Shown here: positions 1 to 64,000 of the stretch, piece by piece | How positions within the stretch are numbered: position 1 is the first letter of the stretch | Layout of the letters: every line of letters starts with the position of its first letter | IMG/VR virus record: IMGVR_UViG_3300001460_000004 | Coordinates: 1-64,000 of that record | Length of the DNA: 64,000 nucleotides | Reading direction: 5' to 3' (one strand) | Position numbers and translations under genes: made by a program | The notes under the pieces: generated by a model | Database searches by the model: none | What the model saw: only the letters and a program-made list of their open reading frames with translations | What the model was told of the DNA's origin: nothing

Positions 1-2
1 TT

Positions 3-293
3 AAATTTGCAACTGCTGGCGGACGCGGCACACCAGAAGCAGGTAGCTACTTTGCTAATGAGCTTGCTAATTTTGATGATAGCTTTGAAGTTAAAGAAGG
101 TAGCAAGTATATCAAACTAATCCGAGGCGGAGGCGTTTGGGGCTTTATTGTTAACACTGATACAGACAAAAAGTTTGCTAAAGGTGANATACTAANNGCG
201 GCGGGTTACAATGCTCCTGCTAGAAACAAAGCTAGAGGTAACGTGTTTGGTGAGTATAGTGTTGCCTGGACCGGCCCACACTACTTGGTGTAA
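3..293 (+). CDS. conserved phage hypothetical protein, 5'-truncated (not in ORF track)
   Basis: Open frame from the window edge, ...KYIKLIRGGGVWGFIVNTDTDKKFAKGxILxAAGYNAPARNKARGNVF...WTGPHYLV*, stop at 291-293. Confidence 0.7.
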   Translation, partial: KFATAGGRGTPEAGSYFANELANFDDSFEVKEGSKYIKLIRGGGVWGFIVNTDTDKKFAKGXILXAAGYNAPARNKARGNVFGEYSVAWTGPHYLV

Positions 294-299
294 GGAAAC

Positions 300-809
300 T
301 TGATGACTGTTATTATAGATAAAGCAAGATACTTTGCAACTGCGGCACACGCCGCAGTTGGACAAGTAAGAAAATATGATGGTGCACCTTACATTGTTCA
401 CCCTCAGAGAGTTGCTGATACTGTTAAGCAATATGGTGGCACTGAACAAATGATTGCCGCTGCATACTTGCATGATGTTGTAGAGGACACAAATGTTGAT
501 ATGGATACTATCACTGGCATGTTCGGCAGTGTTGTTGCAAGTCTTGTTAAAGACCTTACAGATGTCAGTGTTGCTAGTGATGGTAACAGAGAAGCACGTA
601 AAGCCATTGACAGGCAACATACCGCAGACGCTAGTGCCGATGCACAGTTCATAAAATGTGCAGACATTATTGACAACGCTGCAGACATTGCTGATAACGA
701 TCCTAGCTTCTGGAAAGTTTATCAAAGAGAAATGTCACTATTGTTGGATGAAATGGTCCGTGTTAAAGGTACTGACATATACATGAAAGCATTGGCAAAT
801 ATTGGTTGA
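300..809 (+). CDS. HD-domain small alarmone hydrolase (Mesh1/SpoT-hydrolase-like)
   Basis: RKYDGAPYIVHP, AAYLHDVVEDT, LTD and KCADIIDN match RSH hydrolase motifs; no synthetase domain. Confidence 0.85.
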   Translation: MMTVIIDKARYFATAAHAAVGQVRKYDGAPYIVHPQRVADTVKQYGGTEQMIAAAYLHDVVEDTNVDMDTITGMFGSVVASLVKDLTDVSVASDGNREARKAIDRQHTADASADAQFIKCADIIDNAADIADNDPSFWKVYQREMSLLLDEMVRVKGTDIYMKALANIG

Positions 810-847
810 CATATTTGCCAATGTATGCTATATTATTAATATAAATA
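806..847 (+). promoter_or_regulatory. sigma70-type promoter plus T4-type late promoter
   Basis: TTGACA(806-811)-N17-TATATT(829-834) with extended TG; TATAAATA at 840-847. Confidence 0.7.
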
Positions 848-864
848 CTTGACGAGGATATAAA

Positions 865-1344
865 ATGAAAAATATATTTTACATAACAGCTCTTGCAGTA
901 GCATTAGGTGGAACTGTAGCCCAGGCAAATCAAACTAGTCCTGTTACGAATACTCACGTGAAGGATTTTTACAGAACTGAACAAATTCCAGTTCCGGTTA
1001 CACAGCGTATTTGCCGAGAAGTGCAGGTACCAACATACTACAATCAACAAGGAAATAACAACAACACTGCTAACACTATTGTTGGTGCACTCATTGGTGG
1101 AGCACTTGGTAATCAGGTAGGCGGCGGCAGTGGCAAAGATGCAATGACTGTTTTAGGTGCAATTGTTGGAGCAGATGTAGCTCGTAATAATACTAGACGA
1201 AATAATAATGTAGCTGGGTATCAAACCCAAACACAATGCACTAACGAAACAACATACAATTATAATACACAAACAGTGTATGACTATAGTATTATTACGT
1301 TTACACAAGATAACCAAACTCATAGGGTTAGATTTATTAAGTAA
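865..1344 (+). CDS. secreted glycine-zipper 2TM protein
   Basis: Signal peptide; GALIGGALGNQVGGGSGKDAMTVLGAIVG glycine zipper. Confidence 0.8.
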   Translation: MKNIFYITALAVALGGTVAQANQTSPVTNTHVKDFYRTEQIPVPVTQRICREVQVPTYYNQQGNNNNTANTIVGALIGGALGNQVGGGSGKDAMTVLGAIVGADVARNNTRRNNNVAGYQTQTQCTNETTYNYNTQTVYDYSIITFTQDNQTHRVRFIK

Positions 1345-1355
1345 TTTAGAAAGGC

Positions 1356-1748
1356 ATGAAAATCATGCTACATTTAAATAGAATATTAATAGTTTTTACG
1401 CTAGTGGCGTTTTCACTAGCGTATGTTAGTATGGCAAATGCACAGGAAGAAAATACAGCAAAACAATTTTATGCTAGCCAACCGTGCGATAATGCTGTAA
1501 CCATATTTAAAACCATTACACAATATAAAGAAAAATTATTATTCCAAGGGTTAGGACAACAATTTACATTGCCTAGTGGACAACTATTTTATGGAAAAAT
1601 GATGTTTTTTACTAATCAAGAGACTGGTAGTTTTACTATTGTTTCTGTATATCCAGATGGTGTTGCATGTATGGTTATGTCTGGAAAAGAATTTGAACCT
1701 TACATGGGTGAACAGCCGTATGATAAGGAACCTAGGTCAAAGGGGTGA
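1356..1748 (+). CDS. hypothetical secreted protein
   Basis: Signal peptide ending ANA; operon context. Confidence 0.6.
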   Translation: MKIMLHLNRILIVFTLVAFSLAYVSMANAQEENTAKQFYASQPCDNAVTIFKTITQYKEKLLFQGLGQQFTLPSGQLFYGKMMFFTNQETGSFTIVSVYPDGVACMVMSGKEFEPYMGEQPYDKEPRSKG

Positions 1749-1814
1749 AGTGTTATGGAAGCACGGGAGATTCCAAATCTTCAAGCTGGGGTTCGACTCC
1801 CTGCACCTCTGCCA
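1741..1814 (+). tRNA. trnW: tRNA-Trp(CCA)
   Basis: Acceptor AGGGGTG/CACCTCT, discriminator G, encoded CCA; anticodon stem GGAGA/TCTTC with loop TTCCAAA; T-loop GTTCGAC. Confidence 0.9.
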
Positions 1815-1829
1815 ACATAAATAATAATA

Positions 1830-2153
1830 ATGTTTAGGTGGTTTGCTAATACATATTTTAAAGAACACATTGACAATATTGTTGAAAAAAAATTTCACGA
1901 GAAATTAGTGGAAAGCTATCATGAAGCAAGGAAAGTACAGTTACAAAAAAGAATCCAAGCAGTTAGAAAAACTATCTCAGGAAAAATCTCAACAGAGACA
2001 CCTGGTGAGATACAAAGCACCAAAAAAACGTCGGCCTCCAACGAAGTATTGTCCAGTAGTAACATACGACGGAAAAACCAAGAACCCTCTACATCACAGT
2101 CGGATAATTCGTTACGGTTAATAAAAGATAAACTAAAGCCTAGAAGGAAATAA
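1830..2153 (+). CDS. hypothetical basic protein
   Basis: ORF with TAAATA 6 nt upstream of the ATG. Confidence 0.55.
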   Translation: MFRWFANTYFKEHIDNIVEKKFHEKLVESYHEARKVQLQKRIQAVRKTISGKISTETPGEIQSTKKTSASNEVLSSSNIRRKNQEPSTSQSDNSLRLIKDKLKPRRK

Positions 2154-2154
2154 T

Positions 2155-2352
2155 TTGTTTAGTAAAAAATGTAAATTACATTTAGAAGAAGTTGGTGAGA
2201 CACGATGGCAACATTTTAAACATGCTTGCTGGGTGTCTTGGCAACTTGAGAAGGCGGCATACGCATGTTTTATTCATGCGTTTGCACCACGCTGGTTCAC
2301 TACATATGCTAGTGACAAATGCAAAGAAGTATTAGACGTTAGGAAAAATTGA
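2155..2352 (+). CDS. small conserved protein (DUF6356-like)
   Basis: HLEEVGETRWQHF...IHAFAPRWFTTYASD pattern. Confidence 0.6.
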   Translation: MFSKKCKLHLEEVGETRWQHFKHACWVSWQLEKAAYACFIHAFAPRWFTTYASDKCKEVLDVRKN

Positions 2353-3020
2353 TGACAGTAAAACTAATAAGTCACAGTATGGCGTCAAAAGAACTTTTTG
2401 ATACTGACAGTAGTCTGCGTGATGCACAAGGGCTAATTGCGTTTTGTGCAAGAGTAAGTAACCCAACCAACCAAATGAACAGTGATACTAGTGAAAAACT
2501 TATTAAATATCTAATTAAACATGCACACTGGTCACCACTTGAAATGGTAAGTGCTTGTTTAGAGATTAATACAACACGTGATATTGCACATCAAATTGTT
2601 AGACATCGATCATTTGCATTCCAGGAATTTAGTCAGCGTTATGCAGATCCTAAAGACCAAGGTGAGCTATTTGAGTACAGCGAAGCACGTTTACAGGATA
2701 CTAAAAATAGACAAAACAGCATTGAAACAGATGATCGCGAATTACAAATGTGGTGGGATGCTCAACAAAAGTTTATTGCCGAAGCTGCAAAAAGCATTTA
2801 TGATAATGCTATTAGCAAAGGTCTAGCTAAAGAACAAGCACGTAAAGTACTACCCGAAGGTCTTACCAAAACACGATTGTATATGAATGGCACAATACGT
2901 AGTTGGGTTCATTATATTGAACTACGTGGCGCAAATGGTACACAAAAGGAACACATGGAAGTTGCACATGCTTGTGCAAAAGTAATTGCTGAGATATTTC
3001 CATTAGCCTCTGACATATAA
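2349..3020 (+). CDS. thyX: flavin-dependent thymidylate synthase
   Basis: HWSPLE and the RHRSFAFQEFSQRY ThyX motif; EQARKVLP. Confidence 0.97.
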   Translation: MMTVKLISHSMASKELFDTDSSLRDAQGLIAFCARVSNPTNQMNSDTSEKLIKYLIKHAHWSPLEMVSACLEINTTRDIAHQIVRHRSFAFQEFSQRYADPKDQGELFEYSEARLQDTKNRQNSIETDDRELQMWWDAQQKFIAEAAKSIYDNAISKGLAKEQARKVLPEGLTKTRLYMNGTIRSWVHYIELRGANGTQKEHMEVAHACAKVIAEIFPLASDI

Positions 3021-3042
3021 TTACCAAGTAAATTATTAAGTT

Positions 3043-3078
3043 AATTACGCATAATTTATTTTTGTGCGTAATTTTTTT
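3043..3078 (+). terminator. rho-independent terminator
   Basis: AATTACGCA...TGCGTAATT stem followed by a T-run after thyX. Confidence 0.65.
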
Positions 3079-3230
3079 GGTTTTTTACACATTTTTTTTA
3101 AATTTTAACCAAGTTTTTTGCAATAATATACCAAAAAATTTAATATGTGGTAAATAAAACTGTACAAACAAAGTTTATTAATTATAATAAACTTTTATTA
3201 CAATTCATATTACATTTAAGGAGACTCCAT

Positions 3231-3929
3231 ATGAAACTAGCAAGTGAATTTGTCGCTGACATTGTTGCCGACAATCAAGCACTATTTGACGCAAGCAAAA
3301 GTAATGTTAAAGCATACTTTGAAGCAAATCCAGATCAAAATGATCAAGTTGAACATTTTATCGGCCGCATGGTCAACGAACGCATGAACATGAGTGAAAT
3401 CAGTCGTGCAATTAGTAATGCCCCAGCAGATACACCTGCAGAAGAACTCGAATTGCTTGCCAAGCAAGCACAAGACGAAGCTCGTCACTTCCGTATGGTC
3501 AAAGAAGTAATTGAGCACATCAAAGGTGAAGAAATTGACGTAGCCGCAGCTATCGAAGCTGAAGCTGCAAAGCCTACTGCTAAAGGTGCAGACTTGTTGG
3601 AAAAATATGGTGCACAAGATGATGAAGCAGCACTTGCTGCATATCAGTTAGTAGCTGAAGGTCGTGCAGAAGCTGTATGGGATCAAATGGCTGACAGCAT
3701 CGAAGACAAGTATATTGCTAGTCGTTATGCAAAAATTGCACGTGATGAAGGTTTTCATGCTACACTAGGAGCACGTAAACTTGAGCAACTAGCAACCAAC
3801 GAAGAAACACAAACTCGTGTGATCGATATTGTAGATCGGATGCGTAAAGACTTATACGATGTAAGTTGCAAAAACACCACTTCAACCGAAGATGGAGCAA
3901 AACTCATTTCGGATGCTTACGGTTGGTAA
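3231..3929 (+). CDS. ferritin-like diiron-carboxylate protein
   Basis: E...DEARH and E...DEGFH paired ExxH motifs; AGGAG RBS supports a start at 3231. Confidence 0.8.
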   Translation: MKLASEFVADIVADNQALFDASKSNVKAYFEANPDQNDQVEHFIGRMVNERMNMSEISRAISNAPADTPAEELELLAKQAQDEARHFRMVKEVIEHIKGEEIDVAAAIEAEAAKPTAKGADLLEKYGAQDDEAALAAYQLVAEGRAEAVWDQMADSIEDKYIASRYAKIARDEGFHATLGARKLEQLATNEETQTRVIDIVDRMRKDLYDVSCKNTTSTEDGAKLISDAYGW

Positions 3930-4493
3930 ATGAATATAGGCTTATCCCAACGGATATTGCATTATAACAACACAGCGTATGATTGCTTAGAACATGGATG
4001 GCACAGTCTATTAAGCAATCATACGCTTTTTTCAATCCCAAACATACTAGAAGTTGATCACAAAGAAACTGTAAGAGCATGTGATTTAATTGTGTTTACA
4101 GGAGGGGATGCCAGTGCAATGCGAACCATTACCGAAACACGATTGCTTACAGAATGCTACCAACAGAATACTGCTGTACTTGGTGTTTGCCATGGAGCAT
4201 TGTTTATCAATCAGTTAGAAGGTGGAGCCAATACCGAATGTGAAAACCACAGTGGAACACAGCACTCAGTAACACTAGATGGTGCAAAACAAATGGTAAA
4301 CAGTTATCACTCCTTTGCAATTGAACAATTAGCATCAAAATTGATACCAACTGGATGGGCAGATGATAAAAGCATAGAATCATTTAAACATCAAGCATTG
4401 AATGTGTGGGGGTTGATTTGGCACCCTGAAAGAATGAAGCAACCCGTTTTACCAATGGACCTAAGGAGGTTTTTAAATGAACGGAATGATTAA
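3930..4493 (+). CDS. class I glutamine amidotransferase / peptidase C26-like
   Basis: TGG, GVCHG nucleophile, VNSYH, WHPE. Confidence 0.9.
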   Translation: MNIGLSQRILHYNNTAYDCLEHGWHSLLSNHTLFSIPNILEVDHKETVRACDLIVFTGGDASAMRTITETRLLTECYQQNTAVLGVCHGALFINQLEGGANTECENHSGTQHSVTLDGAKQMVNSYHSFAIEQLASKLIPTGWADDKSIESFKHQALNVWGLIWHPERMKQPVLPMDLRRFLNERND

Positions 4494-5145
4494 CGTAAAA
4501 CAAACACTTGCTGTACAAGATAGATGGAATCTTAAAATTACCAAAGTTGCTGAAGGCGAAGTTGTAGACTTTAAACCCAAAGGCAGTGCTTATGTAATGA
4601 TGAGAAATGCTGGTTTTAAAAATAAAAATATAAACTTGCATCGTGCAAATGCTTGTGTGAATATATGGGATAACTTTTCTATAGATTGTTCATTGGGACC
4701 AAGTAGTGCATGCGTAATTGAATATCCTGGGTTATGCCCACAAGAAGCAAGAGTTTATATACAAAACAATTTAGATATAGGTAACCTTAGTTACATAGAT
4801 GGTGGATCAAATACCACAGCCATCAATCCTGGGAGACTAGGAGATCCAGTTGTTAATTATGTACACTTTCCTGCACACATGTATCAAACTTTGCACACAC
4901 ATCCAAGTCATAGAATAGGTTTTATACTAAAAGGAAATGGCAGAGTAGAGTTAGACAACAATCAGTTTCACCATATAAACGAAGGTGACATTTTTTACAT
5001 GCGCCGTAATACATTACATAATTTTATATGCGACGATGAAGATGTAATACTGTTTGTATTTGCGCCTGATAGTGGCACAGGCCCTACTGATGAAGTTAAC
5101 CCTCTTAAAATAAGAACATACATAGGACAGCAAAGACATGTCTAA
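4477..5145 (+). CDS. cupin-domain protein
   Basis: QTLHTHPSHRIG...G.G and EGD...H cupin metal-binding motifs. Confidence 0.8.
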   Translation: MNGMINVKQTLAVQDRWNLKITKVAEGEVVDFKPKGSAYVMMRNAGFKNKNINLHRANACVNIWDNFSIDCSLGPSSACVIEYPGLCPQEARVYIQNNLDIGNLSYIDGGSNTTAINPGRLGDPVVNYVHFPAHMYQTLHTHPSHRIGFILKGNGRVELDNNQFHHINEGDIFYMRRNTLHNFICDDEDVILFVFAPDSGTGPTDEVNPLKIRTYIGQQRHV

Positions 5146-5797
5146 CAAACGATTATTAATCGTAACAGGACCACAAGGAAGTGGTAATCATGTGTTTAGT
5201 CGCTTGTTTAGTTTACACCCTTTTGTTAAAGGGTGGGATGCATTGCAAGACGAATATTGGATACCCAGTGATCTTGAACCATTTGCTGATTATTGGGTAA
5301 ACCCTGAAAGATTAGATGAGTTTGACTTTTCGTTGTGTGATTACTGGGTAGCTAATGTAAGTGTTCCTTTTGTGTATGACGGAGTTAAACAAGTACCTAA
5401 AATTTTAGAGTTTGCTAATAAATGTAAACAATTGGGCATTGAAGTTGTGATTGCTATAATTGTACGAGATCAAAACATAAACAGCGAGCAACAAAAACGA
5501 GTACGAAACGAAATAACATTACCAATAGCACAGAATTATTATTACACGCAATTATTACCTAGTGAGTTTAATGTACATTTTTTAGATCACGAAGCATTTT
5601 TCTTACATCGCGATCACTATCTCAAATACTGCGAAAATATACTAAAGTTTCCTGTTGCATGGTACGATGAAAAGATAACCGATTTCATTGACAAAGATGC
5701 TAATTCCAAGTATGTTAAATATGTAGATGAATACTGGCTAGATGAACAAGTTTGGCACGGTATTCAAAAGAAAGAAGACCGAGCAATACCGAAATAA
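5138..5797 (+). CDS. P-loop protein, sulfotransferase/kinase-like
   Basis: LLIVTGPQGSGNH at the N-terminus; IIVRD. Confidence 0.55.
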   Translation: MSNKRLLIVTGPQGSGNHVFSRLFSLHPFVKGWDALQDEYWIPSDLEPFADYWVNPERLDEFDFSLCDYWVANVSVPFVYDGVKQVPKILEFANKCKQLGIEVVIAIIVRDQNINSEQQKRVRNEITLPIAQNYYYTQLLPSEFNVHFLDHEAFFLHRDHYLKYCENILKFPVAWYDEKITDFIDKDANSKYVKYVDEYWLDEQVWHGIQKKEDRAIPK

Positions 5798-5807
5798 GTA
5801 TTTCGTA

Positions 5808-5897
5808 GGACAGTTGGCTGAGAGGTTTAAAGCACCGGTTTACTAAACCGACGAAGGTTAACGCCTTCCCAGGGTTCGAATCCCTGACTGTCCGCCA
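5808..5897 (+). tRNA. trnS: tRNA-Ser with anticodon ACT
   Basis: GGACAGT/ACTGTCC acceptor, G73, CCA; long variable arm GAAGG/CCTTC; anticodon loop TTACTAA. Confidence 0.85.
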
Positions 5898-5975
5898 GAA
5901 TGGGGTCACTACCTAATAAGTGCGTGGGAGGCCACGGTAAGCCTCCCAACTTAATTTAAGATAAGGAACAAGTAG

Positions 5976-6395
5976 TTGGGCAGTAACAAATTTCATTTAG
6001 CCATTGAAGCAGGTCATTTAGTAACAACAATCCCTTTTTATACCGATATACTAGGATGTAAATTAGATATGTACGAAGAAGGTAAATGGCAAGACATAGA
6101 CTTTTGGGGCAATGAATTAACGTTACATCAAAGCGAACCTAGGCCAAACAAAGGTCCGGAACGGAGTCGGCATAGTGTTGATATGGGGGAAGTGTGCGTA
6201 CCACATTTAGGTATACACTTGCCGCTAGACGAATATACACAAGTAAAAGCACGAGTTGAATTAACTGTTGGGTTTTTAGATAAACCATATACACGATTTG
6301 CAGATAATAATGAATATCAGCAAGAAACTTTTTTCGTTGAAGATCCTAATTACAATGTAATTGAAATTAAAAGTATGATGAAAGATGAAAAGTAA
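5976..6395 (+). CDS. VOC/glyoxalase-family protein (COG3565-like)
   Basis: FHLAI, FYTDILGC, DFWGNELTLH, VPHLG, DPNYNVIEIK. Confidence 0.85.
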   Translation: MGSNKFHLAIEAGHLVTTIPFYTDILGCKLDMYEEGKWQDIDFWGNELTLHQSEPRPNKGPERSRHSVDMGEVCVPHLGIHLPLDEYTQVKARVELTVGFLDKPYTRFADNNEYQQETFFVEDPNYNVIEIKSMMKDEK

Positions 6396-6599
6396 ATGGC
6401 AACAGGAAGATCAAAAAAATCTAAAAAATTATTAAATGTGTTTAACCTTGCAACTTATGGACAAAGAGACCTTGTCAAGGTACTAGACGAGACTAATTAC
6501 GCTCTCACAGAATGTCAATTGTCTCAACTAACATGCCCCGAATGTCGAGCCGAATTAGGACATGGAGATTTTTGTCCTAATTGTCGAGTACGGCGCTAA
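6396..6599 (+). CDS. small zinc-ribbon protein
   Basis: CPEC...CPNC at the C-terminus. Confidence 0.5.
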   Translation: MATGRSKKSKKLLNVFNLATYGQRDLVKVLDETNYALTECQLSQLTCPECRAELGHGDFCPNCRVRR

Positions 6600-6638
6600 A
6601 AGGTAAATATATGTAACATAAACCAAGGAACAATTAAA

Positions 6639-6980
6639 ATGCAACAAGTCCCAACTAATCCACCCACACCAACTACTGATGNAAGTATTGCCCCTACTCC
6701 TAATATGCAATACTTTACAATCGATTATATAAATGCAATTAACGGCTCAGCTGGTCCTAGAGGAGCCCAACAAGCAGTAATAACACAAGTGTTACTAACA
6801 GCAACATGTCTTGATGTTGGTCCACTTGGAAATAGCAATACTGAACAAACCTTTTGTACAGAAGTTGACTCAGTTGACGTGTCAGACTTGCAAGCCCGTG
6901 TCAGAGCACTTGGTACATATGATGGTATAGATTTGTCGTCAGCGACAGTTACAGCAAAAGACCTTTATATATCAGTATAA
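6639..6980 (+). CDS. hypothetical late protein (possibly virion)
   Basis: TAAATA at ~6604, AAGGA RBS, Thr/Pro-rich N-terminus. Confidence 0.55.
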   Translation: MQQVPTNPPTPTTDXSIAPTPNMQYFTIDYINAINGSAGPRGAQQAVITQVLLTATCLDVGPLGNSNTEQTFCTEVDSVDVSDLQARVRALGTYDGIDLSSATVTAKDLYISV

Positions 6981-6986
6981 TAAAAC

Positions 6987-7559
6987 ATGAATCAAACATT
7001 TATTCCTAAACGGTGGGAAAAGGAAGAGTATCAATCACGAGCTCACACTGTTTTTGAACAAGTTGATTCGTATCTTTCTACTCCCCCCAAACGTATACTT
7101 GATATTGGCTGTGGGTATGCATATATTAGTCAGCAGTTTCAAAAAAAGTATGGGACTGAGCTGTGGCTACTTGAAGGTGACTTTAATGCAACCAATGACC
7201 GCGAACGCAAAGCTAGTTGGGGTGATGTTGATACTATGAAGTTCTATTTGCCGGTTAAACAGTTAAAGAAATACTGGGACGATCAAAACATTTTGTATAA
7301 TTTTGTAGATGCTAACAATATACATATTAACAATAATTTAACATTTGATTTTGTTTGCAGTTGGTTAAGTTGCGGATATCATTATCCAGTTGCCACATAC
7401 CAATCATTAATTAAAAAACACACTAACAGTTCTAGTGTTATTATTATGGATATTAGAACAAAAACATTAAACAAGCAACAAAGTATAGAAGTTGTAAAGA
7501 AATTAGATCACGACAGTGGTAAAAGAAGTCGTTTACATTATAAATTTAAAACAAACTAG
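6987..7559 (+). CDS. class I SAM-dependent methyltransferase
   Basis: ILDIGCG motif I; FDFVCSW..C GYHY. Confidence 0.85.
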   Translation: MNQTFIPKRWEKEEYQSRAHTVFEQVDSYLSTPPKRILDIGCGYAYISQQFQKKYGTELWLLEGDFNATNDRERKASWGDVDTMKFYLPVKQLKKYWDDQNILYNFVDANNIHINNNLTFDFVCSWLSCGYHYPVATYQSLIKKHTNSSSVIIMDIRTKTLNKQQSIEVVKKLDHDSGKRSRLHYKFKTN

Positions 7560-8766
7560 TTAATTCAGGCAAGAAATCTTGTATGTTACACTTTTTCATT
7601 TTGTCCTGTAATACTATATTTTTCAAAGCTCTTTTAAACAACAGCTCGTCTTGAAATGAATGATTGTCTAAATGCATACGTATAGTTGCACTATCTGTAC
7701 ATGATAATATTGTTTGTTTTATATCTTCCCTTAATGCTCTTGCACTAAAATAATCAGGAGAATATACTGGATTTTCCAAAAATGGAATACTGTGATCATT
7801 AAACCATTGAGCTGTTTGTTCATGATACAAAATATTTAAGTTACTAATTGTATAACTTGCACTTACCATTATACCTTTATCTTGTGCAATTTTAATATTA
7901 TCAACTGTTTGATCCCAACTTAATGGATATCGCATGTATTCAAAAACTTTGCCAGTACCATCCATACTAAAACAAAAGTTTAAATTTGAAAATTGATCAA
8001 GTATGTGTTGTTGTTTTGTTGTTGGCACAAAAGATCCATTTGTTACAAAACTTATACAACACTCAGTGTTGCCAGCGGAAATTAGTTTGCGTAGTATATC
8101 CCAATTGGTTCTAATCATTGTAGGTTCGCCACCAGTAAATCCAATAAACTTTGCAGTTTTATAGTCAATGTCAATACTATCGTGATATTCTTTAACTAAG
8201 TTTACTTCGGGTATATTGGTATTGTTGTATGCGTTCTCTAGTTTTCCCCATCCACTACTACTACCTTTATTGCATGTAACACATGTAGCATTACAAAAAT
8301 TTCCAGCATCAATCTTATAATGAGTAATTACACTTTTACCAGTTTCAGCAATACGATACAATTCTAATAAATCAGTATTGGTGTAATAATCAAGTGTTGA
8401 ATTTTTAATCTGCCTATCGCTCATACGCCCAGCATCTTCTAAGCGCCAACATGCACTACACTGGTTATTTCGTTTGTTTTTTAACAAGTCTTGTTGTATT
8501 GATTCGATATCATACCCAGTTGGCAACTGACAGCAATGTACATCAGCAGGATATTCTCTACCATAAAATGGTAATACACAAAAATTTGTAATGTTGTCTA
8601 ATTGTTGCTGGTGCGATCCTAACATTTGATCTATTTCTTTAGCAACAAATGGTTCAAGATTAATACCAGATGCAAAATCTTTGTATGCAGGCCAATCCTC
8701 GCCAGACATTGCAACATAATCATTTTCGTTTATATTTTGATAGCGAGGTTTTTGTTTTACTTGCAT
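7546..8766 (-). CDS. radical SAM enzyme with N-terminal twitch/SPASM-like Cys cluster
   Basis: FCVLPF..CC..CSACW, CNATCVTC, GGEP, TNG, SMDG..YMRYP. Confidence 0.9.
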   Translation of the reverse strand: MQVKQKPRYQNINENDYVAMSGEDWPAYKDFASGINLEPFVAKEIDQMLGSHQQQLDNITNFCVLPFYGREYPADVHCCQLPTGYDIESIQQDLLKNKRNNQCSACWRLEDAGRMSDRQIKNSTLDYYTNTDLLELYRIAETGKSVITHYKIDAGNFCNATCVTCNKGSSSGWGKLENAYNNTNIPEVNLVKEYHDSIDIDYKTAKFIGFTGGEPTMIRTNWDILRKLISAGNTECCISFVTNGSFVPTTKQQHILDQFSNLNFCFSMDGTGKVFEYMRYPLSWDQTVDNIKIAQDKGIMVSASYTISNLNILYHEQTAQWFNDHSIPFLENPVYSPDYFSARALREDIKQTILSCTDSATIRMHLDNHSFQDELLFKRALKNIVLQDKMKKCNIQDFLPELTSLF

Positions 8767-8771
8767 TCGTA

Positions 8772-8807
8772 TATTTATAAGGTTATGAAAACCCTTGCGT
8801 ATAAATA
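8772..8807. promoter_or_regulatory. divergent pair of T4-type late promoters
   Basis: TATAAATA on the minus strand (8779-8772, facing the rSAM) and on the plus strand (8800-8807, facing the endolysin). Confidence 0.75.
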
Positions 8808-8838
8808 CTGCTGTAATGCAGTAGAAGGATTAATTTTA

Positions 8839-9696
8839 ATGTTAACATCAGAACAATTTGCAAAACTATTTCCTCGTTGTAAAGATCCAAGTGGATGGAC
8901 CGATGCAATGAACGAAGTATTTCCAAAGTATAGTATAGATACTCCCAAACGCATCGCATCATTTATTGCACAGTGTGGTCATGAAAGTGGTGGATGGAGA
9001 GTATTTTCAGAAAATCTCAACTATAGTGCTAAAGCACTTGATGCAATCTTTGGCAAATATTTTGTACGTGGAGGAAGAGACGCTCAGGAATATCATAGGC
9101 AACCTGAAAAAATAGCCAATGTTGTGTACGCTGGCCGTATGAGCAACGGTGATACAGCAAGTGGAGATGGTTGGTGCTATCGAGGGCGTGGTCCAATTCA
9201 GTTAACTGGGAAAGCAAACTATAGTGCGTTTAGCAGTGATATGGGAGTTAATGCTGTTGACAATCCCGATCAGGTTTCAGAGGACAAAAAAGTAGCACTA
9301 ATGAGTGCTATTTGGTATTGGAATAAAAACAACCTAAATCGTTATGCCGATAGTGGAGACATCAAAACAATGACCAAACGTATCAACGGTGGGTATATTG
9401 GACTTGAGGATCGTATACATCATTGGGAAATGGCTCTCGAAGCAATGGGAGAATCTGTTGCTCATCATGATAGCAGTGTAAGTGACGATGATCATGTTGA
9501 TGCAGAAAATTACGGTGTGTTGCGTAAAGGTATGCGGGGTGCAGGGGTAAAACTAATGCAAGAAGCATTGGGTATTGGCGCCGATGGAATATTTGGTCCG
9601 GGCACAGAAACAAAATTAAAAGAATGGCAAGCCAGTAAAGGGCTTGAGGCTGATGGAATTGCTGGTCCAGCAACATTAGGAGAACTTTTAGGATGA
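8839..9696 (+). CDS. endolysin: GH19 catalytic domain plus C-terminal peptidoglycan-binding domain
   Basis: AQCGHESGG, ENLNYS, YRGRGPIQLTG, TKRINGG; LRKGMRG..V..Q..LG..ADGIFGPGT. Confidence 0.92.
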   Translation: MLTSEQFAKLFPRCKDPSGWTDAMNEVFPKYSIDTPKRIASFIAQCGHESGGWRVFSENLNYSAKALDAIFGKYFVRGGRDAQEYHRQPEKIANVVYAGRMSNGDTASGDGWCYRGRGPIQLTGKANYSAFSSDMGVNAVDNPDQVSEDKKVALMSAIWYWNKNNLNRYADSGDIKTMTKRINGGYIGLEDRIHHWEMALEAMGESVAHHDSSVSDDDHVDAENYGVLRKGMRGAGVKLMQEALGIGADGIFGPGTETKLKEWQASKGLEADGIAGPATLGELLG

Positions 9697-9721
9697 TTGA
9701 AACGTTACTTGGTTTTTCCCG

Positions 9722-9750
9722 TTGACTAATCGTATATAATCGTATATAAT
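9722..9750 (+). promoter_or_regulatory. sigma70-type promoter
   Basis: TTGACT-N17-TATAAT; contains a 10-bp tandem duplication CGTATATAAT. Confidence 0.75.
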
Positions 9751-9774
9751 AGTATTTTTAGCCCAGGAGTATAA

Positions 9775-10194
9775 ATGTCACAAGTAGACTTAAACAAGTA
9801 CAAAGATTTTGTAAAAGAAGTAACCAGCGACGAATCACTATCAAGTATGCAGATGTATAATCGTATTATTGAAATTGAAACAACTGAAAGTGCTGCAAAA
9901 GTAAACATGGCGCAACTAATGACTGGTGCTATTGGCATTAGTGCAGAAGGTGGCGAGTTTATGGAAATTGTAAAGAAGTGTGTATTCCAAGGCAAGCCCA
10001 TGGACAAAGATACACAGTATCATGCCATGCGTGAACTTGGTGACATCATGTGGTACTGGATGAACAGTTGCAGTGCATTGGGCATTGATCCCAATGATGT
10101 CATTGCAGAGAATGTTAAAAAACTTGAGAAACGTTACCCAGGCGGAAGTTTTGATCCATACTATTCAGAAAACAGAAAAGAAGGCGATATCTAA
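9775..10194 (+). CDS. mazG: MazG-like NTP pyrophosphohydrolase
   Basis: EGGEFMEIVKK, ELGDIMWY, NVKKLEKRYP. Confidence 0.9.
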   Translation: MSQVDLNKYKDFVKEVTSDESLSSMQMYNRIIEIETTESAAKVNMAQLMTGAIGISAEGGEFMEIVKKCVFQGKPMDKDTQYHAMRELGDIMWYWMNSCSALGIDPNDVIAENVKKLEKRYPGGSFDPYYSENRKEGDI

Positions 10195-10197
10195 CTG

Positions 10198-10842
10198 CTA
10201 CGTATCATTTAATGGATTGTCTAGGGCCTCTTCGATTCGTTCTTTGAGGTCTTTTTCAAGCCTGTCCATCCTCTCTTCAATATCTTTTCTAGTATTTTTC
10301 ATTGTATCTCTAGTATCTTTTTCACTGTCACGCATATTTGATTCAACATCACGTAAGGTTTCGCCGGTTTCGCTTCTTATTTCACCCATTGTATCTCGGA
10401 TCTTTTCAAGTTCATTGGCTATGTCTTTAGCCATTTGTTCTAATTCTTTTTGAGCTTCTTTAAGATCACGTTCAGCTAAGTCTAGTAGAGTTCGAGTTTT
10501 ATTTTCAAAATTTTCTACTTCACTTTCTACATGTTCTTTACTAACCTCAACTTTTCCTTTTAGTTTATCCAAACCTATGTCTATCCTTCCAATGTCATCT
10601 TTAAGATCGTTTTTGATATCTCGTGTATAACCAATAGCTTCATCAAGTTTTATTTCAATTTCATTATTACGTGCAGCAATAGCTTTGGTATCAATGTTTT
10701 GGACAACTTGTTTCATATCCATGTAATCTTTGTAAAATTCAAAAGCCGCCCAGGTAGCACCACCTAAAGTAGATAGTGCTGTAAGGACTACAAATATTTT
10801 GCCTCCTTTAAATTTTACACCAGCAAATTCTAATTCTGCCAT
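10198..10842 (-). CDS. membrane-anchored coiled-coil protein
   Basis: N-terminal TM helix followed by long heptad/11-mer helical repeats. Confidence 0.7.
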   Translation of the reverse strand: MAELEFAGVKFKGGKIFVVLTALSTLGGATWAAFEFYKDYMDMKQVVQNIDTKAIAARNNEIEIKLDEAIGYTRDIKNDLKDDIGRIDIGLDKLKGKVEVSKEHVESEVENFENKTRTLLDLAERDLKEAQKELEQMAKDIANELEKIRDTMGEIRSETGETLRDVESNMRDSEKDTRDTMKNTRKDIEERMDRLEKDLKERIEEALDNPLNDT

Positions 10843-10844
10843 TT

Positions 10845-13340
10845 TTAATTCCTCTCATATTGTTGTCTCACCATGTTGTAATGAGTTTCATCACTTGCAC
10901 CATTAAAAAATCGGGCTGAAGGATTGTCAAACACACGTTGATCTCCATAGATGTCTTTAGGTGCATAAAAGCTATTGTCTAGCATTTGCGGTTGTTGGTA
11001 TTGTCTTATTTTAGGATTATATCCTAACAAAGCAGCTCTTTCATCTTCTCCGGTATCACCTGCAAGTGCTGCTTCTACTAAATTATCCTCTAAATTTTGT
11101 TGCAATGCCAGTTGTTCTTCACTAACTTCGTTTAAATTATCTGAAATTGATTCATCTATTTGATTTTGTAGCACTTTATTAATTAGCGAGTTTAATTCTG
11201 TATTCAATGCTGCTACTACATCAAAAGTCAATACAGCATCATTTGTTGTTATTTCAGCAGTGTAACTACTAGGTGATCCATAATCAATTGTGCTAATGCC
11301 ACTGTTTAAATTATTTTCGCCTAACAATAATGATTCTGATTCACCTGATATCAGTTCAATATTGTCCCCAGATGCTTGTAAATTTGTTTGACCTGTTATG
11401 GTAAAATTGCTGTTGTTTGTATTAGATTGTTGCGATTGGGTTCCATCGCTGCTGTTATTTGAACTGTAGGATGTATCGTTTGATGTACTTCCATTATCGA
11501 TACTCGCACCACTAGAATTTTGCATATTATTGCTGTTACTATTGCTTACTTGAAAATTTCCACGGTTAGCATTGTTGTTGTTACCACTGGTTGCTAAACT
11601 ACTAGCAGCATTATCTTGTGCTATATTTTCAGCAACTCGGGCAACAGTTGCTGCCGCTGATAATGTCCTTCGTTGTTTTGAGCTTAATGTTGGTTTAGGT
11701 TCTTCAACTATTTCTGCAACTTCTTCCACATCAACATCGTCAACACTTGCTATATCAACTGATACTTCTTCAGCAATCTCTTCAACGGGTTCCTCTTTTA
11801 ATACTTTGGCAGTGTCTAATTCTTGAATTACCTCTACAGTTTCAGCTAATAATACTTCTTGTTCAATTATAACTTGTTCTTCGTTTAACTGTGTAGCGTT
11901 TTTAGGACCTGCATCCTGTACGGCTATTTCTTGTGGCAATGGTTCAGGATCATTGAGCTCAACACCAGTTGTTTGTTCAATATCAACACCAGAACTTTGT
12001 TCAATATCAACACCGGTTGTTGCTTGTACATCAATACCTTCGTTTAACTGTTCGGTAATTACGGATATTGGTTGTTGTTGCTGTTCCCTTTGTTCTATTG
12101 TTGTATCAAGTTGTGTGATGTCAACTGTGGTTAAATCAACAGTGTTGATATCAGCAACAATATCTCCAGTTGTCAAGTCAGGATTGGTATTCATATCAAT
12201 TGGATCAGTTATAACTACTATGGTACCTGCAGACTGATCTTCGGATAACCCAGTAGGCACAGTAGTATCAAAAATATCACTACCATCATTTGCAGTTTGT
12301 CCATCATCACTACCACTGGTTATAGTAGTATCGAGTCCTTGATTTTCTTCACTGATAATAACGTCAGTTTGTGTAGCAATTAACACAGTACCTTCATTAT
12401 TAACACTTAACGCAGAACCGCTACTGTCGGTGCTGTTTCCATTGCTACCACTTGTATCAAGTCCAGCTAATCCTTCATTTAATGCATCTGACATTGTGGT
12501 TGTGTTATCAAATGTTTCAGTGTTTTCACCGTTGTTAGCTGTTTGTGTACCATCATCGCTACCGGTTTCAGTGCCATCATCGTATTCATAACCAGGACAT
12601 GTTGGATTAAACTGCGGATCAATTTGACATTGTTGATCAAATTCACTTGTATTACCACTTGTATCTGGCGCTGTTTGTCCTGGATATAGATAATTAGGAT
12701 CAAAAGTATCAGTTGTTTCGGTTGTTCTGTAAACCATAATAAATTCTAAATCACCAATACCATCACCGGCAGTATCACCAGTCATAGTTGCTATTATTTC
12801 ATAGGTGTCTAACGAATTAACTCTATAAGGTGGTGGATTATCAATACTGTCTTGGTATCCATCTAATTCATTATAATTGGTATAATCTACTGAAGCACTA
12901 TAAATTGTACTGTTACCGTCTTTAATTTCCATCTTAAACATTAATTCAGCATTCGCACTTTTGTATACTTTGTATTCGTATTTCCAGCCTCTAATTTCTA
13001 AACCCAATCCGGCTTGCTGAAATGCTGCATTGAGTGCAATGGTGGCTTTGGCAAATTGTGTGGCGTATGGATCATCGTTGATAAATCTATATGAATTTGT
13101 GTTTGCATCGTAGTAAGCGGTGTCTTCGGTTAAATCAACGGCATCGGCACCATCTAGCATATTCATAGTGACAGTATTACACAGTATGTCATCAGTAAAA
13201 GTGGCTTGCCCATAGCCTGGAGCCAAATAGTCACCAGCGTAGTAACTTGCACCACAACTGTGAGTAGCAGTTTGTGCTAATGCATTAGAGCAATAAAAGG
13301 AGCAAACCAACACCGCCAACAGCTTTGAGGATTGTTGCAT
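10845..13340 (-). CDS. large secreted acidic low-complexity protein
   Basis: Signal peptide; CQIDPQFNPTCPGY motif; D/E/T/N/S-rich tracts. Confidence 0.75.
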   Translation of the reverse strand: MQQSSKLLAVLVCSFYCSNALAQTATHSCGASYYAGDYLAPGYGQATFTDDILCNTVTMNMLDGADAVDLTEDTAYYDANTNSYRFINDDPYATQFAKATIALNAAFQQAGLGLEIRGWKYEYKVYKSANAELMFKMEIKDGNSTIYSASVDYTNYNELDGYQDSIDNPPPYRVNSLDTYEIIATMTGDTAGDGIGDLEFIMVYRTTETTDTFDPNYLYPGQTAPDTSGNTSEFDQQCQIDPQFNPTCPGYEYDDGTETGSDDGTQTANNGENTETFDNTTTMSDALNEGLAGLDTSGSNGNSTDSSGSALSVNNEGTVLIATQTDVIISEENQGLDTTITSGSDDGQTANDGSDIFDTTVPTGLSEDQSAGTIVVITDPIDMNTNPDLTTGDIVADINTVDLTTVDITQLDTTIEQREQQQQPISVITEQLNEGIDVQATTGVDIEQSSGVDIEQTTGVELNDPEPLPQEIAVQDAGPKNATQLNEEQVIIEQEVLLAETVEVIQELDTAKVLKEEPVEEIAEEVSVDIASVDDVDVEEVAEIVEEPKPTLSSKQRRTLSAAATVARVAENIAQDNAASSLATSGNNNNANRGNFQVSNSNSNNMQNSSGASIDNGSTSNDTSYSSNNSSDGTQSQQSNTNNSNFTITGQTNLQASGDNIELISGESESLLLGENNLNSGISTIDYGSPSSYTAEITTNDAVLTFDVVAALNTELNSLINKVLQNQIDESISDNLNEVSEEQLALQQNLEDNLVEAALAGDTGEDERAALLGYNPKIRQYQQPQMLDNSFYAPKDIYGDQRVFDNPSARFFNGASDETHYNMVRQQYERN

Positions 13341-14439
13341 TATTATCTTCCTTTTCGGTTACTATTGCTTTATCGCTGGGATGTACAATAGGTTCCGGTT
13401 CTCCTTCTTTAACACCGTCCCATTCTTCTGTAGCTTCTTCGCCAATTTTACCTTTAAACGGACAAGGTGTACCAGCCATCATCATTGCATCAAAAATACG
13501 TTTGTCTTGACACATCAATGCAATAGCTGCAACTTTCATTCCCATATTGTACAGTGTTTTTGATTGCTTTAGCATTTCACAATTCATATCTCTTACATGA
13601 GATCCTGCGGCAATACCTACAATTTGTGTTTGTACTGACCCAGTAACACTGGTTGTACATGTATCATTGCCGCCTGCGTTTACTGTAGGTGCAATAGCAC
13701 TTGGGGGAGGTGCAATAATTGTTTGTTCCTGCTTTACATTGCTGTTGTTATTATTGTTATTAGTATTTTCAGCAGTGCTGTTAACTGTAGTATTGTTGGT
13801 ATTTTGGTTTGTGTTAGTATTTGTATTGGTGTTTACATTAGTGTTATTGCTAGTACTGTTTACTGTTTGGTCAACTGTACTTGTACTAGTACTGTTTACT
13901 GTTTGGTCAACTGTACTTGTGCTAGTGTTAACATTAGTATTGTTATTAGTGTTTGTGTTGGTTGTACCACCACTTAATATGTTATTATTGGTATTTGTGT
14001 TTGTGTTCGTACTGGTACCGGTGTAATTTGTAGTGTTATTATTTGTATTAGAATTTGTATTGGTGTTTACATTAGTGTTATTGTTGGTATTGGTACTAGT
14101 GCTTGTGTTTGTATTGGTGTTGTTGTTTGTATTGGTATTGTTGTTTGTATTGGTATTGGTTGTACCACCACTTAATATGTTATTATTGGTATTTGTGTTA
14201 GTGTTAGTGTTTGTATTGTTATTAGTGTTTGTGTTGGTACTGTTAATAGTAGTGTTATTAGTGTTGGTATTTGTACCTGTGGTAGTGACTGCACTAGTTG
14301 TTGAAGTAGTGCTATCAGTTAATACACAATCAATGCCGGTTGTTGCACAGTCTGATGTGTTAACAACTTGTGCTGACGTAGGATTTGTGTACAAAACAGC
14401 TATAAGAAAAACAGTAAAATAGGTTAGTTTAATATTCAT
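13285..14439 (-). CDS. secreted Thr/Asn-repeat protein with Cys-containing C-terminal domain and C-terminal hydrophobic tail
   Basis: Signal peptide; (TN)n repeats; PPPSAIAP..C..C..MCQD..GTPCP; GGAG RBS supports a start at 14439. Confidence 0.8.
   Translation of the reverse strand: MNIKLTYFTVFLIAVLYTNPTSAQVVNTSDCATTGIDCVLTDSTTSTTSAVTTTGTNTNTNNTTINSTNTNTNNNTNTNTNTNTNNNILSGGTTNTNTNNNTNTNNNTNTNTSTSTNTNNNTNVNTNTNSNTNNNTTNYTGTSTNTNTNTNNNILSGGTTNTNTNNNTNVNTSTSTVDQTVNSTSTSTVDQTVNSTSNNTNVNTNTNTNTNQNTNNTTVNSTAENTNNNNNNSNVKQEQTIIAPPPSAIAPTVNAGGNDTCTTSVTGSVQTQIVGIAAGSHVRDMNCEMLKQSKTLYNMGMKVAAIALMCQDKRIFDAMMMAGTPCPFKGKIGEEATEEWDGVKEGEPEPIVHPSDKAIVTEKEDNNATILKAVGGVGLLLLLL
13735..14310 (-). repeat. coding low-complexity repeats (TNTNTNNN; NILSGGTT x2; STSTVDQTVN x2)
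   Basis: Direct repeats visible in DNA and protein. Confidence 0.9.
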
Positions 14440-14458
14440 TAAAGTCGAGCTCCACAAT

Positions 14459-14490
14459 AGTGGGAGCCATACATCCCACTTTAATATTTA
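14459..14490 (-). promoter_or_regulatory. late promoter followed by a 5' stem-loop
   Basis: TAAATA (14490-14485), then an AGTGGGA/TCCCACT hairpin. Confidence 0.55.
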
Positions 14491-14584
14491 CCGATTGATA
14501 GAAAATATTATCATCCCATTTTACTAAGAAAAATGTTAAAAATTTTACACCATCAACCGTCAAAATTTTGACAGTTATTATGAC

Positions 14585-14613
14585 TTGACATTGCACGTTA
14601 AACGTGTTATATT
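14585..14613 (+). promoter_or_regulatory. sigma70-type promoter
   Basis: TTGACA-N17-TATATT with extended TG. Confidence 0.75.
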
Positions 14614-14638
14614 CAAAGTATTAGCAAAGGAAATCATA

Positions 14639-14875
14639 ATGTCAAATGTCACTCATAATAATTTAATTAACGCTGTTGGAAATGCATACGATGCAGCTAT
14701 TTTATTAGCAAAACGAACACGTGATTTAAAAAATGGGTCAAATTCTTTACTTGAATACACAGAATTTGATACTCATCGGATTGTGGCTACACGTGAAATT
14801 GAACAGGGTATTATTACTATGCAATATTTTTACGAACAGAATAACAGTGACCTACTCGAAGATGAAATGTTTTAA
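14639..14875 (+). CDS. rpoZ: RNA polymerase omega subunit homolog
   Basis: VT....NAVGNAYDAAILLAKRTRDL..G....A.REIEQG aligns with the omega pattern (VT.....GNRFDLVLVAARRARQ..G..ALREIEEG); AGGA RBS. Confidence 0.7.
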   Translation: MSNVTHNNLINAVGNAYDAAILLAKRTRDLKNGSNSLLEYTEFDTHRIVATREIEQGIITMQYFYEQNNSDLLEDEMF

Positions 14876-14952
14876 ATTTATGCATGTTAGCGCCTAACAG
14901 TGCAACAATCATGTAAATACTTTCAACTACATTTTCTGGAAAGGATATAAAA

Positions 14953-15174
14953 ATGGTTGTTGCCAAAAGCATGGAAAGATTAACGAATGAAGATTTAAAG
15001 TATCTCGAAGTATTACTTGGTAGGGAATTTGCAACTGAAAGCGATAGATGTAAATCTTGGCAACAAAAAAACAAATACGACAAGCCTTTTGGAAAACAAA
15101 ATCAAATATTAAATTGTTTAAATGCAATTAGAGATTGCCGAAGAGTTAAAGAAATGCTGGACGCCAAATGGTAA
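14953..15174 (+). CDS. hypothetical protein
   Basis: AAGGA RBS; TAAATA upstream. Confidence 0.55.
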   Translation: MVVAKSMERLTNEDLKYLEVLLGREFATESDRCKSWQQKNKYDKPFGKQNQILNCLNAIRDCRRVKEMLDAKW

Positions 15175-15193
15175 AAACTACAAAAAATTTTTC

Positions 15194-15224
15194 TTGACAT
15201 CTTGAACAATTTATGTTATAAATA
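15194..15224 (+). promoter_or_regulatory. overlapping sigma70 and late promoter for the tmRNA
   Basis: TTGACA(15194)-N17-TATAAATA(15217-15224). Confidence 0.75.
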
Positions 15225-15228
15225 ACAT

Positions 15229-15540
15229 TGTAACGTTGAAGCAATTCAAACGCTATACAGGACTCGGGGGCAGTACCCGACGCCTCCACCATAAACACAT
15301 CTAGACTGGTTTTTATATCTGATCAGATAGATGCATTGACAACTTAGGTGTGTTTATGATGGGGGCGAACTAGGATCGACTGGTGGTTAATAGAGTTAGT
15401 GGAGTTATCCGGATCTAAGCACGGTTATCGCGAAGAAAACTTATAATTGCAAATGACAATTATGCGCCAGCAATGGCAATTGCAGCCTAATTAGGTATGC
15501 GGGGTATGGGTTCCACCTAGCAACAGAACGGGCCTGCTAC
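15229..15540 (+). ncRNA. ssrA: two-piece (circularly permuted) tmRNA, alphaproteobacterial type; tag ANDNYAPAMAIAA
   Basis: Acceptor piece ends CGCCTCCACCA (15291) with T-arm GGGGCAGTACCC; intervening hairpin ATAAACACATCTA/TAGGTGTGTTTAT; coding piece starts GGGGGCGAA (15361) giving G3.U70; tag ORF 15449-15490. Outer ends approximate. Confidence 0.93.
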
Positions 15541-15561
15541 AATTTTACACACCGTAAACGG

Positions 15562-15590
15562 TTGACTTTCCACCTTTTCTATGCTATATA
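15562..15590 (+). promoter_or_regulatory. sigma70-type promoter
   Basis: TTGACT-N17-TATATA with extended TG. Confidence 0.6.
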
Positions 15591-15630
15591 TTATAGTATA
15601 AACAGACACAAACACACTGAAAGAAATAAT

Positions 15631-15996
15631 ATGAATAAATCTCCAGAACCCATCGGTTGGGCAAATACACTAACATCACTTACTGGCGAAGTTAAGTTCC
15701 TTTGGAGTTTAGTGATGACAATTGAAAATTCACCACTACGAAAATTAGATCCAATAGTTGCTCATATGGTATTCCAGACCTTAGCATTTGTTTGGTCAGG
15801 TATTTTTGGCCTAATGGTTGGCAGTATTTGGGCAGTAGGCATAAGCGGTATAGCACATGTGATTTTTATTGCTGGTATTGTTATTACTGCTACAACATTC
15901 CGCCAAGCAGATCAAAATCCAAATGTTGTAAACAAGATGTTTACTCCACGTGACAATGTTACTAGTGGACGTATGAACGGCGGGGAACATGAGTAA
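15631..15996 (+). CDS. hypothetical membrane protein (2 TM)
   Basis: Hydrophobic helices; start reassigned to the ATG downstream of the promoter. Confidence 0.65.
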   Translation: MNKSPEPIGWANTLTSLTGEVKFLWSLVMTIENSPLRKLDPIVAHMVFQTLAFVWSGIFGLMVGSIWAVGISGIAHVIFIAGIVITATTFRQADQNPNVVNKMFTPRDNVTSGRMNGGEHE

Positions 15997-16150
15997 TCCA
16001 AACGAACCGTATCACAACAAAGGTGTAGGACTAGCATTCTTAATTATTATTATTGGAATGGTAGGTATGCCTATCCTTGGATCAGCGATTGCTTATCCAG
16101 ATCAGTGTAAACAATCTATTCTTATTCCTTGTTTAGGATTAGAGAAATGA
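15989..16150 (+). CDS. small membrane protein, 53 aa (not in ORF track)
   Basis: MSNPNEPYHNKGVGLAFLIIIIGMVGMPILGSAIAYPDQCKQSILIPCLGLEK; overlaps both neighbours. Confidence 0.6.
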   Translation: MSNPNEPYHNKGVGLAFLIIIIGMVGMPILGSAIAYPDQCKQSILIPCLGLEK

Positions 16151-16443
16151 AGTGGGCAATAGTAATGTATGCTTTTCTTGGGTTTCAGGATAGTAATCAA
16201 ACGCAACAGGTTATAAGTTGGAATCTACCTTTTCAAACTATGGGTCAGTGTATTCAGTTTCATGATAAAAATCAATTAAAACTTAGACAAGGTGTGGTAA
16301 CACACGGTGCTGAAATGTATGGTAAAACTCCTTATGTAAAAGAAATGGGTTGTGTAAGAGCAGAAGCTTATGCAGAAAGCCCTGACGAATTACCTACACT
16401 AACAGAGCGTCAGAAACTATTTGAAGGCGGTCCAACAATATGA
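16147..16443 (+). CDS. hypothetical secreted protein
   Basis: MKWAIVMYAFL N-terminus; Cys pair; ATGA coupling. Confidence 0.6.
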   Translation: MKWAIVMYAFLGFQDSNQTQQVISWNLPFQTMGQCIQFHDKNQLKLRQGVVTHGAEMYGKTPYVKEMGCVRAEAYAESPDELPTLTERQKLFEGGPTI

Positions 16444-16631
16444 AATACTCAATATTAAATGTTGACACAGGTGATGTCCAAGAAATGTTTTTTGAAGATA
16501 CATTACAATTTACAAACTGGTTTAAAATTGCACCTGGTAATTTTAAATCGTTAGGCAAAGTAGACGCATACTTACCAACAAGACATGTGAGGATGCAAAA
16601 CAAAGAGGAGTTTGCTGGATGGGGCAGTTAA
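16440..16631 (+). CDS. hypothetical protein
   Basis: Translationally coupled ORF. Confidence 0.55.
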   Translation: MKYSILNVDTGDVQEMFFEDTLQFTNWFKIAPGNFKSLGKVDAYLPTRHVRMQNKEEFAGWGS

Positions 16632-16831
16632 CACCTAGGAAAGAAGCAGAACTTGAAGCAGAACGTACTTACGAAGCGTTCTTAGTATGGGCAAAGAGAG
16701 TAACACTCGGTGCTATATTCTTTTTGCTTGTAGTCGTTGTTGGTTGTAATAGCGGCGTTGAAGAAGGTCCACGTAAAACTGGATCGGGTTATAACGGAGG
16801 CCAATATTCTCCTACAAATCTTAAAATATAA
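16619..16831 (+). CDS. single-TM protein resembling aa3-type cytochrome c oxidase subunit IV
   Basis: EAERTYEAFLVWAKRVTLGAIFFLLVVVVGCNS resembles the alphaproteobacterial COX IV pattern; GAGGAG RBS. Confidence 0.5.
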   Translation: MGQLTPRKEAELEAERTYEAFLVWAKRVTLGAIFFLLVVVVGCNSGVEEGPRKTGSGYNGGQYSPTNLKI

Positions 16832-16841
16832 AGGATAACAA

Positions 16842-17285
16842 ATGAATAAATCAATATTAATAGTTATGATTGTAACATTTTTTGCTACTATGTTTGTACA
16901 AGCTGCGAATGCAGAAGATATAACTATTGAAATGCTTAACAAGCGTGATGACGGTGCTAAAATGGTATTCAGTGAAGATATTGCAAGAATTGACGTTGGT
17001 GATACTATTACATGGGTACCAACTGCAAAAGGACACAATGTACATTTTACTGCGGGTCCGGACGGATGGGATATTCCTAAGAAGTCAAAGAACAACAAAG
17101 AAGTTGAAATTACATTTGACACACCTGGCGTATACTTTTATCAGTGTACACCACACAAAGGCATGGGCATGATTGCTCTTGTTGTTGTAGGAGACGACAC
17201 ATCAAATGCAGATACAATTATGAAAGCAAGCAAAGCCAAAGGCAAAAGCAAAAAGAAACTTAAAGGATTACTTGAAGAACTATGA
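16842..17285 (+). CDS. pseudoazurin (type I blue copper protein)
   Basis: Signal peptide; MLNK...MVF...GDTITW...GHN; CTPHKGMGM copper ligands. Confidence 0.92.
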   Translation: MNKSILIVMIVTFFATMFVQAANAEDITIEMLNKRDDGAKMVFSEDIARIDVGDTITWVPTAKGHNVHFTAGPDGWDIPKKSKNNKEVEITFDTPGVYFYQCTPHKGMGMIALVVVGDDTSNADTIMKASKAKGKSKKKLKGLLEEL

Positions 17286-17686
17286 GTTTTGTAAAACATA
17301 TTCCTGAGTTTTGTTTGAGTCATTGGTTACTGCGAATACCGCTAGCCATTGTATTCATACAACAGGGATTGAGTAAATTTCCAGTAATACTAGAAGATGC
17401 CGAAGCATTTGAACTTCCATACATAGTATGGTGGTTCGCTGCATATGGAGAACTAGGCGCAGGTATTGGTTTACTTGTNGCTGGTTTATTAGCATCTTGG
17501 TCTTTGACAAGTGACTATGGCGATATGCTAACACGTTTTTGTGGTATTACAATTTGTAGTATTATGACAGGTGTTATCTGGGTAGGACAACCAGAAAGTT
17601 TCTGGGACGTTATACTATATGACAACCTCCACGTACTGTTATGGGTAGGTGGATTATTTTTTGCTCTAAGAGGTAATAGAACATGA
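17282..17686 (+). CDS. DoxX-family membrane protein
   Basis: LLRIPLAIVFIQQGLSKF; ELGAGIGLL; four TM segments. Confidence 0.8.
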   Translation: MSFVKHIPEFCLSHWLLRIPLAIVFIQQGLSKFPVILEDAEAFELPYIVWWFAAYGELGAGIGLLXAGLLASWSLTSDYGDMLTRFCGITICSIMTGVIWVGQPESFWDVILYDNLHVLLWVGGLFFALRGNRT

Positions 17687-17811
17687 TTGAAATTATAGGT
17701 TACTTTACCGATCATGTAGTATCACGTATGTTTGATGATATTCACGATGCTATTGAATTCCGAGATCTACTTGATGCAAACTATGTACGAGTAGAATGGA
17801 TACAACGATGA
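17683..17811 (+). CDS. small hypothetical protein, 42 aa (not in ORF track)
   Basis: MIEIIGYFTDHVVSRMFDDIHDAIEFRDLLDANYVRVEWIQR; ATGA overlaps. Confidence 0.55.
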   Translation: MIEIIGYFTDHVVSRMFDDIHDAIEFRDLLDANYVRVEWIQR

Positions 17812-17990
17812 AGCCCAATAACAATTTTAAATTGGATATAAAAGATATTGATACAATCGAACAAGGATTGTTTCAATTGCAAAAAGAAACAAGTTGTCAT
17901 AATGGCAAACGAGTTATTATTGATGTTCTTGCAAAATTACATCATCAAAAAATTTGGTATAGGCCAAAAAATAACTACGTTAGTGGTTGA
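17796..17990 (+). CDS. hypothetical protein
   Basis: Coupled ORF ending KIWYRPKNNYVSG; true start may be 17808. Confidence 0.55.
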   Translation: MDTTMKPNNNFKLDIKDIDTIEQGLFQLQKETSCHNGKRVIIDVLAKLHHQKIWYRPKNNYVSG

Positions 17991-18015
17991 CAAATACCAA
18001 TTTAACCACTATATT
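17987..18015 (+). promoter_or_regulatory. sigma70-type promoter
   Basis: TTGACA-N17-TATATT. Confidence 0.7.
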
Positions 18016-18044
18016 AGTAGTACACACATACACAGGAGAATACA

Positions 18045-18353
18045 ATGTCAATAGAAACAAAATATGGTGAAGCCATCTTTAAACAAACACAGGAAGTTGC
18101 TGAAATGTTTAAAGCCGCAATGCCAAAAATCACAACAAACAAAAATGGTTATGAAATCCGCACCAAGGTGCTGGAGATGGCACAGAACAATGTATGGCAG
18201 GATTACCACGCCAAGTTTGCAGGATACGAAACAACAGTTACCAAAATGGGCACGGAAGACTTTGTTATTAAGGTAGAGATGCCTACTGTTCCTGGGGCGG
18301 ATGCTGTGCTAGAAGCGGCGGAGAAGTTTTACGCTTTTGTAAACCAAAAATAG
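18045..18353 (+). CDS. hypothetical phage protein
   Basis: AGGAG RBS; KNGYEIR...AEKFYAFV. Confidence 0.7.
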   Translation: MSIETKYGEAIFKQTQEVAEMFKAAMPKITTNKNGYEIRTKVLEMAQNNVWQDYHAKFAGYETTVTKMGTEDFVIKVEMPTVPGADAVLEAAEKFYAFVNQK

Positions 18354-18428
18354 TGTTGCATATGAACAACATTTGTTAATACAATATTCCAACTCTTAGG
18401 ATATTTAAAGATTTAAAAAAACACACTT

Positions 18429-18463
18429 TATAAATAAAACGTGGGCAATAAATGCCCACGTTT
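18429..18463 (+). promoter_or_regulatory. late promoter and 5' stem-loop upstream of the porin
   Basis: TATAAATA 18429-18436; AAACGTGGGCA/TGCCCACGTTT hairpin. Confidence 0.65.
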
Positions 18464-18508
18464 CTTTGATACTCTATCAAAAACAATCCCAGGAAAGGAT
18501 ATTTTTTA

Positions 18509-19264
18509 ATGCGTAATGTATTTATTACAGCAATGGCTCTTGCTTTGTCAAGCACCGCAGCTTTTGCAAACCCTACAATCTCAGGAGAAGTTGAATTGAA
18601 ATTTGCTGAATCAGCAAATGAAAATATTGGCGGATCTATGGGCGTTGACTTAAACGTTGATGCAGGAATGGGAGCAGTTGCTCTTGAATTTTCTGTTGCA
18701 GACGGTGGTGATCTTACACTTGATAATTGGGCTGTAGGAACAAGTGTTTCAGGCATTGGTGTACATTTTGGTGATGACTTAGGTGTTATGCCGGGTGCTG
18801 AAGGCGAACACACACTAGCTGCTCCAGTGATGGCAGAGTCTCTACGTGTAACAGTTGGCGATGCACAAGTTGCATTTGGTCTTACTGATTGGAGTACTGA
18901 CGTCACAGACATTAGTAACATCCAAGGTTCATACAAAGTTGGAGCTTATACTTTTGCAGGCGACTATAACTTAGATAGCGAAAATATTGTAGTAGGTGCC
19001 GGTTTAGGTGGTTTTAATCTAGGAGTTGCTGACGCTTCTGGTGCAATTACATATGACACAGATGCAGAAGTATTTGGGTTTGAAGGTGTACTAGCTTCAA
19101 ACAGGTTAACTGCTTATGCTAACGGTGACGACGAGGATCCACTACAAAATATTGGTGGCGATTATGCCTACAACATGGGCCCAGCCGATGTTACTTTTGG
19201 TGCTAACTATAATCTTGATGAAGAAGAAATTACCCCAACTGCAACAATTGGTTTTAGCTTCTAA
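18509..19264 (+). CDS. outer-membrane beta-barrel porin
   Basis: Signal peptide ending AFA; amphipathic beta strands; acidic; C-terminal IGFSF BAM-type signal. Confidence 0.8.
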   Translation: MRNVFITAMALALSSTAAFANPTISGEVELKFAESANENIGGSMGVDLNVDAGMGAVALEFSVADGGDLTLDNWAVGTSVSGIGVHFGDDLGVMPGAEGEHTLAAPVMAESLRVTVGDAQVAFGLTDWSTDVTDISNIQGSYKVGAYTFAGDYNLDSENIVVGAGLGGFNLGVADASGAITYDTDAEVFGFEGVLASNRLTAYANGDDEDPLQNIGGDYAYNMGPADVTFGANYNLDEEEITPTATIGFSF

Positions 19265-19290
19265 GCAACACTTGTATTGCAGACAAACTT

Positions 19291-19317
19291 AAAAGCAACG
19301 TTCGCGTTGCTTTTTTT
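19291..19317 (+). terminator. rho-independent terminator
   Basis: AAAAGCAACG-TTCG-CGTTGCTTTTTTT. Confidence 0.9.
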
Positions 19318-19497
19318 ACACCGTTAGTAATACTGGCATAATTAAATTATGCAGCGCCAACAATCAGTTGACGCCGGTTTTAAATCTAAAGTGACGCTTG
19401 ATATGTTATTATCTTTACTGTTCTATTAGTACATAACGCCGCTTCAACCGTATGTAAATCTAGCAATTTTTAACAAACAATTTACGAGGAGAATATA

Positions 19498-20868
19498 ATG
19501 GATGCAATGATTATTGGATTATTGATCTTTATTGCGATCATGGGTTATGTGAGCTATAACATTAACCGAAAATATCAAACATCAAAAGAAGGTTACTTAC
19601 TAGCAGGCAGAGATTTGTCAATCTTTGATATTACAATGAGTATTACAGCAAGCTGGACATTTGCACTAGGTGTGTTGATGATTAGTTTTTTTACTTTTAC
19701 TAAAGGTGCAGCTGGGTGGACATGGTTTGTAGTTCCACAACTAGGCGGCTTGGCTTTAATGGCACTCCTGGCATGGAATATTCTTAAAAAAATGCCTAAT
19801 GGTTTTACTACTATTCAGTTTGTTCGAGAGCGTTATAAAGATAAACGTGTAACTGCATTTTTTCAATTGGTTGCAATTCTCGGTGTATTAAATGCATTAA
19901 TCGGTAACTTAACTGCACTAGGAAATATCAGTGCATATATGAGTGGCGGACTTGTAAGCTATGAAGTATTAGTATGTGTAATGAGTCTTGGTATTCTAGG
20001 GTATACACTCTGGGGAGGGTTAAAATCAAGCGTTGCTACTGACAAAGTACAAACTGGTTTCCTTGTACTACTAGCAGTATTTGGTTTTGGATCTTGGATT
20101 GCATATGGCAACCCAGAAGGTATTAGTGCTACACTTTCAAGTGTAGAAGGTGCAAGTCCAGTATTTGGTAGTATTATGTATGCAATGGGTGCTAACTTAT
20201 TAATGCTAATGAGTGCAAGTCTTGTAAACGACAATGGACTATATCAACGGGTACTTGCTGTTAAAGACAAAGCTCGTGCCTGGCAAGGATTTGTTTGGGC
20301 TGGTGCATTGTTTACAGTTATTGCACTAGGTATTGGAGCATTGGCTGCAACTGGTATCCACACTGGTGTTGAAGTAGTTGACGGTAAATTAAGTACAACT
20401 GCAACACTCGAAGCATTGTTTGGTGGGGTTGGTCTAATTATTATGACATTAGCTATTTTAAGTGCTAGTGCTAGTACTATTGATACAGCATACAATAGTT
20501 TTGGTGCTATGGTTGCAAACGATATGCTTCCCAATAATGAAGATCCAGTACGTACTAGTCGACTAGCAATGTGTGGGCTGTTTATTTTTGTTACAGCCGT
20601 TGCATTATTTAAAATTGATATTTGGATCATCTTTACAACATTTGCACTATTGCGATTAATTACAGTTGCACCAATGGTAATTGGCATTGTAAGTAACTGG
20701 AGTTTTAACACTACACCTATTCTTATTGGTATTGGTCTTGCATTAGTTTATGCATTGTGTGTTAAAACAGGAAATGCATTACCACTAAGTGGTACAACAA
20801 ATAATTTGATTGTACTATTGCTCCCGGCATTAGGAACATTTTTAGCAATTCGTAAAGAACATACTTAA
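19498..20868 (+). CDS. sodium:solute symporter (SSS) family transporter
   Basis: YLLAGR, SITASW, YTLWGGLKSSVATDKVQ, YQRVLA, SASASTID; about 13 TM. Confidence 0.92.
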   Translation: MDAMIIGLLIFIAIMGYVSYNINRKYQTSKEGYLLAGRDLSIFDITMSITASWTFALGVLMISFFTFTKGAAGWTWFVVPQLGGLALMALLAWNILKKMPNGFTTIQFVRERYKDKRVTAFFQLVAILGVLNALIGNLTALGNISAYMSGGLVSYEVLVCVMSLGILGYTLWGGLKSSVATDKVQTGFLVLLAVFGFGSWIAYGNPEGISATLSSVEGASPVFGSIMYAMGANLLMLMSASLVNDNGLYQRVLAVKDKARAWQGFVWAGALFTVIALGIGALAATGIHTGVEVVDGKLSTTATLEALFGGVGLIIMTLAILSASASTIDTAYNSFGAMVANDMLPNNEDPVRTSRLAMCGLFIFVTAVALFKIDIWIIFTTFALLRLITVAPMVIGIVSNWSFNTTPILIGIGLALVYALCVKTGNALPLSGTTNNLIVLLLPALGTFLAIRKEHT

Positions 20869-20870
20869 TA

Positions 20871-22010
20871 ATGAATCCGTGGGATAACCCTAAATTAGGA
20901 TACTATCGTGTTGGAAACAGCACGATGGTATCTAAAATTACTGCCTTTGAAGAAGGTACAAAACAAAATATTCACCCAACTTGGCATTTTGACGACCATA
21001 TATGGAATGCACAAGATTGGAAAACTGAACCCCAAATTGATATATTAGAATTGTACAAAATGCGGGCTCGACAAATACGAGACACATATGATATAGTTGT
21101 AATTGATTATAGTGCCGGTAGCGACAGCCAAACTATAGTAAATGCATTTTTAGACAGTGGGTGTTTTATTGATGAAATAGTGACAGTCTGGAATAGCACT
21201 ATAGACAATAATGTTACCCAAAATAGTGCAGATCCCACCAACATCGAAAATGAATTTAAACATACAACTGCGCCTGGCATAAACGAAATTTTAAAACGCT
21301 CACCTAAAACTAATATTAATTATATTGACATCAGTGAGCAAGCAATACAGTCATATAACCACAGAGAAGATTATACGTGGATTTACCAAACTGCAGAGCA
21401 TTTAAATCCTATATACCAAACTCGATGGGATCCAACAATTAAAAAACCAATACAACAAATACTAGATACTGGTAAAAGTGTTGCATTTGTTAGTGGTATT
21501 GATAAACCCCGAGTAACAATTAAAGACGGAAAATATGCACTATATTTTATAGATAGTCTAGTTAACAATGGTAAAATTGCTAAACCAGGTCATATGTACG
21601 ACAACTATGATAAGGTTTACTTTTTTTGGTCAAGTGACTTTCCTGAAATAGTAATTAAACAAGCTCACTTGGTACGCAAATGGTTTAAAGCTAATCCAGG
21701 GCTAGAACCAATGTTAAATTGGGGCACCAAAACCTATGATAATTTAAGAGTATACGAAACACTAGTGAGAAGTATTGTTTATCCAGAATGGCCAGTGAAT
21801 ACATTTCAATGTTTAAAAGTAACAAGTCCAATTTGGACTGAATGGGACAACTATTTTTGGAAAAACTTTGGAAATAAAGATGAAGGTAAACAATGGTTTG
21901 CTGGGATTGAATACATTGTTAATAATATTGATCACAAATATTTAGACTTCAAAGATGGACGACTAAATAATTTTACTGGAATGATAAATGGACTCTTTGA
22001 AATAGAATGA
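20871..22010 (+). CDS. PP-loop (adenine nucleotide alpha hydrolase-like) protein
   Basis: YSAGSDS variant of SGGxDS; GIDKP. Confidence 0.6.
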   Translation: MNPWDNPKLGYYRVGNSTMVSKITAFEEGTKQNIHPTWHFDDHIWNAQDWKTEPQIDILELYKMRARQIRDTYDIVVIDYSAGSDSQTIVNAFLDSGCFIDEIVTVWNSTIDNNVTQNSADPTNIENEFKHTTAPGINEILKRSPKTNINYIDISEQAIQSYNHREDYTWIYQTAEHLNPIYQTRWDPTIKKPIQQILDTGKSVAFVSGIDKPRVTIKDGKYALYFIDSLVNNGKIAKPGHMYDNYDKVYFFWSSDFPEIVIKQAHLVRKWFKANPGLEPMLNWGTKTYDNLRVYETLVRSIVYPEWPVNTFQCLKVTSPIWTEWDNYFWKNFGNKDEGKQWFAGIEYIVNNIDHKYLDFKDGRLNNFTGMINGLFEIE

Positions 22011-23203
22011 AAATCATAACGGCTAATAATAAATGCTTTACCCGGACATCTCTTAGAGATAAAATTAATCAATACAAAAAAGAATTAAAATCCAAACCAT
22101 ACGTTAATATGTTAAGCAAAGAATGGGAAGACCACTTGGCCGTGTACACTGCATGGCAAGAAGTAGGTGGTACGGTATTAATTAATAATCCACTCAACCC
22201 CCTAGACTTTCAAACAAGAACGTTAGAAAATATGGATCGGTTAAGCCCCAAAGATGCTATATGCTTTCTAACTAGTGGCACCACTGGGCTTAATAAAATT
22301 GTAGTTAACAAAGAAAAACAATTATTACATGCAGCTCGAGTTGTGCAAAGCATGCCTGGATGGGATCCAGATGATCCGCTTGATTATGTTAGCACAATGC
22401 CAGCGTTTACTAGTGGCTTTTGGCACATTGTATTAGCTCCAGCAGTTATGGTGAATAAAACTTGTACCATGATTACTCCTGCTACTAATCCTACTGGCTT
22501 AGGAAATGTACTAATGACATCAACTGGGGCATTAGAACAATTTAAACTGCAACATCCAACACTTAATTTTCACGGATACAAATATGTAAATGCCGGAGCA
22601 AGTCAAGTTTTACCAAAGCATGCAGATATTGCATTTGATCGAGGTGCTGAAAATTTTTACATCACATACGGAATGAGTGAAACAACATCTCCTTCATTAA
22701 CTCGTGTTACTAACATTAGAGATAAAAATGTTGACTGTATGGATTTTAAACCTATTGAGGGAAGCCCATACGAAATAAAACTAGTTGATGGTGAGTTATG
22801 GGTGCGTGGAGATGGTGTATGCGAAAATGCCGCAGACTTTAATAGCGAAGATGGTTGGTTTAAAACAAATGATTACTTTGATCATGTAACCGATGACTTA
22901 GTTAGATTTAACGGTCGTGCAAGTGACTATGTACAAATGAATGGATTTAAAGCAAGTTTACTAGTGATAGAAAACGTTATTGCAGAAAGTGATTGTATTA
23001 ACGGTGAAGTGCTAGCTGTAAAACACAACCGACTAGGAAGCGACTATATTGAGCTCAAACACACAGATCCTAATATAAAGATAACCATAGCACAAATACA
23101 AGACCTATTACAAGACAAATTACCCAAATGTAATATTCCAAGACAATTTACATTTGTTGACTCAATACCAAAAAACCCATTGGGTAAGAAAATGCGCCGA
23201 TGA
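22007..23203 (+). CDS. acyl-adenylate-forming (AMP-binding) ligase
   Basis: TSGTTGLNK, YGMSET, GWFKTND, FNGR, IPKNPLGK. Confidence 0.9.
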   Translation: MKIITANNKCFTRTSLRDKINQYKKELKSKPYVNMLSKEWEDHLAVYTAWQEVGGTVLINNPLNPLDFQTRTLENMDRLSPKDAICFLTSGTTGLNKIVVNKEKQLLHAARVVQSMPGWDPDDPLDYVSTMPAFTSGFWHIVLAPAVMVNKTCTMITPATNPTGLGNVLMTSTGALEQFKLQHPTLNFHGYKYVNAGASQVLPKHADIAFDRGAENFYITYGMSETTSPSLTRVTNIRDKNVDCMDFKPIEGSPYEIKLVDGELWVRGDGVCENAADFNSEDGWFKTNDYFDHVTDDLVRFNGRASDYVQMNGFKASLLVIENVIAESDCINGEVLAVKHNRLGSDYIELKHTDPNIKITIAQIQDLLQDKLPKCNIPRQFTFVDSIPKNPLGKKMRR

Positions 23204-23898
23204 AAAAATTAATATTTCTTGGCACTAGCTCAGGCATCTCAATATTTGAAGAAGCTGCCGAAGCTATGGGATACGAAGTTTACGGTGTTATGGACGGAGA
23301 CTATACAAAAGGTGATGAATATTGGGGTATTCCAGTTATTAACAGCGAAACAGTATTTGATAATCCAAAATTAGCACAGTACTACAAACAAAACTTTGTG
23401 TTCTTTAATGCTATAAATTGGTTACCAATGAACGACAAAATTTCTGTACGCAACACACAAAAACGACATAAGTTTATGCAGTTAATACAACAACACAATT
23501 TAGAGTGTATTAATATTATTGAAGAAGGTTCGTATGTTAGTACAAAATCTACAAAGTTAGGNACAAACATTTATCTTGGGCATTGGATTGCAATTGAACC
23601 TCATTGTGTTGTGGAAGATTTTGTTAGTTTGTTTGGGCACACGTTTTTAGGGCACCATACACAGGTGGGAGAAAATTCTCAAATACAACGACATGGAGAA
23701 ATGTACGGAAATGTTAGATTGGGGAAAAATTCTTATGTAGGCACCCATGCTGGCATAGTACAAGATTGTGTTGTAGGAGACAATGTATGGATACAACCAG
23801 GTATTAGAGTGTGCAGAAACGTAGAAAATAATGAAATAATTGGTGCTACTAAAAAAAGTCTAAGAAAAACAGTACCATACTATGGTACTTTTCCTTAA
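23200..23898 (+). CDS. NeuD/PglD-like left-handed beta-helix sugar acetyltransferase
   Basis: N-terminal Rossmann-like start, hexapeptide repeats, GHH. Confidence 0.8.
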   Translation: MKKLIFLGTSSGISIFEEAAEAMGYEVYGVMDGDYTKGDEYWGIPVINSETVFDNPKLAQYYKQNFVFFNAINWLPMNDKISVRNTQKRHKFMQLIQQHNLECINIIEEGSYVSTKSTKLXTNIYLGHWIAIEPHCVVEDFVSLFGHTFLGHHTQVGENSQIQRHGEMYGNVRLGKNSYVGTHAGIVQDCVVGDNVWIQPGIRVCRNVENNEIIGATKKSLRKTVPYYGTFP

Positions 23899-23916
23899 TT
23901 TTCTGACATTATCCGG

Positions 23917-23945
23917 TTGACATATGAGTAATTGTACCGTATACT
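23917..23945 (+). promoter_or_regulatory. sigma70-type promoter
   Basis: TTGACA-N17-TATACT. Confidence 0.8.
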
Positions 23946-23977
23946 ATATATATAAAGTTAGAAATTAGGAGCAACAT

Positions 23978-25075
23978 ATGTCAGAGACAAGAACAGTAAC
24001 GGCGTTAACAGCAACAAATGCAATTCAAAAGTGCTTTGCTAAAAAACGCCCTGTGTTTTTATGGGGTCCTCCCGGTATTGGTAAAAGTGAGATAGTCGAA
24101 AGCATTATCGCTAAAATGGGCGGTTTAATGATTGACTTACGTTTGGGTCAAATGGATCCAACTGATATACGAGGTATTCCTTTTTACAATAAAGAGAAAG
24201 GTGTTATGGACTGGGCACCACCTGTAGAGCTACCAAGTGAAGAACTTGCATCCCAGTTTCCCATTGTGGCTGTATTCTTTGATGAAATGAACAGTAGTGC
24301 TCCTGCTGTACAAGCTGCATCGTACCAGTTAATACTTAATCGTCGAATTGGACAATACAAATTACCCGATAATGTAGTAATGATTGCAGCTGGTAATAGA
24401 GAAAGTGACAAAGGTGTTACATATCGTATGCCTACTCCGCTTGCTAACCGTTTCGTACATTTAGAAATGCGTCCTGATTTTAATTGCTGGTTAGATTGGG
24501 CTGTACAAAACAACGAACACAAAGACGTTGTAGGTTATTTGCAATTTGCAAAACAAGACTTATATGATTTTGATCCTAAAAGCTCAAGTCGTTCTTTTGC
24601 TACACCACGTACTTGGAGTTTTGTAAGTGAACTTATTGAAGATGATGACGGTACTGATCCAAGTGGATTAACAGATCTTATTGCTGGTACGATTGGTGAA
24701 GGACTTGCTATTAAGTTTATGGCACATCGTAAGTTTGCAGGTGATCTACCAAATCCTGAGGATATCTTAGATGGTTCTGTAAAAGAACTTAAAGTAAAAG
24801 AGATCAGTGCAATGTACAGTTTAGTTGTTAGCTTGTGTTACGAGCTAAAAGCAAGTCTCGAAGATGACAGTGTTAATGATAAAAAATGGCACGAGTATGT
24901 TGATAACTTCTTTGCTTATATGATGGACAATTTTGAAACTGAAATTGTTGTTATGGGTGCAAGGATTGCATTAACTACATACGAACTACCAATGCAACCA
25001 ACTAAACTTAAAAACTTTGATCGGTTATATGAAAAATATGGCAAATATATTGTTAAGTCCAACCAGGCCGCTTAA
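23978..25075 (+). CDS. MoxR-like AAA+ ATPase
   Basis: GPPGIGKS, FFDEMN, AAGNR, LANRF, TPRTW. Confidence 0.92.
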   Translation: MSETRTVTALTATNAIQKCFAKKRPVFLWGPPGIGKSEIVESIIAKMGGLMIDLRLGQMDPTDIRGIPFYNKEKGVMDWAPPVELPSEELASQFPIVAVFFDEMNSSAPAVQAASYQLILNRRIGQYKLPDNVVMIAAGNRESDKGVTYRMPTPLANRFVHLEMRPDFNCWLDWAVQNNEHKDVVGYLQFAKQDLYDFDPKSSSRSFATPRTWSFVSELIEDDDGTDPSGLTDLIAGTIGEGLAIKFMAHRKFAGDLPNPEDILDGSVKELKVKEISAMYSLVVSLCYELKASLEDDSVNDKKWHEYVDNFFAYMMDNFETEIVVMGARIALTTYELPMQPTKLKNFDRLYEKYGKYIVKSNQAA

Positions 25076-25334
25076 TCGAGAGGGTCAACTAAATCGTGCA
25101 ATGCAGAATCCTGAAGGAGCTGTGTTGCACACTCGTAGTTTTGACCATAACGATCAACAAAATCTAACAAGAATGATTAAAGATCTCTGTATAGAATTTG
25201 GAAGACCAAATACTGAAGACTGGGGTTTTTATTGTTTGTATGCAGGTGATGAAGTTAACTTAAAAATATGGTTCAATGATCCAAGGCTGGCTATGATGTA
25301 TGTGTTAAAGTTTGGAAATTCTAATCTTCAATGA
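25017..25334 (+). CDS. hypothetical protein (start uncertain)
   Basis: ORF between the AAA and vWA genes. Confidence 0.5.
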   Translation: MIGYMKNMANILLSPTRPLNREGQLNRAMQNPEGAVLHTRSFDHNDQQNLTRMIKDLCIEFGRPNTEDWGFYCLYAGDEVNLKIWFNDPRLAMMYVLKFGNSNLQ

Positions 25335-25687
25335 AATACGAAATACAAAAACTTGATGGTAGATTTACATTCAAACGTCATTTTGATTATGCAATTGCGT
25401 TTGAAAACAGAATGGCACATGATAAAGGTCCATTGTATTGGGCTAAATGTCATGCATGGTTAACCGAAACATATGGCCCAAGTTTAGAAATGAGCATATG
25501 GAATGAAATTAAAACTTGGGATGAAATGCGATACATGGTTAGCCTTGGGCCGGACCCAGAGGTTGCAGAACTATGTAATCCTGATTGGGCTTGGAGCATA
25601 GCAGTTCCAGCAAAAATACGTATATATCTAAAAAATCATGAAGTTTTGACATGGTTTTCTTTGAAGTTTAGTCAGAATATTGATTAA
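25331..25687 (+). CDS. hypothetical protein
   Basis: Coupled ORF. Confidence 0.6.
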   Translation: MKYEIQKLDGRFTFKRHFDYAIAFENRMAHDKGPLYWAKCHAWLTETYGPSLEMSIWNEIKTWDEMRYMVSLGPDPEVAELCNPDWAWSIAVPAKIRIYLKNHEVLTWFSLKFSQNID

Positions 25688-25693
25688 ATATGG

Positions 25694-25722
25694 TTGACAA
25701 TACATATTCATTGTGCTATAAT
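25694..25722 (+). promoter_or_regulatory. consensus sigma70 promoter
   Basis: TTGACA-N17-TATAAT with extended TG. Confidence 0.85.
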
Positions 25723-25753
25723 ATATGTATAAATTAGAAAAGAGGATATAGGA

Positions 25754-27031
25754 ATGAGTCTAGAAACTGATGCTAAATCTAATAATAAACCTCTTAAATA
25801 TCTACTAGGTGATACTGACCCTAAACTTGATGCAGAAATGCGTGAAAAACTTATTACAGCACGAGTTGGGTTGTTGCTAAACAATCAATTTTTTGGTAAC
25901 TTGGCTACACGACTTAAATTAGTAAATGCCGATAAGTGGTGTACTACTGCCGCAACTGATGGGAGACATTTTTATTACAACAGTCGATTCATTGAAATGT
26001 TGTCTCAAAAAGAAGTTGAATTTTTGTTTGGGCACGAAGTATTGCATGTAGCATATGATCATTTTGGTCGTAAAGGTGAACGAGATCACCAACTTTGGAA
26101 TGTTGCTTGCGACTATGCTGTAAATGGAGATCTCAAGTGGCACAAGGTAGGACAATTTATTACAACAGTNCCGGCATTGTATGATCCTAAATACAAAGAT
26201 ATTGCAAGCGAAGAAATATATGATGAACTGTACGAAAATGCAGAAAAAATTAATATTGATGATTTAATTGACAAACTATTAGATGAACACATTGATGCCG
26301 ATGATGCAAATGAAGAAGGTGCAGGACCTGGTGAAGAAGGACACGATACTAGTAAGCCAATTCCGTTAACCAAAGAACAAAAAGAACAAATTAAAGATGA
26401 AATGAAAGAAGCATTAATTAATGCGGCTAGTACAAGTGAAGCTGGAAAAGTACCAGCTGGCATACAACGTATTATTAAAGATCTCACTGAGCCTCAAATG
26501 GACTTTAGAGAATTGTTGCAAATGAATATTCAAAGTTTAATTAAAAATGATTTTACATTTGCAAAAGTAAGTCGCAAAGGTTGGCATTTTGATGCAGTAC
26601 TACCTGGTATGAACAACGACGAAGCAATTGATATTGCAATTGGATTGGATCTAAGTGGTAGTATTACTAACGAAATGGGCCGAGATATGATAAGTGAAAT
26701 ATACGGCATTACACAACAATTTGGTACATTTAAAATACATTTGTTTACATTTGACACAGAAGTATATAACTATCAAGTTTTTGATAGTGACAGTGGTCAA
26801 GATATTAGCGAATACGAACTTAAAGGAGGTGGCGGCACTTCATATGAATGCATATTTAACTTCCTTAAAGAAGAGGGCATTGAACCTCAAAAATTAGTAG
26901 TGTTTACAGATGGATATCCGTGGAATACATGGGGTGATCCAAACTACTGCGAAACATTATGGATTATACATAGCAACCCTAATCCAGAACCAGAGTTTGG
27001 TGATTGGGTTCCATATCAACTAGCGGCATGA
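25754..27031 (+). CDS. zincin metallopeptidase plus vWA domain protein (DUF2201-like)
   Basis: TAATDG, HEVLH, WNVACD; MIDAS DLSGS, GGGGT, FTDG. Confidence 0.9.
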   Translation: MSLETDAKSNNKPLKYLLGDTDPKLDAEMREKLITARVGLLLNNQFFGNLATRLKLVNADKWCTTAATDGRHFYYNSRFIEMLSQKEVEFLFGHEVLHVAYDHFGRKGERDHQLWNVACDYAVNGDLKWHKVGQFITTXPALYDPKYKDIASEEIYDELYENAEKINIDDLIDKLLDEHIDADDANEEGAGPGEEGHDTSKPIPLTKEQKEQIKDEMKEALINAASTSEAGKVPAGIQRIIKDLTEPQMDFRELLQMNIQSLIKNDFTFAKVSRKGWHFDAVLPGMNNDEAIDIAIGLDLSGSITNEMGRDMISEIYGITQQFGTFKIHLFTFDTEVYNYQVFDSDSGQDISEYELKGGGGTSYECIFNFLKEEGIEPQKLVVFTDGYPWNTWGDPNYCETLWIIHSNPNPEPEFGDWVPYQLAA

Positions 27032-27069
27032 TTATTTTACATGCCCTGTAATTGACGGTAAATATTAGT

Positions 27070-27315
27070 ATGACAGAAGAAACAAAAAATCCAGATGATG
27101 TTACTCTTAACGTTCAAGATTTGACTAACATTAAAACTATTATTGAAATTGCTCAATCTCGCGGTGCATTTGAAGCACAAGAATTAACCACTGTTGGTCA
27201 GACATTTGATAAGTTGACTAACTTTTTAAACGTTGTTGTTGCAGCGGCACAAGTAAAAGCTGACGAGAATAACACTAATGAAGAAGAAACTGTAGGAGAC
27301 CAAAAAGATGATTAA
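27070..27315 (+). CDS. hypothetical phage protein
   Basis: QDL..IIE.AQSRGAF..EL..VG; ATG 5 nt after TAAATA. Confidence 0.7.
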   Translation: MTEETKNPDDVTLNVQDLTNIKTIIEIAQSRGAFEAQELTTVGQTFDKLTNFLNVVVAAAQVKADENNTNEEETVGDQKDD

Positions 27316-28000
27316 ACACGTTGGAAGACACGGTGATCGAAAGGTTGCTATTGTTTTTAGAGAAGTCCCAAATGAAGCTCATATGGCACTAGTAGTTTAT
27401 ACGGAAACAATGGCTGTTGGCATGCATGATCGACTAATGCAAGTTATTGAAACACCAGAAGCACAATCTGCTGAAAGTTTAGCTGATGTAATGAATCGTC
27501 AATTGTTTTCAGATGGACGTAATATGTTACAAACATGCCATGGTGAAGGCATGCTTAAAAAAGTTCAAACAAAAGAAATTACAGTAATTGCTAATTCAAA
27601 AAGTAGCGTTATTCTATCAGAACTTAATAGTATTATTACTGAAATGAAAGCTGGTGAGGATGCTGTTACTCGGCTACAACAGTTAGATAATCAATCAGGA
27701 ATGACTGGTACAGTAGGTCAGCAAGACGACTTTGGTCGTGAAATTGGTGCTCCGGCACTACCGGTTAATAGTGCTGAAATTGCTGGCAGTGATGCTGCAA
27801 AAGCTCAAGCGTTAGACGATGCTAGTATTAGTCATGACTTGCTAGCTCAAAGCAAACGCATGGAAGCTGAAGCCAAGGCACTAATAGCCGAAAGTAAACG
27901 CTTAGCCAAAGATGCTGCTGCAATGAAGCCCAAAGTCGTAAAGACTCGTGCTAAAACTACACGCACTAAAAAGGCTAAAACCACTGATGGAGCTACCTGA
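27308..28000 (+). CDS. hypothetical phage protein with basic C-terminal tail
   Basis: AGGAG RBS; coupled ORF. Confidence 0.7.
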   Translation: MIKHVGRHGDRKVAIVFREVPNEAHMALVVYTETMAVGMHDRLMQVIETPEAQSAESLADVMNRQLFSDGRNMLQTCHGEGMLKKVQTKEITVIANSKSSVILSELNSIITEMKAGEDAVTRLQQLDNQSGMTGTVGQQDDFGREIGAPALPVNSAEIAGSDAAKAQALDDASISHDLLAQSKRMEAEAKALIAESKRLAKDAAAMKPKVVKTRAKTTRTKKAKTTDGAT

Positions 28001-28289
28001 AAATCAAATCGAAAAATGGGAAAAGATTGTTAACAGTGTTGACAAAGAAATTATCCCTGTAGAAGTAATTCGAAAAGTAATTTTTAAACTCACTAACGGT
28101 AAACAAAAAACAATTAATATGGAACGTCTGCGGAAACGTGGCGCTAATATTGATGAGCTATACGAAATCTTAGATACTTTTGTTGCTGATAATGATGTTA
28201 ATATAAAGAATATGGATTTTGTTTTAGACATACCTGCTATAGCTGAGATGCTACAAGAAGAATCAGACGAAATACTCAAAAATATTTAG
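27987..28289 (+). CDS. hypothetical protein
   Basis: Start reassigned to the MELPEN ATG. Confidence 0.65.
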   Translation: MELPENQIEKWEKIVNSVDKEIIPVEVIRKVIFKLTNGKQKTINMERLRKRGANIDELYEILDTFVADNDVNIKNMDFVLDIPAIAEMLQEESDEILKNI

Positions 28290-28297
28290 GAAATCAA

Positions 28298-29308
28298 ATG
28301 AGTGAAGATAGAGACGTTATTCCTACAGTTTTAGTAACAGGTGGATTAGGGTTAATTGGGCATCATGTTGTAAGTCAACTTGAAGAACAAGGCTATGATG
28401 TAGTTGTTACTGACACTAAGACCAACTACAACGGACTTATACCTAATGACGAACTCAACTATTTGATTGGCGAGCGTTCAAAGAAAATAAGAACGCAAGA
28501 AATATACAATGTTGATATTTGCGACTCTGGTCGTATGGAAGCTATTTTTAACAAATATCGTCCCGAAACAATTGTGCATTTAGCAAGTTTTCCAAGACAA
28601 AAAGTAGTAAATGCTAATCCTCAAAGTGGTAGTAGAACTATGAGTGAAGGATTACTTAACTTATTGGAACTTAGTGCCAAGTATAGTAGCAAACGATTTG
28701 TTTACATAAGCAGTAGTATGGTTTATGGTAGTTTTGAAGATGATGTTAAAGAAGATGCCGCAATGAATCCACAAGGACAATACGGTATTATGAAACTAGC
28801 TGGTGAATGGTTAGTTAAAGATTACACACGTAAATGTGGTATTGAGCATGTTATTATTCGCCCAAGTGCAGTTTATGGTCCTTTGGATGTACAAGATCGA
28901 GTTGTAAGTAAGTTTATGATCTCGGCAATGCAAGGCAAAGAGCTTAGTGTAAACGGTAAAAGTGAAACATTAGATTTTACGTATGTAACAGATGCAGCCG
29001 ACGGTGTTGTTGCAGCAGCAACTATTCCGCAAGCAGCCAACAATACATATAACATTACCAAAAGTCATAGTTGGACATTATATGATGCAGCCGAGTTAGC
29101 TGTAAAAATTGCTGGTAACGGAACAATAAATGTAAAAGACAAAGATATGGATTTTCCCAGCCGAGGTGCGTTAAATATTGATTCGGCTAGAGCTGATTTA
29201 GGATTTGACCCTAAAGTTGACTTAGAAGAAGGGTTTGAACGCTACTATGAATGGTTTAAAGATTCCGTTTACTGGTCTGAAAAAGCAGTACCTCAATCTC
29301 AAGACTGA
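28298..29308 (+). CDS. NAD-dependent NDP-sugar epimerase/dehydratase (extended SDR)
   Basis: VTGGLGLIG, SSSMVYG, YGIMK, RPSAVYGP, DFTYV. Confidence 0.93.
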   Translation: MSEDRDVIPTVLVTGGLGLIGHHVVSQLEEQGYDVVVTDTKTNYNGLIPNDELNYLIGERSKKIRTQEIYNVDICDSGRMEAIFNKYRPETIVHLASFPRQKVVNANPQSGSRTMSEGLLNLLELSAKYSSKRFVYISSSMVYGSFEDDVKEDAAMNPQGQYGIMKLAGEWLVKDYTRKCGIEHVIIRPSAVYGPLDVQDRVVSKFMISAMQGKELSVNGKSETLDFTYVTDAADGVVAAATIPQAANNTYNITKSHSWTLYDAAELAVKIAGNGTINVKDKDMDFPSRGALNIDSARADLGFDPKVDLEEGFERYYEWFKDSVYWSEKAVPQSQD

Positions 29309-30347
29309 AATACTCGACACAAGTGACGCTGTGTATCATAGCGGAAAACTGATTGACGGTAATCAAACTATTGAATTTGAAAATTGGCTTGCAAAGAAAA
29401 ATAATGTTCGTTATGCAATCACAATGCATAGCGGTACGCAAGCACTAGAAACTATTGCAAGATTTAATAAGAACAAACTTATTGTTGAAACTCCTCTAGT
29501 ATTACTTCCAACATTTACTTATATTGCAACTGCAAATGCATTTTTAACCGCTGGTTGGAAAGTTCAATTTGCTGATTGCAACAGCCACGGCGTGAGTACA
29601 TATACCAAAAATGAAATTGATGAAAGCATTGATGCCGCTGTATTGGTTGGAATTTTTGGCAAACAAGTCAACGATCCTTGGGAAGAACGTATACACAATA
29701 AAAATTGGAAACTTTCCAATACTGAATTAATAGAAGATGGTGCACAACATTGGTTATCAGCTGGATGTAAACGAGTTGCTGATACTGCTATTAGTTTTGA
29801 TCCAATGAAAAACTTTAACAGTTATGGCAACGGTGGTGCAGTTGTAACAAATGATATTGAATTGTACAACTTTTCTAATCACTTTCGTACAAACGGGAAA
29901 GACTGGCAACAAAGTTCACAGTACGGAACCAACAGTCGTATGAGTGAAATTGATTGTGCTCAAATGTTAGTAAAGAGTCGTTACATTGACAAATGGCAAA
30001 CTAAACGTCAAGAAATAGCAGAATATTGGATTGAAAGATTTACTGAAGCCCGGATTGAATGTCTAATAACACGAAGTGAATTAAAAAATCACGCTATAAG
30101 TAAATTTGTTATTAATATTGAAAATAGAAATGAAATAAAACGTAAATTGGATACAAGGCAAATAGAAACAAAGATACATTACCAAACACCTTTACACGAA
30201 AGATTTCCAGAGTTTAAAGGTCCTAAAGGAATGTGTACAGCAGGTGCGTTAGCTAGACATACGTTATCATTACCAATGTATCCAGAACTTACTGATCTTG
30301 AAGTTGAGTATATTGCTGATCAAGTAATTTCTTGTGTAGCCGGGTAA
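29247..30347 (+). CDS. DegT/DnrJ/EryC1/StrS PLP-dependent sugar aminotransferase
   Basis: SGTQAL, TYIAT, EDGAQ, SFDPMKN (catalytic Lys), LSLPMYP. Confidence 0.92.
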   Translation: MNGLKIPFTGLKKQYLNLKTEILDTSDAVYHSGKLIDGNQTIEFENWLAKKNNVRYAITMHSGTQALETIARFNKNKLIVETPLVLLPTFTYIATANAFLTAGWKVQFADCNSHGVSTYTKNEIDESIDAAVLVGIFGKQVNDPWEERIHNKNWKLSNTELIEDGAQHWLSAGCKRVADTAISFDPMKNFNSYGNGGAVVTNDIELYNFSNHFRTNGKDWQQSSQYGTNSRMSEIDCAQMLVKSRYIDKWQTKRQEIAEYWIERFTEARIECLITRSELKNHAISKFVINIENRNEIKRKLDTRQIETKIHYQTPLHERFPEFKGPKGMCTAGALARHTLSLPMYPELTDLEVEYIADQVISCVAG

Positions 30348-32106
30348 AGTGTTGTTTTAGCCAAGCCCAATCATAACTTTTCTTTAAATCTTCAAAATTT
30401 CCATCAACACTTGTATAAAATTCTTGTGCATTGTTTGCTCCTATTGCACTCCAGTCATGATTGCCGGTTGCTGTTAACCAACATTTTAAACGATATTGAT
30501 TTTCAATAGTTGTATTGTCATCTAGTAATTTTAATGTTTCTCTAAATGCAGTTCTCCAGGCCATCCAAGGATCAACTGCATAATGTGCAGTTCCACTTAA
30601 TATTGGGACTACTTCATGTAAATTATCTAATGTAAAGTCTAATCCATGCCCATTATTTGCAAGAACCAGTTCTTTATTGTATGCAATCATTGCCATGTGT
30701 CCATATTCTAATCCATTGATTGGATTGCGAGCATGAAATATATAGTGCTTGGGAGATTGTAAAAAGTCTGGTTGCCATTGCCAATTAAAATTAGATTCAA
30801 CTTCTAACTTAGCAAACACTGCAAAGAACCAAGGAGTGTTACTAGCTTTGGCTGCAGCATGGTAAGCGGCTACACGTCCATTAACACCGTCTATACGCAT
30901 AACTCGGTTGCTACAGGCGCTTGTACTGCGTTGTAGGGCATTATAATTTGCTTCTGCATTTGTTTCCCCGTTGCTAATAAAAACAATGTCTAAAGGTGTA
31001 TCTGTATAATTTTTAAAAGTTAAGTCTACATAAGGATAGTCGTATAATTGTGCAATAGTTCCAGCAACTGCATCTTTAGGTATTAGTGTTGTACTGCCAC
31101 TTGAAGTTAATGGAACAACAGCTCTAGTTTTTGATCTCCACAGTGGCATTGTAGGCACAGGAGGTAAATTAATTGTATGTTGGGTAGTAAACAACGCATA
31201 ATGCCCGGGCCATGCATGCTTTGCAATTTCATTTACGTGACTGTTGCTGTTGTGTTTTATAATATTTGGCACAGTACGAGGCACAATAATATCATCAACA
31301 AAGTTTAAATCGTACCATTCAAGCAATTCAAACTCTTGTATCTTATTTGTAAATGTTGGTACATGCATAAAAAAAGTGTCGCCAAACTTTTGTTCATTAC
31401 TAGCAAATACATGCAACATTTGATTTTGCCATGTTTCGGGATGCCAACTAAAATCAAAGCTACTGTAATCACAGCAATCACTGGTAATCCAAATATACTC
31501 TTTGTTACTATAATAGTTTGCAATGCGTTTTAGTGTACCTAAATAAGTGTCAAAAAATCTAAACGTTTTATCTATGTTTGTACAAGATGGTGCATTCGTG
31601 TGTGCAATGCTACAACGTATATCAGCAACGGCAACAGCTAGGCTATTACTTTGACTAACATACTTGTCATCCTTAGCACCAGGCATTGCATATATTGGTC
31701 CGCCTGTTTTTTGCCATTGAGTTCCAAACTTATATAAAAAAGCTGGACTGCTATAATCAGGATGCCAAGTGTAGTCAAAATCTTTAACTGTGCCTGTGTT
31801 GTCCCACAATGTCATATCAGTGTATGTGCGTAGCTGTGTGTTGTGGTAATGGGTATCCGTGTAGCCTTGTTTGGGTATTAGGTATGTTCCACTGTCTTTC
31901 TGCCACACACTGCCAAACGCATGTCTTTGTGTTGATTCCCATGGTTTTGGTTCATAAAGAAAATCATGCTGTTTGTAGTCAACTAAGTAATTGAGTATCC
32001 AAAAATACCTAGTGCGGGACAATGTTTGAGCATGAAGTATACTTTCAACACACATTTCGTGAGGCAATACCCCAGGTGCTTTTCCTATATAGAATACATC
32101 ATACAT
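30289..32106 (-). CDS. multi-module GT-A-like protein (paralog of 49903-50826)
   Basis: RIDGVNG..AYHAAA, NPINGLEYG and AWRTAFRE are shared with 49903-50826; repeated F.W.P..W modules. Confidence 0.6.
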   Translation of the reverse strand: MYDVFYIGKAPGVLPHEMCVESILHAQTLSRTRYFWILNYLVDYKQHDFLYEPKPWESTQRHAFGSVWQKDSGTYLIPKQGYTDTHYHNTQLRTYTDMTLWDNTGTVKDFDYTWHPDYSSPAFLYKFGTQWQKTGGPIYAMPGAKDDKYVSQSNSLAVAVADIRCSIAHTNAPSCTNIDKTFRFFDTYLGTLKRIANYYSNKEYIWITSDCCDYSSFDFSWHPETWQNQMLHVFASNEQKFGDTFFMHVPTFTNKIQEFELLEWYDLNFVDDIIVPRTVPNIIKHNSNSHVNEIAKHAWPGHYALFTTQHTINLPPVPTMPLWRSKTRAVVPLTSSGSTTLIPKDAVAGTIAQLYDYPYVDLTFKNYTDTPLDIVFISNGETNAEANYNALQRSTSACSNRVMRIDGVNGRVAAYHAAAKASNTPWFFAVFAKLEVESNFNWQWQPDFLQSPKHYIFHARNPINGLEYGHMAMIAYNKELVLANNGHGLDFTLDNLHEVVPILSGTAHYAVDPWMAWRTAFRETLKLLDDNTTIENQYRLKCWLTATGNHDWSAIGANNAQEFYTSVDGNFEDLKKSYDWAWLKQHFTRLHKKLLDQQYTQLQDQ

Positions 32107-33220
32107 GATTAGAATCGACGAAATTTATAATAATATATTCTGGCCTTTTATTGATAAAAATATTCGAAATACTCGAATGTTTTATTGTGATCCACCTGGT
32201 ACAACTCGTCCTGAAAATTTGTTTAATTATGGAAATGAAAGTATTGAGGACAAGTATATAATTTTTCATGATCAAGAACCAATACATTTGGATGTTCATT
32301 ACGACTTGTTTACAACAATTGATGCTAGTGTACAAGACTTGTGTGAAGGTAGTGGGGCACTGTTTAGCGGTTTGGTTAGCAGTGAGTTTCGAAGCGAGGC
32401 GGCTAAAAAAGTTTGTGATTTTTACGAACTTAATCATTACTATTATTTTTTCCATGGGTGGGCGGCGCTTGATTGGTACAGAGGGTATGATAAAACTTTT
32501 TTAATAAGTGCTCCAGAAGATCGCAAATTAAAATACAGCATGATAAACCCTAATCGAATTATAGGTGGTAAACGTGATCATCGTGTAATACTATTTTACA
32601 TGATGAACCAGCTAGGTGTCAAGAACTCATTGACGTCATTTCCACAAATTTGTCCGGAAGAGCAGTCTAATATACTAACAATTGCTCAACGCTTTAGTAA
32701 AAGATATCCTGACATCGTTAATATACTTAGCGAGCAAAATTTACCATTAGATTTTCCCAACGAATCCGGTCACCCTATGCACAGTTGTTGGTTAAGTTTA
32801 TTTGACTTGTGTGAACAAAGTTTGCTGCATGTTGTTACTGAAACAGTATTTTTTGGAAAACGCAATCATCTAACTGAAAAAACATTCAAACCTATATGTC
32901 TTAAAATGCCATTTGTACTAGCAAGCTCGGCTAACAGTCTAGATTATTTGCATCGATATGGATTTAAAACATTTAGTTCTATATGGGATGAAAGTTATGA
33001 TGACGAACAAGACGATTTTGTCAGATTAGAAAAAATTGCAAAATTACTTAAAGATATTGACAACCTAAGTCTTAAAGAACAAAATCAATTACACAAGCAT
33101 GCTATTCCAATTGTAGAGCACAACTTCAATTATTTTTATGGAGGTGAATTTGAACGTGTATTATGGGATGAGCTCAGTCGAATGTTACAACGTATGGAAA
33201 ACAATTTTTTATTTAAATGA
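32105..33220 (+). CDS. putative glycosyltransferase (GT-B/GT10-like)
   Basis: VVTETVF..LTEKTFKPI..PF..GFKTF..DESYD. Confidence 0.6.
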   Translation: MIRIDEIYNNIFWPFIDKNIRNTRMFYCDPPGTTRPENLFNYGNESIEDKYIIFHDQEPIHLDVHYDLFTTIDASVQDLCEGSGALFSGLVSSEFRSEAAKKVCDFYELNHYYYFFHGWAALDWYRGYDKTFLISAPEDRKLKYSMINPNRIIGGKRDHRVILFYMMNQLGVKNSLTSFPQICPEEQSNILTIAQRFSKRYPDIVNILSEQNLPLDFPNESGHPMHSCWLSLFDLCEQSLLHVVTETVFFGKRNHLTEKTFKPICLKMPFVLASSANSLDYLHRYGFKTFSSIWDESYDDEQDDFVRLEKIAKLLKDIDNLSLKEQNQLHKHAIPIVEHNFNYFYGGEFERVLWDELSRMLQRMENNFLFK

Positions 33221-34374
33221 TATTTGTTTATGATAATTTAGATCCTGTAACAGGAAAACCTATACCAAACTTAGCAGATCCTAATGCTAAAAACTGGGAC
33301 CAATCGTGGCCACGTGTTGTGAATTTAAGATTGTTAGAGTTTTTTGATCGTGCAGGATTACAATACAGTGTTACTGACACAAACAGCACAGGATGGTATC
33401 CTATAGCATTTAGTTGGTTTGATTTTGAAATTGATTATATTAAATTAATTCCAAAAGCAGTATTTGAACACATCCAAAACAATCGTATACAACTATTATT
33501 TTATTATCACGAAGGAGATAATCCTAAACTGATTAGTAAACGTATTGATGATTTATGCAAACAATGGAACTTGCCAGATAGTTGGCGGTTTATTAGTGCA
33601 AATACTAATGTAAGTACAGTTAAGAATGGTGTTTATTTTAATGACCATGTAAACTTTTTTGCTAGAATAAACAGACATCAAATTTTTACGCCAGATGTAT
33701 ATACAAAAGTATATACATTTACTTTGCTTAATCGTCATCATAAAAATTGGAGAGGTACTATTACTAGCCAGTTGTGGGGCAAAGGATTATTGATTGATGC
33801 ACTGTACAGTTATAATACTGCAAAAGATGTAATTGAACCTACTGATCATTTGGATAATCCAATATCACTAAGTGATCTAGACAATGGTATTGATTGGTAT
33901 AATACATTTAAATTTGAACAACCCATGTATGCTGACAACAACAATAGTGACTTACACAATAATCATTCACAAGTAAATCAATTTCTTTATACTAACAGCT
34001 ATTTTCAAGTTGTAATGGAAACTCATTTTGATAACGATGGCAGCAATGGTGTATTTTTAACTGAAAAAACTTATAAATGTATAAAGTATCAACAGCCGTT
34101 TGTAATTGCTAGCGGTGCATACAGTGTTGCACATTTACGTGATGAGGGCTACAATGTGTACGATGATGTTATTGATCATAGTTATGATAAAATCAAAGAT
34201 AATACACAAAGATGTATAGCACTAATAAATGAAATTCAAAGATTATCTAATATAGTGGGTCCATTATGGACAGCTCAAACAATGCGTACAAGCGAATACA
34301 ATGCATATAAATTTACCCAAGCATGTATTGAATCAGTAAATAATGTTTATAAGGAGTTATTATGTCAAAAATAA
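33217..34374 (+). CDS. putative glycosyltransferase (GT-B/GT10-like)
   Basis: VVMETHF..FLTEKTYK.I..PF..DHSYD. Confidence 0.6.
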   Translation: MIFVYDNLDPVTGKPIPNLADPNAKNWDQSWPRVVNLRLLEFFDRAGLQYSVTDTNSTGWYPIAFSWFDFEIDYIKLIPKAVFEHIQNNRIQLLFYYHEGDNPKLISKRIDDLCKQWNLPDSWRFISANTNVSTVKNGVYFNDHVNFFARINRHQIFTPDVYTKVYTFTLLNRHHKNWRGTITSQLWGKGLLIDALYSYNTAKDVIEPTDHLDNPISLSDLDNGIDWYNTFKFEQPMYADNNNSDLHNNHSQVNQFLYTNSYFQVVMETHFDNDGSNGVFLTEKTYKCIKYQQPFVIASGAYSVAHLRDEGYNVYDDVIDHSYDKIKDNTQRCIALINEIQRLSNIVGPLWTAQTMRTSEYNAYKFTQACIESVNNVYKELLCQK

Positions 34375-35399
34375 AAGCCTACACCAGTTGGCAACCACTT
34401 GAAGAAGTAATTGTTGGAAGTGTTTATACTCCTGATTACTTTGATTTTATTGAAGATGCAAACACACGAGATCAACTTGGGCAAATATTACATGAAACCA
34501 ATGAAGATCTTAATAATCTACAAAAATTAATAGAAGAATACGGTGCCCGGGTAATGCGTCCAAACTTACCCAATAAAGATCAATTTCAACTACAGCAAGT
34601 AAACAATACTGGAGTTACTCCTCCTCCATTAACTCCAAGAGATTGGCAAATTGTGTTAGGTGAAAAATTATTACGTATATTACCTATACCTGAAACAGAT
34701 GATATTTGCAATGATGTTAATCAACAATACCCAGGGAGTGTAATTGATGTACACAAAGGAAAATGGATTGACAATCATCCAATGATTAATGCCGCAGCAA
34801 GTTGTATTGTAAGATGTGGCACTGATATATTTTTTGATAACAGTGATTTCATGCAACCACATCAAGTTGAATGGATTAAAGAAAATGTATTAGATGATCG
34901 GTTTACAGTACGACAAGCAAAAACAGACGGGCACGGGGATAGTGTATTTGCTATACTCAAACCAGGTGTTATTCTCAGTAGCTTACACGATGCTGAGATA
35001 AACTATAAAGAGAGTTTTCCAGGCTGGGAAGTACATAAGATTTGGGATAGTACCATAATGGCAGCAATGGAAATAGGAAAATTTACATACGAAAACTGGG
35101 ACGGGCGTTGGTATGTACACAACCAAAATCCAACTGATAAATTTAAAACTTTTGTTGATACATACTTGACAGAATGGACAGGTTTTGTTAAAGAAACAGT
35201 GTTTGATGTAAATTGTTTAGTACTAGATGAACAAAACGTTGTGTTTAGTAGTTATAACAGTCCAGTGTTTAAGTTTTGTGAATCTCACGGTATTACACCT
35301 ATTATATGCGAGCAAAGACACAAATACTTCTTTGATAGTGGGATAAGTTGTGCTACACAAGATCTCAAACGCAAAGGCGAATTAGAAAGTTATTTTTGA
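34362..35399 (+). CDS. amidinotransferase (glycine/inosamine-phosphate type)
   Basis: WQPLEEVIVG, PRD, GHGD, DSGISCAT; catalytic His and Cys present. Confidence 0.85.
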   Translation: MSKIKAYTSWQPLEEVIVGSVYTPDYFDFIEDANTRDQLGQILHETNEDLNNLQKLIEEYGARVMRPNLPNKDQFQLQQVNNTGVTPPPLTPRDWQIVLGEKLLRILPIPETDDICNDVNQQYPGSVIDVHKGKWIDNHPMINAAASCIVRCGTDIFFDNSDFMQPHQVEWIKENVLDDRFTVRQAKTDGHGDSVFAILKPGVILSSLHDAEINYKESFPGWEVHKIWDSTIMAAMEIGKFTYENWDGRWYVHNQNPTDKFKTFVDTYLTEWTGFVKETVFDVNCLVLDEQNVVFSSYNSPVFKFCESHGITPIICEQRHKYFFDSGISCATQDLKRKGELESYF

Positions 35400-36223
35400 T
35401 CTTGAAGCCATTGCTTTGCAATGCGATTATAATTTTTATTGTCTAAAAATGATTTAATTTCTTTTCGTACTACATCAAAGTTTTTTGCACGATCAGGATC
35501 TTCAAGCCCACCACTGTTGTCAACAACATGAAAGTCTTTAGCACCAAAGACTTGTTGGAATTGCATAATATTTTGCTGTACTTTTTCCCACATAGATGTT
35601 ACGTTTTTGCTGGGTATCTGTCGTGGTCTCATTTTATTACGTTGTTGTGCAATATTTAAACTAGTGTTAACAAACAACATCATAGTATCGTACCCTAATT
35701 CTTTAAGAGCATCTGAGTCTTGTTTTACTTTGGCTACATCTTTACCTGTGCCATCAATAATAACACCTAACCGTCCTTCTAAATAACCACCTTTACGCAT
35801 GCCAGTGAGNTTTTTAGCACGATCTCTAACATCTTGTCCTTGTTTACTATAAACAACATCGGGATCTGACAAATCTAAGTTATTTTTCTTTGCCAAGTAT
35901 TCGTATATGTCATCGCTGTTGATTGTTTTTAAACCAGTTCCTGTTAATAACTTGCCACTGACAAAACTTTTACCACTGCCAGGTCCGCCTGCAAGAAATA
36001 TTGCTTTAAAAATGTCAGGATCGTTAGGACCTTCGGTTACTTTTTGTGCTAGTTTATCTCCCATTCGATCAATAAATTTTTTAACTTTGTATGCACCTTT
36101 AGCAGTTTTAAGCATACCTTTAACTGCGGCCACACTTACTTTGGCAGCCGCTGCAACTGCTACTATAGTGGCTGCATCAGGTATAGTACCTAAATCTTCA
36201 TTTGTAAATTCTGTGCTACGCAT
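35390..36223 (-). CDS. zeta-toxin/AAA_33-like P-loop kinase with putative capsid-targeting leader
   Basis: AGGPGSGKS, INSDD, IIDGTG, RN..R.R; N-terminus MRSTEFTNE. Confidence 0.75.
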   Translation of the reverse strand: MRSTEFTNEDLGTIPDAATIVAVAAAAKVSVAAVKGMLKTAKGAYKVKKFIDRMGDKLAQKVTEGPNDPDIFKAIFLAGGPGSGKSFVSGKLLTGTGLKTINSDDIYEYLAKKNNLDLSDPDVVYSKQGQDVRDRAKXLTGMRKGGYLEGRLGVIIDGTGKDVAKVKQDSDALKELGYDTMMLFVNTSLNIAQQRNKMRPRQIPSKNVTSMWEKVQQNIMQFQQVFGAKDFHVVDNSGGLEDPDRAKNFDVVRKEIKSFLDNKNYNRIAKQWLQDQK

Positions 36224-36235
36224 TAGTATTTTCTT

Positions 36236-36478
36236 TTAGTCCATGTCTACGACCCACTCGTTACCTCGCCATTCAGCAGTAACGGGATCTCCAAGATTGA
36301 TATCTTTAATTCGTACTTTAAGAATTGGAGCCATTCGATGATCTAGCTCATGTCCAATTATATGAGCTTCTTTATACCCTAGGTCAGATCCGTAACCACT
36401 ATTGACTACTTTAATCTTCATAGATTCTGAACCTTCATTAAGGCCTGCATTTCGTTTGAGTACCTCTAAGTCTGACAT
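36236..36478 (-). CDS. small late protein, possible internal head protein
   Basis: LKRNAGLNE leader; TAAATA at 36507-36502; AAGGA RBS. Confidence 0.6.
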   Translation of the reverse strand: MSDLEVLKRNAGLNEGSESMKIKVVNSGYGSDLGYKEAHIIGHELDHRMAPILKVRIKDINLGDPVTAEWRGNEWVVDMD

Positions 36479-36504
36479 TGTTATTTCCTTTGTTAATATA
36501 TTAT

Positions 36505-38010
36505 TTATGTAAAAACCTTAACGCCATACATTGTAGCAAATTCTTGAGCATCTGTTAAGTCATTTACTATGGGTTTGCCTTTAATATTTAAACTTGTGTT
36601 CAGTAACATTGGGCATCCTGTTTTTCGGTGCCACGCTTCGAGTAGTCTTCGTATGCCACTGCCGTCTGGAGCAACTGTTTGTACTCTACTTGTTCCGTCT
36701 GCGTGACAGATTGCAGGATACAAGTCTGGATGCTTACAGGTTGAGGTATACTGCATATAGTTGTTGTAGTATCCTTCAAAGTTATCACTTGCATATTCTT
36801 CTAGTATAACTGGAGCAAAAGGTCTAAATTCTTGTCTTCGTTTAATTCTGTTGACTCTGTCTTTGATGTCATGGCCACGAGGATCAGCAAGCAAACTACG
36901 ATTACCAAAAGCCCGCGGGCCAAACTCTGCTTTGCCGTTAGCAACTCCGCAGATGCCAGTCTCGGCAAGTTCCTTGACTGTTTGTAAAACTGGGTATTCT
37001 CCTTTTATGTCATATCCTAAAAATGCATGATCCATCTTCATGTGTTGTTTTTTATGTGCTAACACTGCTCCTACTGCACTGCCAGCATCACCAGGATTAG
37101 GCATAATCCATACTCGATCAAAGTAATCATATGCTATGCTATTAGCACTGCAATTTAATGCACATCCTCCCATTAAAACTAAGTTTTTACTGTCTACATT
37201 TCGTTGCATCCATATCAATGCTTTTCTAAACATATCTTCATACAGTTTTTGCGTTGCTGCGGCAATATCAAACATATCTTGTTCTGTATCAAGATCAGGA
37301 CGCCAGCGTTGACATCCTCTATGTAAATTTTCCCAAAACAGTGTAGCCGGTTCTTCGATATAAAATCTAGTAGCAACAGTACTAATCAGATCCCATCCTT
37401 CAACAACAAAATGTTCTTTTATATCATTGTATAATCTATTAGGATCGCCATACGCCGCCATACCCATAAGAATGTATTCATCTTCGTTTGGTTTTAATCC
37501 TATACGTTGAGTCATTGCACTGTACCAAAGTCCTATGCTGTGTGGATAACCTTGTGTGTAAACACGTTTTAGTTCCGTGTCTTTGGCTTCCCAGACTGTA
37601 AAGGTTTCAAATTCGCCAATGCTGTCAATACATATGACTGTAGCATCTCTAAAGTTACTAGTATAATAACCAGCGGCAGCATGACTAAGATGATGATCAA
37701 CACACTTAATAGGAGCATCGAGTTTGTAGCTTTTAAGATAACTTTTAATATTGTTTTCATTATACCTCCAACCCTGGCCTGCCCAAAGCTGTCTCAGTGT
37801 TTTTTTAAAAGGACGTTCATACCAAATGATTTCATCCGGTTCTCCCCATTGTTTAGCATAATCAATCAACGCTGTGTTTAAATGTGCATCATTCTTAACA
37901 CCGCTGAAACGTTCGCTGTGACTAGCAAATTCTAATCCGTCGTTGTTGAATACTGCTAGTGCAGCATCGTGGCTGTTGGCACTAATGCCCCAAGTTATTT
38001 TACTATGCAT
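36505..38010 (-). CDS. O-carbamoyltransferase (NodU/CmcH/TobZ family)
   Basis: HDAA, HHLSHAA, GGCALN, GDAGSAVG, EFGPRAFGNRS, RPFAP, LNTSLN. Confidence 0.95.
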   Translation of the reverse strand: MHSKITWGISANSHDAALAVFNNDGLEFASHSERFSGVKNDAHLNTALIDYAKQWGEPDEIIWYERPFKKTLRQLWAGQGWRYNENNIKSYLKSYKLDAPIKCVDHHLSHAAAGYYTSNFRDATVICIDSIGEFETFTVWEAKDTELKRVYTQGYPHSIGLWYSAMTQRIGLKPNEDEYILMGMAAYGDPNRLYNDIKEHFVVEGWDLISTVATRFYIEEPATLFWENLHRGCQRWRPDLDTEQDMFDIAAATQKLYEDMFRKALIWMQRNVDSKNLVLMGGCALNCSANSIAYDYFDRVWIMPNPGDAGSAVGAVLAHKKQHMKMDHAFLGYDIKGEYPVLQTVKELAETGICGVANGKAEFGPRAFGNRSLLADPRGHDIKDRVNRIKRRQEFRPFAPVILEEYASDNFEGYYNNYMQYTSTCKHPDLYPAICHADGTSRVQTVAPDGSGIRRLLEAWHRKTGCPMLLNTSLNIKGKPIVNDLTDAQEFATMYGVKVFT

Positions 38011-38110
38011 TGTCTATTGAATGTTGAAACATACGATAAGGTATACTACCTATTCCCATATAAGCAGTCCAAAATACTATGTTATATAAAATAATTTCTA
38101 TTTCTTCCAT
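38003..38110 (-). CDS. 35-aa membrane peptide (not in ORF track)
   Basis: MEEIEIILYNIVFWTAYMGIGSIPYRMFQHSIDNA; AGGAGG RBS; fills the operon gap. Confidence 0.55.
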   Translation of the reverse strand: MEEIEIILYNIVFWTAYMGIGSIPYRMFQHSIDNA

Positions 38111-38317
38111 TTACAACCTCCTTATTATTACTGTGCCATATCTTGGCCAGGATATTTCGCAACCAATTGTTTCGAGTGCATGTGTTACTAATTCAATCAT
38201 CTTATGGCTATTTCCGCATATAATAGTTAATGGTAACGCATGTTGATTTAAATACACAAAGTTTTCTACTTCGCGGTCAACTTGATAATGTCTTATGCCG
38301 TGCAAGTCTAATTGCAT
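38111..38317 (-). CDS. stand-alone Smr-domain protein
   Basis: LDLHG...IICGNS. Confidence 0.7.
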   Translation of the reverse strand: MQLDLHGIRHYQVDREVENFVYLNQHALPLTIICGNSHKMIELVTHALETIGCEISWPRYGTVIIRRL

Positions 38318-38883
38318 TACAAAACTTTAAGAATCTCAGTTACACCATTTGCTACATTTGTTTGCCATGTATCTGCTTGATGTGGCGTACCCACATAGTC
38401 GGTTATATATTTGTAGCATGTGAACTGTACATTCATTTGTTTGCATACATGTGCAATAGCATACGCTTCCATATCAACTACATCAATATTATTTTGTACT
38501 ACCCACTGCTCTAGTTCATGTACAAACTGATCACCTGTGCCTAATGTAAGACCGTGTTTCATGTCAGGCGAAAAATCCAAGTAAGGTAATCCTGCTTCAA
38601 ACGGCGTAACGCCTCTTGGTGCCTGTGGCTCTGCGTTCATATCACGCTGCACAAACTTGGTAATACGATACATACCTTGCAAGTCTTTGTTGCAACTACC
38701 AACTGTGCCGTAGTTGTATACTTCAGGATGAAAGCCCAGGCTGTGTGCTTCTGCAATAGCTTGTGTGGCTGCAAACGCTGCATTAACTTTGCCTACACCT
38801 GTGTACACTACTTTGTAGTCGCCCGGTGCTTGTTTGTAAGGCAGTTCTGCTTCTAGTGCAACTAATAATATACGATATCTCAT
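38317..38883 (-). CDS. mtnN: 5'-methylthioadenosine/S-adenosylhomocysteine nucleosidase
   Basis: TGVGKVNAA, GTVG, TGDQFV, VDMEAYA, KYITD. Confidence 0.9.
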   Translation of the reverse strand: MRYRILLVALEAELPYKQAPGDYKVVYTGVGKVNAAFAATQAIAEAHSLGFHPEVYNYGTVGSCNKDLQGMYRITKFVQRDMNAEPQAPRGVTPFEAGLPYLDFSPDMKHGLTLGTGDQFVHELEQWVVQNNIDVVDMEAYAIAHVCKQMNVQFTCYKYITDYVGTPHQADTWQTNVANGVTEILKVL

Positions 38884-39068
38884 TTGTAAATAAACGGATC
38901 TCTTTTACGTAACTGTTTTAGTTTTTTTCGATATGCAATATCAGATTTAATTTGTTGATATTGCTTTTTAATCCACTTAAACATTGATCGCTCCTTTCTG
39001 TCTGTTTTGTTTTTTTGAACAGTTTGTTCATAGTTCATTCGATCTTGCCTTTGTCGAGCTGTGGCCAT
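38880..39068 (-). CDS. small basic protein
   Basis: Coupled on both sides; ends RKKLKQLRKRDPFIYK. Confidence 0.6.
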   Translation of the reverse strand: MATARQRQDRMNYEQTVQKNKTDRKERSMFKWIKKQYQQIKSDIAYRKKLKQLRKRDPFIYK

Positions 39069-40132
39069 TATTTAAGTACCTCAATTTGTCGTTGTTTGTA
39101 GTCACGATCGTTCCATTTATATTGATAGACTGTACTCTTATTGCTAGTACTAATGCTATATACATCTAAATGATTTTGTAATACTGCCCATATTTGTTGG
39201 TAATCCTCAGTTCCAAAACTACGTTTTAAATCTACACTTGCAACTTGTGGATGACCTATTGTTAAACTTTTATCATTAGGATCAAAATTATTACGTACTA
39301 GCCAATTTTTAAATTCTGCAATCTCATCTTGTTGAAATTTATAACTACCAGGATCTCTTGCCCATTCAATGTCAAAGTCTGCAGCTGCTTCTGTTTGCGA
39401 TGCCAAGTTACTAGTTGTTAAGTTATCTATTACTGCGTCAGGGCCTTCGTCACAAAACACTTCCCAATGATGTTTTCCTACAGCTTTATTTACTCCAACA
39501 TATACACCGCCTAGCGGTCTATTTAATGTCTCAATCCCAAATAATTCATAGTCAGTAGCATCTAATTTAAATCTTGGTGCTTGCAGCCAACACATTAATT
39601 GACTAGGGCGTTGCCATTCCGGTGCTTGTACTTGTTTGCGATAACTTAATGCCCAACATTCAAATTCGTGACACAATAAATTTAATTGTCGTATGTGCCA
39701 ACGGGTTTCTGGATCAGCTTGTGTGTAGTAACTGCTTATGTTAGTACTACTACCTTGCAGTTTTTCAAAATGATAGTGCAATTGATTCATAGCATCATGA
39801 TTTGGACCTCCGGCAGCTGAGTCAGGCGCACGTTTACCTGGAATAATACAGTTCCCCCAACTATACACATCATCAATTGTATAGTCTAACTGGCTATTAT
39901 TAATTGCCTGGACACTGTTGTTAATTTCATTTATAATAAAATTTCCGTTACGGTCGTTGTTAGCAAAACCCATAAAACAATAATTTTTTTCTAATATTAA
40001 ATTAGAATCTATAACATTGTTTAATGATGTTAGCCATTTACGTGATAGTGTGTTGTCGTGTACATCAATGTGTACAGTAACAAAACTTTCACTATCCCAA
40101 TCTCTAAGTACTATGTTAATTTGATCAAGCAA
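39068..40132 (-). CDS. hypothetical protein in the modification operon
   Basis: NQLHYHFE, LNLLCHEFE, VGKHHWE conserved-looking His/Glu motifs. Confidence 0.7.
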   Translation of the reverse strand: MLDQINIVLRDWDSESFVTVHIDVHDNTLSRKWLTSLNNVIDSNLILEKNYCFMGFANNDRNGNFIINEINNSVQAINNSQLDYTIDDVYSWGNCIIPGKRAPDSAAGGPNHDAMNQLHYHFEKLQGSSTNISSYYTQADPETRWHIRQLNLLCHEFECWALSYRKQVQAPEWQRPSQLMCWLQAPRFKLDATDYELFGIETLNRPLGGVYVGVNKAVGKHHWEVFCDEGPDAVIDNLTTSNLASQTEAAADFDIEWARDPGSYKFQQDEIAEFKNWLVRNNFDPNDKSLTIGHPQVASVDLKRSFGTEDYQQIWAVLQNHLDVYSISTSNKSTVYQYKWNDRDYKQRQIEVLK

Positions 40133-41432
40133 TTGATTTCCACCACTCTAACAACTCATTATCTTGTTGTTGTAATATTTGTTCCATTCCATACGAATCT
40201 TTACGTATTTCTTCAAGTCTAAGTATTCTCTTTTTTCCTTTACTAAGTCCTTGTTGCCATTCATTAGGCCATTGTTCCATAAACACAGGTCTTGTTTTTA
40301 ACTGCTCAAGTGTATCAATTAATGTTTGATTGCTTAACTGTGGTATTATTTTATCAATTTGTAAGTGCAATAAATCTCGAGGTAAAGCCAAAGGACTTAA
40401 TATAATGTCAGGCGTGAAGCTGAATACTACTTTACTTAGTATTCCAACTCCAAGNTGATTAGCAAAGTNGTCAATGTTTACCATCTCAAACAATCCAGGC
40501 AATGTTAGTGTAAAATCTATACGCATCTGCCTGGGATGCTTGGCTAATTCAACTCCTTGTTTGAAGTTTTCTTTCCATTTTTCCCAGACGAGACCGGTTC
40601 TAATATATTCCCCAATTCGTCCAGTTCCGTCAATACTTGCACACACTTGCCAATCCCTAATTTTAGCAAGTATATCAGTATATAAGTTAATACCGCGATA
40701 TTCAATCCTACTAAGATTTGTATTGTATCTTGCATAAATGTTTGGTCCGTCTCCTAAATCAATTATTTGTTTCATGTACCGCCAATGCTGTTCATACATT
40801 AACGGTTCGCCACCTACCCAGTATATTTCTTCAATTCTATGCTCTTGTACTGCTTGTAAAAATTCAGCTTCAACTTGTGTGTCTTGGAACTTGCTAATTT
40901 GTTGACGAACTGACTTTTGCATCCAGTTATTTTTGGGATCATCCCAATTAACCATATTGTTTTGTTTTTGTTCTGATTCCCAACTACTGCTCAACATGTC
41001 GCCACACATTCGACATTTGAAGTTGCATAGATTACTAAAACGATAATCCCAACTAACTGGTTTTAATGTTGTATGCCCGTTTTCGTCAGTGTTCTCCCAT
41101 ATGCTTTCGTATTTTTGTTTAAACAAATGCCAAAAATAGTCCTTGTATACATCAGTATTTAACAACTTATTGTTACACACATCACACTCTGACAGTGTTT
41201 CCCCATTCATCATACGCTTTCGGACACTTTGCATATGATCACTATTCCAGTGTTGTTCTAGTGTCAATGGCTTGTATTCCCCAGTGCCACTTTCTGTATC
41301 AATATACTGCTCAAAATTTTGTGCAGGCTCTCTACTAGCACAGCACAATCTACGCTCAGTTTGTGGGCTAAGATATGTGTGAGTCCACGGTGCTAAACAA
41401 AGGCTTTCGGGTTTGATATCAGGAACCTTCAT
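40125..41432 (-). CDS. N-terminal twitch radical SAM enzyme
   Basis: CLAPW..CC..CDVC; CNFKCRMC; GGEP; SIDG..YIR. Confidence 0.93.
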   Translation of the reverse strand: MKVPDIKPESLCLAPWTHTYLSPQTERRLCCASREPAQNFEQYIDTESGTGEYKPLTLEQHWNSDHMQSVRKRMMNGETLSECDVCNNKLLNTDVYKDYFWHLFKQKYESIWENTDENGHTTLKPVSWDYRFSNLCNFKCRMCGDMLSSSWESEQKQNNMVNWDDPKNNWMQKSVRQQISKFQDTQVEAEFLQAVQEHRIEEIYWVGGEPLMYEQHWRYMKQIIDLGDGPNIYARYNTNLSRIEYRGINLYTDILAKIRDWQVCASIDGTGRIGEYIRTGLVWEKWKENFKQGVELAKHPRQMRIDFTLTLPGLFEMVNIDXFANXLGVGILSKVVFSFTPDIILSPLALPRDLLHLQIDKIIPQLSNQTLIDTLEQLKTRPVFMEQWPNEWQQGLSKGKKRILRLEEIRKDSYGMEQILQQQDNELLEWWKSIA

Positions 41433-42630
41433 AAGCAATAGCCTTTGCAAATTCACTATGATGCGTTGCTAGGTTTTGTTTGCGGCGATTGTCTAATAAT
41501 GCAACTTGCTCTCTTAATACGTTGCCATCCAAACTGTTGCCGCCTTTAATAAAATCAATAATTCGATCAAATTCCAAACGGTGAGACTTGCTCACTTTAG
41601 CACTGCGTAGGTTGTCTATTGCTAATTTTTTTGCATACTCTGGCAATGTGCTTATACTAAAATAATAGGCTTCGTGCATCATATTCCAATAAACAAAATC
41701 AAATCCTTGTTGATCAATCCAATTGGCAAGACCTTCGAGATAAAAAATATTAAATACATTTACCGTACTACACACTTGCAACTGTAAATTTGGCATAGTT
41801 GTTTTAAGATCAACATAACGACTTATGTTATGTTGTACTTCTTTCCATACTGCATTAGTGCGTTGATATTCAAATCGCTCGTTGAGGTCGTCAATACTAA
41901 ATGCAATTTCAACTGTTTTAAAATGTTTCCAAATTTCTGGGCCTTGCTTTGGATATTGTGTTCCATTAGTATTATAATGTATTTCTACATTTTTTGCAAC
42001 CCCTTTTTTAACAATACTTGACAAAAGATCAAAATGTTCTTGAATCATAAACGGCTCGCCGCCTGTAAATTCAATGTATTTGATATCATCAACTATAGTG
42101 TCCATTTGTTCCCAAAAAGTTTGACTTTTTCTTGGCCATGCACCTTTTTGTAACATAGTATGATGAAAACTTCCTTTGCGTTCTGCTTTATTTGTAAACT
42201 TTAATTCTTCTGCAGCAAATTGACTACTGCTCCAGCTACCGCATATACGACATTTTAAGTTACATATATTTCCAAGTTTTAAATCTAAAAACTGTAGCCC
42301 TTTACTTTTGTTGGTCCATTCTGTATCTGGTATTACATGCTTTAATCTGTCTAATGTGTGCATCCTCTTACTTGTACGCCCACTTGCTTCTTCATTCCAA
42401 CATTTACGACAGGTTGGTGGTTTTTCTTTGTTTAAAAACTCCTCACGCAACTTAGTCATATAATTACCATCAAGTACGTTGTTGAGATCAGCACTTTGTA
42501 AATCAAATTTATTACCGTTGCTGTCCGTTATTTCATCTTCTGCTAAACAACACGGGCGTAAACTTCCAATTGGACTAGTTTCTAAACTAGTCCAGGGTAA
42601 CACACAAAAATTATCGTGTGGTATTTTCAT
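41419..42630 (-). CDS. N-terminal twitch radical SAM enzyme
   Basis: CVLPW..PCC..CRKCW; CNLKCRIC; GGEP; TNG. Confidence 0.93.
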   Translation of the reverse strand: MKIPHDNFCVLPWTSLETSPIGSLRPCCLAEDEITDSNGNKFDLQSADLNNVLDGNYMTKLREEFLNKEKPPTCRKCWNEEASGRTSKRMHTLDRLKHVIPDTEWTNKSKGLQFLDLKLGNICNLKCRICGSWSSSQFAAEELKFTNKAERKGSFHHTMLQKGAWPRKSQTFWEQMDTIVDDIKYIEFTGGEPFMIQEHFDLLSSIVKKGVAKNVEIHYNTNGTQYPKQGPEIWKHFKTVEIAFSIDDLNERFEYQRTNAVWKEVQHNISRYVDLKTTMPNLQLQVCSTVNVFNIFYLEGLANWIDQQGFDFVYWNMMHEAYYFSISTLPEYAKKLAIDNLRSAKVSKSHRLEFDRIIDFIKGGNSLDGNVLREQVALLDNRRKQNLATHHSEFAKAIAYEGS

Positions 42631-44333
42631 CGTATTACTTCCAACTCTGGTAAAATATCTAATGCACCCTCTTTACGTAATACATCAAGTTGATCAGTTC
42701 TACGCCAAAATTCTGGAATTAAATGACTGTGATCTCCATTTTTTAAAAAGTTAATAGCACTTTCAAATCCAACTGTTGCCCTGTTTAGTTTATCGTGGGG
42801 TCGTAACCATTCTAAATGTTTTTCATAACGATCAATCAATTCTTTTTTAACATTGTTGGGTGCAATGTCAATTCTAAAATGTGCAGGATCTTGTAGGCAA
42901 TTTACATTCAAGTCTTGATGTCTAATATATCCTTTTTCNACCCAGCTTTTATGAAAATCAGTAATGTGCCAAGCATTCATTATGCTAAGTGTGGGACTGA
43001 CGTAAAAGTCTACATTTGGGCAAACTTTCATCATTAATTCCCTGTTTCGTTCTACCACATCCCATTTAGTACCTTTACGTATGTACTCGGCTTGCGGGCC
43101 CATTCCGTCTAAACTTGCTCCTACTGCTACACTATCAAATTTTTTCCAGTAATCAAACACTTCTCGATCTTTTAGTTTAGTATGTGTAAAGTTTGTATTG
43201 TACACAAGACGCACGTCAAACTTTCCTCGCTTTTCAAGTTCATCTAAAATATTATAATGTTCTTTCATCATCAGTGGCTCGCCACCTGCAAAGTAAATTT
43301 GTTCTACAAATTCTAAGTGTGGTTCTAATTGCTCCCACATATCCATTTCAGTACGACCAGCATAGTTAAGTACCTGATTTTGTTTTTTCCATTCAGGCCC
43401 GGCTAGTGCAGCTTGATCTTTATACCAACTACTACTAAAAATATGCCCACAACTTCTACAACTCAAATTACACAAATTGCTAAATCGAATATCCCAATAG
43501 GTCATTTCAAATTTATCAGCTGACCCATCTGATTGAGTAGCTAATGCACGTTCAATATGATGCCCGTGGTGTTTGTTTGCACTTTTTCTACCACTAAAAA
43601 ATCCACTGTTTTCACTCTCATAGCAACGCACACATGCTTTGCTTGGTTTTTCATTTAGCATGTTATTGCGTATTTCACGCATGCCAGGTCCATTCCAAAT
43701 TTCTTCAAGTGTATTTTCTTTTGTGTTTCCTACATCACCATCATGTTCTGCCATACAACAAGGATATGCACCGCCAGTAGGCCATGCATGCAAATGTACC
43801 CAAGGATACATGCAAAACATTTTACTTTCGTCTAATAAAAAGTTCTCACGATTGCTTAATTGTTTTAAATCTATTTTAAGAGGATTAGCACTTCCATATT
43901 CGTATATTTCTTTTTCACTAAGTGGATGTTTGTTTATTTTATGTTTTTTCCATCCTTCATCGATGCATGCTTTTACAGTAATTGGAACTTCGTCTGAACT
44001 CATAGCTTTCAGTAATTCAAACTCGTCTCCAATATGAGGATTTGATGAAAGTAATATTACAAAAAAATTACTAATGTCTTGTTGATTTAATTCATTTTGT
44101 AAATTTCGTAATACTAAACCAACTTTACTGTTTGGTGTGTATAAATCTCCTGTACTATGTTTGACAATAATGCGATCTTTATTTTGATACTTGTCTTTTC
44201 GTATCGATGCAATAGTATTAGCTAGAGCTGTTTGTGAACTTTCGTAATCTGTAAAGTCCCAAACATCTAAATCAATTCGTCCAACAATGTTGTAAACTTT
44301 TTCTAAGTCATTTAGTCTGTTTATTATTTTCAT
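42627..44333 (-). CDS. twitch radical SAM enzyme with an extra ~170-aa N-terminal domain
   Basis: CMYPW..PCC..CVRC; CNLSCRSC; GGEP; SLDG..YIR. Confidence 0.93.
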   Translation of the reverse strand: MKIINRLNDLEKVYNIVGRIDLDVWDFTDYESSQTALANTIASIRKDKYQNKDRIIVKHSTGDLYTPNSKVGLVLRNLQNELNQQDISNFFVILLSSNPHIGDEFELLKAMSSDEVPITVKACIDEGWKKHKINKHPLSEKEIYEYGSANPLKIDLKQLSNRENFLLDESKMFCMYPWVHLHAWPTGGAYPCCMAEHDGDVGNTKENTLEEIWNGPGMREIRNNMLNEKPSKACVRCYESENSGFFSGRKSANKHHGHHIERALATQSDGSADKFEMTYWDIRFSNLCNLSCRSCGHIFSSSWYKDQAALAGPEWKKQNQVLNYAGRTEMDMWEQLEPHLEFVEQIYFAGGEPLMMKEHYNILDELEKRGKFDVRLVYNTNFTHTKLKDREVFDYWKKFDSVAVGASLDGMGPQAEYIRKGTKWDVVERNRELMMKVCPNVDFYVSPTLSIMNAWHITDFHKSWXEKGYIRHQDLNVNCLQDPAHFRIDIAPNNVKKELIDRYEKHLEWLRPHDKLNRATVGFESAINFLKNGDHSHLIPEFWRRTDQLDVLRKEGALDILPELEVIR

Positions 44334-45667
44334 AGTGTATTGTACCATTCGGATATTTCTGGGAATGTGTCCTGGAAATTCTTATCACGACGAACATCAT
44401 ATTGTGAAAAGAAATGTTTGAAGTCGTTGTGTAATTTGGGCATATCAAAACTATCACTATGTGGAGTTTTAACCACGTCCAAATAATCAATTAGTCTTTG
44501 TGTATGATTAATTTCATGTTCGTGTATAATATCATCGCGGTGTGAATACTTGTCTAACCAATTTTGCAATCTTTCTTTAAATCTTGTTCTCAAATAATTA
44601 GGCATTATCAAAGCACTTTGAAAACTAGGAAAACGTAATATATTAAGTGTGAAATTAACTCTTTCCTTTCCATATTGTTCTTTTAATGTTACCATCTCAT
44701 CTAAGTATTCAGGTAAACTTTCTAAACACAATGCATTAATTGTACACATACTGTGTACTGCGGTTAACTTACTGTTTAACAATACATGCATATTATCTAT
44801 CCATTGTTGATAATCTAATCCATCACGTATGTATTCAGCTTGGGTACCAACAGCTTCACAACTGGTATAAATTTCTACACTAGGAAGATCCTCTGTAGCA
44901 TCTAAAAACTCTTGAACTTTTTTAGTATCAAAGCCTAGATTGCTATTAATTGCTAATTTTGTTTTTGACTTGCCTCTATTTTCTTTAAACCATTCTATTA
45001 ACTTCCAAGTATGGCCACTCATCAATGGTTCTCCGCCTGTAATACGTAGTTCATCTAACGTGCGATGTAAGTCACTTTCCCACCATTTAAAAAATGCTTC
45101 AATATAAGGATTTGTTTCAGTATATTTATACAGCTGACTACTGGCATGCTCATGAGTAAAATGGTTTCTACCATCACTAGCAAGTTCTGTATAAGCACCG
45201 TTTTTCTTAATGTCTTTGACCCATGTTGTGCTAAACGCTGGGTTACAGTAGCTACATGCAAACTGACATGTCCTATCAAATGCAATTTCTAATGTTTTTA
45301 AATTAACATCTTCTTCAACTGGGGTTTGATATGCTTGTATTAATTCTTGCTCAGGATAAATTTTACTCTTATATACACGATCGCTTATGTTGTTGCGATC
45401 AATATCTTCAATTTTCCAACAATACTCACAACCTTTTGGACGCTTACCGCATTTCATTAAACGCCTATCGTCTTTCTTTTCTGGTGTATTGTGCAACATT
45501 TTTGGATTTTCAATCACAGCATTTACATCAATTTTATGTGCAGGCGGATGATGGCAACTAGTTGTCATCCCACTTCCTAACCATATAGTAGCGTTATACC
45601 ATTTTGCACCGCAAAATGAAGGACTTATTTTATCAAGTACTTGCTGGCGAAATTCAAGATCATTCAT
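44330..45667 (-). CDS. N-terminal twitch radical SAM enzyme
   Basis: CGAKW..SCHHP..CEYCW; CQFACSYC; GGEP. Confidence 0.93.
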   Translation of the reverse strand: MNDLEFRQQVLDKISPSFCGAKWYNATIWLGSGMTTSCHHPPAHKIDVNAVIENPKMLHNTPEKKDDRRLMKCGKRPKGCEYCWKIEDIDRNNISDRVYKSKIYPEQELIQAYQTPVEEDVNLKTLEIAFDRTCQFACSYCNPAFSTTWVKDIKKNGAYTELASDGRNHFTHEHASSQLYKYTETNPYIEAFFKWWESDLHRTLDELRITGGEPLMSGHTWKLIEWFKENRGKSKTKLAINSNLGFDTKKVQEFLDATEDLPSVEIYTSCEAVGTQAEYIRDGLDYQQWIDNMHVLLNSKLTAVHSMCTINALCLESLPEYLDEMVTLKEQYGKERVNFTLNILRFPSFQSALIMPNYLRTRFKERLQNWLDKYSHRDDIIHEHEINHTQRLIDYLDVVKTPHSDSFDMPKLHNDFKHFFSQYDVRRDKNFQDTFPEISEWYNTL

Positions 45668-46803
45668 TATAATGTTTCAATCCATTTCTTAAAATTATTT
45701 GGAAATTCATCTTTTAGCTGCTGGCTATATTCTAAAAATCTTTGTTGATTATGCAGGCATATATTTTTTGCTTGTTGTTGAAAAGTATTTAAGTCGCTTT
45801 TACACATAGATAAAATAGTTTGTGCTATTCCTTCGGCTCTAGTCTCGCCATCTTCTATACTATCCCAACTTTCATCAATGAGACTGCTAAACGTTTGAAA
45901 CCCTAAATTATGCAAATGTTTGTAGAAATACTGACTACCCATTGCAACAAACGGGTGCCCAATAATTATAGGTTTCCAAATTTTTTCAGTTCTAAACATT
46001 GGGGATTCTTGGAAAATAGTTTCACTTACTAAACTAAAATATGTATCAATATAAGGTTCGGGTTTTATGTATGCCTCTCCCCATTCAGCATGTCCACCAA
46101 CTTTAAACAAATGACTTTTTATATTACGATCAATTGAAGGTCTAGCTATACGCTGTGCATAACGGTCAACTTCATACTGTTTTGGTAATAACACAATTGG
46201 TTCTATTTCATCCATTAAGTTTGTATCAGCTTCGTATACCTGCATGCCACCACGTGGTGCTGCACGTTCATGTAGGTTAGTGTACAAACTGTCTTGCAAT
46301 AAATTAAGTTGCCGTAAACGTGCTAGCATCCATTTGCGATGTGTTCGCATACGCCCGTTTAAAAATAAAAATGTATATGGTTTATCTTTTTTGTTATGTA
46401 TTGCACTCACACTTGACATTGCTTGAATGTTTTCATCAAAGTTGCTTAACTTAACTGCAAAGTTATCGTGATTATAGTAATCAACATCTTCTGCTATTTC
46501 ACCTCCACTAATAACTGACATTTTTCGATCTAACACTAAATCTAAAATATTTAAATGCACAAATTGCCCTGACATTGTAGTGCTACCTTCTGCAGGATTA
46601 CTAAACACAAACTTTACACCTTGATCAATAAAACTTCTTATTTTTTCATTGTGTTCTGCAACAGTCGTCCTGCCAACAATGTAAGTTGCATTAACATCAA
46701 ATTCCTCTTTGCCAAAATCAAAAAAGTCACTATGTGCTAACGGAGCTAGTAATTCTGGCACTTCACAATTATAATCAATCAATAGTTTATGTGTTGTCAG
46801 CAT
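45667..46803 (-). CDS. putative glycosyltransferase (GT-B/GT10-like)
   Basis: LVSETIF..RTEKIWKPI..HPF..GFQTF..DESWD. Confidence 0.6.
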   Translation of the reverse strand: MLTTHKLLIDYNCEVPELLAPLAHSDFFDFGKEEFDVNATYIVGRTTVAEHNEKIRSFIDQGVKFVFSNPAEGSTTMSGQFVHLNILDLVLDRKMSVISGGEIAEDVDYYNHDNFAVKLSNFDENIQAMSSVSAIHNKKDKPYTFLFLNGRMRTHRKWMLARLRQLNLLQDSLYTNLHERAAPRGGMQVYEADTNLMDEIEPIVLLPKQYEVDRYAQRIARPSIDRNIKSHLFKVGGHAEWGEAYIKPEPYIDTYFSLVSETIFQESPMFRTEKIWKPIIIGHPFVAMGSQYFYKHLHNLGFQTFSSLIDESWDSIEDGETRAEGIAQTILSMCKSDLNTFQQQAKNICLHNQQRFLEYSQQLKDEFPNNFKKWIETL

Positions 46804-48220
46804 GGTACTTACATTCTTTCCACCAGTCTATCATTTCTGGAAATGTTGCTTTAAAATTTGTATTGCGTCTAGTATCGTGTTCTGTAAAAAACCTATAAAA
46901 GTCAGCACGATTTTGTTTTTGGTAATCTAAATCAAGCTCACTCCCTTTGCTCATCCATGTAATATCACGTTGCATACGTTGTACTTCATAGTCTTTAAAT
47001 CCATGAAATCTTGTTGCTTCTGTTTCCATATTAGATTTCATAAATTCTAGTATGCTTTGCATATAACTAACGTAGCTTGCCGGCAATAGTTGCAGACTTT
47101 GCCATGTGGGTTGTCTTAACAACGGAGTATCAAACCATATACGTTGATATGTCTTACTGTGTGTTTGCCGTAATTTTAATATGTTTTCAAGTAAAGTTTT
47201 TAAACTTGTGACGCTTAAATTATTCATTGTAATAATAAATGTTAAACTATTTCTCTCAGGAACATCTACTAGGTATTCGGTAACTCTATCCCACATTAAA
47301 TCAAAATTAAGACCATTACGCATGTATTCAGCTGGTTTACCCCACCCGTCAACGCTTACATATTGCATAAAGTGTTCTAATGTATCCGGTGTATTGCAAA
47401 GTTTTTGCAAGTATACTTTATATTTTTCCCATAACTTTTGTTCAACACTAAAATTACTAGTAGTAGATAAGTGCAAATTAGGTTTTGGATTATCTAATAC
47501 ATAATCAAAAACTCGATATGTATTTTTATCCATTATGGGTTCTCCGCCTGTCATTCTAAAATGTTCTAACTCTGGGTATAACTCAGGCCACCATTCCCAA
47601 AACGATTCCACATATGGATTGTGTTCTCTATTTGGGATTGGGCGTCTTTCTCCAGTAAAATATTCTGGTGCATTGTGCGGTTTTTTTGTAGGATATGCAC
47701 CACTGGCTTTACTTTCTTGCATCCAACTACTACTAAACTGTGGTGAACAATAACTGCATTTTAAATTACATACATTGTTAAAGTTAACTTCAACATAACT
47801 GGGATTTATATCTTTGAGACTATCACTTGTAATAATTGTATCAAAGTCTTTAGCTGCCCAAGGCTCTCCACTGCGATAACTTCTATCACTTAGTTGCCCG
47901 CTATCTTCAATTGCCCAACAATAACTACATTCTTTAGGACGAACACCCTCAAGCATTAACTTACGTTGCGACTTTTTATATGCGGTGTTGTGTAATCCAC
48001 TTCGACTGTTTTGTAAATCGCTTTGTTGTATTTTATGCAATGGTGGATGATAACAACTGTTGGTGTGCCCAGTTGGCAAATGCAAGCTCACTTGTTTCCA
48101 TTTGGCAAGACACATACTTGGACTGACTTTATTCAGCCTTTGTTGCATTAACTCTGCATCGCTTAAGAACTTGCTTTTGAAGTTAACGTCTGATTCGTCA
48201 CCTTTATTCATTTTAGCCAA
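46787..48220 (-). CDS. N-terminal twitch radical SAM enzyme
   Basis: CLAKW..SCYHP..CSYCW; CNLKCSYC; GGEP. Confidence 0.93.
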   Translation of the reverse strand: MAKMNKGDESDVNFKSKFLSDAELMQQRLNKVSPSMCLAKWKQVSLHLPTGHTNSCYHPPLHKIQQSDLQNSRSGLHNTAYKKSQRKLMLEGVRPKECSYCWAIEDSGQLSDRSYRSGEPWAAKDFDTIITSDSLKDINPSYVEVNFNNVCNLKCSYCSPQFSSSWMQESKASGAYPTKKPHNAPEYFTGERRPIPNREHNPYVESFWEWWPELYPELEHFRMTGGEPIMDKNTYRVFDYVLDNPKPNLHLSTTSNFSVEQKLWEKYKVYLQKLCNTPDTLEHFMQYVSVDGWGKPAEYMRNGLNFDLMWDRVTEYLVDVPERNSLTFIITMNNLSVTSLKTLLENILKLRQTHSKTYQRIWFDTPLLRQPTWQSLQLLPASYVSYMQSILEFMKSNMETEATRFHGFKDYEVQRMQRDITWMSKGSELDLDYQKQNRADFYRFFTEHDTRRNTNFKATFPEMIDWWKECKYHADNT

Positions 48221-49227
48221 TCTAAGTAGTTGTGGTTAGCACGTTGAGGAAAATAATTACTTTTTCCACCGTCTCTTTCAATATCTAATGTTAAACAATG
48301 CATACCTCCATCCCAAAAACCTTTGTGTGTAAAGTTACATTGTAGCACATTTATACCCAACTTGTCAAGGAATTCTAACAGCCTCGGGTTAGTGCTTATG
48401 CTCAATACTGTGTTGTTGTTAAGTACTAACATGTTAACACTAAACTGGGTTTCTTTATAATTGCCTACCCAATTCTGTGCATGTTTTTGTATGTGTTCTG
48501 CAAATTTGCCATTACCATTTACATTAGAATTTACCCACCATTCCCCAAAATGATCGTTACGGGCAGGCATCTCTTCTGGCATATGAAACACTTGCCAATT
48601 TGGAAAACTTTCTTTGTAATCTTGTTTCCAATGTGTTGTAACTATTACTCCTGGGGCAACTGGACAAAAAACACCATCGCTGTGTCCGCCAGTGCGTATC
48701 ATGTGTACTCGGTAATCCTGTGCCCACTTCAAAAACTCTATACTTACTTGCGGCATAACATGTTCATGACTTTCAGCATCAACAAAAATATCCTTGCCAA
48801 CACGTACAACACTAGGACCGCACAAACAGTTGTTATCTTCACCTGGCCTAGTTACAATTATTTCTCCTTCTAATTCTCTTAATGCATATTCCCAAGGATC
48901 TTTGTAACTTTCATCTAATTGATGATACAATGTATTTCCTAACACAAGTCCTCTATCACGTGGCATAATAGGTGGCTTAACAAGATATCCACTTGTATCA
49001 CAGTGCTGCCCTCTATTAACGCTATTAAAACTTGGACGAGTAACTTTTACCCCGTGTTCAACGAGTATTTTTTCAATGTTTTTTAAATCATTTTTTGTAG
49101 TTTCGGTTATTTCAATAAATGCTTCTGCTACATCTGGATTGTACTCACTGTAAAACTCTATAGGATATACATCTCCTAACCATACATGTTTTAATTGGTC
49201 CCATCCAGTGTGACTATTGATTTGCAT
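48208..49227 (-). CDS. amidinotransferase, second paralog
   Basis: WDQLKHVWLG, PRD, GGHSDG, WDGGMHCLT. Confidence 0.87.
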   Translation of the reverse strand: MQINSHTGWDQLKHVWLGDVYPIEFYSEYNPDVAEAFIEITETTKNDLKNIEKILVEHGVKVTRPSFNSVNRGQHCDTSGYLVKPPIMPRDRGLVLGNTLYHQLDESYKDPWEYALRELEGEIIVTRPGEDNNCLCGPSVVRVGKDIFVDAESHEHVMPQVSIEFLKWAQDYRVHMIRTGGHSDGVFCPVAPGVIVTTHWKQDYKESFPNWQVFHMPEEMPARNDHFGEWWVNSNVNGNGKFAEHIQKHAQNWVGNYKETQFSVNMLVLNNNTVLSISTNPRLLEFLDKLGINVLQCNFTHKGFWDGGMHCLTLDIERDGGKSNYFPQRANHNYLDWLK

Positions 49228-49906
49228 AATAAACTTTCCATACCTCGTCAAATAATTCGTTACTCTGGGCCTCTAGTTCACGTTGCATATTAACACAAAA
49301 TAAATTATAGTCATCATTAATATCTATAATTTGATCAGCATAGTCATCATTAACTTTTACATCTTGATAGTAACTCCAATGAAAATCAATAGTGTTCCAT
49401 GCACTTTCAACTGTTTGAATAAGTCCACTAAGTGGTGTATTGTTAGCAACTTCGTTCTGTCTTTTAACGTCTCTAAAATCTTTTTGAACCTCTTGATATA
49501 TATCAAATGCTAACTCATTTAATTGTTCTGCATTATTGCACTCAGGCCAACTTTCATCACGTATACTGTTGTAATGCTCAACAGGATCAATATCAGGTGC
49601 AGGTGCTTCTCGATATCTACCGTTAATATTCCATTCTCTACATAATGCGTCTTTAAGTTTTGTTTTTATTACTGTAATACGTGCTTTTGGATATGTTCTT
49701 CGTAAGAGTGCAGTATCTCTACAATGCGTTAACAAAAACGGTCTATCCCAAGACTTGTCTAGATAATACTTGTCGTTGCTGGTATATTCCTTTGCTTCGG
49801 AATGAAAATCAAAACTAGTATTGGGTGTTTTCCATTCTTTGTCAACTAAACAACGATAATAACGGTTTCCTCCTCCGCCAGGATAATAACTAATAATTTG
49901 CATCAC
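49214..49906 (-). CDS. hypothetical protein with a sulfotransferase-like N-terminus
   Basis: YYPGGGGN; internal YNSIRDESWP module. Confidence 0.5.
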   Translation of the reverse strand: MMQIISYYPGGGGNRYYRCLVDKEWKTPNTSFDFHSEAKEYTSNDKYYLDKSWDRPFLLTHCRDTALLRRTYPKARITVIKTKLKDALCREWNINGRYREAPAPDIDPVEHYNSIRDESWPECNNAEQLNELAFDIYQEVQKDFRDVKRQNEVANNTPLSGLIQTVESAWNTIDFHWSYYQDVKVNDDYADQIIDINDDYNLFCVNMQRELEAQSNELFDEVWKVYYANQ

Positions 49907-50826
49907 CAGCCCTCTGCTTTCCTTATTACATCAATTTCTTTTTTCATTATATCTAAATTAGTCCAATTTGATTGATAGTGGTGTTTAAAAAATTTACTAA
50001 CAGTTGAGTCAGCTATGTCAATGACAGGCAAATCTAATTGTACACTTAAAGCATTACTCACCTGTTGCATATCAACAGATTGATACTCACTGTAAATAGT
50101 TTCAAGGCTGTCAAATGATTGTACTTGAGTATAATCCCAGTCATTAAGCATTGTTAGCCAAGTGCCGTAGCGTGATCCAAGAATGGCTTGCTCACCGTAT
50201 TCAACGTCACGGCCTACATTGTGCCATATACTGAGATTGTCCATATTACGCTTATGTACTGCATCCTTAAATTCAACAACATTGGGTTTGCGTCCTCGGT
50301 TTAAGCACATTTTAACACCTTCTCTAAACCCTGCTCTCCAGGCGTGGAATGCACTTCCATTAGGGTAAGTTGTGCTATAACAATCATGCATTGCCCAATA
50401 CAGTGGATCAAAACAAAATTCTACATCTGTTTCATCATTGCCTAAACTATTTTCATGTGTACGCATGTTGTACACAAATTCTTTTGTCCAGCTGCTTAAT
50501 CCACCATTACCATATGTTAGTCCATTTATATGATTTTTTGCTCTCCATCTGAACACAGCACGTTCGCTTTCTAGGGAATCAAATCGTAAAGTTTGATTGA
50601 AAAAGTCCCAGTCTGGTAAATTGTCTCCATCAATTAATATAAACCGATCTGTGTTACTAGCATCAGCGGCAGCCTTGTGTGCAGCATCGCTTCCTTTAAC
50701 ACCATCTACACGTTCAGCCCACGGAATATGATTTCGTATGCTTATCCAAAATTCTTCTTTCTGAGGTTCATCATAGCTGAGATATATGCAGTCTAAATCT
50801 GCTACATCAACTGTTTTAATGTCCAT
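49903..50826 (-). CDS. GT-A fold glycosyltransferase
   Basis: SYDE, GVKG..AAHKAAA, FILIDGDN (DxD), YGNGG, AWRAGFREGVK. Confidence 0.75.
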   Translation of the reverse strand: MDIKTVDVADLDCIYLSYDEPQKEEFWISIRNHIPWAERVDGVKGSDAAHKAAADASNTDRFILIDGDNLPDWDFFNQTLRFDSLESERAVFRWRAKNHINGLTYGNGGLSSWTKEFVYNMRTHENSLGNDETDVEFCFDPLYWAMHDCYSTTYPNGSAFHAWRAGFREGVKMCLNRGRKPNVVEFKDAVHKRNMDNLSIWHNVGRDVEYGEQAILGSRYGTWLTMLNDWDYTQVQSFDSLETIYSEYQSVDMQQVSNALSVQLDLPVIDIADSTVSKFFKHHYQSNWTNLDIMKKEIDVIRKAEGW

Positions 50827-51146
50827 TGTTTTGCCTGTTCTGTGCTGCTTAAAAGTTCAACATGATGTTGATGTGTTGAGTACTCACCAGCATTGCTGGG
50901 TATAAGTTTATTTACGTGTACATCTAGGTTGATGTAATAAATTTTACTATCTTTAACAAATACATTTGAAGAATTTAAATTATACTGGTCTTGTGTAATT
51001 TCAATATAGTCTCCTGGTATGTCTTCCATAGTGTATACAATTGGTTCACCTGTTTGTTTGTTGTAATACAATCTCCAAAAAGGAACTATCTCTTCAGGCC
51101 AAACATAATTTTTCCAAAACTCTTCAAAGATCTCATTGTTGTTCAT
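50802..51146 (-). CDS. hypothetical protein
   Basis: Coupled ORF in the operon. Confidence 0.6.
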   Translation of the reverse strand: MNNNEIFEEFWKNYVWPEEIVPFWRLYYNKQTGEPIVYTMEDIPGDYIEITQDQYNLNSSNVFVKDSKIYYINLDVHVNKLIPSNAGEYSTHQHHVELLSSTEQAKQWTLKQLM

Positions 51147-51957
51147 ATTCTTTTATCCAATCTTTTATATAGTAATGAAATACTCCTTGCTGATGCACTG
51201 TATTAATTTTTAAACCAGTTGGTACTCTTTCCCAAACTAATTCACGTGTCCAATCGTTTGTTTGTGATTTAATAATGTGTTTTTTCATATGCACAATTGA
51301 TGGAGAATTTGTTAACGTAACTTTTTCTTTTCCAATTACAGTAGCAGCCATTGCATATACTACATCAGTTGTTGGTATAGTTTCGGGAAATTTTATTAAT
51401 GTTTTAAATTGCTCCCAGTTTTGAAATATATTTCTAACCAACTCAAAAAACTCTTTTGCAGTATTACTTAGCCTCCAATACACCATTGCATTATATGTAT
51501 CAGGTAAACAATTTTGATCAAATATACTTCGATAATGTCTGCTGTTGCTTGTGTTGTTATAATAATCTCGACAACCTGTACTAATTACAAGATCTCTTTT
51601 TCTAAATATATCCCAGTAATAATCAATATTACTAGTAACCAGGCAATCGGCTTCAAGTTTAATTGTTTCTCTAAACGGGCTAGTGTTAAACACTTGCCAA
51701 TCATTTGCAAATGCATTAGCATTTGGGTTTTGCATAATGCGTACATAATCAAACAATGGATCTTCAATTAATACATCAGTTAACAAGCAAACTTGATTGT
51801 ATGTGTTGTGTTGTTTAATACTGCCAGCCAGGCACTTTGCACACTCTATGTACTCGTTGCCTGTTGCTACAATCATATACCCTTGTTCACTTAGTACTGG
51901 CAACAATGTCTCCCAAGTGATGTTTGCCCATGGCATGAAAATCTGTATCTTGCACAA
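51133..51957 (-). CDS. GT8-like glycosyltransferase (true start probably near 51906)
   Basis: GY..A...Y..A..LA.SIK, SPFRETIKLEAD, TTDVVYA, VHMK. Confidence 0.65.
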   Translation of the reverse strand: MCKIQIFMPWANITWETLLPVLSEQGYMIVATGNEYIECAKCLAGSIKQHNTYNQVCLLTDVLIEDPLFDYVRIMQNPNANAFANDWQVFNTSPFRETIKLEADCLVTSNIDYYWDIFRKRDLVISTGCRDYYNNTSNSRHYRSIFDQNCLPDTYNAMVYWRLSNTAKEFFELVRNIFQNWEQFKTLIKFPETIPTTDVVYAMAATVIGKEKVTLTNSPSIVHMKKHIIKSQTNDWTRELVWERVPTGLKINTVHQQGVFHYYIKDWIKEYEQQ

Positions 51958-52687
51958 ATATATGTTTTCTAAGTTTTTTATTATCTTGAAACTGTATTTT
52001 AAACGTTTGATTGTCCTGGCTTGACAATTGATGTATTGGATCTATACTGGCCATACGCCAAGGTAGCACAGGCCATTTTCCAGTATTGCCGTATATTGTA
52101 TTCATTGCAATACTCAATGCAAAATCGTTACGGTATTGACTTTGGCCAATGCGATACAAATACCTATAATAGTCCCAATTGTTTTGTATTAACCCAATCA
52201 TTTCAAATATCAATTGTGCAGCACAGCTCTTTTTAAAATAAAGTACAGTAGCCCAACTCATGTTAAAATTAGTAGCACCAAAGCTATTGAGATGACTATA
52301 ATCTGTAACACCGGTTATGTCATATGCACTTCCCATTGGAAGTATGTCAGCATCAATATCAAGTACAACACGTAGCTGATCGCTGCATACTACATAGTCT
52401 GCATCTAGTAATATTGTTTGATCATACGGGCTAAGTTCATACACATTATATCTATTTTTATTCTGCCAGGCTACGGTTTCTTTTAAATCATCAAACCATC
52501 TCTCACCGTTTTCTTTAGGTGCTGCAACTTGTATTGTATTAGCATACTGAAGTTTTCTATCACTGTTGGTTATTACAGTGGTTGGTAAATTGAGATGTTT
52601 TTGTATTCGGTTTGCATTCCAATCTGCCATCTCTGTATAGGAAATAGCAGGATTGTCAAATGCAAATATGATTACACCTTGGCTCAT
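51887..52687 (-). CDS. GT8-like glycosyltransferase
   Basis: SPYDQTILLDADY (DxD), WATVLYF, RNDFALSIA, HAMGK. Confidence 0.7.
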   Translation of the reverse strand: MSQGVIIFAFDNPAISYTEMADWNANRIQKHLNLPTTVITNSDRKLQYANTIQVAAPKENGERWFDDLKETVAWQNKNRYNVYELSPYDQTILLDADYVVCSDQLRVVLDIDADILPMGSAYDITGVTDYSHLNSFGATNFNMSWATVLYFKKSCAAQLIFEMIGLIQNNWDYYRYLYRIGQSQYRNDFALSIAMNTIYGNTGKWPVLPWRMASIDPIHQLSSQDNQTFKIQFQDNKKLRKHIFVQDTDFHAMGKHHLGDIVASTK

Positions 52688-52992
52688 CTATTTTTACGTG
52701 ACATTTCGTATTCTTGTAACCAAGCGTTCATTTGTTCTTGCCAATGTTGCATTACTAAGTTCTTAAATGTTGATACATTTATTTTTATTGGAGTATCGTA
52801 TACATCCAATAATACAACTTCATCATCAGTGCATGCTGATAGCAAACTAATCAACTCTGGTCCAGTTTTCCACAAGCCATTATTGTGTGCAAAAAGCATC
52901 TTTGCTTGGTATTTTTCTTTTAGCACTCTACGGCTAGCACTGTGGTCAAAACGACTTCGTGCGTGTTGTACAACTTGTTCAATATTATTCAT
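52684..52992 (-). CDS. hypothetical protein, first gene of the modification operon
   Basis: ATG at 52992 lies immediately after a sigma70 -10 box. Confidence 0.65.
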   Translation of the reverse strand: MNNIEQVVQHARSRFDHSASRRVLKEKYQAKMLFAHNNGLWKTGPELISLLSACTDDEVVLLDVYDTPIKINVSTFKNLVMQHWQEQMNAWLQEYEMSRKNR

Positions 52993-52998
52993 GTAACT

Positions 52999-53027
52999 AT
53001 TATAACAAAGATTTATGATAAAGTCAA
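52999..53027 (-). promoter_or_regulatory. sigma70-type promoter heading the modification operon
   Basis: Minus-strand TTGACT-N17-TATAAT with extended TG. Confidence 0.8.
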
Positions 53028-53041
53028 GTACTTTGCTCAAA

Positions 53042-53068
53042 ATAAAAGAGCCACTTGGGCTCTTTTAT
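53042..53068 (-). terminator. rho-independent (bidirectional) terminator after the tail genes
   Basis: ATAAAAGAGCC-N5-GGCTCTTTTAT. Confidence 0.85.
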
Positions 53069-53091
53069 CAAGATGTTATTATTATATCTTA

Positions 53092-54084
53092 TTACGTTGT
53101 TGTAGCTGCAACTGATTGAGTACCCCAGGTGTTTGTTAAGAATGTAGTACTTGGTGGTGTAACTGTTACAATAGTAGCTGGTGCAGTACCAAAGCTACCA
53201 AATGGTGAGCTAGTTGCAGTACCGCCTGTGATAACATCACTACTACCAGCGCCTGATCCACCTGGATCACTCCAAGTTGTTGTTAATACTATCTGTGTTA
53301 AAGAACTAGCTGTTTTTGCTTGAACTTGAATAAACTGTCCTGTGTATGGAGCAGTGTCAGCAAATTGCTTATAAAGTAGTGTATCACTTGTAGTTAAATC
53401 GTACCATCCAGTATTACTTGCTAATGTATTTGGCGTACCTGTACCACCAACTTTTGTAGTTCCTGTATAACTTACACCGTTGATGTTTTGTGTAGCAGTA
53501 CCGCCAGAGAGGTAAATGTCACCAACTAGTGTAGTTGCAAGATCATTCCATTCTGCATCAGCTAAGTTACCAGTTGATGTTTTACTGCAAGCCCATTTAA
53601 TTAAACCGCCGCTGTTAAAGAAATAACGTGCCTCGTTTGCACTACCAAATGTTATAGTGTGAGAGAACACAATAGTCCAGGCACTACTACCAGAACCAGT
53701 AGATGATGTTTTGCTTGATGTGCCAGAAAATGCTACAATAGGTGTTCCACTTCCTGCAGCACTTCCTCTGTTTGTGTTCAGTGTTCCTAAGTCACTAGCA
53801 ACCGCAGTTAAAATTGAAATAGTGTCACCTGCACTTGGTGCTGTTCTACTAGTAATTGAAGTGCCTTGATGTGATGCAATGGTACTAATAGTGTTAACTA
53901 GCGTTGCCCATTGTGTTGCGGAGATCGTTGCTGCTGCCGAAACTGTTGCAATTGTTCCTGCTTGCCCGTATCCTTTATCTGCACTTCCTGTACCGTAGAT
54001 GTCGTTTACATTGCCGTCTGCTGTATTAGCTGCGAAACCATTATAGTCAGTGGCAACGATTTGAGATCCTGATGTGTATGTCAT
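53092..54084 (-). CDS. virion structural (tail-associated) protein
   Basis: G/S/T-rich; GYGQ; ARYFFNSGG; structural gene block. Confidence 0.75.
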   Translation of the reverse strand: MTYTSGSQIVATDYNGFAANTADGNVNDIYGTGSADKGYGQAGTIATVSAAATISATQWATLVNTISTIASHQGTSITSRTAPSAGDTISILTAVASDLGTLNTNRGSAAGSGTPIVAFSGTSSKTSSTGSGSSAWTIVFSHTITFGSANEARYFFNSGGLIKWACSKTSTGNLADAEWNDLATTLVGDIYLSGGTATQNINGVSYTGTTKVGGTGTPNTLASNTGWYDLTTSDTLLYKQFADTAPYTGQFIQVQAKTASSLTQIVLTTTWSDPGGSGAGSSDVITGGTATSSPFGSFGTAPATIVTVTPPSTTFLTNTWGTQSVAATTT

Positions 54085-54136
54085 ATTTTAGTTCTTCCCG
54101 ATTTAATGTACGAGGCCTTCACAAAAGTCCTAGCAT

Positions 54137-55531
54137 CTAGTTAATTGTTACAATGGCCTCTACTAGGCCTATATTGTTTGAGGACTTACTTTCAAGTGCT
54201 CGGCCAATTACATTAAATGCCTTAGCTTCGTTCTTTCTCGCTGCTCTTGCCAATCCGTCACCGGCTGGCACAAGTCGATCGCCTTTGTTGATTGAACCTG
54301 CAACTTTTACAGGAACACGTCCTGTCATCGCTACAGGTGGATGTGTGTTGTCGTCACCTGCGCCAGCATTCATAAGATATGCAGCACTCGTACTTATCAC
54401 ACCAAATACTTTTTCGCTAAGTTCAATGGCACATTCGGTAATTTCTTTTTCTCCACCCAACATAACCACTGTTCCTGGCTCGTATACATCGTCTGATGCA
54501 AACCTTTCTGCAACGTCAGCATATTGAGCACTAGTACTGGTAGCAAATACAGTATTAAAATAACTACTGGCACTACCAATATTACCAACACCGTTACCGG
54601 CACTGTTAACAATTGCACTAGCAGCTGCATTTACATTAAGATTAAGTGCATTAGGAATGCTAACTTCAGTTGTGCTACCGTTAATAAAGATAGCATTGTT
54701 TGTAACTCCGCCATCGTTGACTCTAATAGCAACGTTAGCATCTTGTGTTACATTTGAAATTTGTACTTCGCTAGTTGCAGTGTTAACACTAATTTTAGCA
54801 TCTTGGTCTGCACCAACTGTAAGTCCTGTATCATTTAGTACTCCAAGTGTTCCCGAAGTGGTATCATTGGCATCGGATCTAAGGAACTGTGTACTATCTA
54901 AACTGTCAAGTAGTTGTGAATCTGTTGCTGTTCCTCTAAACAGTACACTACTTACACTACTGCTCAATTGCATGCCTGGGCCAATTGTTGAAAAACCTGT
55001 TATGGCTGGATTTGGAGTGAAAGTCGAATCCTTAGACATAATAGCAACAATTGAATCTTTAACATAAAATTGAATAATAACATGGTCTACTGCGGTATTA
55101 TCTGCTACTGTTGTAACAATTGCACCACTAGTACCTTGTCCACTTGAACTTGCAGGACCTACTAGAATAAATGCTGATCCGTTGTAGACTTTAAGTTGTT
55201 GGTTAGTTGTGTCAAACCAAAGATCACCAGCAACGTTGTTTGTGGGCTGGCTTGCACTTGCTGTACTAGCACTGATAACTTTGAAAATTGTACCATTATA
55301 AACTTTCATAACAGCGTTTGTGGTATCCCACCAAAGCTGTCCAGTTAGAGGTGCAGATGGGGCACTTGTATTTGCTCCACTTTCCAGCAAATGTATAAAG
55401 TTTTCATCTAAGAATTCTCCATACCCTGCGTAGTTTTTTCCCACAAGCACCATGCTTGAGGTTGTATTAATAGTACCGTCGGCAATTGTTGCAAACGTTG
55501 TACCATTAGTTAAATTAATTGTATATGCCAT
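54137..55531 (-). CDS. tail fiber protein with C-terminal intramolecular-chaperone (peptidase G2-like) domain
   Basis: LVGKNYAGYGE..ENF, GQLWWD repeats; YADVAERF...PGTVV..GVIST..AYLMN..GRVPVKV..KGDRLV. Confidence 0.8.
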   Translation of the reverse strand: MAYTINLTNGTTFATIADGTINTTSSMVLVGKNYAGYGEFLDENFIHLLESGANTSAPSAPLTGQLWWDTTNAVMKVYNGTIFKVISASTASASQPTNNVAGDLWFDTTNQQLKVYNGSAFILVGPASSSGQGTSGAIVTTVADNTAVDHVIIQFYVKDSIVAIMSKDSTFTPNPAITGFSTIGPGMQLSSSVSSVLFRGTATDSQLLDSLDSTQFLRSDANDTTSGTLGVLNDTGLTVGADQDAKISVNTATSEVQISNVTQDANVAIRVNDGGVTNNAIFINGSTTEVSIPNALNLNVNAAASAIVNSAGNGVGNIGSASSYFNTVFATSTSAQYADVAERFASDDVYEPGTVVMLGGEKEITECAIELSEKVFGVISTSAAYLMNAGAGDDNTHPPVAMTGRVPVKVAGSINKGDRLVPAGDGLARAARKNEAKAFNVIGRALESKSSNNIGLVEAIVTIN

Positions 55532-55587
55532 TTTGTTTCACTCCAGAAATTGCAATTGTATTTATCTTTATCTTAAACTACACATAT

Positions 55588-56187
55588 TTATACGGTACTT
55601 AAATCTGTTAGGGTTTGTATTCTCACAGTGTAATCTATCTGGATTTGTCTGTTTAAACTTTTTTGCACAGGATGGAAAATTACATGTGTTAATAGTAATT
55701 GATCTATTCCTGATCCCTGCCATGCTTTTAATCCTAATTCATCAAAAACATAATCACCGTTAAAATTGGTACTATTATCAAATGCCTGTTGACCAGTTGG
55801 TTCACCATAATCTAATAAACATGTTACCAACACATCAGTGTATACTTTACCTGATGTATGTAGTACTGTCAGCTTGTTTTGTGTTGGATCTGTATTAGCA
55901 GCTGAATTATCATCAACTACTTTTGAAAATGTTTGATTGTATAAATCAGCATTTTGTCCTGTTGTATTTGGTGGCAAGTATGTGATAACACCGGTTGGGT
56001 CAACACTACTACCACCATTGCCAAATGCCATAGTGTAAATATATCCAATGTTTCTATTGGCAATACTTTGAGCTAGAGCTTGACTAATATTTTCATAATG
56101 AATAGCGTTCTTTTTATCAACAAGAACCTCGCCATTGTTGGGATCAAATATTTTAACTTTCCCTTGTACTGCTACTGGAATTCTCAT
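55588..56187 (-). CDS. virion/baseplate structural protein
   Basis: MAFGNGG, LDYGEP, FDELGL, HVIFHPVQKSLNR; located in the structural block. Confidence 0.7.
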   Translation of the reverse strand: MRIPVAVQGKVKIFDPNNGEVLVDKKNAIHYENISQALAQSIANRNIGYIYTMAFGNGGSSVDPTGVITYLPPNTTGQNADLYNQTFSKVVDDNSAANTDPTQNKLTVLHTSGKVYTDVLVTCLLDYGEPTGQQAFDNSTNFNGDYVFDELGLKAWQGSGIDQLLLTHVIFHPVQKSLNRQIQIDYTVRIQTLTDLSTV

Positions 56188-56318
56188 GATCTCTGCTCCA
56201 CATATATTTCTTTGGTCTCGGGATCGAATATTTTCACAAAGGTGTCAACCTGTACGATACCTTTATCGTCAGGTTTTTTCTGCGGTTGATCCTTAACTGA
56301 TTCATCTGTCTTATTCAT
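56184..56318 (-). CDS. 44-aa late protein
   Basis: TATAAATA (56331-56324) 5 nt before the ATG; VKIFDP motif. Confidence 0.6.
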   Translation of the reverse strand: MNKTDESVKDQPQKKPDDKGIVQVDTFVKIFDPETKEIYVEQRS

Positions 56319-56334
56319 ATTGATATTTATACCA

Positions 56335-59300
56335 TTATGCATTACGTATAAACCTTGCTGCTTGAGTGTTTGTGTACTGTAAAGGAACACCATTGCTAGG
56401 TGTACTTCCACCATTCTTATACATTGTTTGTCCTTTGTCTACACCAACAACAACCTCTACTCCTACGCCTGGTGGTTGACTTAATACGCTACTATCGTCT
56501 TGGGTAGCATCTAGTCTTACACCTACTGGATTAGCAGTTGTAACTTGGAATTCAGTTGGTTTTAACTGTGTTCCGCCTACAAACACTATTACTGCCCCAT
56601 CAACTTCTGTACTATCACTTCCGACAATACTAATATCAGTAGTTACAAAATCTATAGTTGTTCCATCTCCTGTAAATTTTTGTTTATCAAATTTATTTTG
56701 ATAAGCAACTGGTAATTTGTTGCCAGTGCCAATTGATATTACTTTGTCTAATCTAGTGTGTGTAGCAGCGCCAGTTCCAGCTGTCCCTCGCCGAACTCCA
56801 CTAATAGTATTAAGTGTTGTATCTCGCTCCCGATAAGCAATACGTTCTCCATTAATCGTTACTAGCCCAAATATCCCGTTTGCAGGATCTGGTTGTGGTA
56901 GTTTACTAGCATCTGCAACATAAATTATATCATCAAGTGCAGTACACGGATTGGTTAATTCTGTATTTGTTTCTTCTATTATACGATACATCTGTTGTAA
57001 TTGTCTCATGTCTTGGAAAATTCTAAATCCAATTTCTTCTTGCACAGTTTCTTGTGTAAATGTTTCAATTACAACTACATCGTTGGTACTAATTGTAGGT
57101 CCACTTATTATAACATTAGTTCCGTCAGTTGTAAAGCCTTCATTTGCAAAAAGGTATCTGCCATTTAATGTTACAACCAATCGTATGGCATTAGTTAATG
57201 TTACTCCAGTGTTAAATCCATTGTTATATACAACTAATCCAGTGCTTTCATCAAATGAACCACTGTCGTATCCTGTGGCGTCGAACGCTACACTTACTGT
57301 TACACCTGTTTGATTTGGTCCTACAAAGATTTGAGTATACAAACTTTGTTCGCTAGTATCATTAAAGCTGGTAATACTTATTTTTTCGCCAGTTACTGGA
57401 AACAACCCTTGCGATGGTTGGAATACCAACTGTTGATCTGTAATCCAATACTGTGCTTTTGTTCTGACACTTATAAGAACTGTGCTGTTTGCAGTCGGGG
57501 CTGTAGTTAGTATTACTAATCTATTTTCAGCTGCAGGTTGAGAAACTAACCCAAGATCAATACTAACACTAACACTTGATGCAACTGATCCTAAATCTTC
57601 ACTTGCAGTTACAGCTCCGGTTACTAACCCAAAGTCAGCATCATTTGTAAATTCAGTTTGAGGTTCTAGTGTAAATCCTACACCTGCAACTAACTCAGTA
57701 TTGTCAACCCAAACACTCACATCATTTTGAGATACTAGTTGTAAATCGTAGTTGTCTCCTTGTGGAATTTGAAAGCCAGTAGTACTGCCATCGCCGGTGT
57801 AGCGTATACTTTCACTTGGTCGAGCACGACGACCATCTACATTAACAATAGCATTAGCAGAATTAGTTCCCATCATGCTGTTGGTTAAAGTTATGCTAAG
57901 ACTACCGTCGCTAATTAAATCTTGTGTCTGAGGAGTGCTCCAACTTTGTCCTGCTGTTAGAGGAGTGCCTAATACTGCAACAGTAATTCTATCAGTTGCA
58001 GTATACACTGTGTCAAAATCAATTCTACTAGTAGTAGTTGTTACTGCTACAACACTGTATGCTGTTGTTGGTACTCCATTTACAAATACTGCTACACTGG
58101 TTATAACGTTATTTCCAACTGGTACAAGTAATCCACTACCAGTTAAGTCACCGGTTGTTGTGTCTAAATACAACTGATTAGCGCCACCAAGGCCGTATAC
58201 TATAATTTTGATTACGTCACCATTGGCGCTTGCACTTCCTTGCAATGTAATCAAACGATCTATCCAGTTAATTGTATAATCTGTACCTAATTGTAAATTA
58301 GACTGAGATGTTTGATTGTATACTTCAAGATGGAATACTTCATCTAATAGCCCGTCCCAACTAACAACAACCAACCCACCTGATAATAGTGCGTTAACTT
58401 CTTTTGTTGGGAACCCGTGTCCGTTTCCTTCCCAGTCAGCACCGGGACTAGTGTGTACTCTAAAATCTAATGTGTCAAAATTTGCACCAGGTATTAATTC
58501 TTCTGGGGCATAAGAACTGTATGTGTCTACAAATCCATTGCTTTGTACATTGATGTCTGTAGCACGAGTACCTAAATAGCTGTCAGTAAATTGACTTTGA
58601 TACTCAACGTCAAGTATGCTTGGGTCATAACTTGGATTTCCAAGTTCATCAAATATAATATTATCAAAAGGAGTACTGTCAAATGCACTAACATCAAATC
58701 CTGTATTGCTACTAAAATTCAATCCTTCAACTTGTACACCTGGATAATCAAGTCCACTTATTACTAACGATAAATCTCTGCCTGGCATATCCACAGTGGG
58801 AGCATAGTATCCTTGTGTACGATCAATACCATTGAGGTCGCTTGCAGGTATAAGAGTCCATTGCTCTAAAATAAAAGTACTAGCACTAGTAGCAGTAATA
58901 CAGTTATAAACTTTGTTCAAGTAACGAACTCTGTCATTAACTGCATAAATTGTTCCGGATACCCAGTCAGTAATGTTGCTTGTATATTGATATCTGTCGT
59001 ATTTTACACTTACGTCAACATTTCTCACCATATTATTTGTGAGAACTGGTACACCAATTGCGCCACTACCGCTGCTACTACTAATGGTAACAGTTGGAGT
59101 TGTAATATATCCACTGCCTTCGGTTAATACAGTTATTCCAGTTACTTGTCCTGCACTGTTAATTATTGCTGTAGCTGTTGCATCTGTTGTTGCATCGCCA
59201 CTAATAGTGACAGTCGGAACACTACTGTATCCGCTGCCTGCTTCGGCAAGGGTTATGCTAGTGAGACTTAACTTATAGTTGTTAAACCATTGATTGTAAG

Positions 59301-62300
59301 GAAATTCAGTCCAAACTGTGTTGCTACTTGGTCTACTGCTTGTGGTACTAAGGGATCCGCCAGCAGTATTATCTAATACTGGACTAACAAACATTAATTC
59401 AGTTGTATCATACTCAGCTGGAAGATCAAAGTCAGCTAGACTTCCTAAGAAACTATCAATCCCTTGATATTGGAGATTAAATTCTCTAATTTGTACATGG
59501 TACGGCTTGACTTCTTTGATATAATTTAATACAAAGTCTTGATCATCTTGTCTATATGTTTTGTAAGGTATTAACTCACGTATCACATGATCTACATCAA
59601 CTAAACTGGTTTTGTCTAACCAGTCCGGTGAAGTTTGTTCACTAAACACATAATTAAACATTGTAATTAATAATTTGTTTCTTTGTATTAGTAAGTCACC
59701 AGTAAACAATTGTGTATTGAGAGCATCAATAATTTTTCTTGTTTCTGTGATCGGTGCTTGATCAAAATATTGTGCGTCAAAAACCTCAGCATCAAAACCA
59801 AATCTACTGGTACTATAGTCGTATATACTACTGCTAATTGCAATTGTGCCATCCTCAAGACCAACACGATTCCACACACTGTCCTCAAGTAAATAAATTT
59901 CCCATTTACCATCGCTGTTGGCTAGTACTTTTGCACTACTTCCTTCTGCAACATCTAGACTTGCTAGATTACTATAGTTTTGCACTTCAGCAATAATTCT
60001 AGTAGTTGTGGTATAACCTATGCGATACCAATCAATGTAGCTCCAGAAGTTTGTAGTGTCAAAATTTTGTACCCGAGTGAGGGATGTTTCTCTTTGTATA
60101 GTACTTCCAGTTACTAACTGAACTGTATATATTGTCCAAAGATTACTGTTGGTTTCATCAGTTGCAACTAGGTATTTGTAGCCCAAAGCTACATTGTTTA
60201 TGTTTTGGTATCCTAATTCTTCGTATGTAAGCAGACGTTTGTCGTACGCACTTGCATTTGGTTCAGGTTCTTTACTGTTCAATAATGCAAAACTTTTTGT
60301 TTCGCTAATTGGCATTGTTTTAAGTATACGATTGGACGCAACAATATAGTTTTGAAGAGCAGTAAATCTATTTTTAAACATGCTCTGGCGAGGACGTATT
60401 TGTATACCATATTTTTCAGCTTCAGGCAACAATGGATCAGGTACAGCTTGTCCTGCTGCCGTACTGCCTGATAAACTGTCAACAAACTTTGTGTACAATC
60501 TTGCATCTAAAAAGCTGTCAGCTTTGTCTTGTGTGATTAATTCATACTCTACATGAACTCGATTTGATGTTTCTTCTTTGTCAAATTCAATGTGTAATAT
60601 GGTATCTTGGGCATTTAAGTATTGTTGCGTATTATATATTGCAATTGTACTATTGTTAATGGGTGCCAGATATGCAATACCACTACTGCTTGGTGATAAA
60701 ATATAACTTTCTAAACTACTTGCACTGAGTGTTTTACTTGCATCTTTGTTTACTGCGGTAACAGAGCTTACCCAGAAGTAATACACAGTTTCAATAAAGC
60801 CACTTTGATTAACTTGATCAACACTCACATAGCTGGTTAAACTGTGAGGTACACCAGAGCCTGTCCAATTAGTTGGAGTGTCATTGCTGATAACCCAACT
60901 GTATACCCGAGCTATACTTCCTGGAAACAATGTTCCCCATTTTTTACTTGAATACACTGGATCGTTTTGATTAGGATCAATATATCTTAATACACTAGTA
61001 TCCCACCATAACTGCCCTACTTGTGCTTCTGCCCAACGCATACCGTTGTTGTTATATTGCCCATTATTGTAACTGGCTGGATCAATTCCACCAATATAAT
61101 CTATATTTTCGCTAATAACACCTAGCATTTTTCCTTGTAGTGGATCAAAATAATCGAGGTAAACATCTGTAGTATTATTAACAAAGTTATACATGCTAAC
61201 AGTGTTAAACAACGATATATCAACAGTGGGGCTTTGTATTCTTTTTTGATTCCACGCTGGTTTCTTGTCAGCATTTATAAATTGTAATACAACCCCAAAG
61301 TTTGCACTACTGCTATCGTCTCTATCACTCTTTGGTACGCCTACTAGTAGCGTACTACCTCTATAGTCAACGCTATAGCCATATTTGTCTAAACTTTCAA
61401 TATTTTCTGGGGTAAATTGTTGACCAAATACAAACTGATATGGATTGCTAACTGTAGCTTTATAAGGAGCTAGACTATCAAATTGATACACAACACCACT
61501 TTGAACAATTGTTGTATCAAAGCGTGTGCTGTTGTCATCAAATAATGTTTTATTGCTATCAAATGTGTTTGGTAGTATCAAATTTCCGTCAGGTGCACCT
61601 ACAATAAGTGTGTTTGTTTCAGTGTCAACACTTATATCAAATCCAAATTGTGAATACGGTTGAGGATTAGGTGCTTTAATAGTTTGTTGCCATACATACA
61701 AATCTATATCTAAATCAGCAAAGGCAGTACCTGTGCCTGGTAATACACTCAAGTTATCTAAATTATTTGTTATTGCTAAATCAGTTAATGTAAATGTAAT
61801 TCTACCACTTACTACTTTGATTACTGCATTATTAATTGGAGCTATGCTAAATGTTATTTGTTTTGTTGAGTTGTCATATGTGTATGCAACACCTGCTGTT
61901 TGTTCAACATCATTAACCAACACAACTGTATTGTATCCACTGGCATCACTGTAAATATTGCCAACCCCAAATACTGTTGTTGTACCATCGCCACTTAGTG
62001 TGGTATCGGCAGTTGCACTTACTACTAAATTTGGAATAGTTGCAGCTGTAATATCTGCTATTAATTGTGTAATAGTAGTTCCAGTTAATTGCACATAGTA
62101 TCCATTGATACTAATATAATCGCCAATTGTGAACGCAGGATTAGAAAACTTACTTGTTGCTGTTGAGTATGTGTTCATTTGGTTTGCCCAATACTCAACA
62201 GCTCCACTTTGTTCTTCTGTTGTTGAATCCATACGTGCGCCTACATATAAGCTACAATTTGTTCTGCAGTGATCTAAACTGTATCCAAACTCGCTTTTGA

Positions 62301-64000
62301 TTGTAGTATTTTTGCCTAATATAGTTTCAATAAGGGTAAATTGATTTGTCCCAATTTCAACAATATCACCTATTTGTAATGTCTGCGAAATTGTAGCTGT
62401 TTGTGTTGCTGTATTCAGTGTATATCCATTGCCAGTATTTAAATTTTGATTTGTTAGTGCAACATCGTTTACACTTACATTAACAATACCAGGTGCAGTC
62501 ATACTACTTATAGTTGTAAATGACTGATTTGCACCAGCAGTTGTTACAATAAATTTTTGACTGTTACGACTATACACATATGCACTGCCTTTGTTAGTGC
62601 TTGAATACGGTAACCCAACAACAAGAACACTTCCATCAGTACTTGCTGTTAAACTATGTCCAAAGTTATCTCCAACATCTAACCCACTTGGTGCAATAGT
62701 TTCGCTATAGTTCCAATAAGTTCCAGCATCTATCATAATAGTTGAGCCAGCTGCTGGAACTGTTAAAAATTCTAATTCATTTAACAAGGTAGCACTGTCA
62801 CTGTTGAATTCATAATCAATGTGTGGTCTTTGAATTTTGTCATCAACTTTAACAGTGAAACTGTATATGTCTCCAATTTGTGCAAAGTACTGATCTAATG
62901 GGAAAGTAATTTCTGTGCTTATGCCACTACCACTAGCAGTAAATCCAACAACTCCGGTTGTATCATTGACACTTGTTACTAGAATTTTTAGATCATGCGA
63001 GAATGTCAAGTTACCTGTTGGCGTAATACTTGGTGCTGCACTGGTTGTAATCTGTGTTGCACCATCGACGCTTACAACTGTTTGTCCACTTACAAAACCA
63101 TTGCCCGCAATAGTCATCCCTGCAACAATCCCAGTGGTGCTTCCAACAACTAGTGCTGTTCCACCATGAGAAGTATACGGAGTAACTATTGCGGCTGGGG
63201 GTGTACTGTCTACTGTGTCAATGTCAGCTTGTGCTATAGTAATAAGATCGTTTACTGCATAGCCTGTGCCTGCACTTGTTACTTCAACAGTGTAAACGCC
63301 TCGGACGTTGCTAACTAAAAATTTAGCACCATCACCAGTTCCAACTGTGTTTGTTCCTATGATCTTATTACTTCTGAATTGGTCTAGCTGAACACTAACA
63401 CGGCGTGTTATAATTAATTTTTGGTCAGCCGTTACGTTTTGGAAAACAATATCACTAGCAGTAATAGTATAATCTACATTAGGTATTTGTTCAATATTGT
63501 TTAACACCACTACCATTTGATAAATGTCTGTAGCACCTGTATCAACTTTTATATAGTTGCTCCAGTTGTAGTTAAACTGATTTTCAGTTGTTGTGTATGT
63601 TATTGTTTGCAATGCAACTGTTTCTTTTGCAAATGCATGCACACGATTTGCCCCTGGGCTACCTATAAACATCCAGTTTTCATCTAGTGCCATTAATACA
63701 CTTTGACCAAATTTACCCTCGCCAAAGTTTTGATCTGGGCTTACTAGTACTTGTTTTATAACCGGAGCGTTACTGCTAGCTGCTGTAAAAATAGTAGCAG
63801 CATATCCACTGTTGGTGTCGCTTTCTGGTGCACCTGCAATAGTCCATTCGCTATTACCGACATCTGCACTGGCGCCAAATTTACTTGTGCCAGTTGCATT
63901 TAATGTTATTTGATTAGCAAAACTATATGCATTATCTTGTGTACGTACATAAGTGTATAGAATACCGGGGTCTGTTGCCGTGTTGTTAGGATTATAATTA
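56335..64000 (-). CDS. giant (>2500 aa) baseplate/tail structural protein, 5'-truncated by the window edge
   Basis: Frame remains open upstream of 63693; FG-GAP-like propeller repeats (FG.S..L.VGAP), GDGTT..F repeats, YIKEVKPYH. Confidence 0.85.
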   Translation of the reverse strand, partial: NYNPNNTATDPGILYTYVRTQDNAYSFANQITLNATGTSKFGASADVGNSEWTIAGAPESDTNSGYAATIFTAASSNAPVIKQVLVSPDQNFGEGKFGQSVLMALDENWMFIGSPGANRVHAFAKETVALQTITYTTTENQFNYNWSNYIKVDTGATDIYQMVVVLNNIEQIPNVDYTITASDIVFQNVTADQKLIITRRVSVQLDQFRSNKIIGTNTVGTGDGAKFLVSNVRGVYTVEVTSAGTGYAVNDLITIAQADIDTVDSTPPAAIVTPYTSHGGTALVVGSTTGIVAGMTIAGNGFVSGQTVVSVDGATQITTSAAPSITPTGNLTFSHDLKILVTSVNDTTGVVGFTASGSGISTEITFPLDQYFAQIGDIYSFTVKVDDKIQRPHIDYEFNSDSATLLNELEFLTVPAAGSTIMIDAGTYWNYSETIAPSGLDVGDNFGHSLTASTDGSVLVVGLPYSSTNKGSAYVYSRNSQKFIVTTAGANQSFTTISSMTAPGIVNVSVNDVALTNQNLNTGNGYTLNTATQTATISQTLQIGDIVEIGTNQFTLIETILGKNTTIKSEFGYSLDHCRTNCSLYVGARMDSTTEEQSGAVEYWANQMNTYSTATSKFSNPAFTIGDYISINGYYVQLTGTTITQLIADITAATIPNLVVSATADTTLSGDGTTTVFGVGNIYSDASGYNTVVLVNDVEQTAGVAYTYDNSTKQITFSIAPINNAVIKVVSGRITFTLTDLAITNNLDNLSVLPGTGTAFADLDIDLYVWQQTIKAPNPQPYSQFGFDISVDTETNTLIVGAPDGNLILPNTFDSNKTLFDDNSTRFDTTIVQSGVVYQFDSLAPYKATVSNPYQFVFGQQFTPENIESLDKYGYSVDYRGSTLLVGVPKSDRDDSSSANFGVVLQFINADKKPAWNQKRIQSPTVDISLFNTVSMYNFVNNTTDVYLDYFDPLQGKMLGVISENIDYIGGIDPASYNNGQYNNNGMRWAEAQVGQLWWDTSVLRYIDPNQNDPVYSSKKWGTLFPGSIARVYSWVISNDTPTNWTGSGVPHSLTSYVSVDQVNQSGFIETVYYFWVSSVTAVNKDASKTLSASSLESYILSPSSSGIAYLAPINNSTIAIYNTQQYLNAQDTILHIEFDKEETSNRVHVEYELITQDKADSFLDARLYTKFVDSLSGSTAAGQAVPDPLLPEAEKYGIQIRPRQSMFKNRFTALQNYIVASNRILKTMPISETKSFALLNSKEPEPNASAYDKRLLTYEELGYQNINNVALGYKYLVATDETNSNLWTIYTVQLVTGSTIQRETSLTRVQNFDTTNFWSYIDWYRIGYTTTTRIIAEVQNYSNLASLDVAEGSSAKVLANSDGKWEIYLLEDSVWNRVGLEDGTIAISSSIYDYSTSRFGFDAEVFDAQYFDQAPITETRKIIDALNTQLFTGDLLIQRNKLLITMFNYVFSEQTSPDWLDKTSLVDVDHVIRELIPYKTYRQDDQDFVLNYIKEVKPYHVQIREFNLQYQGIDSFLGSLADFDLPAEYDTTELMFVSPVLDNTAGGSLSTTSSRPSSNTVWTEFPYNQWFNNYKLSLTSITLAEAGSGYSSVPTVTISGDATTDATATAIINSAGQVTGITVLTEGSGYITTPTVTISSSSGSGAIGVPVLTNNMVRNVDVSVKYDRYQYTSNITDWVSGTIYAVNDRVRYLNKVYNCITATSASTFILEQWTLIPASDLNGIDRTQGYYAPTVDMPGRDLSLVISGLDYPGVQVEGLNFSSNTGFDVSAFDSTPFDNIIFDELGNPSYDPSILDVEYQSQFTDSYLGTRATDINVQSNGFVDTYSSYAPEELIPGANFDTLDFRVHTSPGADWEGNGHGFPTKEVNALLSGGLVVVSWDGLLDEVFHLEVYNQTSQSNLQLGTDYTINWIDRLITLQGSASANGDVIKIIVYGLGGANQLYLDTTTGDLTGSGLLVPVGNNVITSVAVFVNGVPTTAYSVVAVTTTTSRIDFDTVYTATDRITVAVLGTPLTAGQSWSTPQTQDLISDGSLSITLTNSMMGTNSANAIVNVDGRRARPSESIRYTGDGSTTGFQIPQGDNYDLQLVSQNDVSVWVDNTELVAGVGFTLEPQTEFTNDADFGLVTGAVTASEDLGSVASSVSVSIDLGLVSQPAAENRLVILTTAPTANSTVLISVRTKAQYWITDQQLVFQPSQGLFPVTGEKISITSFNDTSEQSLYTQIFVGPNQTGVTVSVAFDATGYDSGSFDESTGLVVYNNGFNTGVTLTNAIRLVVTLNGRYLFANEGFTTDGTNVIISGPTISTNDVVVIETFTQETVQEEIGFRIFQDMRQLQQMYRIIEETNTELTNPCTALDDIIYVADASKLPQPDPANGIFGLVTINGERIAYRERDTTLNTISGVRRGTAGTGAATHTRLDKVISIGTGNKLPVAYQNKFDKQKFTGDGTTIDFVTTDISIVGSDSTEVDGAVIVFVGGTQLKPTEFQVTTANPVGVRLDATQDDSSVLSQPPGVGVEVVVGVDKGQTMYKNGGSTPSNGVPLQYTNTQAARFIRNA

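Follow-up and report, generated by a model that had tools for sequence, protein, structure and literature searches.

A phage-encoded RNA polymerase omega homologue adjoins a permuted tmRNA in an uncultured marine jumbo phage and its relatives

Do genes for alarmone hydrolysis, polymerase composition and ribosome rescue that lie scattered along one phage genome constitute a single system? The question arises from a 64-kb stretch of DNA (the window) that forms the start of a marine jumbo-phage contig of 230 kb with a GC content of 36%. The original prediction read six of its features as a dispersed anti-stringent and ribosome-rescue toolkit that keeps expression running in starved hosts: (p)ppGpp would be removed by an alarmone hydrolase together with MazG; ppGpp site 1 would be blunted by an RNA polymerase omega homologue that lacks the MAR motif and takes the place of host omega; and ribosome stalling would be relieved or averted by a tmRNA, an Smr protein and a tRNA-Ser. 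All of these parts exist, each within about 40 bases of where it had been placed. They are dispersed, as had been recognized, among unrelated accessory genes; the grouping was thus chosen post hoc and carries no statistical signal.

Co-occurrence among related phages is the test that the original prediction itself proposed. The terminase large subunit of the window phage has 52% identity to its counterpart in Pseudomonas phage PA5oct and matches at least 599 IMG/VR stretches, with 70 to 80% identity in the best 80 of these. We compared seven near-complete relatives (at least 90% complete), two recovered through the terminase (G001 and G002) and five through omega (G017 to G021). Omega was present in 7/7, a count biased by the five genomes found through omega itself and unbiased only for G001 and G002. 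The tmRNA was likewise present in 7/7 and MazG in 5/7, while the hydrolase and the Smr protein were missing from all seven. Elements of the anti-starvation reading survive, in that the hydrolase site is intact and a tmRNA would rescue stalled ribosomes, but a single toolkit fails this comparison, and we consider it unlikely. Among related giant phages of marine and freshwater origin, only omega and the tmRNA are consistently paired. The reading that we favor, with a probability of roughly 0.6, treats the six not as one system but as separate accessory functions carried by a single uncultured jumbo phage.

The omega (RpoZ) homologue (14639 to 14875, plus strand) comprises 78 residues, starting with MSNVT and ending in an acidic C-terminal tail. 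It scored 27.4 against Pfam RNA_pol_Rpb6 (cutoff, 26) and 25.6 against NCBIfam rpoZ (cutoff, 23.6), it matched omega chains among PDB sequences with values down to 4e-8, and the top 50 matches in a fold search were all omega chains (TM scores of 0.53 to 0.80, normalized to the model). The gene is preceded by its own ribosome-binding site and by a predicted near-consensus sigma-70-type promoter with a TG extension (TTGACA-N17-TATATT; 14585 to 14613, plus strand). Orthologues are found on at least 79 IMG/VR phage contigs, and the phage-encoded family, whose core residues are conserved, numbers at least 58 distinct sequences. None was present among cultured phage genomes, and our literature search turned up no previous description of an omega encoded by a phage. 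At least one tRNA (median, eight) lies within 5 kb at 73 of 79 loci, and no protein-coding neighbor is conserved across the 79. A phage-encoded omega family embedded in tRNA/tmRNA islands is the notable result of this analysis.

One explanation for this setting could be that omega is a functionless passenger, host DNA picked up along with tRNA and tmRNA genes. Its constant position in or near the island, a region of host-like genes, would fit, as would the scores of the window copy, which barely exceed the family cutoffs. However, the conserved core of the 58 sequences and a median dN/dS of 0.09 point to strong purifying selection, and omega also occurs in complete genomes with terminase identities of only 57 to 78%. 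Its own promoter and ribosome-binding site further argue against a passenger, as do traits that phage omegas have in common and E. coli omega lacks, namely, short length and, in most, a basic tail after the REYL motif. We regard this explanation as highly improbable.

The gap between omega and the tmRNA is 0.3 kb in the window and 1.1 to 1.6 kb in G001, G002, G017, and G019. Between the two genes lies a 73-codon open reading frame (14953 to 15174, plus strand) that is always adjacent in copies of the same phage and had no family match in Pfam, PHROG, or NCBIfam. The tmRNA is a permuted (two-piece) alpha-type molecule (15190 to 15581, plus strand) recognized by Rfam alpha_tmRNA (15190 to 15538, 132 bits), by tmRNA_permuted (110.7 bits), and by ARAGORN (15197 to 15581); the tmRNA_permuted start of 15230 agrees with the originally predicted start of 15229. 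Its acceptor piece has a CCA end at 15289 to 15291 and is followed by a variable intervening segment (about 15292 to 15360) and a coding piece that starts at 15361 with GGGGGCG and forms the G3.U70 pair with the acceptor strand. The tag reading frame (15449 to 15490) encodes ANDNYAPAMAIAA. A sigma-70-type promoter is predicted immediately 5' of the tmRNA (TTGACA-N17-TATAAA; 15194 to 15222, plus strand), and omega and the tmRNA of the window thus each have a predicted near-consensus sigma-70 promoter of their own. In RNA runs, the tmRNA stretch alone was covered, by a mixture of related tmRNAs, and omega had no coverage.

Omega adjoining a permuted tmRNA, inside or beside a tRNA island, is a conserved module spread throughout a clade of phages of approximately 316 to 365 kb. 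The type of tmRNA differs within the clade, with beta-type molecules in the relatives (84 to 155 bits at seven loci). The sequences closest to the window tmRNA in genome collections are 75 to 83% identical and lie in phage-derived-looking contigs; both contigs have phage-like neighboring genes, and the MAG to which one of them belongs also contains a terminase homologue. G035, a MAG contig of 335 kb whose terminase is 59% identical, has an alpha-type tmRNA and no detectable omega, indicating that the pair is not obligatory. The synteny of omega and tmRNA could stem from common descent and not from function.

If omega were part of an anti-stringent toolkit, its N terminus would be the relevant region, since omega residues 2 to 5 coordinate ppGpp phosphates at site 1 (PMC7676912). 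The window omega has S2 and N3 within these positions (MSNVT versus MARVT), confirming the predicted loss of MAR and favoring the toolkit, as do the pairing, seen in the window phage alone, of an acquired hydrolase with an omega devoid of MAR and the marine origin of the source samples, where starvation is common. In contrast, MAR is kept in 38 of the 58 distinct phage omegas and the MSN of the window is unique, so that MAR loss is specific to the lineage of the window phage, and E. coli without rpoZ, and thus without omega ppGpp site 1, shows merely a modest lag after downshift (PMC7676912). Both observations speak against the proposed role of omega as a ppGpp desensitizer. The phage encodes no DksA/TraR mimic and no RelA/SpoT synthetase, although such absences are weak evidence in a contig that is 66% complete. 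Also at odds with the toolkit, the phage promoters are AT-rich 3' of the −10 element, and in E. coli AT-rich sequence at this position is not known to be associated with ppGpp inhibition. A lineage-specific anti-stringent adaptation, consisting of the MAR-less omega and the hydrolase in this one phage, is possible.

MazG, a MazG-family nucleoside triphosphate pyrophosphohydrolase (9775 to 10194, plus strand; 32.4 bits against Pfam with a cutoff of 22; phrog_229, 1e-45), follows a predicted near-consensus sigma-70-type promoter (TTGACT-N17-TATAAT; 9722 to 9750, plus strand; 11/12 positions match). It is 53% identical to MazG of Atu_ph07. Aligned over 99% of its length with MazG of cyanophage S-PM2, it shows 52.9% identity and, like that protein, has one MazG domain with acidic motifs of the EExxE...ExxD type. 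The S-PM2 protein, whose preferred substrates are dGTP and dCTP, neither binds nor hydrolyzes (p)ppGpp (PMC6850273), which weakens the toolkit and is in line with the caution, already voiced in the original prediction, that phage MazG need not hydrolyze ppGpp. Unlike that of S-PM2, the host of the window phage is probably not a cyanobacterium, because the tmRNA is alpha-type. As judged from sequence, MazG is probably a clade-common (d)NTP pyrophosphatase.

The alarmone hydrolase (300 to 809, plus strand; likely ATG at 303) consists of a lone RelA/SpoT-type HD domain with no synthetase domain (Pfam HD_4, 1.3e-16, 61 bits, cutoff of 27.2; phrog_990). Among solved structures, it is closest to Lmo0812 and Mesh1, both small alarmone hydrolases, and to the hydrolase domains of Rel/SpoT, and its HP...LHDVVEDT...ADxxDN motifs are intact. 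The gene has no promoter of its own and is preceded by a reading frame that runs off the contig start. The product is 43% identical over 86% of its length to PaSpo of Salmonella phage SSU5, which has served to neutralize toxSAS toxins (PMC9712102), and 52% identical to the HD alarmone phosphodiesterase of Pseudomonas jumbo phage D6; a jumbo-phage enzyme of this kind has been proposed to counter alarmone-based immunity (PMC7824862). The single domain and catalytic motifs are common to these proteins. Unlike them, the window hydrolase is missing from the phage's own relatives: the window phage alone encodes it among 17 + 5 related records, and HD_4 exceeded its cutoff in none of the seven near-complete genomes. 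We infer that it is a lineage-specific acquisition.

These homologies raise the possibility that several of the parts shield phage translation from host abortive infection and not from starvation. The hydrolase would break down (pp)pApp or undo the pyrophosphorylation of tRNA by toxSAS or CapRel-type toxins, phage tRNAs and the tmRNA would offset mRNA- or tRNA-cleaving toxins, and MazG would clean or deplete nucleotide pools. The patchy, lineage-specific spread of the hydrolase and the Smr protein is typical of counter-defense genes, and the ACU anticodon of the tRNA-Ser is absent in relatives; however, the tmRNA and tRNA arrays are clade-wide, and omega has no obvious place in the scheme. We consider counter-defense a conceivable but doubtful account of the locus.

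The tRNA-Ser (5808 to 5897, plus strand; ARAGORN; Rfam, 53 bits) has the anticodon ACU (ACT in DNA) and a long variable arm, its CCA is encoded, and it would read AGU by Watson-Crick pairing. AGT accounts for 53% of serine codons in the long reading frames of the window phage, so the tRNA fits its codon usage, and codon supply is a simpler explanation than a toolkit role. Among 740 tRNAs around omega in relatives, 24 were Ser(GCU) and none was Ser(ACU). The window also encodes a tRNA-Trp(CCA) (1741 to 1814, plus strand; ARAGORN; Rfam, 47.9 bits) that had been overlooked.

The stand-alone Smr-fold protein (68 residues; 38111 to 38317, minus strand) was recognized from its AlphaFold model (pLDDT, 95.7), having no Pfam, PHROG, NCBIfam, or PDB-sequence match. 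Its best fold matches are the Smr domains of MutS2, N4BP2, B3BP, and E. coli YdaL, and its nearest atlas clusters are viral Smr-domain clusters. It resembles known Smr domains (MutS2 C terminus, E. coli SmrA/YdaL and SmrB, and the eukaryotic proteins N4BP2 and Cue2) in its beta-alpha-beta-alpha-beta-beta fold (TM scores of 0.66 to 0.79) and in the LDLHG motif; it differs from them in escaping detection by HMMs, in having CGNS in place of HGxG, and in lacking any N- or C-terminal extension for anchoring to the ribosome or MutS. Unlike genes for known Smr proteins, its gene is translationally coupled to an MTA/SAH-nucleosidase-like gene (38317 to 38883, minus strand; Pfam PNP_UDP_1, 8e-14; NCBIfam nucleosidase models), whose stop it overlaps (TAATG) and which probably belongs with the upstream minus-strand radical-SAM cluster (matches at 40125 to 48220). 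The missing N-terminal extension and this operon context argue against the proposed ribosome-rescue role. No relative tested encoded a similar protein, which is probably a small nuclease-like domain acquired in this lineage.

How, then, might separate accessory functions serve the phage? A search of three genomes turned up neither a beta nor a beta-prime subunit, so the phage omega would have to dock on host beta-prime, where it may keep host polymerase assembled or retune it, perhaps while early genes and stable RNAs of the phage are being transcribed. Once charged by host AlaRS and delivered by host SmpB, the tmRNA would release ribosomes that have stalled on broken or non-stop mRNAs; its alpha type in the window phage and beta type in relatives suggest that it is matched to the host. 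The tRNA-Ser(ACU) would supply AGU, the dominant serine codon of the phage. Possible substrates of the hydrolase are (p)ppGpp and (pp)pApp; alternatively, it may undo tRNA damage inflicted by toxSAS toxins.

The two members of the conserved module can be placed beside their bacterial counterparts. Like bacterial RpoZ (PF01192 and TIGR00690), the window omega passes both curated cutoffs, has the same helical fold (TM scores of 0.72 to 0.80 to E. coli and Vibrio omega chains), and retains a recognizable GN(R)-D-L...A-R-R-R and ALREIE-G core. It differs in being encoded by a phage that lacks its own beta or beta-prime, in its shortness, in having MSN for MAR, and in core changes that include GNA for GNR and ATREIE for ALREIE. 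The tmRNA resembles the alphaproteobacterial two-piece tmRNA (RF01849) in its permuted order, with a CCA-ending acceptor piece before the coding piece, in G3.U70, and in an ANDN...AA tag, whereas the tmRNA at the same location in relatives is of the beta type (RF01850). Unlike the alphaproteobacterial molecule, it lies in a phage beside omega, with no SmpB encoded on the 66%-complete contig, and its tag ends in AMAIAA and not in ALAA.

The window comprises the initial 64 kb of an IMG/VR contig (230,036 bp; marine metagenome; 36% GC) that is 66% complete as estimated by CheckV. Identical copies of the omega region were found in JGI, ENA, and Logan contigs, and the window stretch recurred in numerous DNA runs from marine, seawater, and brine sources, demonstrating that the virus is real and recurrent. 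Its large terminase (G000:144051-145613, where G000 is the whole contig) matched at least 599 IMG/VR stretches, with 70 to 80% identity in the 80 best of these. Among isolates, it was 52% identical to the terminase of Pseudomonas phage PA5oct and 49 to 53% identical to those of Sinorhizobium phage Phosso and Agrobacterium phage Atu_ph07. These identities place the phage among the T4-related jumbo myoviruses, of which it is an uncultured member. No close DNA relative was found in the deposited phage collection: megablast of 20 kb returned no match, and the sole match in a distant blastn search was a short AAA-ATPase stretch. The last part of the window holds a single minus-strand ORF of 2,452 aa (56335-63693), and the gene of a protein with tail-fibre-like matches lies just downstream of it on that strand (54137-55531).

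The original prediction had joined six features of the window into one toolkit for overriding the stringent response and rescuing ribosomes in a starved host. All six (an alarmone hydrolase, a tRNA-Ser(ACU), MazG, the RNA polymerase subunit omega, a permuted tmRNA, and an Smr-like ORF) were recovered where they had been placed, by family models, ARAGORN, and fold search. The grouping itself fared differently, as the co-occurrence across relatives proposed as its test set omega and tmRNA apart from the remaining features. Seven relatives were compared (at least 90% complete by CheckV; 316 to 365 kb; terminal repeats in two of the seven); G001 and G002 had been picked via the terminase and G017 to G021 via omega, with the terminase then confirmed at 57 to 77% identity. 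Omega and a permuted tmRNA were each present in 7/7 genomes and MazG was present in 5/7, while an HD_4 domain above the cutoff was found in 0/7 (a single 17-bit HD fragment occurred in G021) and the Smr-like protein likewise in 0/7. When records were taken regardless of completeness (n = 17), the five with omega were exactly the five with a tmRNA. From these counts, the hydrolase and the Smr-like protein are lineage-specific additions, MazG is widespread without being universal, and omega and tmRNA alone behave as a pair.

The six genes are also interspersed with unrelated accessory genes. These include ThyX (flavin-dependent thymidylate synthase) and a glutamine amidotransferase of class I in the early region (2349-3020 and 3930-4493), a cupin protein, and, shortly after the tmRNA, a pair (16842-17686) made up of a copper protein of the plastocyanin/azurin family and then a DoxX-family membrane protein. 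Also present are a sugar-nucleotide or surface modification set (22007-30347; AMP-binding enzyme, hexapeptide transferase, NAD-dependent epimerase/dehydratase, and DegT-type aminotransferase), a carbamoyltransferase, and five or six radical-SAM enzymes. At 23978-27031, a MoxR-like AAA ATPase and two small ORFs precede a metallopeptidase-like DUF2201 protein that has a VWA-like domain. The phage has some 400 genes, which is ample room for an after-the-fact theme, and a plausible functional grouping drawn from such a gene content can fail a simple co-occurrence test.

The alarmone hydrolase (303-809; Pfam HD_4, 1.3e-16, 61 bits) is a protein of 168 aa with one RelA/SpoT-type HD domain. Its HD and ED catalytic motifs are intact and it lacks a synthetase domain, the composition of a hydrolase-only enzyme; among solved structures, it is closest to Lmo0812, Mesh1, and Rel hydrolase domains. 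A search of the window's contig and four near-complete relatives detected neither a RelA_SpoT synthetase nor DksA/TraR. Members of the hydrolase family occur in 238 deposited phage records, and the window protein is 43% identical to that of SSU5, PaSpo, a hydrolase employed to neutralise toxSAS toxins (PMC9712102). Iyer et al. tied an HD alarmone phosphodiesterase in jumbo phages to alarmone-based immunity (PMC7824862). The window protein is a candidate for action on (p)ppGpp, (pp)pApp, or pyrophosphorylated tRNA. The gene sits after an ORF truncated by the contig start, and three N characters (187, 196-197) fall inside that ORF.

MazG (9775-10194; Pfam, 32.4 bits versus a cutoff of 22; phrog_229, 1e-45) retains the acidic metal-binding motifs AEGGEFMEIV and RELGDIMWY. 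Its proposed role as a remover of ppGpp is made less likely by the MazG of S-PM2, to which it is 52.9% identical over the whole length: purified S-PM2 MazG neither bound nor hydrolysed (p)ppGpp and preferred dGTP and dCTP (PMC6850273).

The tRNA-Ser(ACU) at 5808-5897 folds well as a class II tRNA and has its CCA end encoded in the gene. It had been grouped with functions in ppGpp signalling or stalled-ribosome handling; the simplest reading is codon supply, since AGU is the exact complement of the ACU anticodon and 53% of the serine codons in the phage's long ORFs are AGT. This anticodon is an unusual one: among 740 omega-adjacent tRNAs in relatives, Ser(ACU) was represented by 0 and Ser(GCU) by 24. 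An A34 anticodon also occurs in a tRNA-Pro(AGG) (G000:219186-219260) with a poor acceptor stem, and a tRNA-Trp(CCA) at 1741-1814 had been overlooked.

The Smr-like ORF (38111-38317, minus strand) had no match to Pfam PF01713 even at E = 10 and none in PHROGs, NCBIfam, or a PDB-sequence profile search; its placement came only from the Atlas, in which its neighbours are viral Smr clusters, and from fold search. The AlphaFold model has a pLDDT of 95.7, and the best fold matches were the Smr domains of MutS2, N4BP2, B3BP, and YdaL (TM, 0.66 to 0.79). An LDLHG motif is invariant in nine homologues. The Smr family is also defined in part by an HGxG motif, the aligned position of which reads IICGNS and is invariant in the phage family. 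In SmrB-type collision nucleases, an N-terminal extension anchors the Smr domain to collided ribosomes. The window protein has 68 aa, its first strand begins at residue 2, and nothing lies beyond the domain. The start of its gene and the stop of an MTA/SAH-nucleosidase-like gene overlap, and the latter gene comes after a radical-SAM cluster. Given this size, the missing extension, and a position inside a minus-strand nucleosidase/radical-SAM operon, nothing ties the protein to ribosomes, and its assignment to ribosome rescue was not borne out. The surrounding minus-strand region (36505-48220) comprises a carbamoyltransferase (36505-38010), the nucleosidase-like gene (38317-38883), and five or six paralogous radical-SAM genes (40125-48220). 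The nucleosidase could clear 5'-deoxyadenosine from the radical-SAM enzymes, and the genes together look like a biosynthetic cluster with an unspecified product.

Transcription signals likewise unite only some of the features. Near-consensus sigma-70-type promoters (TTGAC[AT]-N17-TATAxT; 11/12 positions) lie directly upstream of MazG and omega, and the same pattern occurs upstream of the tmRNA and the next ORF; weaker matches were not enriched relative to shuffles. The Smr-like gene is internal to its minus-strand operon. An early-promoter signature is common to at most three of the six features. The DUF2201 gene has a consensus promoter of its own at 25694. RNA runs had few words in common with the window stretch. 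In four RNA libraries, coverage was limited to 15198-15539, leaving omega and its neighbours uncovered, and the covering RNA contigs, none of them assignable to this phage, were mostly 90 to 95% alike with differing intervening segments, indicating a mixture of related tmRNAs.

The tmRNA (15190-15581) is of the permuted alpha type, scoring 132 bits with Rfam RF01849 (gathering score, 50) and 110.7 bits with RF04321 (gathering score, 47), and ARAGORN labels it permuted. GGGGGCG at 15361 pairs with CGCCUCC-ACCA ending at 15291, and the resulting tRNA-like domain, with G3.U70 and a CCA end, is predicted to be alanine accepting. The tag ORF (15449-15490) encodes ANDNYAPAMAIAA and closes with a stop. 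SmpB was not found in the 230-kb contig (66% complete) and would therefore have to be supplied by the host.

The tmRNAs beside omega in the relatives are of a different type. Seven of these loci (L105-L108, L190, L191, and L194) matched the betaproteobacterial permuted model RF01850 with 84 to 155 bits (gathering score, 84), and two more scored below gathering, at 58 and 66 bits; their tags are ANDE(V/L/Q)(Y/F)ALAA or ANDSQFALAA. One locus thus holds different tmRNA types according to lineage, which suggests that the tmRNA is replaced to match the SmpB, AlaRS, and tag-recognising proteases of the host, and that this marine phage, with its alpha-type tmRNA, may have an alphaproteobacterial host. 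A scan with the tag pattern returned mainly marine alphaproteobacterial tmRNAs. The type switch is a clear hint of host matching and could help to assign hosts to uncultured jumbo phages.

The two closest tmRNAs in genome collections, both of the alpha type and with identities of 83% and 75%, were L217 (PALK01000009.1, labelled Rickettsiales) and L213 (PBPT01000016.1, a contig of 335,231 bp, here G035, labelled as a Neomarinimicrobiota metagenome-assembled genome [MAG]). Both lie on low-GC contigs with phage-like neighbours, and the G035 terminase is 59% identical to that of the window. Because of these neighbours and the terminase homologue in one MAG, we rejected the source contigs as hosts; they are probably jumbo phages misbinned into MAGs. 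Omega was not detected in G035 (335 kb) or in the L217 contig, and the presence in G035 of a tmRNA with no omega detected indicates that the pairing of the two is not obligatory.

The product of 14639-14875 was identified as an omega subunit (RpoZ homologue) by Pfam, NCBIfam, PDB sequence, and fold comparisons. It exceeds both family cutoffs narrowly (PF01192, 27.4 bits versus 26; TIGR00690, 25.6 versus 23.6), and PDB omega chains matched it down to E = 4e-8. In its AlphaFold model (pLDDT, 80.9) the product is predicted to adopt the omega fold, and the top 50/50 Foldseek matches in the PDB were omega chains in RNA polymerase complexes. A word-indexed protein search returned the query itself as its sole match, and an exhaustive search added 11 weak relatives, mostly with the bacterial-type MARVT start.

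An alignment of five phage omegas used as the query retrieved 80 IMG/VR loci. One was E. coli DNA; the other 79 encode 57 distinct proteins, or 58 including that of the window. At least one tRNA lay within 5 kb in 73/79 of these loci and at least five in 57/79 (median, eight), and ARAGORN found a permuted tmRNA in 17/79. No conserved protein-coding partner of omega was found, the most frequent candidates occurring in no more than 24/58 loci and none of them in the window. Pairwise dN/dS values among phage omegas had a median of 0.09, although the pairs are nonindependent and many dS values are saturated; on the basis of this purifying selection, we rejected the view of omega as a dead passenger gene. 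Since the beta and beta-prime subunits were not found in the window's contig or in two near-complete relatives, the only possible partner of omega is the host RNA polymerase. If the phage omega does enter the host polymerase core, it would do so via beta-prime.

It is established that phages alter or bind the RNA polymerase of their hosts, and phage genomes are known to include genes for tRNAs, tmRNAs, and even ribosomal proteins. Among cultured phages, neither the window omega nor a typical phage omega had a genuine match. Matches in the phage collection were Salmonella or E. coli DNA filed as phage, and, such host-DNA contaminants aside, no phage-encoded omega was found in about 50,000 deposited phage genomes. 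Enterobacterial-type or Acinetobacter rpoZ occurs in eight phage-filed records (MG065691.1, MG065686.1, OR845831.1, OR851528.1, AFYI01000003.1, AGRM01000003.1, CAKLQH020000003.1, and CAKLQF020000004.1), which appear to reflect host DNA or contamination and not an omega encoded by phages. Phage omega occurs in 79 or more phage contigs from metagenomes, complete 350-kb genomes among them. A search of the full-text literature found no report of a phage-encoded omega, and the "moraphage" paper does not mention omega.

Omega without the MAR motif had been predicted to desensitise RNA polymerase to ppGpp. The motif's role has been described (PMC6416229, PMC7676912), with the ppGpp phosphates at site 1 held partly by omega residues 2 to 5 (PMC7676912). 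The window omega indeed begins MSNVT, where E. coli omega has MARVT, and so lacks this proteobacterial site 1 contact. However, among the 58 distinct phage omegas MAR is kept in 38 and replaced by MPR in 6, and MSN occurs only in the window. With MAR so widely kept, its loss cannot explain the clade-wide carriage of omega. Even in the window lineage it would be a weak lever, as a strain lacking rpoZ shows merely a modest lag after downshift (PMC7676912); it is possible as a lineage-specific twist. In the set of phage omega loci L110-L189, an MPR start (mostly MPRQTS) was seen in 13 loci encoding six distinct proteins, and a MAKVTS start was seen in four loci.

The six features are confirmed, and their interpretation as a single toolkit has only partial support. 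The picture with the best support is one of three layers: an omega and tmRNA/tRNA expression island, conserved in the relatives, would act on the polymerase and ribosomes of the host; a MazG common in the clade would act on nucleotide pools; and the alarmone hydrolase, mini-Smr protein, and tRNA-Ser(ACU) would be lineage-specific extras. A joint reading, to which we assign a probability of roughly one in eight, would have the omega-tmRNA island rebuilt in this marine lineage for a starved alphaproteobacterial host: the MSN-type omega, having lost the MAR residues that contact ppGpp, would displace host omega and remove site 1 control, the newly acquired hydrolase would lower (p)ppGpp, and the tmRNA, exchanged for the alpha type, would free ribosomes. 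More broadly, it holds that phage-encoded omegas would be a new, unrecognised route for reprogramming host RNA polymerase from within its core.

Two points merit follow-up, the phage-encoded omega family and the switch in tmRNA type. Should phage omega become part of the host core polymerase, the function of omega could be studied in a natural experiment. That function has long been poorly resolved, with assembly, sigma competition, and ppGpp site 1 as the candidate roles, and natural MAR, MPR, and MSN variants exist for comparison. The window omega is the most divergent phage member, with several conserved core positions altered and a tail that is acidic, not basic. In most phage omegas, REIE-G is followed by a motif of the REYL type and the tail is short and basic, in both respects unlike E. 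coli omega.

What the first reader, a model, noticed from the sequence alone, without database searches (positions are those of the whole stretch)
3231..6395. Ferritin-like diiron enzyme / GATase / cupin / P-loop / VOC operon
Four tightly coupled genes after a terminator, then a tRNA and a VOC gene. Three are candidate metallo-enzymes (diiron, cupin, VOC), alongside an amidotransferase/hydrolase and a sulfotransferase-like protein. This composition resembles a small-molecule tailoring or catabolic cluster rather than phage replication genes. I do not recognise it as a described pathway.
Basis: partly seen in the sequence, partly recalled or inferred. Interest (0 to 1): 0.65.

Follow-up and report, generated by a model that had tools for sequence, protein, structure and literature searches.

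The report
Conserved jumbo-phage diiron oxygenase enzyme cassette
A marine giant phage carries a tightly packed four-gene enzyme cassette (a new kind of two-iron oxygenase, a gamma-glutamyl hydrolase, a cupin metalloenzyme and a sulfotransferase-like protein) that recurs in hundreds of uncultured phages and whose chemical product is still unknown.

Summary
After a terminator-like hairpin, four abutting or overlapping genes (3231-5797) encode:
- a ferritin-like diiron protein (FERR);
- a class-I amidotransferase / peptidase-C26 hydrolase (GAT);
- a cupin;
- a sulfotransferase-fold protein (PLOOP).

A tRNA and a weak VOC gene follow.

The window is the start of a 230 kb marine jumbo-phage contig. 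Among 80 IMG/VR loci found through FERR:
- GAT is present in 78, and directly downstream in 63;
- PLOOP is present in 62 and the cupin in 36, almost always directly upstream of PLOOP;
- the window's exact gene order occurs in 28.

VOC, the tRNA and ThyX are not conserved neighbours.

FERR has the invariant E/ExxH/E/ExxH ligand set but reaches no curated family threshold. It is not the phage's RNR subunit, which lies elsewhere, and it is not ferritin- or rubrerythrin-like in architecture. GAT keeps its Cys-His-Glu triad. Its best family is the Campylobacter gamma-glutamyl-CDP-amidate hydrolase, but far below that family's cutoff.

Other loci add a methyltransferase, further sulfotransferase-like proteins, a possible 2OG-type oxygenase (motif only), an APS-kinase/nucleotidyltransferase fusion, TctA/TctC transporters, glycosyltransferases and a carbamoyltransferase.

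Best reading: an auxiliary tailoring pathway acting on a glycan or small molecule. The substrate is unknown.

The parts
3043..3073 (+). Terminator-like hairpin (12-bp stem plus T-run) closing the upstream ThyX gene and preceding the cassette.
   Evidence: sequence read. A consensus match only: the scan found no more sites than in shuffled sequence.
3161..3188 (+). Sigma-70-like promoter candidate (TGTACA, 16 nt spacer, TATAAT) 43 nt upstream of the FERR start. A GGAG ribosome-binding site lies at about 3221-3224.
   Evidence: Weak, because promoter-like sites are as frequent in shuffles.
3231..3929 (+). FERR: a 232-aa ferritin-like diiron-carboxylate protein. It is the most conserved gene and the anchor of the cassette.
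   Evidence: Pfam and NCBIfam give only sub-threshold hits (DUF455, Ferritin_2, RNR small chain, Rubrerythrin). Alignment A1 shows invariant E50, E83, H86, E143, E173 and H176. The AF2 model has pLDDT 92.7 and is all-helical. VIA gives Z 16.4-13 to CADD, TenA, ADO-like, HrmI, UndA and PaaC. There are 339 IMG/VR relatives and 2435 90%-identity clusters.
3930..4493 (+). GAT: a 187-aa class-I glutamine-amidotransferase-fold hydrolase of the peptidase C26 type. Its start abuts the FERR stop.
   Evidence: Peptidase_C26 scores 54.1 bits and GATase 41.5 bits, both above cutoff. The best NCBIfam family is NF045546, gamma-glutamyl-CDP-amidate hydrolase (E 7e-29, 101 bits, cutoff 250), and the same family is best for two divergent homologues. 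C87, H165 and E167 are invariant. GAT is present in 78 of 80 FERR loci and within 17 nt downstream in 63.
4477..5145 (+). CUPIN: a 222-aa protein with a variable N-terminal half and a highly conserved C-terminal cupin barrel carrying a His-rich metal site.
   Evidence: Cupin_2 scores 39.6 bits and AraC_binding 38.9 bits, both above cutoff. H140, H142, E158, H181 and R146 are invariant in A6. It is present in 36 of 80 loci; in 35 of them PLOOP is also detected, starting -4 to +23 nt after the cupin match.
5138..5797 (+). PLOOP: a 219-aa sulfotransferase-fold protein with a non-canonical nucleotide loop (GPQGSGNH).
   Evidence: No Pfam, NCBIfam or PHROG hit. The AF2 model has pLDDT 91.9. The best Foldseek matches are TPST1/2 (E 1e-4). 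The top 11 VIA matches are all sulfotransferases (Z 12.5-9.6) and rank above P-loop kinases (Z 9.5 or less). The nearest named Atlas clusters are viral sulfotransferase families. It is present in 62 of 80 loci.
5808..5897 (+). tRNA-Ser with anticodon ACU. A neighbour only, NOT part of the conserved cassette.
   Evidence: No equivalent tRNA lies next to the cassette in 44 related loci.
5976..6395 (+). VOC/glyoxalase-like ORF (139 aa, TTG start). A neighbour only, NOT part of the conserved cassette.
   Evidence: Glyoxalase scores 16.5 bits, below the cutoff of 20.6. It has 41 viral relatives, and 0 of 41 lie within 5 kb of FERR, GAT, CUPIN or PLOOP. It is separated from PLOOP by the tRNA and a hairpin at 5925-5948.

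Best explanation
Positions 3231-5797 are a four-gene operon of a marine jumbo phage related to T4 and PA5oct. It is the local version of a modular auxiliary enzyme cassette shared by hundreds of uncultured phages.

What is shown:
- FERR is the constant core. It is a new, almost phage-restricted family of ferritin-like diiron-carboxylate proteins, and its ligand set is that of O2-activating oxidases and oxygenases.
- GAT is a catalytically intact Cys-His-Glu hydrolase. It is closest to enzymes that cleave gamma-glutamyl amides.
- CUPIN is a mononuclear metalloenzyme with a His-rich site.
- PLOOP has a sulfotransferase fold.

What is inferred:
- The cassette tailors a hydroxyl- or amine-bearing acceptor. 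The acceptor is most likely a sugar or glycan, or an imported small organic acid.
- GAT releases an amine (or ammonia) from an N5-substituted glutamine or from glutamine, as Cj1417 does in the Campylobacter capsule pathway.
- FERR oxidises the substrate, by hydroxylation or N-oxygenation.
- The cupin-PLOOP pair then carries out a metal-dependent step coupled to group transfer from a 3'-phosphonucleotide donor, either PAPS or an analogue.

The VOC gene, the tRNA and ThyX are only neighbours. The substrate and the product are unknown.
For: Synteny:
- Of 80 FERR-anchored IMG/VR loci, 78 have GAT, 62 have PLOOP and 36 have the cupin.
- The order FERR-GAT-cupin-PLOOP occurs in 28 loci.
- The FERR-to-GAT gap is 17 nt or less in 63 loci. 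The cupin-to-PLOOP gap is -4 to +23 nt in 35.
- The flanking genes differ between loci.

Catalytic residues are invariant:
- FERR: E50, E83, H86, E143, E173, H176.
- GAT: C87, H165, E167.
- Cupin: H140, H142, E158, H181.

Folds: the FERR model matches diiron oxidases best, and the nearest named Atlas clusters are AurF-like, PaaC and COQ7. PLOOP matches sulfotransferases.

GAT's best family is the gamma-glutamyl-CDP-amidate hydrolase, more than 10 orders of magnitude ahead of the glutaminase subunits, in three divergent members. The role of Cj1415-1418 is taken from PMC11800397.

Accessory genes in other loci point to tailoring chemistry:
- a SAM methyltransferase-like protein (c1);
- a protein weakly matching Sulfotransfer_3 (c3);
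- a protein with an HxD...H motif, 2OG-oxygenase-like by motif reading only (c5);
- an APS-kinase / nucleotidyltransferase fusion (c21);
- TctA/TctC transporters;
- in about 16 loci, an upstream run of carbamoyltransferase, rSAM/SPASM, GT25 and a GT8-like protein (sub-threshold), with a Methyltransf_24 protein (c24) in about 12 loci.

Two bacterial chromosomes, Massilia and Janthinobacterium, carry FERR-cupin-PLOOP together with c1, c3, a sulfatase-family protein and a LigT phosphoesterase.
Against: - No substrate, product or donor is shown.
- No gene of the cassette reaches an equivalog threshold.
- PLOOP lacks the usual Lys/Arg of the sulfotransferase 5'-phosphosulfate loop; an invariant Gln13 takes its place. 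This rests on my reading of the motifs and was not tested. PAPS use is therefore uncertain.
- The window's own 230 kb lacks the APS kinase, the glutamine-kinase-type domain, and c1, c3 and c21. The fuller pathway seen elsewhere is incomplete here, or it depends on the host.
- FERR occurs with GAT alone in 17 loci (15 in the order ferr-gat and 2 as gat-ferr). It occurs without GAT in 2 of the 80 anchored loci, one further phage locus and both bacteria. The four proteins therefore need not act on one molecule.
- Glycosyltransferase neighbours occur in only about 16 of 85 loci and Tct genes in about 29.
- No RNA data were found.
Confidence: 0.4

Rival explanations
1. Nutrient-scavenging (catabolic) auxiliary module. 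The cassette takes in and breaks down an organosulfur or organonitrogen compound, for example a gamma-glutamyl amide, a sulfonate or a sulfate ester, to feed the infected cell. FERR and the cupin would act as dealkylating or desulfonating oxygenases, and GAT would release glutamate.
For: - TctC (in 20 + 9 loci) and TctA (about 9 loci) are encoded inside the module between GAT and the downstream genes.
- A sulfatase-family gene sits in the bacterial versions.
- GAT belongs to the gamma-glutamyl hydrolase type.
- The phage is marine, and scavenging genes are common in such phages (general knowledge).
Against: - Sulfotransferase-fold proteins, an APS-kinase fusion, methyltransferases, glycosyltransferases and a carbamoyltransferase are biosynthetic or tailoring enzymes.
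- No transporter lies near the cassette in this window.
- No match to known desulfonating or C-P/C-N cleaving families.
Confidence: 0.2
2. FERR and GAT form a two-subunit glutamine-dependent enzyme. GAT would be a true glutaminase that channels ammonia to the diiron site, for example to make an arylamine such as a PABA-like compound, as CADD does alone in Chlamydia. The cupin and PLOOP would be downstream or independent.
For: - FERR and GAT are adjacent, with a gap of 17 nt or less, in 63 of 80 loci, and in this window the stop abuts the start.
- CADD is the top structural match (Z 16.4, 201 residues aligned).
- GAT also matches PabA/TrpG and GuaA subunits, though much less well.
- A natural fusion of a DJ-1/PfpI-like domain and a ferritin-like domain exists in the PDB (3fse, listed).
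- The folate-dependent ThyX gene lies directly upstream in this window.
Against: - GAT's best family by far is a stand-alone hydrolase.
- FERR is far more conserved than GAT (mean identity 66% against 39%).
- FERR occurs without GAT in a few phage loci and in both bacteria.
- FERR's ligand pattern is the four-helix ferritin type, not the E/H/E/HxxxDxxH pattern of CADD-type oxidases (plus my knowledge of that family).
- ThyX adjacency is not conserved.
Confidence: 0.15
3. Nucleic-acid hypermodification. The cassette oxidises, activates and aminates a base in phage DNA or in tRNA. This would parallel the known thymidine hypermodification route of hydroxymethyl, then activation by a P-loop enzyme, then amine substitution. 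Here glutamine would be the masked amine and GAT would unmask it.
For: - The cassette lies next to ThyX here, and near DNA polymerase and PhoH in many loci.
- FERR is very strongly conserved, as nucleotide-metabolism genes are.
- LigT-type phosphoesterase and 5'-nucleotidase domains lie in the bacterial loci.
- The chemical logic is plausible (inference).
Against: - No DNA-binding, glycosylase, transglycosylase or hydroxymethylase partner was seen.
- PLOOP lacks a Walker lysine and folds like sulfotransferases rather than kinases.
- Transporters and glycosyltransferases inside the module do not fit.
- The cassette also sits in bacterial chromosomes with native GC content.
- The tRNA is not a conserved neighbour.
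Confidence: 0.12
4. FERR is an iron-storage or oxidative-stress protein (ferritin, Dps or rubrerythrin type), or a spare RNR small subunit, and its neighbours are unrelated.
For: - JGI pipelines call relatives 'rubrerythrin'.
- Atlas clusters are auto-named 'ribonucleoside-diphosphate reductase family'.
- Weak sub-threshold hits to Ferritin_2, Rubrerythrin and Ribonuc_red_sm.
Against: - All those hits fall below the curated cutoffs.
- At 232 aa with nine helices, FERR is larger than ferritin, Dps or Bfr. Those align over only 134-152 residues at Z 11-12, below the enzyme matches.
- There is no rubredoxin-type CxxC pair; only one Cys is invariant.
- A genuine NrdB (160 bits) is encoded at 193181-194080 of the same genome.
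- The strict linkage to GAT, the cupin and PLOOP argues for a shared pathway.
Confidence: 0.05

Closest known systems
Campylobacter jejuni O-methyl phosphoramidate (MeOPN) donor pathway, Cj1415-Cj1418
   Same: - GAT's best-scoring family is the Cj1417 hydrolase, aligned over its full length.
- Some related phage loci add an APS-kinase-like / nucleotidyltransferase fusion, comparable to Cj1415 plus Cj1416, and a methyltransferase.
- Both involve transferases that would use a PAPS-like 3'-phosphonucleotide donor, and both sit in a glycan-tailoring context (pathway from PMC11800397).
   Different: - GAT scores 101 bits against a cutoff of 250.
- No glutamine kinase (PPDK_N) and no APS kinase are found in this genome.
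- The c21 fusion hits none of the Campylobacter equivalogs.
- MeOPN clusters have no ferritin-like oxygenase or cupin.
Ferritin-like diiron oxidases and oxygenases (AurF/CmlI N-oxygenases, PaaA/PaaC, aldehyde-deformylating oxygenase, COQ7, MiaE)
   Same: - Four-helix core with E / ExxH / E / ExxH ligands.
- About 230 aa, as in ADO.
- Structural Z of 13-15.
- The nearest named Atlas clusters are AurF-like, PaaC and COQ7.
   Different: - No family threshold is reached.
- The profile finds only 111 50%-identity clusters in 1.84 billion proteins, and the distant ones are at best weakly DUF455-like.
- AurF's seventh ligand, an extra His, has no counterpart, since I169 is invariant at that position. 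This rests on my knowledge of AurF.
Heme-oxygenase-like diiron oxidases (CADD, UndA, BesC, SznF, FlcD, HrmI)
   Same: - They give the best overall structural superposition (CADD Z 16.4, UndA 14.2, HrmI 15.0).
- SznF also combines a diiron domain with a cupin.
   Different: FERR's ligands lie on four helices in the ferritin pattern, not the three-helix E/H, E, HxxxDxxH pattern (plus knowledge). Z values are tied with the ferritin-like ADO homologues.
PAPS-dependent sulfotransferases (TPST1/2, the olefin-synthase sulfotransferase domain, NDST, Stf)
   Same: - The fold matches (Z 12.5-9.6; the top 11 matches are all sulfotransferases).
- An Arg-Asp motif (R110-D111) sits where the 3'-phosphate-binding motif lies (my reading).
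   Different: - No Pfam sulfotransferase hit.
- An invariant Gln13 replaces the catalytic Lys/Arg, and Gln118 replaces the 3'-phosphate Ser (my reading, untested).
Gamma-glutamyl 'masking' pathways: the plant glucosinolate route (GGP1 peptidase plus SOT sulfotransferases) and the bacterial gamma-glutamyl-amine routes (Ipu, Atd, Puu)
   Same: An oxygenase, a class-I amidotransferase-fold gamma-glutamyl hydrolase and, in glucosinolates, a sulfotransferase all act on one substrate. GGP1 and PuuD appear among the PDB matches to GAT.
   Different: This is an analogy of logic only. No glutamine-synthetase-like ligase, P450, Rieske or C-S lyase partner was found.

Membership tests
Ferritin-like diiron-carboxylate superfamily | Four-helix bundle carrying E ... 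ExxH ... E ... ExxH metal ligands. | tested here: met
   E50, E83, H86, E143, E173 and H176 are invariant in 28 sequences. In the model they lie on helices 36-62, 70-98, 132-156 and 160-187.
Ferritin-like diiron-carboxylate superfamily | Membership of a curated family at its threshold. | tested here: not met
   DUF455 scores 19.7 against a cutoff of 34.3, Ferritin_2 19.5 against 24.7, Ribonuc_red_sm 16.1 against 33.6, and Rubrerythrin 13.5 against 22.8. The PDB profile search gives nothing significant.
Ferritin / bacterioferritin / Dps (iron storage) | A compact bundle of about 160-180 aa that forms cages. | tested here: not met
   FERR has 232 aa and nine helices. Dps and Bfr align over only 134-152 residues at Z 11-12, below the enzyme matches. 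Oligomeric state was not tested.
Rubrerythrin | A diiron domain plus a rubredoxin-like CxxC...CxxC domain. | tested here: not met
   Only one Cys (C213) is invariant and there is no CxxC pair. The Pfam score is below cutoff.
Ribonucleotide reductase small subunit (R2/NrdB) | Matches the R2 family, and is the genome's only R2. | tested here: not met
   FERR scores 16.1 bits against a cutoff of 33.6. A true NrdB scoring 160 bits lies at 193181-194080 of the same contig.
Heme-oxygenase-like diiron oxidases (CADD/UndA/SznF type) | A seven-helix HO-like fold. | tested here: inconclusive
   CADD gives Z 16.4 and TenA 16.2, but these are tied within about 1 Z unit with ferritin-like ADO homologues at 15.2.
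Heme-oxygenase-like diiron oxidases (CADD/UndA/SznF type) | The three-helix ligand pattern E/H, E, H-x3-D/E-x2-H. | tested here: not met
   The observed pattern is two ExxH motifs plus two Glu on four helices. The reference pattern is from my own knowledge.
Class-I glutamine amidotransferase / Peptidase C26 | Family score above threshold and a Cys-His-Glu triad. | tested here: met
   Peptidase_C26 scores 54.1 against a cutoff of 20.5 and GATase 41.5 against 22.8. C87, H165 and E167 are invariant in 30 sequences.
Gamma-glutamyl-CDP-amidate hydrolase (Cj1417 equivalog, NF045546) | Score at or above the equivalog cutoff of 250 bits. | tested here: not met
   Scores are 101, 90 and 65 bits in three members. 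This is nevertheless the best family for each.
MeOPN donor pathway (Cj1415-1418) | Partner glutamine kinase, cytidylyltransferase and APS-kinase-like kinase in the same genome. | tested here: not met
   No PPDK_N domain and no APS_kinase domain in the 230 kb, which is an incomplete genome. A kinase/nucleotidyltransferase fusion is present in only 13 related loci, and it hits no Campylobacter equivalog.
Cupin superfamily | Cupin barrel score above threshold and conserved metal-binding His residues. | tested here: met
   Cupin_2 scores 39.6 against a cutoff of 27.2. H140, H142 and H181 (plus E158) are invariant. Metal identity was not tested.
PAPS-dependent sulfotransferases | Sulfotransferase fold. 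| tested here: met
   The top 11 VIA matches are all sulfotransferases (Z 12.5-9.6). Foldseek places TPST1/2 first at E 1e-4. The nearest named Atlas clusters are sulfotransferase families.
PAPS-dependent sulfotransferases | A 5'-phosphosulfate loop with a catalytic Lys/Arg, and a 3'-phosphate motif Arg...Ser. | tested here: inconclusive
   The loop reads GPQGSGNH with Gln13 invariant. R110 is present, but Gln118 sits where the Ser is expected. The residue correspondence is my reading and not a structural alignment. There is no Pfam hit.
VOC / glyoxalase superfamily (the ORF at 5976-6395) | Family score above threshold. | tested here: inconclusive
   Glyoxalase scores 16.5 bits against a cutoff of 20.6, aligned across the whole domain.

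The most novel reading that the evidence does not exclude
FERR founds a new, essentially phage-borne class of diiron oxygenases. With GAT, the cupin and the sulfotransferase-fold protein it would form an undescribed pathway. In that pathway glutamine is the masked nitrogen donor, and a PAPS-like nucleotide donor installs a charged group, such as a sulfate, sulfamate or phosphoramidate, on a host surface glycan or an imported metabolite. This would remodel phage receptors or host metabolism during infection by abundant marine and freshwater jumbo phages.
Probability: 0.15. Interest if true: 0.8.

Novelty: new variant of a known kind. Interest (0 to 1): 0.6.

Why it matters
The cassette is not a curiosity of one contig. 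FERR has more than 2,400 sequence clusters, all unnamed or auto-named, in environmental data. It has 339 relatives on viral contigs of up to 354 kb, and this phage's DNA turns up in marine, seawater and brine metagenomes from many studies. Yet FERR reaches no curated family threshold, matches none of 50,697 sequenced phage records, and has almost no bacterial counterpart.

A strongly conserved enzyme set of unknown chemistry in abundant uncultured jumbo phages is a concrete and cheap target. It is four small soluble proteins, and it could be used to discover:
- a new diiron reaction;
- a new use of the gamma-glutamyl 'masking' strategy;
- a new way in which phages rewire host surfaces or metabolism.

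Tried and rejected
- **Sequenced phages.** Megablast of 3000-8800 and tblastn of FERR and the cupin against 50,697 phage records gave no match.
- **Profile searches of the PDB.** The searches with FERR and PLOOP gave nothing significant. The cupin profile gave only marginal matches to uncharacterised cupin-domain proteins (best E 7e-4). The search with c5 gave nothing interpretable.
- **Foldseek.** FERR against the PDB and against BFVD gave no match at E <= 1e-3.
- **Complex prediction.** Complex prediction on FERR plus GAT returned no verdict (score 0.30, mark 0.32). It is not evidence either way.
- **PLOOP against c3.** hhalign gave no detectable homology (probability 8%).
- **c1 against the window's methyltransferase at 6987-7559.** Only the SAM motif aligns, so it is not taken as an orthologue.
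- **Accessory genes in the own genome.** c1, c3, c21, Tct, APS kinase, PPDK_N and Sulfotransfer_3 were all absent. Only a partial c5-like ORF was found, at 206827-207144.
- **Distant FERR relatives.** They gave unrelated or uninformative contexts.
- **Bacterial relatives.** In the family-level genome sample, only 1 of 201 genomes had FERR.
- **Literature.** The search for this gene combination found nothing relevant.
- **RNA.** No RNA-seq holder was found.
- **dN/dS.** Not computed, because synonymous sites would be saturated at about 60-70% protein identity.

Rejected ideas: FERR as RNR R2, ferritin or rubrerythrin; VOC and the tRNA as part of the operon; conserved ThyX linkage.

Full report
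**Setting**

The window is bases 1-64000 of a 230,036-bp linear IMG/VR virus record that CheckV estimates to be 66% complete. It has about 36% GC. It carries ThyX, tRNAs, a tmRNA, tail-fibre-like genes and many radical-SAM genes. In related loci the DNA polymerase is 47-50% identical to those of jumbo phages Phosso, Vibrio phage 2.275.O and PA5oct. The DNA of 3100-6400 is held, at 20% or more of sampled words, by marine, seawater and brine metagenomes from many studies. No RNA holder was found. This is therefore a marine jumbo phage.

**Observation**

- ThyX (2349-3020) is followed by a terminator-like hairpin at 3043-3073, a promoter-like site at 3161-3188, and a GGAG motif before the ATG at 3231.
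- Four genes then abut or overlap: FERR 3231-3929, GAT 3930-4493, cupin 4477-5145 and PLOOP 5138-5797.
- A tRNA-Ser (5808-5897), a hairpin (5925-5948) and a 139-aa VOC-like ORF (5976-6395) follow.

The promoter and terminator scans are not enriched over shuffles, so they are only consistent with an operon and do not prove one.

**Is it more than chance?**

Yes. FERR finds 339 relatives on IMG/VR contigs at 62-71% identity and 2,435 90%-identity clusters in the large protein collection. In the 80 loci anchored on FERR:
- GAT is present in 78, and starts within 17 nt of the FERR match in 63.
- PLOOP is present in 62 and the cupin in 36. In 35 of those 36, PLOOP follows the cupin at -4 to +23 nt.
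- The window's exact order occurs in 28.

The surrounding genes differ widely between loci, so the linkage is selected rather than inherited with a frozen genome.

- VOC has 41 viral relatives, and none lies within 5 kb of a cassette gene.
- Only 2 of 44 related loci carry any tRNA, and those are unrelated ones.
- ThyX is nearby in one other locus only.

The unit is four genes.

**The proteins**

*FERR.* It reaches no curated family threshold, but E50, E83, H86, E143, E173 and H176 are invariant. In a confident model (pLDDT 92.7) these residues lie on the four core helices of a ferritin-type bundle. Structural neighbours are diiron or related enzymes: CADD at Z 16.4, TenA at 16.2, ADO homologues at about 15, and HrmI, UndA, PaaC and R2 at about 12-15. 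The iron-storage proteins score lower and align over shorter stretches. The nearest named metagenomic clusters are AurF-like, PaaC and COQ7. An exhaustive profile search of 1.84 billion representatives finds only 111 clusters, and the distant ones are at best weakly DUF455-like. A real NrdB is encoded at 193181-194080. FERR is therefore a new, isolated family of putative O2-activating diiron enzymes. It is not ferritin, rubrerythrin or R2.

*GAT.* It is a class-I amidotransferase / peptidase C26 protein scoring above threshold, with C87, H165 and E167 invariant. In three divergent members its best NCBIfam family is the Campylobacter gamma-glutamyl-CDP-amidate hydrolase, by more than 10 orders of magnitude, but at 65-101 bits against a cutoff of 250.

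*Cupin.* It has a variable N-terminal half and a nearly invariant C-terminal barrel with H140, H142, E158, H181 and R146.

*PLOOP.* It has no family hit. Its model (pLDDT 91.9) matches sulfotransferases first by three methods. Its nucleotide loop has Gln where sulfotransferases have the catalytic Lys/Arg (my reading), so the donor may not be ordinary PAPS.

**Wider module**

Other loci add the following:
- a divergent upstream gene with a SAM-methyltransferase motif (c1; 73 loci);
- a protein weakly matching Sulfotransfer_3 (c3; 65 loci);
- a protein with an HxD...H motif, as in 2OG oxygenases (c5; 45 loci);
- second PLOOP paralogues;
- an APS-kinase-like / nucleotidyltransferase fusion (c21; 13 loci);
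- TctC and TctA transporter genes;
- in about 16 loci, an upstream co-directional run of carbamoyltransferase, rSAM/SPASM, GT25 and a GT8-like (sub-threshold) glycosyltransferase, and in about 12 loci a Methyltransf_24 protein (c24).

None of these accessory genes lies near the cassette in this window. The 230 kb lacks c1, c3, c21, APS kinase and a glutamine-kinase-type domain, and holds only a partial c5-like ORF.

A scan of one genome per species found only two bacterial chromosomes with FERR-cupin-PLOOP: Massilia atriviolacea and a Janthinobacterium, with about 60% GC at the locus. Both also carry c1, c3, a sulfatase-family gene and a LigT-type phosphoesterase, and neither has GAT. Three further hits are low-GC MAG contigs that look like phage DNA. 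Only 1 of 201 sampled genomes of that bacterial family has FERR.

**Mechanism**

What is shown is four intact enzymes of defined folds under joint selection.

What is inferred is a tailoring pathway. GAT cleaves a gamma-glutamyl amide, as Cj1417 does (PMC11800397), to expose an amine or release ammonia. FERR performs an O2-dependent oxidation. The cupin-PLOOP pair performs a metal-dependent step coupled to group transfer from a 3'-phosphonucleotide donor.

The acceptor is unknown. The glycosyltransferase, carbamoyltransferase and methyltransferase neighbours, and the Campylobacter capsule analogy, point to a glycan. The Tct transporters point to an imported small acid.

I give this general reading 0.4. 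The rivals are:
- catabolic scavenging (0.2);
- a FERR-GAT glutamine-dependent two-subunit enzyme (0.15);
- nucleic-acid hypermodification (0.12);
- storage or stress protein (0.05).

**Comparison and novelty**

The cassette works most like known gamma-glutamyl 'masking' plus oxygenase plus sulfotransferase logics (the MeOPN donor pathway; the glucosinolate route). It fails the membership tests for each of them, and FERR belongs to no described family. I rate it a new variant of a known kind: a phage auxiliary enzyme cassette built from known superfamilies, with a new diiron family and unknown chemistry.

Noticed in passing
window 15190-15538 (+): The phage encodes a complete two-piece (permuted) tmRNA of the alphaproteobacterial type. 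Rfam alpha_tmRNA scores 132 bits, and ARAGORN gives the tag ANDNYAPAMAIAA. This suggests an alphaproteobacterial host and is unusual phage cargo.
   Followed up: partly
window 5808-5897 (+): The tRNA-Ser has an ACU anticodon, that is, A at the wobble position 34. This is rare for serine tRNAs. It scores 53 bits against the Rfam tRNA model.
   Followed up: partly
window 40125-48220 (-), plus 7546-8766 (-): A run of at least five radical-SAM (some SPASM) paralogues lies here: 40125-41456, 41419-42630, 42627-44348, 44330-45667 and 46787-48220. A separate 'twitch-domain' radical-SAM protein (N_Twi_rSAM, 207 bits) lies at 7546-8766. A NodU/NolO-like carbamoyltransferase at 36505-38010 and a zeta-toxin-like / AAA_33 kinase at 35390-36223 sit beside the run. 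This looks like a second, larger tailoring cluster.
   Followed up: partly
window 56335-63693 (-): A giant ORF of 2,452 aa, which extends to 2,554 aa if read to the window end. It was not analysed.
   Followed up: no
window 6639-6980 (+): The translation of this ORF contains an X, so there is an ambiguous base in the assembly at about 6680.
   Followed up: no
L088 (Massilia atriviolacea chromosome) and L090 (Janthinobacterium sp.): FERR-cupin-PLOOP, together with the c1 methyltransferase, c3, a sulfatase-family gene and a LigT phosphoesterase, form a conserved island in two Oxalobacteraceae chromosomes. The proteins are 66-84% identical between the two. GC is slightly lower in the island than in the flanks, and GAT is absent. 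Massilia has a glutamine-cyclotransferase / 5'-nucleotidase fusion upstream instead.
   Followed up: partly
L120-L122, 4427-5399: In three viral loci a homologue of the window's methyltransferase (6987-7559) lies directly upstream of the VOC homologue. VOC may therefore pair with that methyltransferase rather than with the cassette.
   Followed up: no
L087 (contig binned as Nitrosopumilaceae MAG), L089 (Rhodobacteraceae bin), L091 (Chitinophagaceae MAG): These are low-GC contigs (33-38%) carrying the phage cassette. In L091 it sits beside homologues of genes that flank the cassette in the phage loci, one of them virion-structural by PHROG. They are filed in bacterial or archaeal MAGs and are probably mis-binned phage DNA.
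   Followed up: partly
G000 contig 206827-207144 (outside the window): A partial homologue of the c5 HxD...H protein (C-terminal half, in a 175-aa open frame) lies about 200 kb from the cassette.
   Followed up: no
window 25754-27031 (+): A 425-aa HNH endonuclease (phrog_1314, E 4e-109) is embedded among structural or unknown genes. It may be a mobile element.
   Followed up: no

What the first reader, a model, noticed from the sequence alone, without database searches (positions are those of the whole stretch)
14639..14875. Phage RNA polymerase omega homolog lacking the ppGpp site-1 MAR motif
Seen: the omega signature, behind its own strong sigma70 promoter, with N-terminus MSNVT instead of MARVT. 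Known: in proteobacteria the omega N-terminal residues form ppGpp site 1 with beta'. Inference: a decoy omega that swaps into host RNAP and blunts ppGpp control, or retunes sigma preference toward phage promoters.
Basis: partly seen in the sequence, partly recalled or inferred. Interest (0 to 1): 0.75.

Follow-up and report, generated by a model that had tools for sequence, protein, structure and literature searches.

The report
Jumbo-phage RNA polymerase omega subunit
A large uncultured marine phage carries its own copy of omega, the smallest subunit of bacterial RNA polymerase; the gene proves to be shared by a whole clade of uncultured ~350-kb phages, and this copy has uniquely lost the two residues that help the host enzyme sense the starvation signal ppGpp.

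Summary
Window 14639-14875(+) encodes a 78-aa protein that passes the curated cut-offs of Pfam RNA_pol_Rpb6 and TIGR00690 rpoZ. It aligns without gaps to E. coli/Vibrio omega (MSNVT against MARVT) and models as the omega fold. It sits behind a TTGACA-17-TGnTATATT promoter.

The record is a genuine jumbo myophage (portal, sheath, TerL). No beta, beta' or sigma70-region-2 Pfam match was found in it; beta' and sigma70 were also absent from five near-complete relatives.

The gene is not a one-off:
- A profile scan of IMG/VR found 144 viral contigs with omega homologs.
- 79 of the 80 fetched are viral-type.
- 69 of the 80 lie within about 6 kb of three or more tRNA genes, and 12 lie near a two-piece tmRNA.
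- The closest relatives (TerL 77%) keep the order omega, tmRNA, gene-20871 homolog.

Most viral omegas keep Arg3 (43 of 52) and Arg16 (51 of 52). The window's copy lacks both and is only about 32% identical to viral and cellular omegas alike.

Cultured phages, PHROGs and the papers searched show no phage omega.

The "ppGpp-blind decoy" reading is therefore only partly supported. The contact residues are gone, but binding, exchange and ppGpp response are untested, and the family as a whole keeps the motif.

The parts
14585..14613 (+). Sigma70-type promoter: -35 TTGACA (14585-14590), 17-nt spacer, extended -10 TGtTATATT (TG 14605-14606, hexamer 14608-14613)
   Evidence: 11 of 12 matches, TG present. 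It is one of 44 such near-consensus sites in the 230-kb record, against 15.5 +/- 2.3 in Markov-1 simulations; 16 of the 44 lie in the 5.8% of the genome that is non-coding.
14594..14606 (.). Perfect palindrome CACGT-TAA-ACGTG inside the promoter spacer; possible operator (inference only)
   Evidence: the only match in the window; 0 of 100 shuffles had any match.
14627..14631 (+). Shine-Dalgarno AAGGA; the GGA lies 7 nt before the ATG
   Evidence: Read directly from the sequence.
14639..14875 (+). Phage rpoZ-like gene: 78-aa RNA polymerase omega homolog with Ser2-Asn3 in place of Ala2-Arg3, Ala16 in place of the near-invariant Arg16, and an acidic C-terminal helix
14953..15174 (+). 73-aa ORF of unknown function, probably co-transcribed with omega because no terminator lies between them
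   Evidence: intergenic fold z-score -0.59. No Pfam or PHROG match. The Atlas neighbours are viral hypothetical proteins.
15190..15581 (+). Two-piece (permuted) alpha-type tmRNA gene, tag peptide ANDNYAPAMAIAA; the conserved neighbour of omega in related phages
   Evidence: ARAGORN 15197-15581. Rfam RF01849 alpha_tmRNA 132 bits at 15190-15538, and RF04321. The omega-tmRNA linkage is seen in 12 related loci.

Best explanation
The gene encodes a phage-made omega subunit. It is the fast-diverged positional ortholog of an omega gene that a clade of uncultured ~315-365-kb jumbo myophages keeps in its tRNA/tmRNA island.

Proposed mechanism:
1. Unmodified host sigma70 holoenzyme transcribes the gene early from a near-consensus extended -10 promoter (inferred).
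2. The protein adopts the omega fold (modelled).
3. The phage has no beta' of its own, so the protein binds the host's beta' where host omega binds. It enters RNA polymerase that is newly assembled or omega-free during infection (inferred, not shown).
4. At family level the likely role is to keep host RNA polymerase assembled and stable, or to mark it, while the phage takes over gene expression. This parallels the tRNAs and tmRNA next to the gene.
5. In this phage the omega has lost Ala2-Arg3 and Arg16. Polymerase carrying it should lack the omega half of ppGpp site 1 and respond less to ppGpp through that site. The DksA-dependent site 2 would be untouched.

Whether that loss is adaptive or reflects relaxed constraint is open. 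Relaxed constraint is plausible because the phage also encodes a SpoT-like alarmone hydrolase.
For: Identity as omega.

Core residues invariant in 52 viral and 58 cellular omegas are all kept: R26, R28, E53, E55, G57; G14, N15, D18 and I54 are nearly invariant and also kept.

Phage context.

No own polymerase:
- No beta, beta' or sigma70 region 2 in the record.
- No beta' or sigma70 region 2 in five relatives that are 95-100% complete.
- The nearest cultured relative, PA5oct, is rifampicin-sensitive and has no RNAP gene (PMC7318152).

Sigma70 promoters are enriched about 3-fold and concentrated in non-coding DNA.

Family and synteny:
- 144 IMG/VR contigs carry a homolog; 79 of the 80 fetched are viral-type.
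- 69 of 80 lie beside three or more tRNAs and 12 beside a permuted tmRNA.
- L027, L093 and L104 share the window's order omega, tmRNA, 20871 homolog. L027 continues with the MoxR ATPase and DUF2201 genes, which also lie downstream of omega in L032, L040, L054 and L092.
- These records are real phages, with TerL 65-77% identical to the window phage and some with terminal repeats.

Loss of contact residues: N3 against R in 43 of 52 viral and 58 of 58 cellular omegas; A16 against R in 109 and K in 1 of the 110. Ala2 and Arg3 contact ppGpp (PMC13192712; PMC7676912).

Exchange is plausible: 17-25% of purified E. coli RNAP particles lacked omega (PMC13192712).
Against: - There is no direct evidence that the protein is made or binds any beta'. 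Metatranscriptome contigs gave essentially no cover of the gene.
- The host is unknown. An alphaproteobacterium is only inferred from the tmRNA type.
- The window omega sits on a very long branch (2.72). It is about 32% identical to viral and to cellular omegas alike, and falls outside the well-supported viral clade in the free tree.
- It lacks the near-invariant Arg16, whose role I could not establish. It might therefore bind beta' poorly or do something else.
- No sequence variants exist to test purifying selection: all 9 extra contigs compared carry an identical gene sequence.
- In E. coli, omega is dispensable and site 1 loss is mild.
Confidence: 0.55

Rival explanations
1. One reading: a decoy omega selected specifically to blunt the stringent response. 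It would out-compete host omega so that polymerase no longer senses ppGpp at site 1, acting together with the phage's SpoT-like alarmone hydrolase and MazG.
For: - Ser2-Asn3 replace Ala2-Arg3 in register.
- The MAR motif predicts site 1 (PMC6912228).
- The promoter is a strong early type.
- The same window encodes a small alarmone hydrolase homolog with the HDxxED motif (303-809) and a MazG-like pyrophosphatase (9775-10194).
- About half of the viral omegas deviate from a plain MAR N-terminus, whereas 58 of 58 cellular ones keep it.
Against: - The closest relatives keep MAR at the orthologous locus.
- 83% of viral omegas keep Arg3.
- The hydrolase does not co-vary with MAR loss. It is present in G016, which has a MAR omega, and absent from the complete genomes G012 and G013, which have Arg3-less omegas.
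- If the hydrolase removes ppGpp, a ppGpp-blind omega adds little, and loss of the motif is what relaxed constraint predicts.
- Site 2 with DksA would still act (PMC7676912).
Confidence: 0.2
2. Adaptor model: phage omega marks the polymerase and provides a docking surface for a phage-encoded activator or sigma-like factor that directs middle or late transcription. The precedent is the GTA activator GafA, which acts through direct contact with omega in Rhodobacter.
For: - Omega is a proven activator contact in Alphaproteobacteria (PMC9638019).
- The viral omegas form their own clade with distinctive surfaces: a basic C-tail and a GR(D/E)YL motif. The window copy has a different, acidic C-terminal helix.
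- A conserved 83-aa gene follows omega within about 0.5 kb in several loci (L026, L030, L033-L035, L038, L064) and lies within a few kb in many others.
- The co-transcribed 73-aa ORF in the window has no known function.
Against: - No partner has been identified.
- The 83-aa gene lies 195 kb away in this genome and has no family assignment.
- No sigma-like gene was detected.
- The idea rests purely on analogy.
Confidence: 0.15
3. Decaying or neutral passenger: the window's omega is a drifting copy that no longer works as an RNAP subunit.
For: - It has the longest branch in the tree.
- It is 26-32% identical to the omegas of phages whose TerL is 77% identical. Those two omegas are 69% identical to each other.
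- It has uniquely lost Arg3 and Arg16.
Against: - The ORF is intact, of family-typical length, with a consensus promoter and a good Shine-Dalgarno.
- All invariant core residues are kept.
- The fold is predicted with confidence.
- The identical gene was found on 20 contigs from several marine samples, with no disrupted copy among the nine compared.
Confidence: 0.08
4. Subunit of a phage-encoded multisubunit RNA polymerase.
For: Some jumbo phages, the phiKZ-like group, encode their own multisubunit polymerases (my own knowledge).
Against: - No beta or beta' Pfam domain in the record, and no beta' domain in five near-complete relatives.
- The lineage is PA5oct/Atu_ph07-like, not phiKZ-like.
- PA5oct has no RNAP gene and needs host RNAP (PMC7318152).
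- phiKZ-type enzymes are not known to have omega (my own knowledge).
Confidence: 0.02

Closest known systems
Bacterial RNA polymerase omega subunit (RpoZ; Pfam PF01192, TIGR00690), especially gammaproteobacterial E. coli and Vibrio omega
   Same: Same fold and helix layout. The alignment over residues 1-69 has no gaps and the loop length matches. All invariant core residues are kept, and Val4-Thr5 are kept.
   Different: It is encoded by a phage with no beta or beta'. Ala2-Arg3 are replaced by Ser-Asn and Arg16 by Ala. It is at most 43% identical to any cellular omega found, both in a library of 1.8 billion representative proteins (best 38-40%) and in a GTDB genome scan (best 43%). It is not next to spoT or gmk.
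The uncultured viral omega clade found here in IMG/VR (e.g. L026, L034, L093, L104)
   Same: Same genomic module (tRNA/tmRNA island) and the same gene order as in the closest relatives. Same phage lineage by TerL. Shares the aromatic-x-aromatic stretch after EIEQG (YFY against YLY/YLK).
   Different: Only about 32% identical, whereas clade members are about 55% identical to each other. Two extra loop residues. An acidic rather than basic C-tail. No Arg3 and no Arg16. It falls outside the clade in the free tree, although an AU test does not reject membership (p 0.60).
Phage proteins that reprogramme host RNA polymerase (T4 AsiA, gp55/gp33 and RpbA; T7 Gp2; Xp10 P7; Thermus phage gp39)
   Same: Small, early-expressed phage proteins that act on the host enzyme (my own knowledge; PMC3950348 for gp39).
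   Different: Those are unrelated folds that bind as accessory factors or inhibitors. This one is a homolog of a core subunit and would act by substitution.
Phage-encoded copies of host expression-machinery parts (tRNAs, tmRNA, ribosomal proteins such as bS21 in pelagiphages and huge phages)
   Same: The same logic of supplying or replacing a small, exchangeable component of the host machine, and physical linkage to tRNA and tmRNA genes (PMC7162821 for tmRNA and translation genes in huge phages).
   Different: It concerns transcription rather than translation. Omega is not mentioned in the main text of the huge-phage survey or of the 2026 jumbo-phage review.

Membership tests
RNA polymerase omega / Rpb6 family (PF01192; TIGR00690 rpoZ) | Scores above the curated profile cut-offs | tested here: met
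   PF01192 28.1 bits against 26. TIGR00690 25.6 bits against 23.6, covering 1-59 of 60 profile positions. The margins are narrow, but independent checks agree: phmmer against PDB (E 4e-8) and custom HMMs (49-52 bits).
RNA polymerase omega / Rpb6 family | Omega fold: short helix 1, long helix 2, extended loop, helix 3 | tested here: met
   AF2 model pLDDT 81 with helices 6-13, 16-31 and 46-55, plus 61-77. All top 50 Foldseek PDB hits are omega chains. Caveat: the model was built on an alignment of omegas.
RNA polymerase omega / Rpb6 family | Conserved core residues (GNR[FY]D ... R-x-R ... EIE-x-G) | tested here: inconclusive
   G14, N15, Y17, D18, R26, R28, E53, I54, E55 and G57 are kept. Arg16, which is R in 109 and K in 1 of 110 compared omegas, is Ala.
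RNA polymerase omega / Rpb6 family | Binds beta' and co-purifies with RNAP core | not testable with these tools
   No complex modelling or biochemistry was available.
ppGpp site-1-competent proteobacterial omega | N-terminal Met-Ala-Arg, with Ala2 and Arg3 contacting the ppGpp 5' diphosphate | tested here: not met
   MSN in register with MAR. The motif definition comes from PMC6912228 and the contacts from PMC13192712 and PMC7676912.
Viral omega clade of uncultured jumbo phages (defined here) | Lies in the tRNA/tmRNA island, in the order omega, tmRNA, 20871 homolog, in a phage of the same TerL lineage | tested here: met
Viral omega clade of uncultured jumbo phages (defined here) | Groups with the clade in a phylogeny | tested here: inconclusive
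   The free tree puts it outside the clade (clade support 99/99) on a 2.72 branch, next to another long branch. The constrained tree is 1.24 log-likelihood units better, AU p 0.60. The viral HMM scores 52.4 bits and the cellular HMM 49.2 bits.

The most novel reading that the evidence does not exclude
Phage omega replaces host omega on the host's beta' and makes the polymerase blind to ppGpp at site 1. Together with the phage's own SpoT-like alarmone hydrolase and MazG, this forms a multi-pronged block of the stringent response, which keeps a starving oligotrophic host transcribing phage genes. More broadly, substitution of a core RNAP subunit would be a previously unrecognised takeover strategy shared by a whole clade of jumbo phages.
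Probability: 0.2. Interest if true: 0.85.

Novelty: new variant of a known kind. Interest (0 to 1): 0.66.

Why it matters
Phages are known to retarget host RNA polymerase with sigma factors, anti-sigmas, inhibitors and covalent modification. They are not known to supply a homolog of a core subunit. I found no trace of a phage omega in these places:
- 50,697 cultured-phage records, apart from host contamination
- PHROGs
- the three nearest cultured relatives, searched at HMM sensitivity
- the papers I searched, including the huge-phage survey and a 2026 jumbo-phage review

Yet 144 IMG/VR contigs carry one, always in the same kind of tRNA/tmRNA island.

Omega's own role is still debated: assembly chaperone, ppGpp site 1, sigma competition, activator contact. 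A natural set of viral variants would help here. Some keep MAR, some have N-terminal extensions, and one lacks both Arg3 and Arg16. That is a ready-made mutational series for testing what omega does and what a phage gains by replacing it.

Tried and rejected
- Single-protein searches for close relatives found only the protein itself: the word-indexed 5.8-billion-protein search and the IMG/VR scan. Exhaustive phmmer found 11 weak hits of at most 40% identity.
- tblastn of the window omega and of a typical viral omega against cultured phages hit only host contamination or bacterial records.
- Alignment A2 was too divergent to seed a genome scan.
- Phylogeny could not place the window omega.
- No RNA run holds this DNA. 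Laying four metatranscriptomes at 80% likeness gave cover of the tmRNA and cupredoxin of relatives but essentially none of omega, so expression is untested.
- Population variation gave no usable dN/dS: all 9 extra contigs compared carry an identical gene sequence.
- I tested whether the SpoT-like hydrolase co-occurs with MAR-less omegas. It does not.
- A DksA/TraR-type zinc finger was sought in the record and not found.
- The own-RNAP hypothesis is rejected.
- No terminator lies between omega and the next ORF.
- I could not establish the host or the role of Arg16. The two structural papers on site 1 were not in the held library.

Full report
**1. What is there**

Window 14639-14875(+) is an intact 78-codon ORF (MSNVTHNNLINAVGNAYDAAILLAKRTRDLKNG...). 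It has an AAGGA Shine-Dalgarno whose GGA lies 7 nt upstream of the ATG.

It lies behind TTGACA (14585-14590), a 17-nt spacer and TGtTATATT (hexamer 14608-14613). That is 11 of 12 consensus positions plus the extended -10 TG. A 13-bp perfect palindrome, CACGTTAAACGTG, sits in the spacer and is unique in the window.

No terminator-like structure separates the gene from the next ORF, 14953-15174, 73 aa, unknown function. A second TTGACA-17-TATAAA site at 15194 precedes a two-piece tmRNA gene. Rfam alpha_tmRNA scores 132 bits at 15190-15538, and the ARAGORN tag peptide is ANDNYAPAMAIAA.

**2. It is an omega homolog**

- The protein passes the curated cut-offs of Pfam RNA_pol_Rpb6 (28.1 against 26 bits) and of the NCBIfam equivalog TIGR00690 rpoZ (25.6 against 23.6).
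- phmmer against all PDB chains finds only RNAP omega subunits. The alignment to Vibrio cholerae and E. coli omega runs from residue 1 to 69 on both sides without a gap (E 4e-8 to 6e-7). MSNVT therefore stands exactly where MARVT stands.
- An AlphaFold2 model built on a 44-sequence alignment has mean pLDDT 81 and helices at 6-13, 16-31, 46-55 and 61-77.
- The 50 best Foldseek matches in the PDB are all omega chains, TM 0.53-0.78 (0.70-0.78 for the best eight).
- The ESM Atlas feature search returns only PF01192 clusters.

**3. The genome is a jumbo phage that must use host polymerase**

The window is the first 64 kb of a 230,036-bp IMG/VR record from a marine sample, with a CheckV completeness estimate of 66%.

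The record encodes a portal, a 1133-aa tail sheath, a large terminase and ribonucleotide reductase. The terminase is 52% identical to that of Pseudomonas phage PA5oct and 49-53% identical to those of Sinorhizobium phage Phosso and Agrobacterium phage Atu_ph07.

No beta, beta' or sigma70-region-2 Pfam domain is detectable in the record. PA5oct, the nearest cultured relative, has no RNAP gene and is blocked by rifampicin (PMC7318152).

Near-consensus sigma70 sites (at least 11 of 12) number 44 in the record, against 15.5 +/- 2.3 in first-order Markov simulations. Sixteen of them fall in the 5.8% of the genome that is non-coding. The omega promoter is thus one of a family of strong host-type promoters. 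It is real-looking but not peculiar to this gene.

**4. The gene is not a singleton**

The exact protein occurs on 20 contigs from several marine data sets. It has no relative closer than 40% identity in a library of 1.8 billion representative proteins.

A profile-derived scan of IMG/VR told a different story. 144 viral contigs encode omega relatives, and 80 were fetched. One (L057) is E. coli rpoZ in host DNA. The other 79 give 52 distinct proteins of 57-93 aa with a shared look: [30 protein letters not shown] ... VTALREIEQG.(V/I)GR(D/E)YL.K, followed by a basic tail.

- In 69 of 80 loci, three or more tRNA genes (up to 29) lie within about 6 kb of omega.
- In 12 loci a permuted tmRNA does too.
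- L027, L093 and L104 show the window's order omega, tmRNA, homolog of window gene 20871. L027 continues with the MoxR-type AAA ATPase (70% identical to window 23978) and the DUF2201/VWA protein (59%). Both also lie downstream of omega in L032, L040, L054 and L092; the DUF2201 match there is 58-70% identical, in three of these loci over a partial stretch cut by the locus end.
- Six records tested have a terminase 65-77% identical to the window phage's. They are 316-364 kb long and 91-100% complete, and two have direct terminal repeats.
- Five of these near-complete genomes were searched for beta' and sigma70 region 2, and none has a match.
- One omega-bearing record (L029) has only a 35%-identical terminase, so the gene reaches beyond one lineage.

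By contrast, cultured phages have no omega:
- tblastn with the window protein and with a typical viral omega hits only bacterial DNA filed under phage names.
- PA5oct, Atu_ph07 and Phosso have no PF01192 match at E 0.1.
- No PHROG matches either query.
- I found no paper describing a phage omega. Neither the main text of the huge-phage survey nor that of a 2026 jumbo-phage review contains the word.

**5. The window's copy is the odd one out**

On a common HMM register, position 3 is Arg in 43 of 52 viral and 58 of 58 cellular (gammaproteobacterial) omegas. Position 16 is Arg in 51 of 52 viral (one Lys) and 58 of 58 cellular omegas. The window protein has Asn3 and Ala16 and is the only sequence lacking both. 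It keeps every invariant core residue: R26, R28, E53, E55 and G57, plus the nearly invariant G14, N15, D18 and I54.

Identity figures:

| Comparison | Median identity |
|---|---|
| Viral omegas with each other | 55% |
| Viral omegas with cellular omegas | 45% |
| Window protein with viral omegas | about 32% |
| Window protein with cellular omegas | about 31% |

Its nearest phage relatives by terminase (L093 and L104, 77%) have MAR omegas that are 69% identical to each other but only 26-32% identical to the window's.

In a maximum-likelihood tree the viral omegas form a clade with 99/99 support. The window protein sits outside it on a branch of 2.72 substitutions per site, next to another long branch. 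Forcing it into the viral clade gives a slightly better likelihood, and the AU test does not reject that placement (p 0.60). A viral HMM scores it 52.4 bits and a cellular HMM 49.2 bits. The cellular alignment is gapless, while the viral one needs a two-residue loop insertion.

Synteny therefore says positional ortholog, and sequence says either strongly accelerated divergence or in-place replacement by an unsampled cellular copy. I cannot tell these two apart.

**6. The ppGpp argument**

In E. coli the 5' diphosphate of ppGpp at site 1 is held mainly by omega Ala2 and Arg3 and by beta' Arg417 (PMC13192712). Residues 2-5 of omega are part of the site, and the delta-2-5 allele is the standard site 1 mutant (PMC7676912). 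The MAR motif is used to predict site 1 across Alpha-, Beta-, Gamma- and Deltaproteobacteria (PMC6912228).

The window omega cannot supply the Arg3 side chain.

The functional half meets four difficulties:
- (a) The family as a whole keeps Arg3, and half of it keeps a plain MAR. The reason phages carry omega is therefore not to destroy site 1.
- (b) Site 1 loss in E. coli is mild, because site 2 with DksA remains (PMC7676912).
- (c) The same window encodes a 168-aa SpoT/Mesh1-type HD hydrolase with the HDxxED motif. It lies at 303-809, scores PF13328 61 bits, and its PDB matches are Mesh1 and Rel/SpoT hydrolase domains. The window also encodes a MazG-like pyrophosphatase at 9775-10194. If the hydrolase removes (p)ppGpp, the omega motif would simply be freed from selection.
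- (d) Across 22 related records the hydrolase clears the Pfam cut-off only in G016, which has a MAR omega. It is absent from the complete genomes G012 and G013, whose omegas lack Arg3. There is no co-variation.

On the other side, N-terminal deviation is common in viral omegas and absent from the 58 cellular ones. The deviations are MPR, MGR, MAQ, MAK, extensions of 1-17 residues, and truncations. That suggests the N-terminus is under different or weaker constraint once the gene is in a phage.

**7. Most likely mechanism, and what is shown or inferred**

Shown:
- omega homology and fold
- phage context
- absence of detectable beta, beta' and sigma70 region 2 in the record
- a clade-wide conserved gene in the tRNA/tmRNA island
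- loss of Arg3 and Arg16 in this copy
- a host-type promoter

Inferred:
- early transcription by host holoenzyme
- binding to host beta' in the omega site
- entry into newly assembled or omega-free polymerase (17-25% of purified E. coli RNAP particles lacked omega; PMC13192712)
- a family-level role in keeping host polymerase assembled or marked during takeover
- for this copy, a polymerase without the omega half of site 1

Rivals: a purpose-built ppGpp decoy; an adaptor for a phage activator, as GafA uses omega in Rhodobacter (PMC9638019); a decaying passenger; and a subunit of a phage polymerase, which I reject.

**8. Verdict**

It points to an apparently undescribed class of phage genes: core-subunit homologs of host RNA polymerase, linked to tRNA and tmRNA islands in uncultured ~350-kb phages. 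The specific "MAR-less decoy" mechanism is possible but only weakly supported.

Noticed in passing
window 303-809 (+): A 168-aa SpoT/RelA/Mesh1-type HD hydrolase, i.e. a small alarmone hydrolase homolog with the motif LHDVVEDT. PF13328 scores 61 bits, it matches phrog_990, and the PDB matches are Mesh1 and Rel hydrolase domains. Among 22 related phage records it clears the Pfam cut-off only in G016 (G003 has a weak 19.5-bit match). It could degrade (p)ppGpp or counter toxSAS-type defence.
   Followed up: partly
window 9775-10194 (+): A MazG-like nucleotide pyrophosphatase (phrog_229, E 1e-45; PF03819), 4.5 kb upstream of omega.
   Followed up: partly
window 15190-15581 (+), and loci L026, L027, L030, L032, L034, L038, L054, L058, L083, L093, L104: A phage-borne two-piece (permuted) tmRNA. 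In the window it is alpha-type with the tag ANDNYAPAMAIAA. In relatives the tags are ANDEVYALAA, ANDSQFALAA and similar, which resemble beta- and gammaproteobacterial tags although the gene is permuted. The host range of the clade is unresolved.
   Followed up: partly
genome 210070-210321 (+) = L019:70-321; homologs e.g. L026:6473-6688, L034:6473-6688: An 83-aa protein with no Pfam or PHROG match, 45-51% identical across the clade. It lies about 250 bp downstream of omega in several related phages (L026, L030, L033-L035, L038, L064) and within a few kb in many others, but about 195 kb away from omega in this genome. It is a possible functional partner of omega.
   Followed up: partly
window 56335 to genome 70848 (-): A single ORF of 4,837 codons that runs out of the window, followed by ORFs of 1141, 931 and 906 aa on the same strand. 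Not analysed.
   Followed up: no
window 39068-49251 (-), also 7546-8766 (-): A run of paralogous radical-SAM-like genes (phrog_14086), with further copies elsewhere in the genome and in related loci (L038, L058, L100). A carbamoyltransferase (36505-38010) and a nucleotide-sugar epimerase (28298-29308) lie close by, suggesting a large modification or biosynthesis cluster.
   Followed up: no
window 16842-17285 (+): A cupredoxin gene of the plastocyanin/azurin family (PF00127, 63 bits) with a signal-peptide-like N-terminus, followed by a DoxX-like membrane protein gene. Relatives of the cupredoxin are transcribed in marine metatranscriptomes.
   Followed up: no
window 10845-14457 (-): Two secreted-looking low-complexity proteins, 831 aa and 384-390 aa. 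The second is rich in Asn-Thr repeats. They lie immediately upstream of omega on the opposite strand and have no family match.
   Followed up: no
window 23978-27031 (+): A MoxR-type AAA ATPase plus a DUF2201 metallopeptidase/VWA pair. These are the most conserved genes of the neighbourhood across the clade (the ATPase ~70% identical, the DUF2201 protein 58-70%).
   Followed up: partly
L006 and L011 (contigs carrying the identical omega gene): The 120 bp upstream of omega differ at 30 positions from the window, although the gene itself is identical. This points to a variant promoter region or a rearrangement in some populations.
   Followed up: no
window 5808-5897 (+): ARAGORN calls a tRNA-Ser with the unusual anticodon ACT. 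Rfam confirms a tRNA at this position (53 bits).
   Followed up: no
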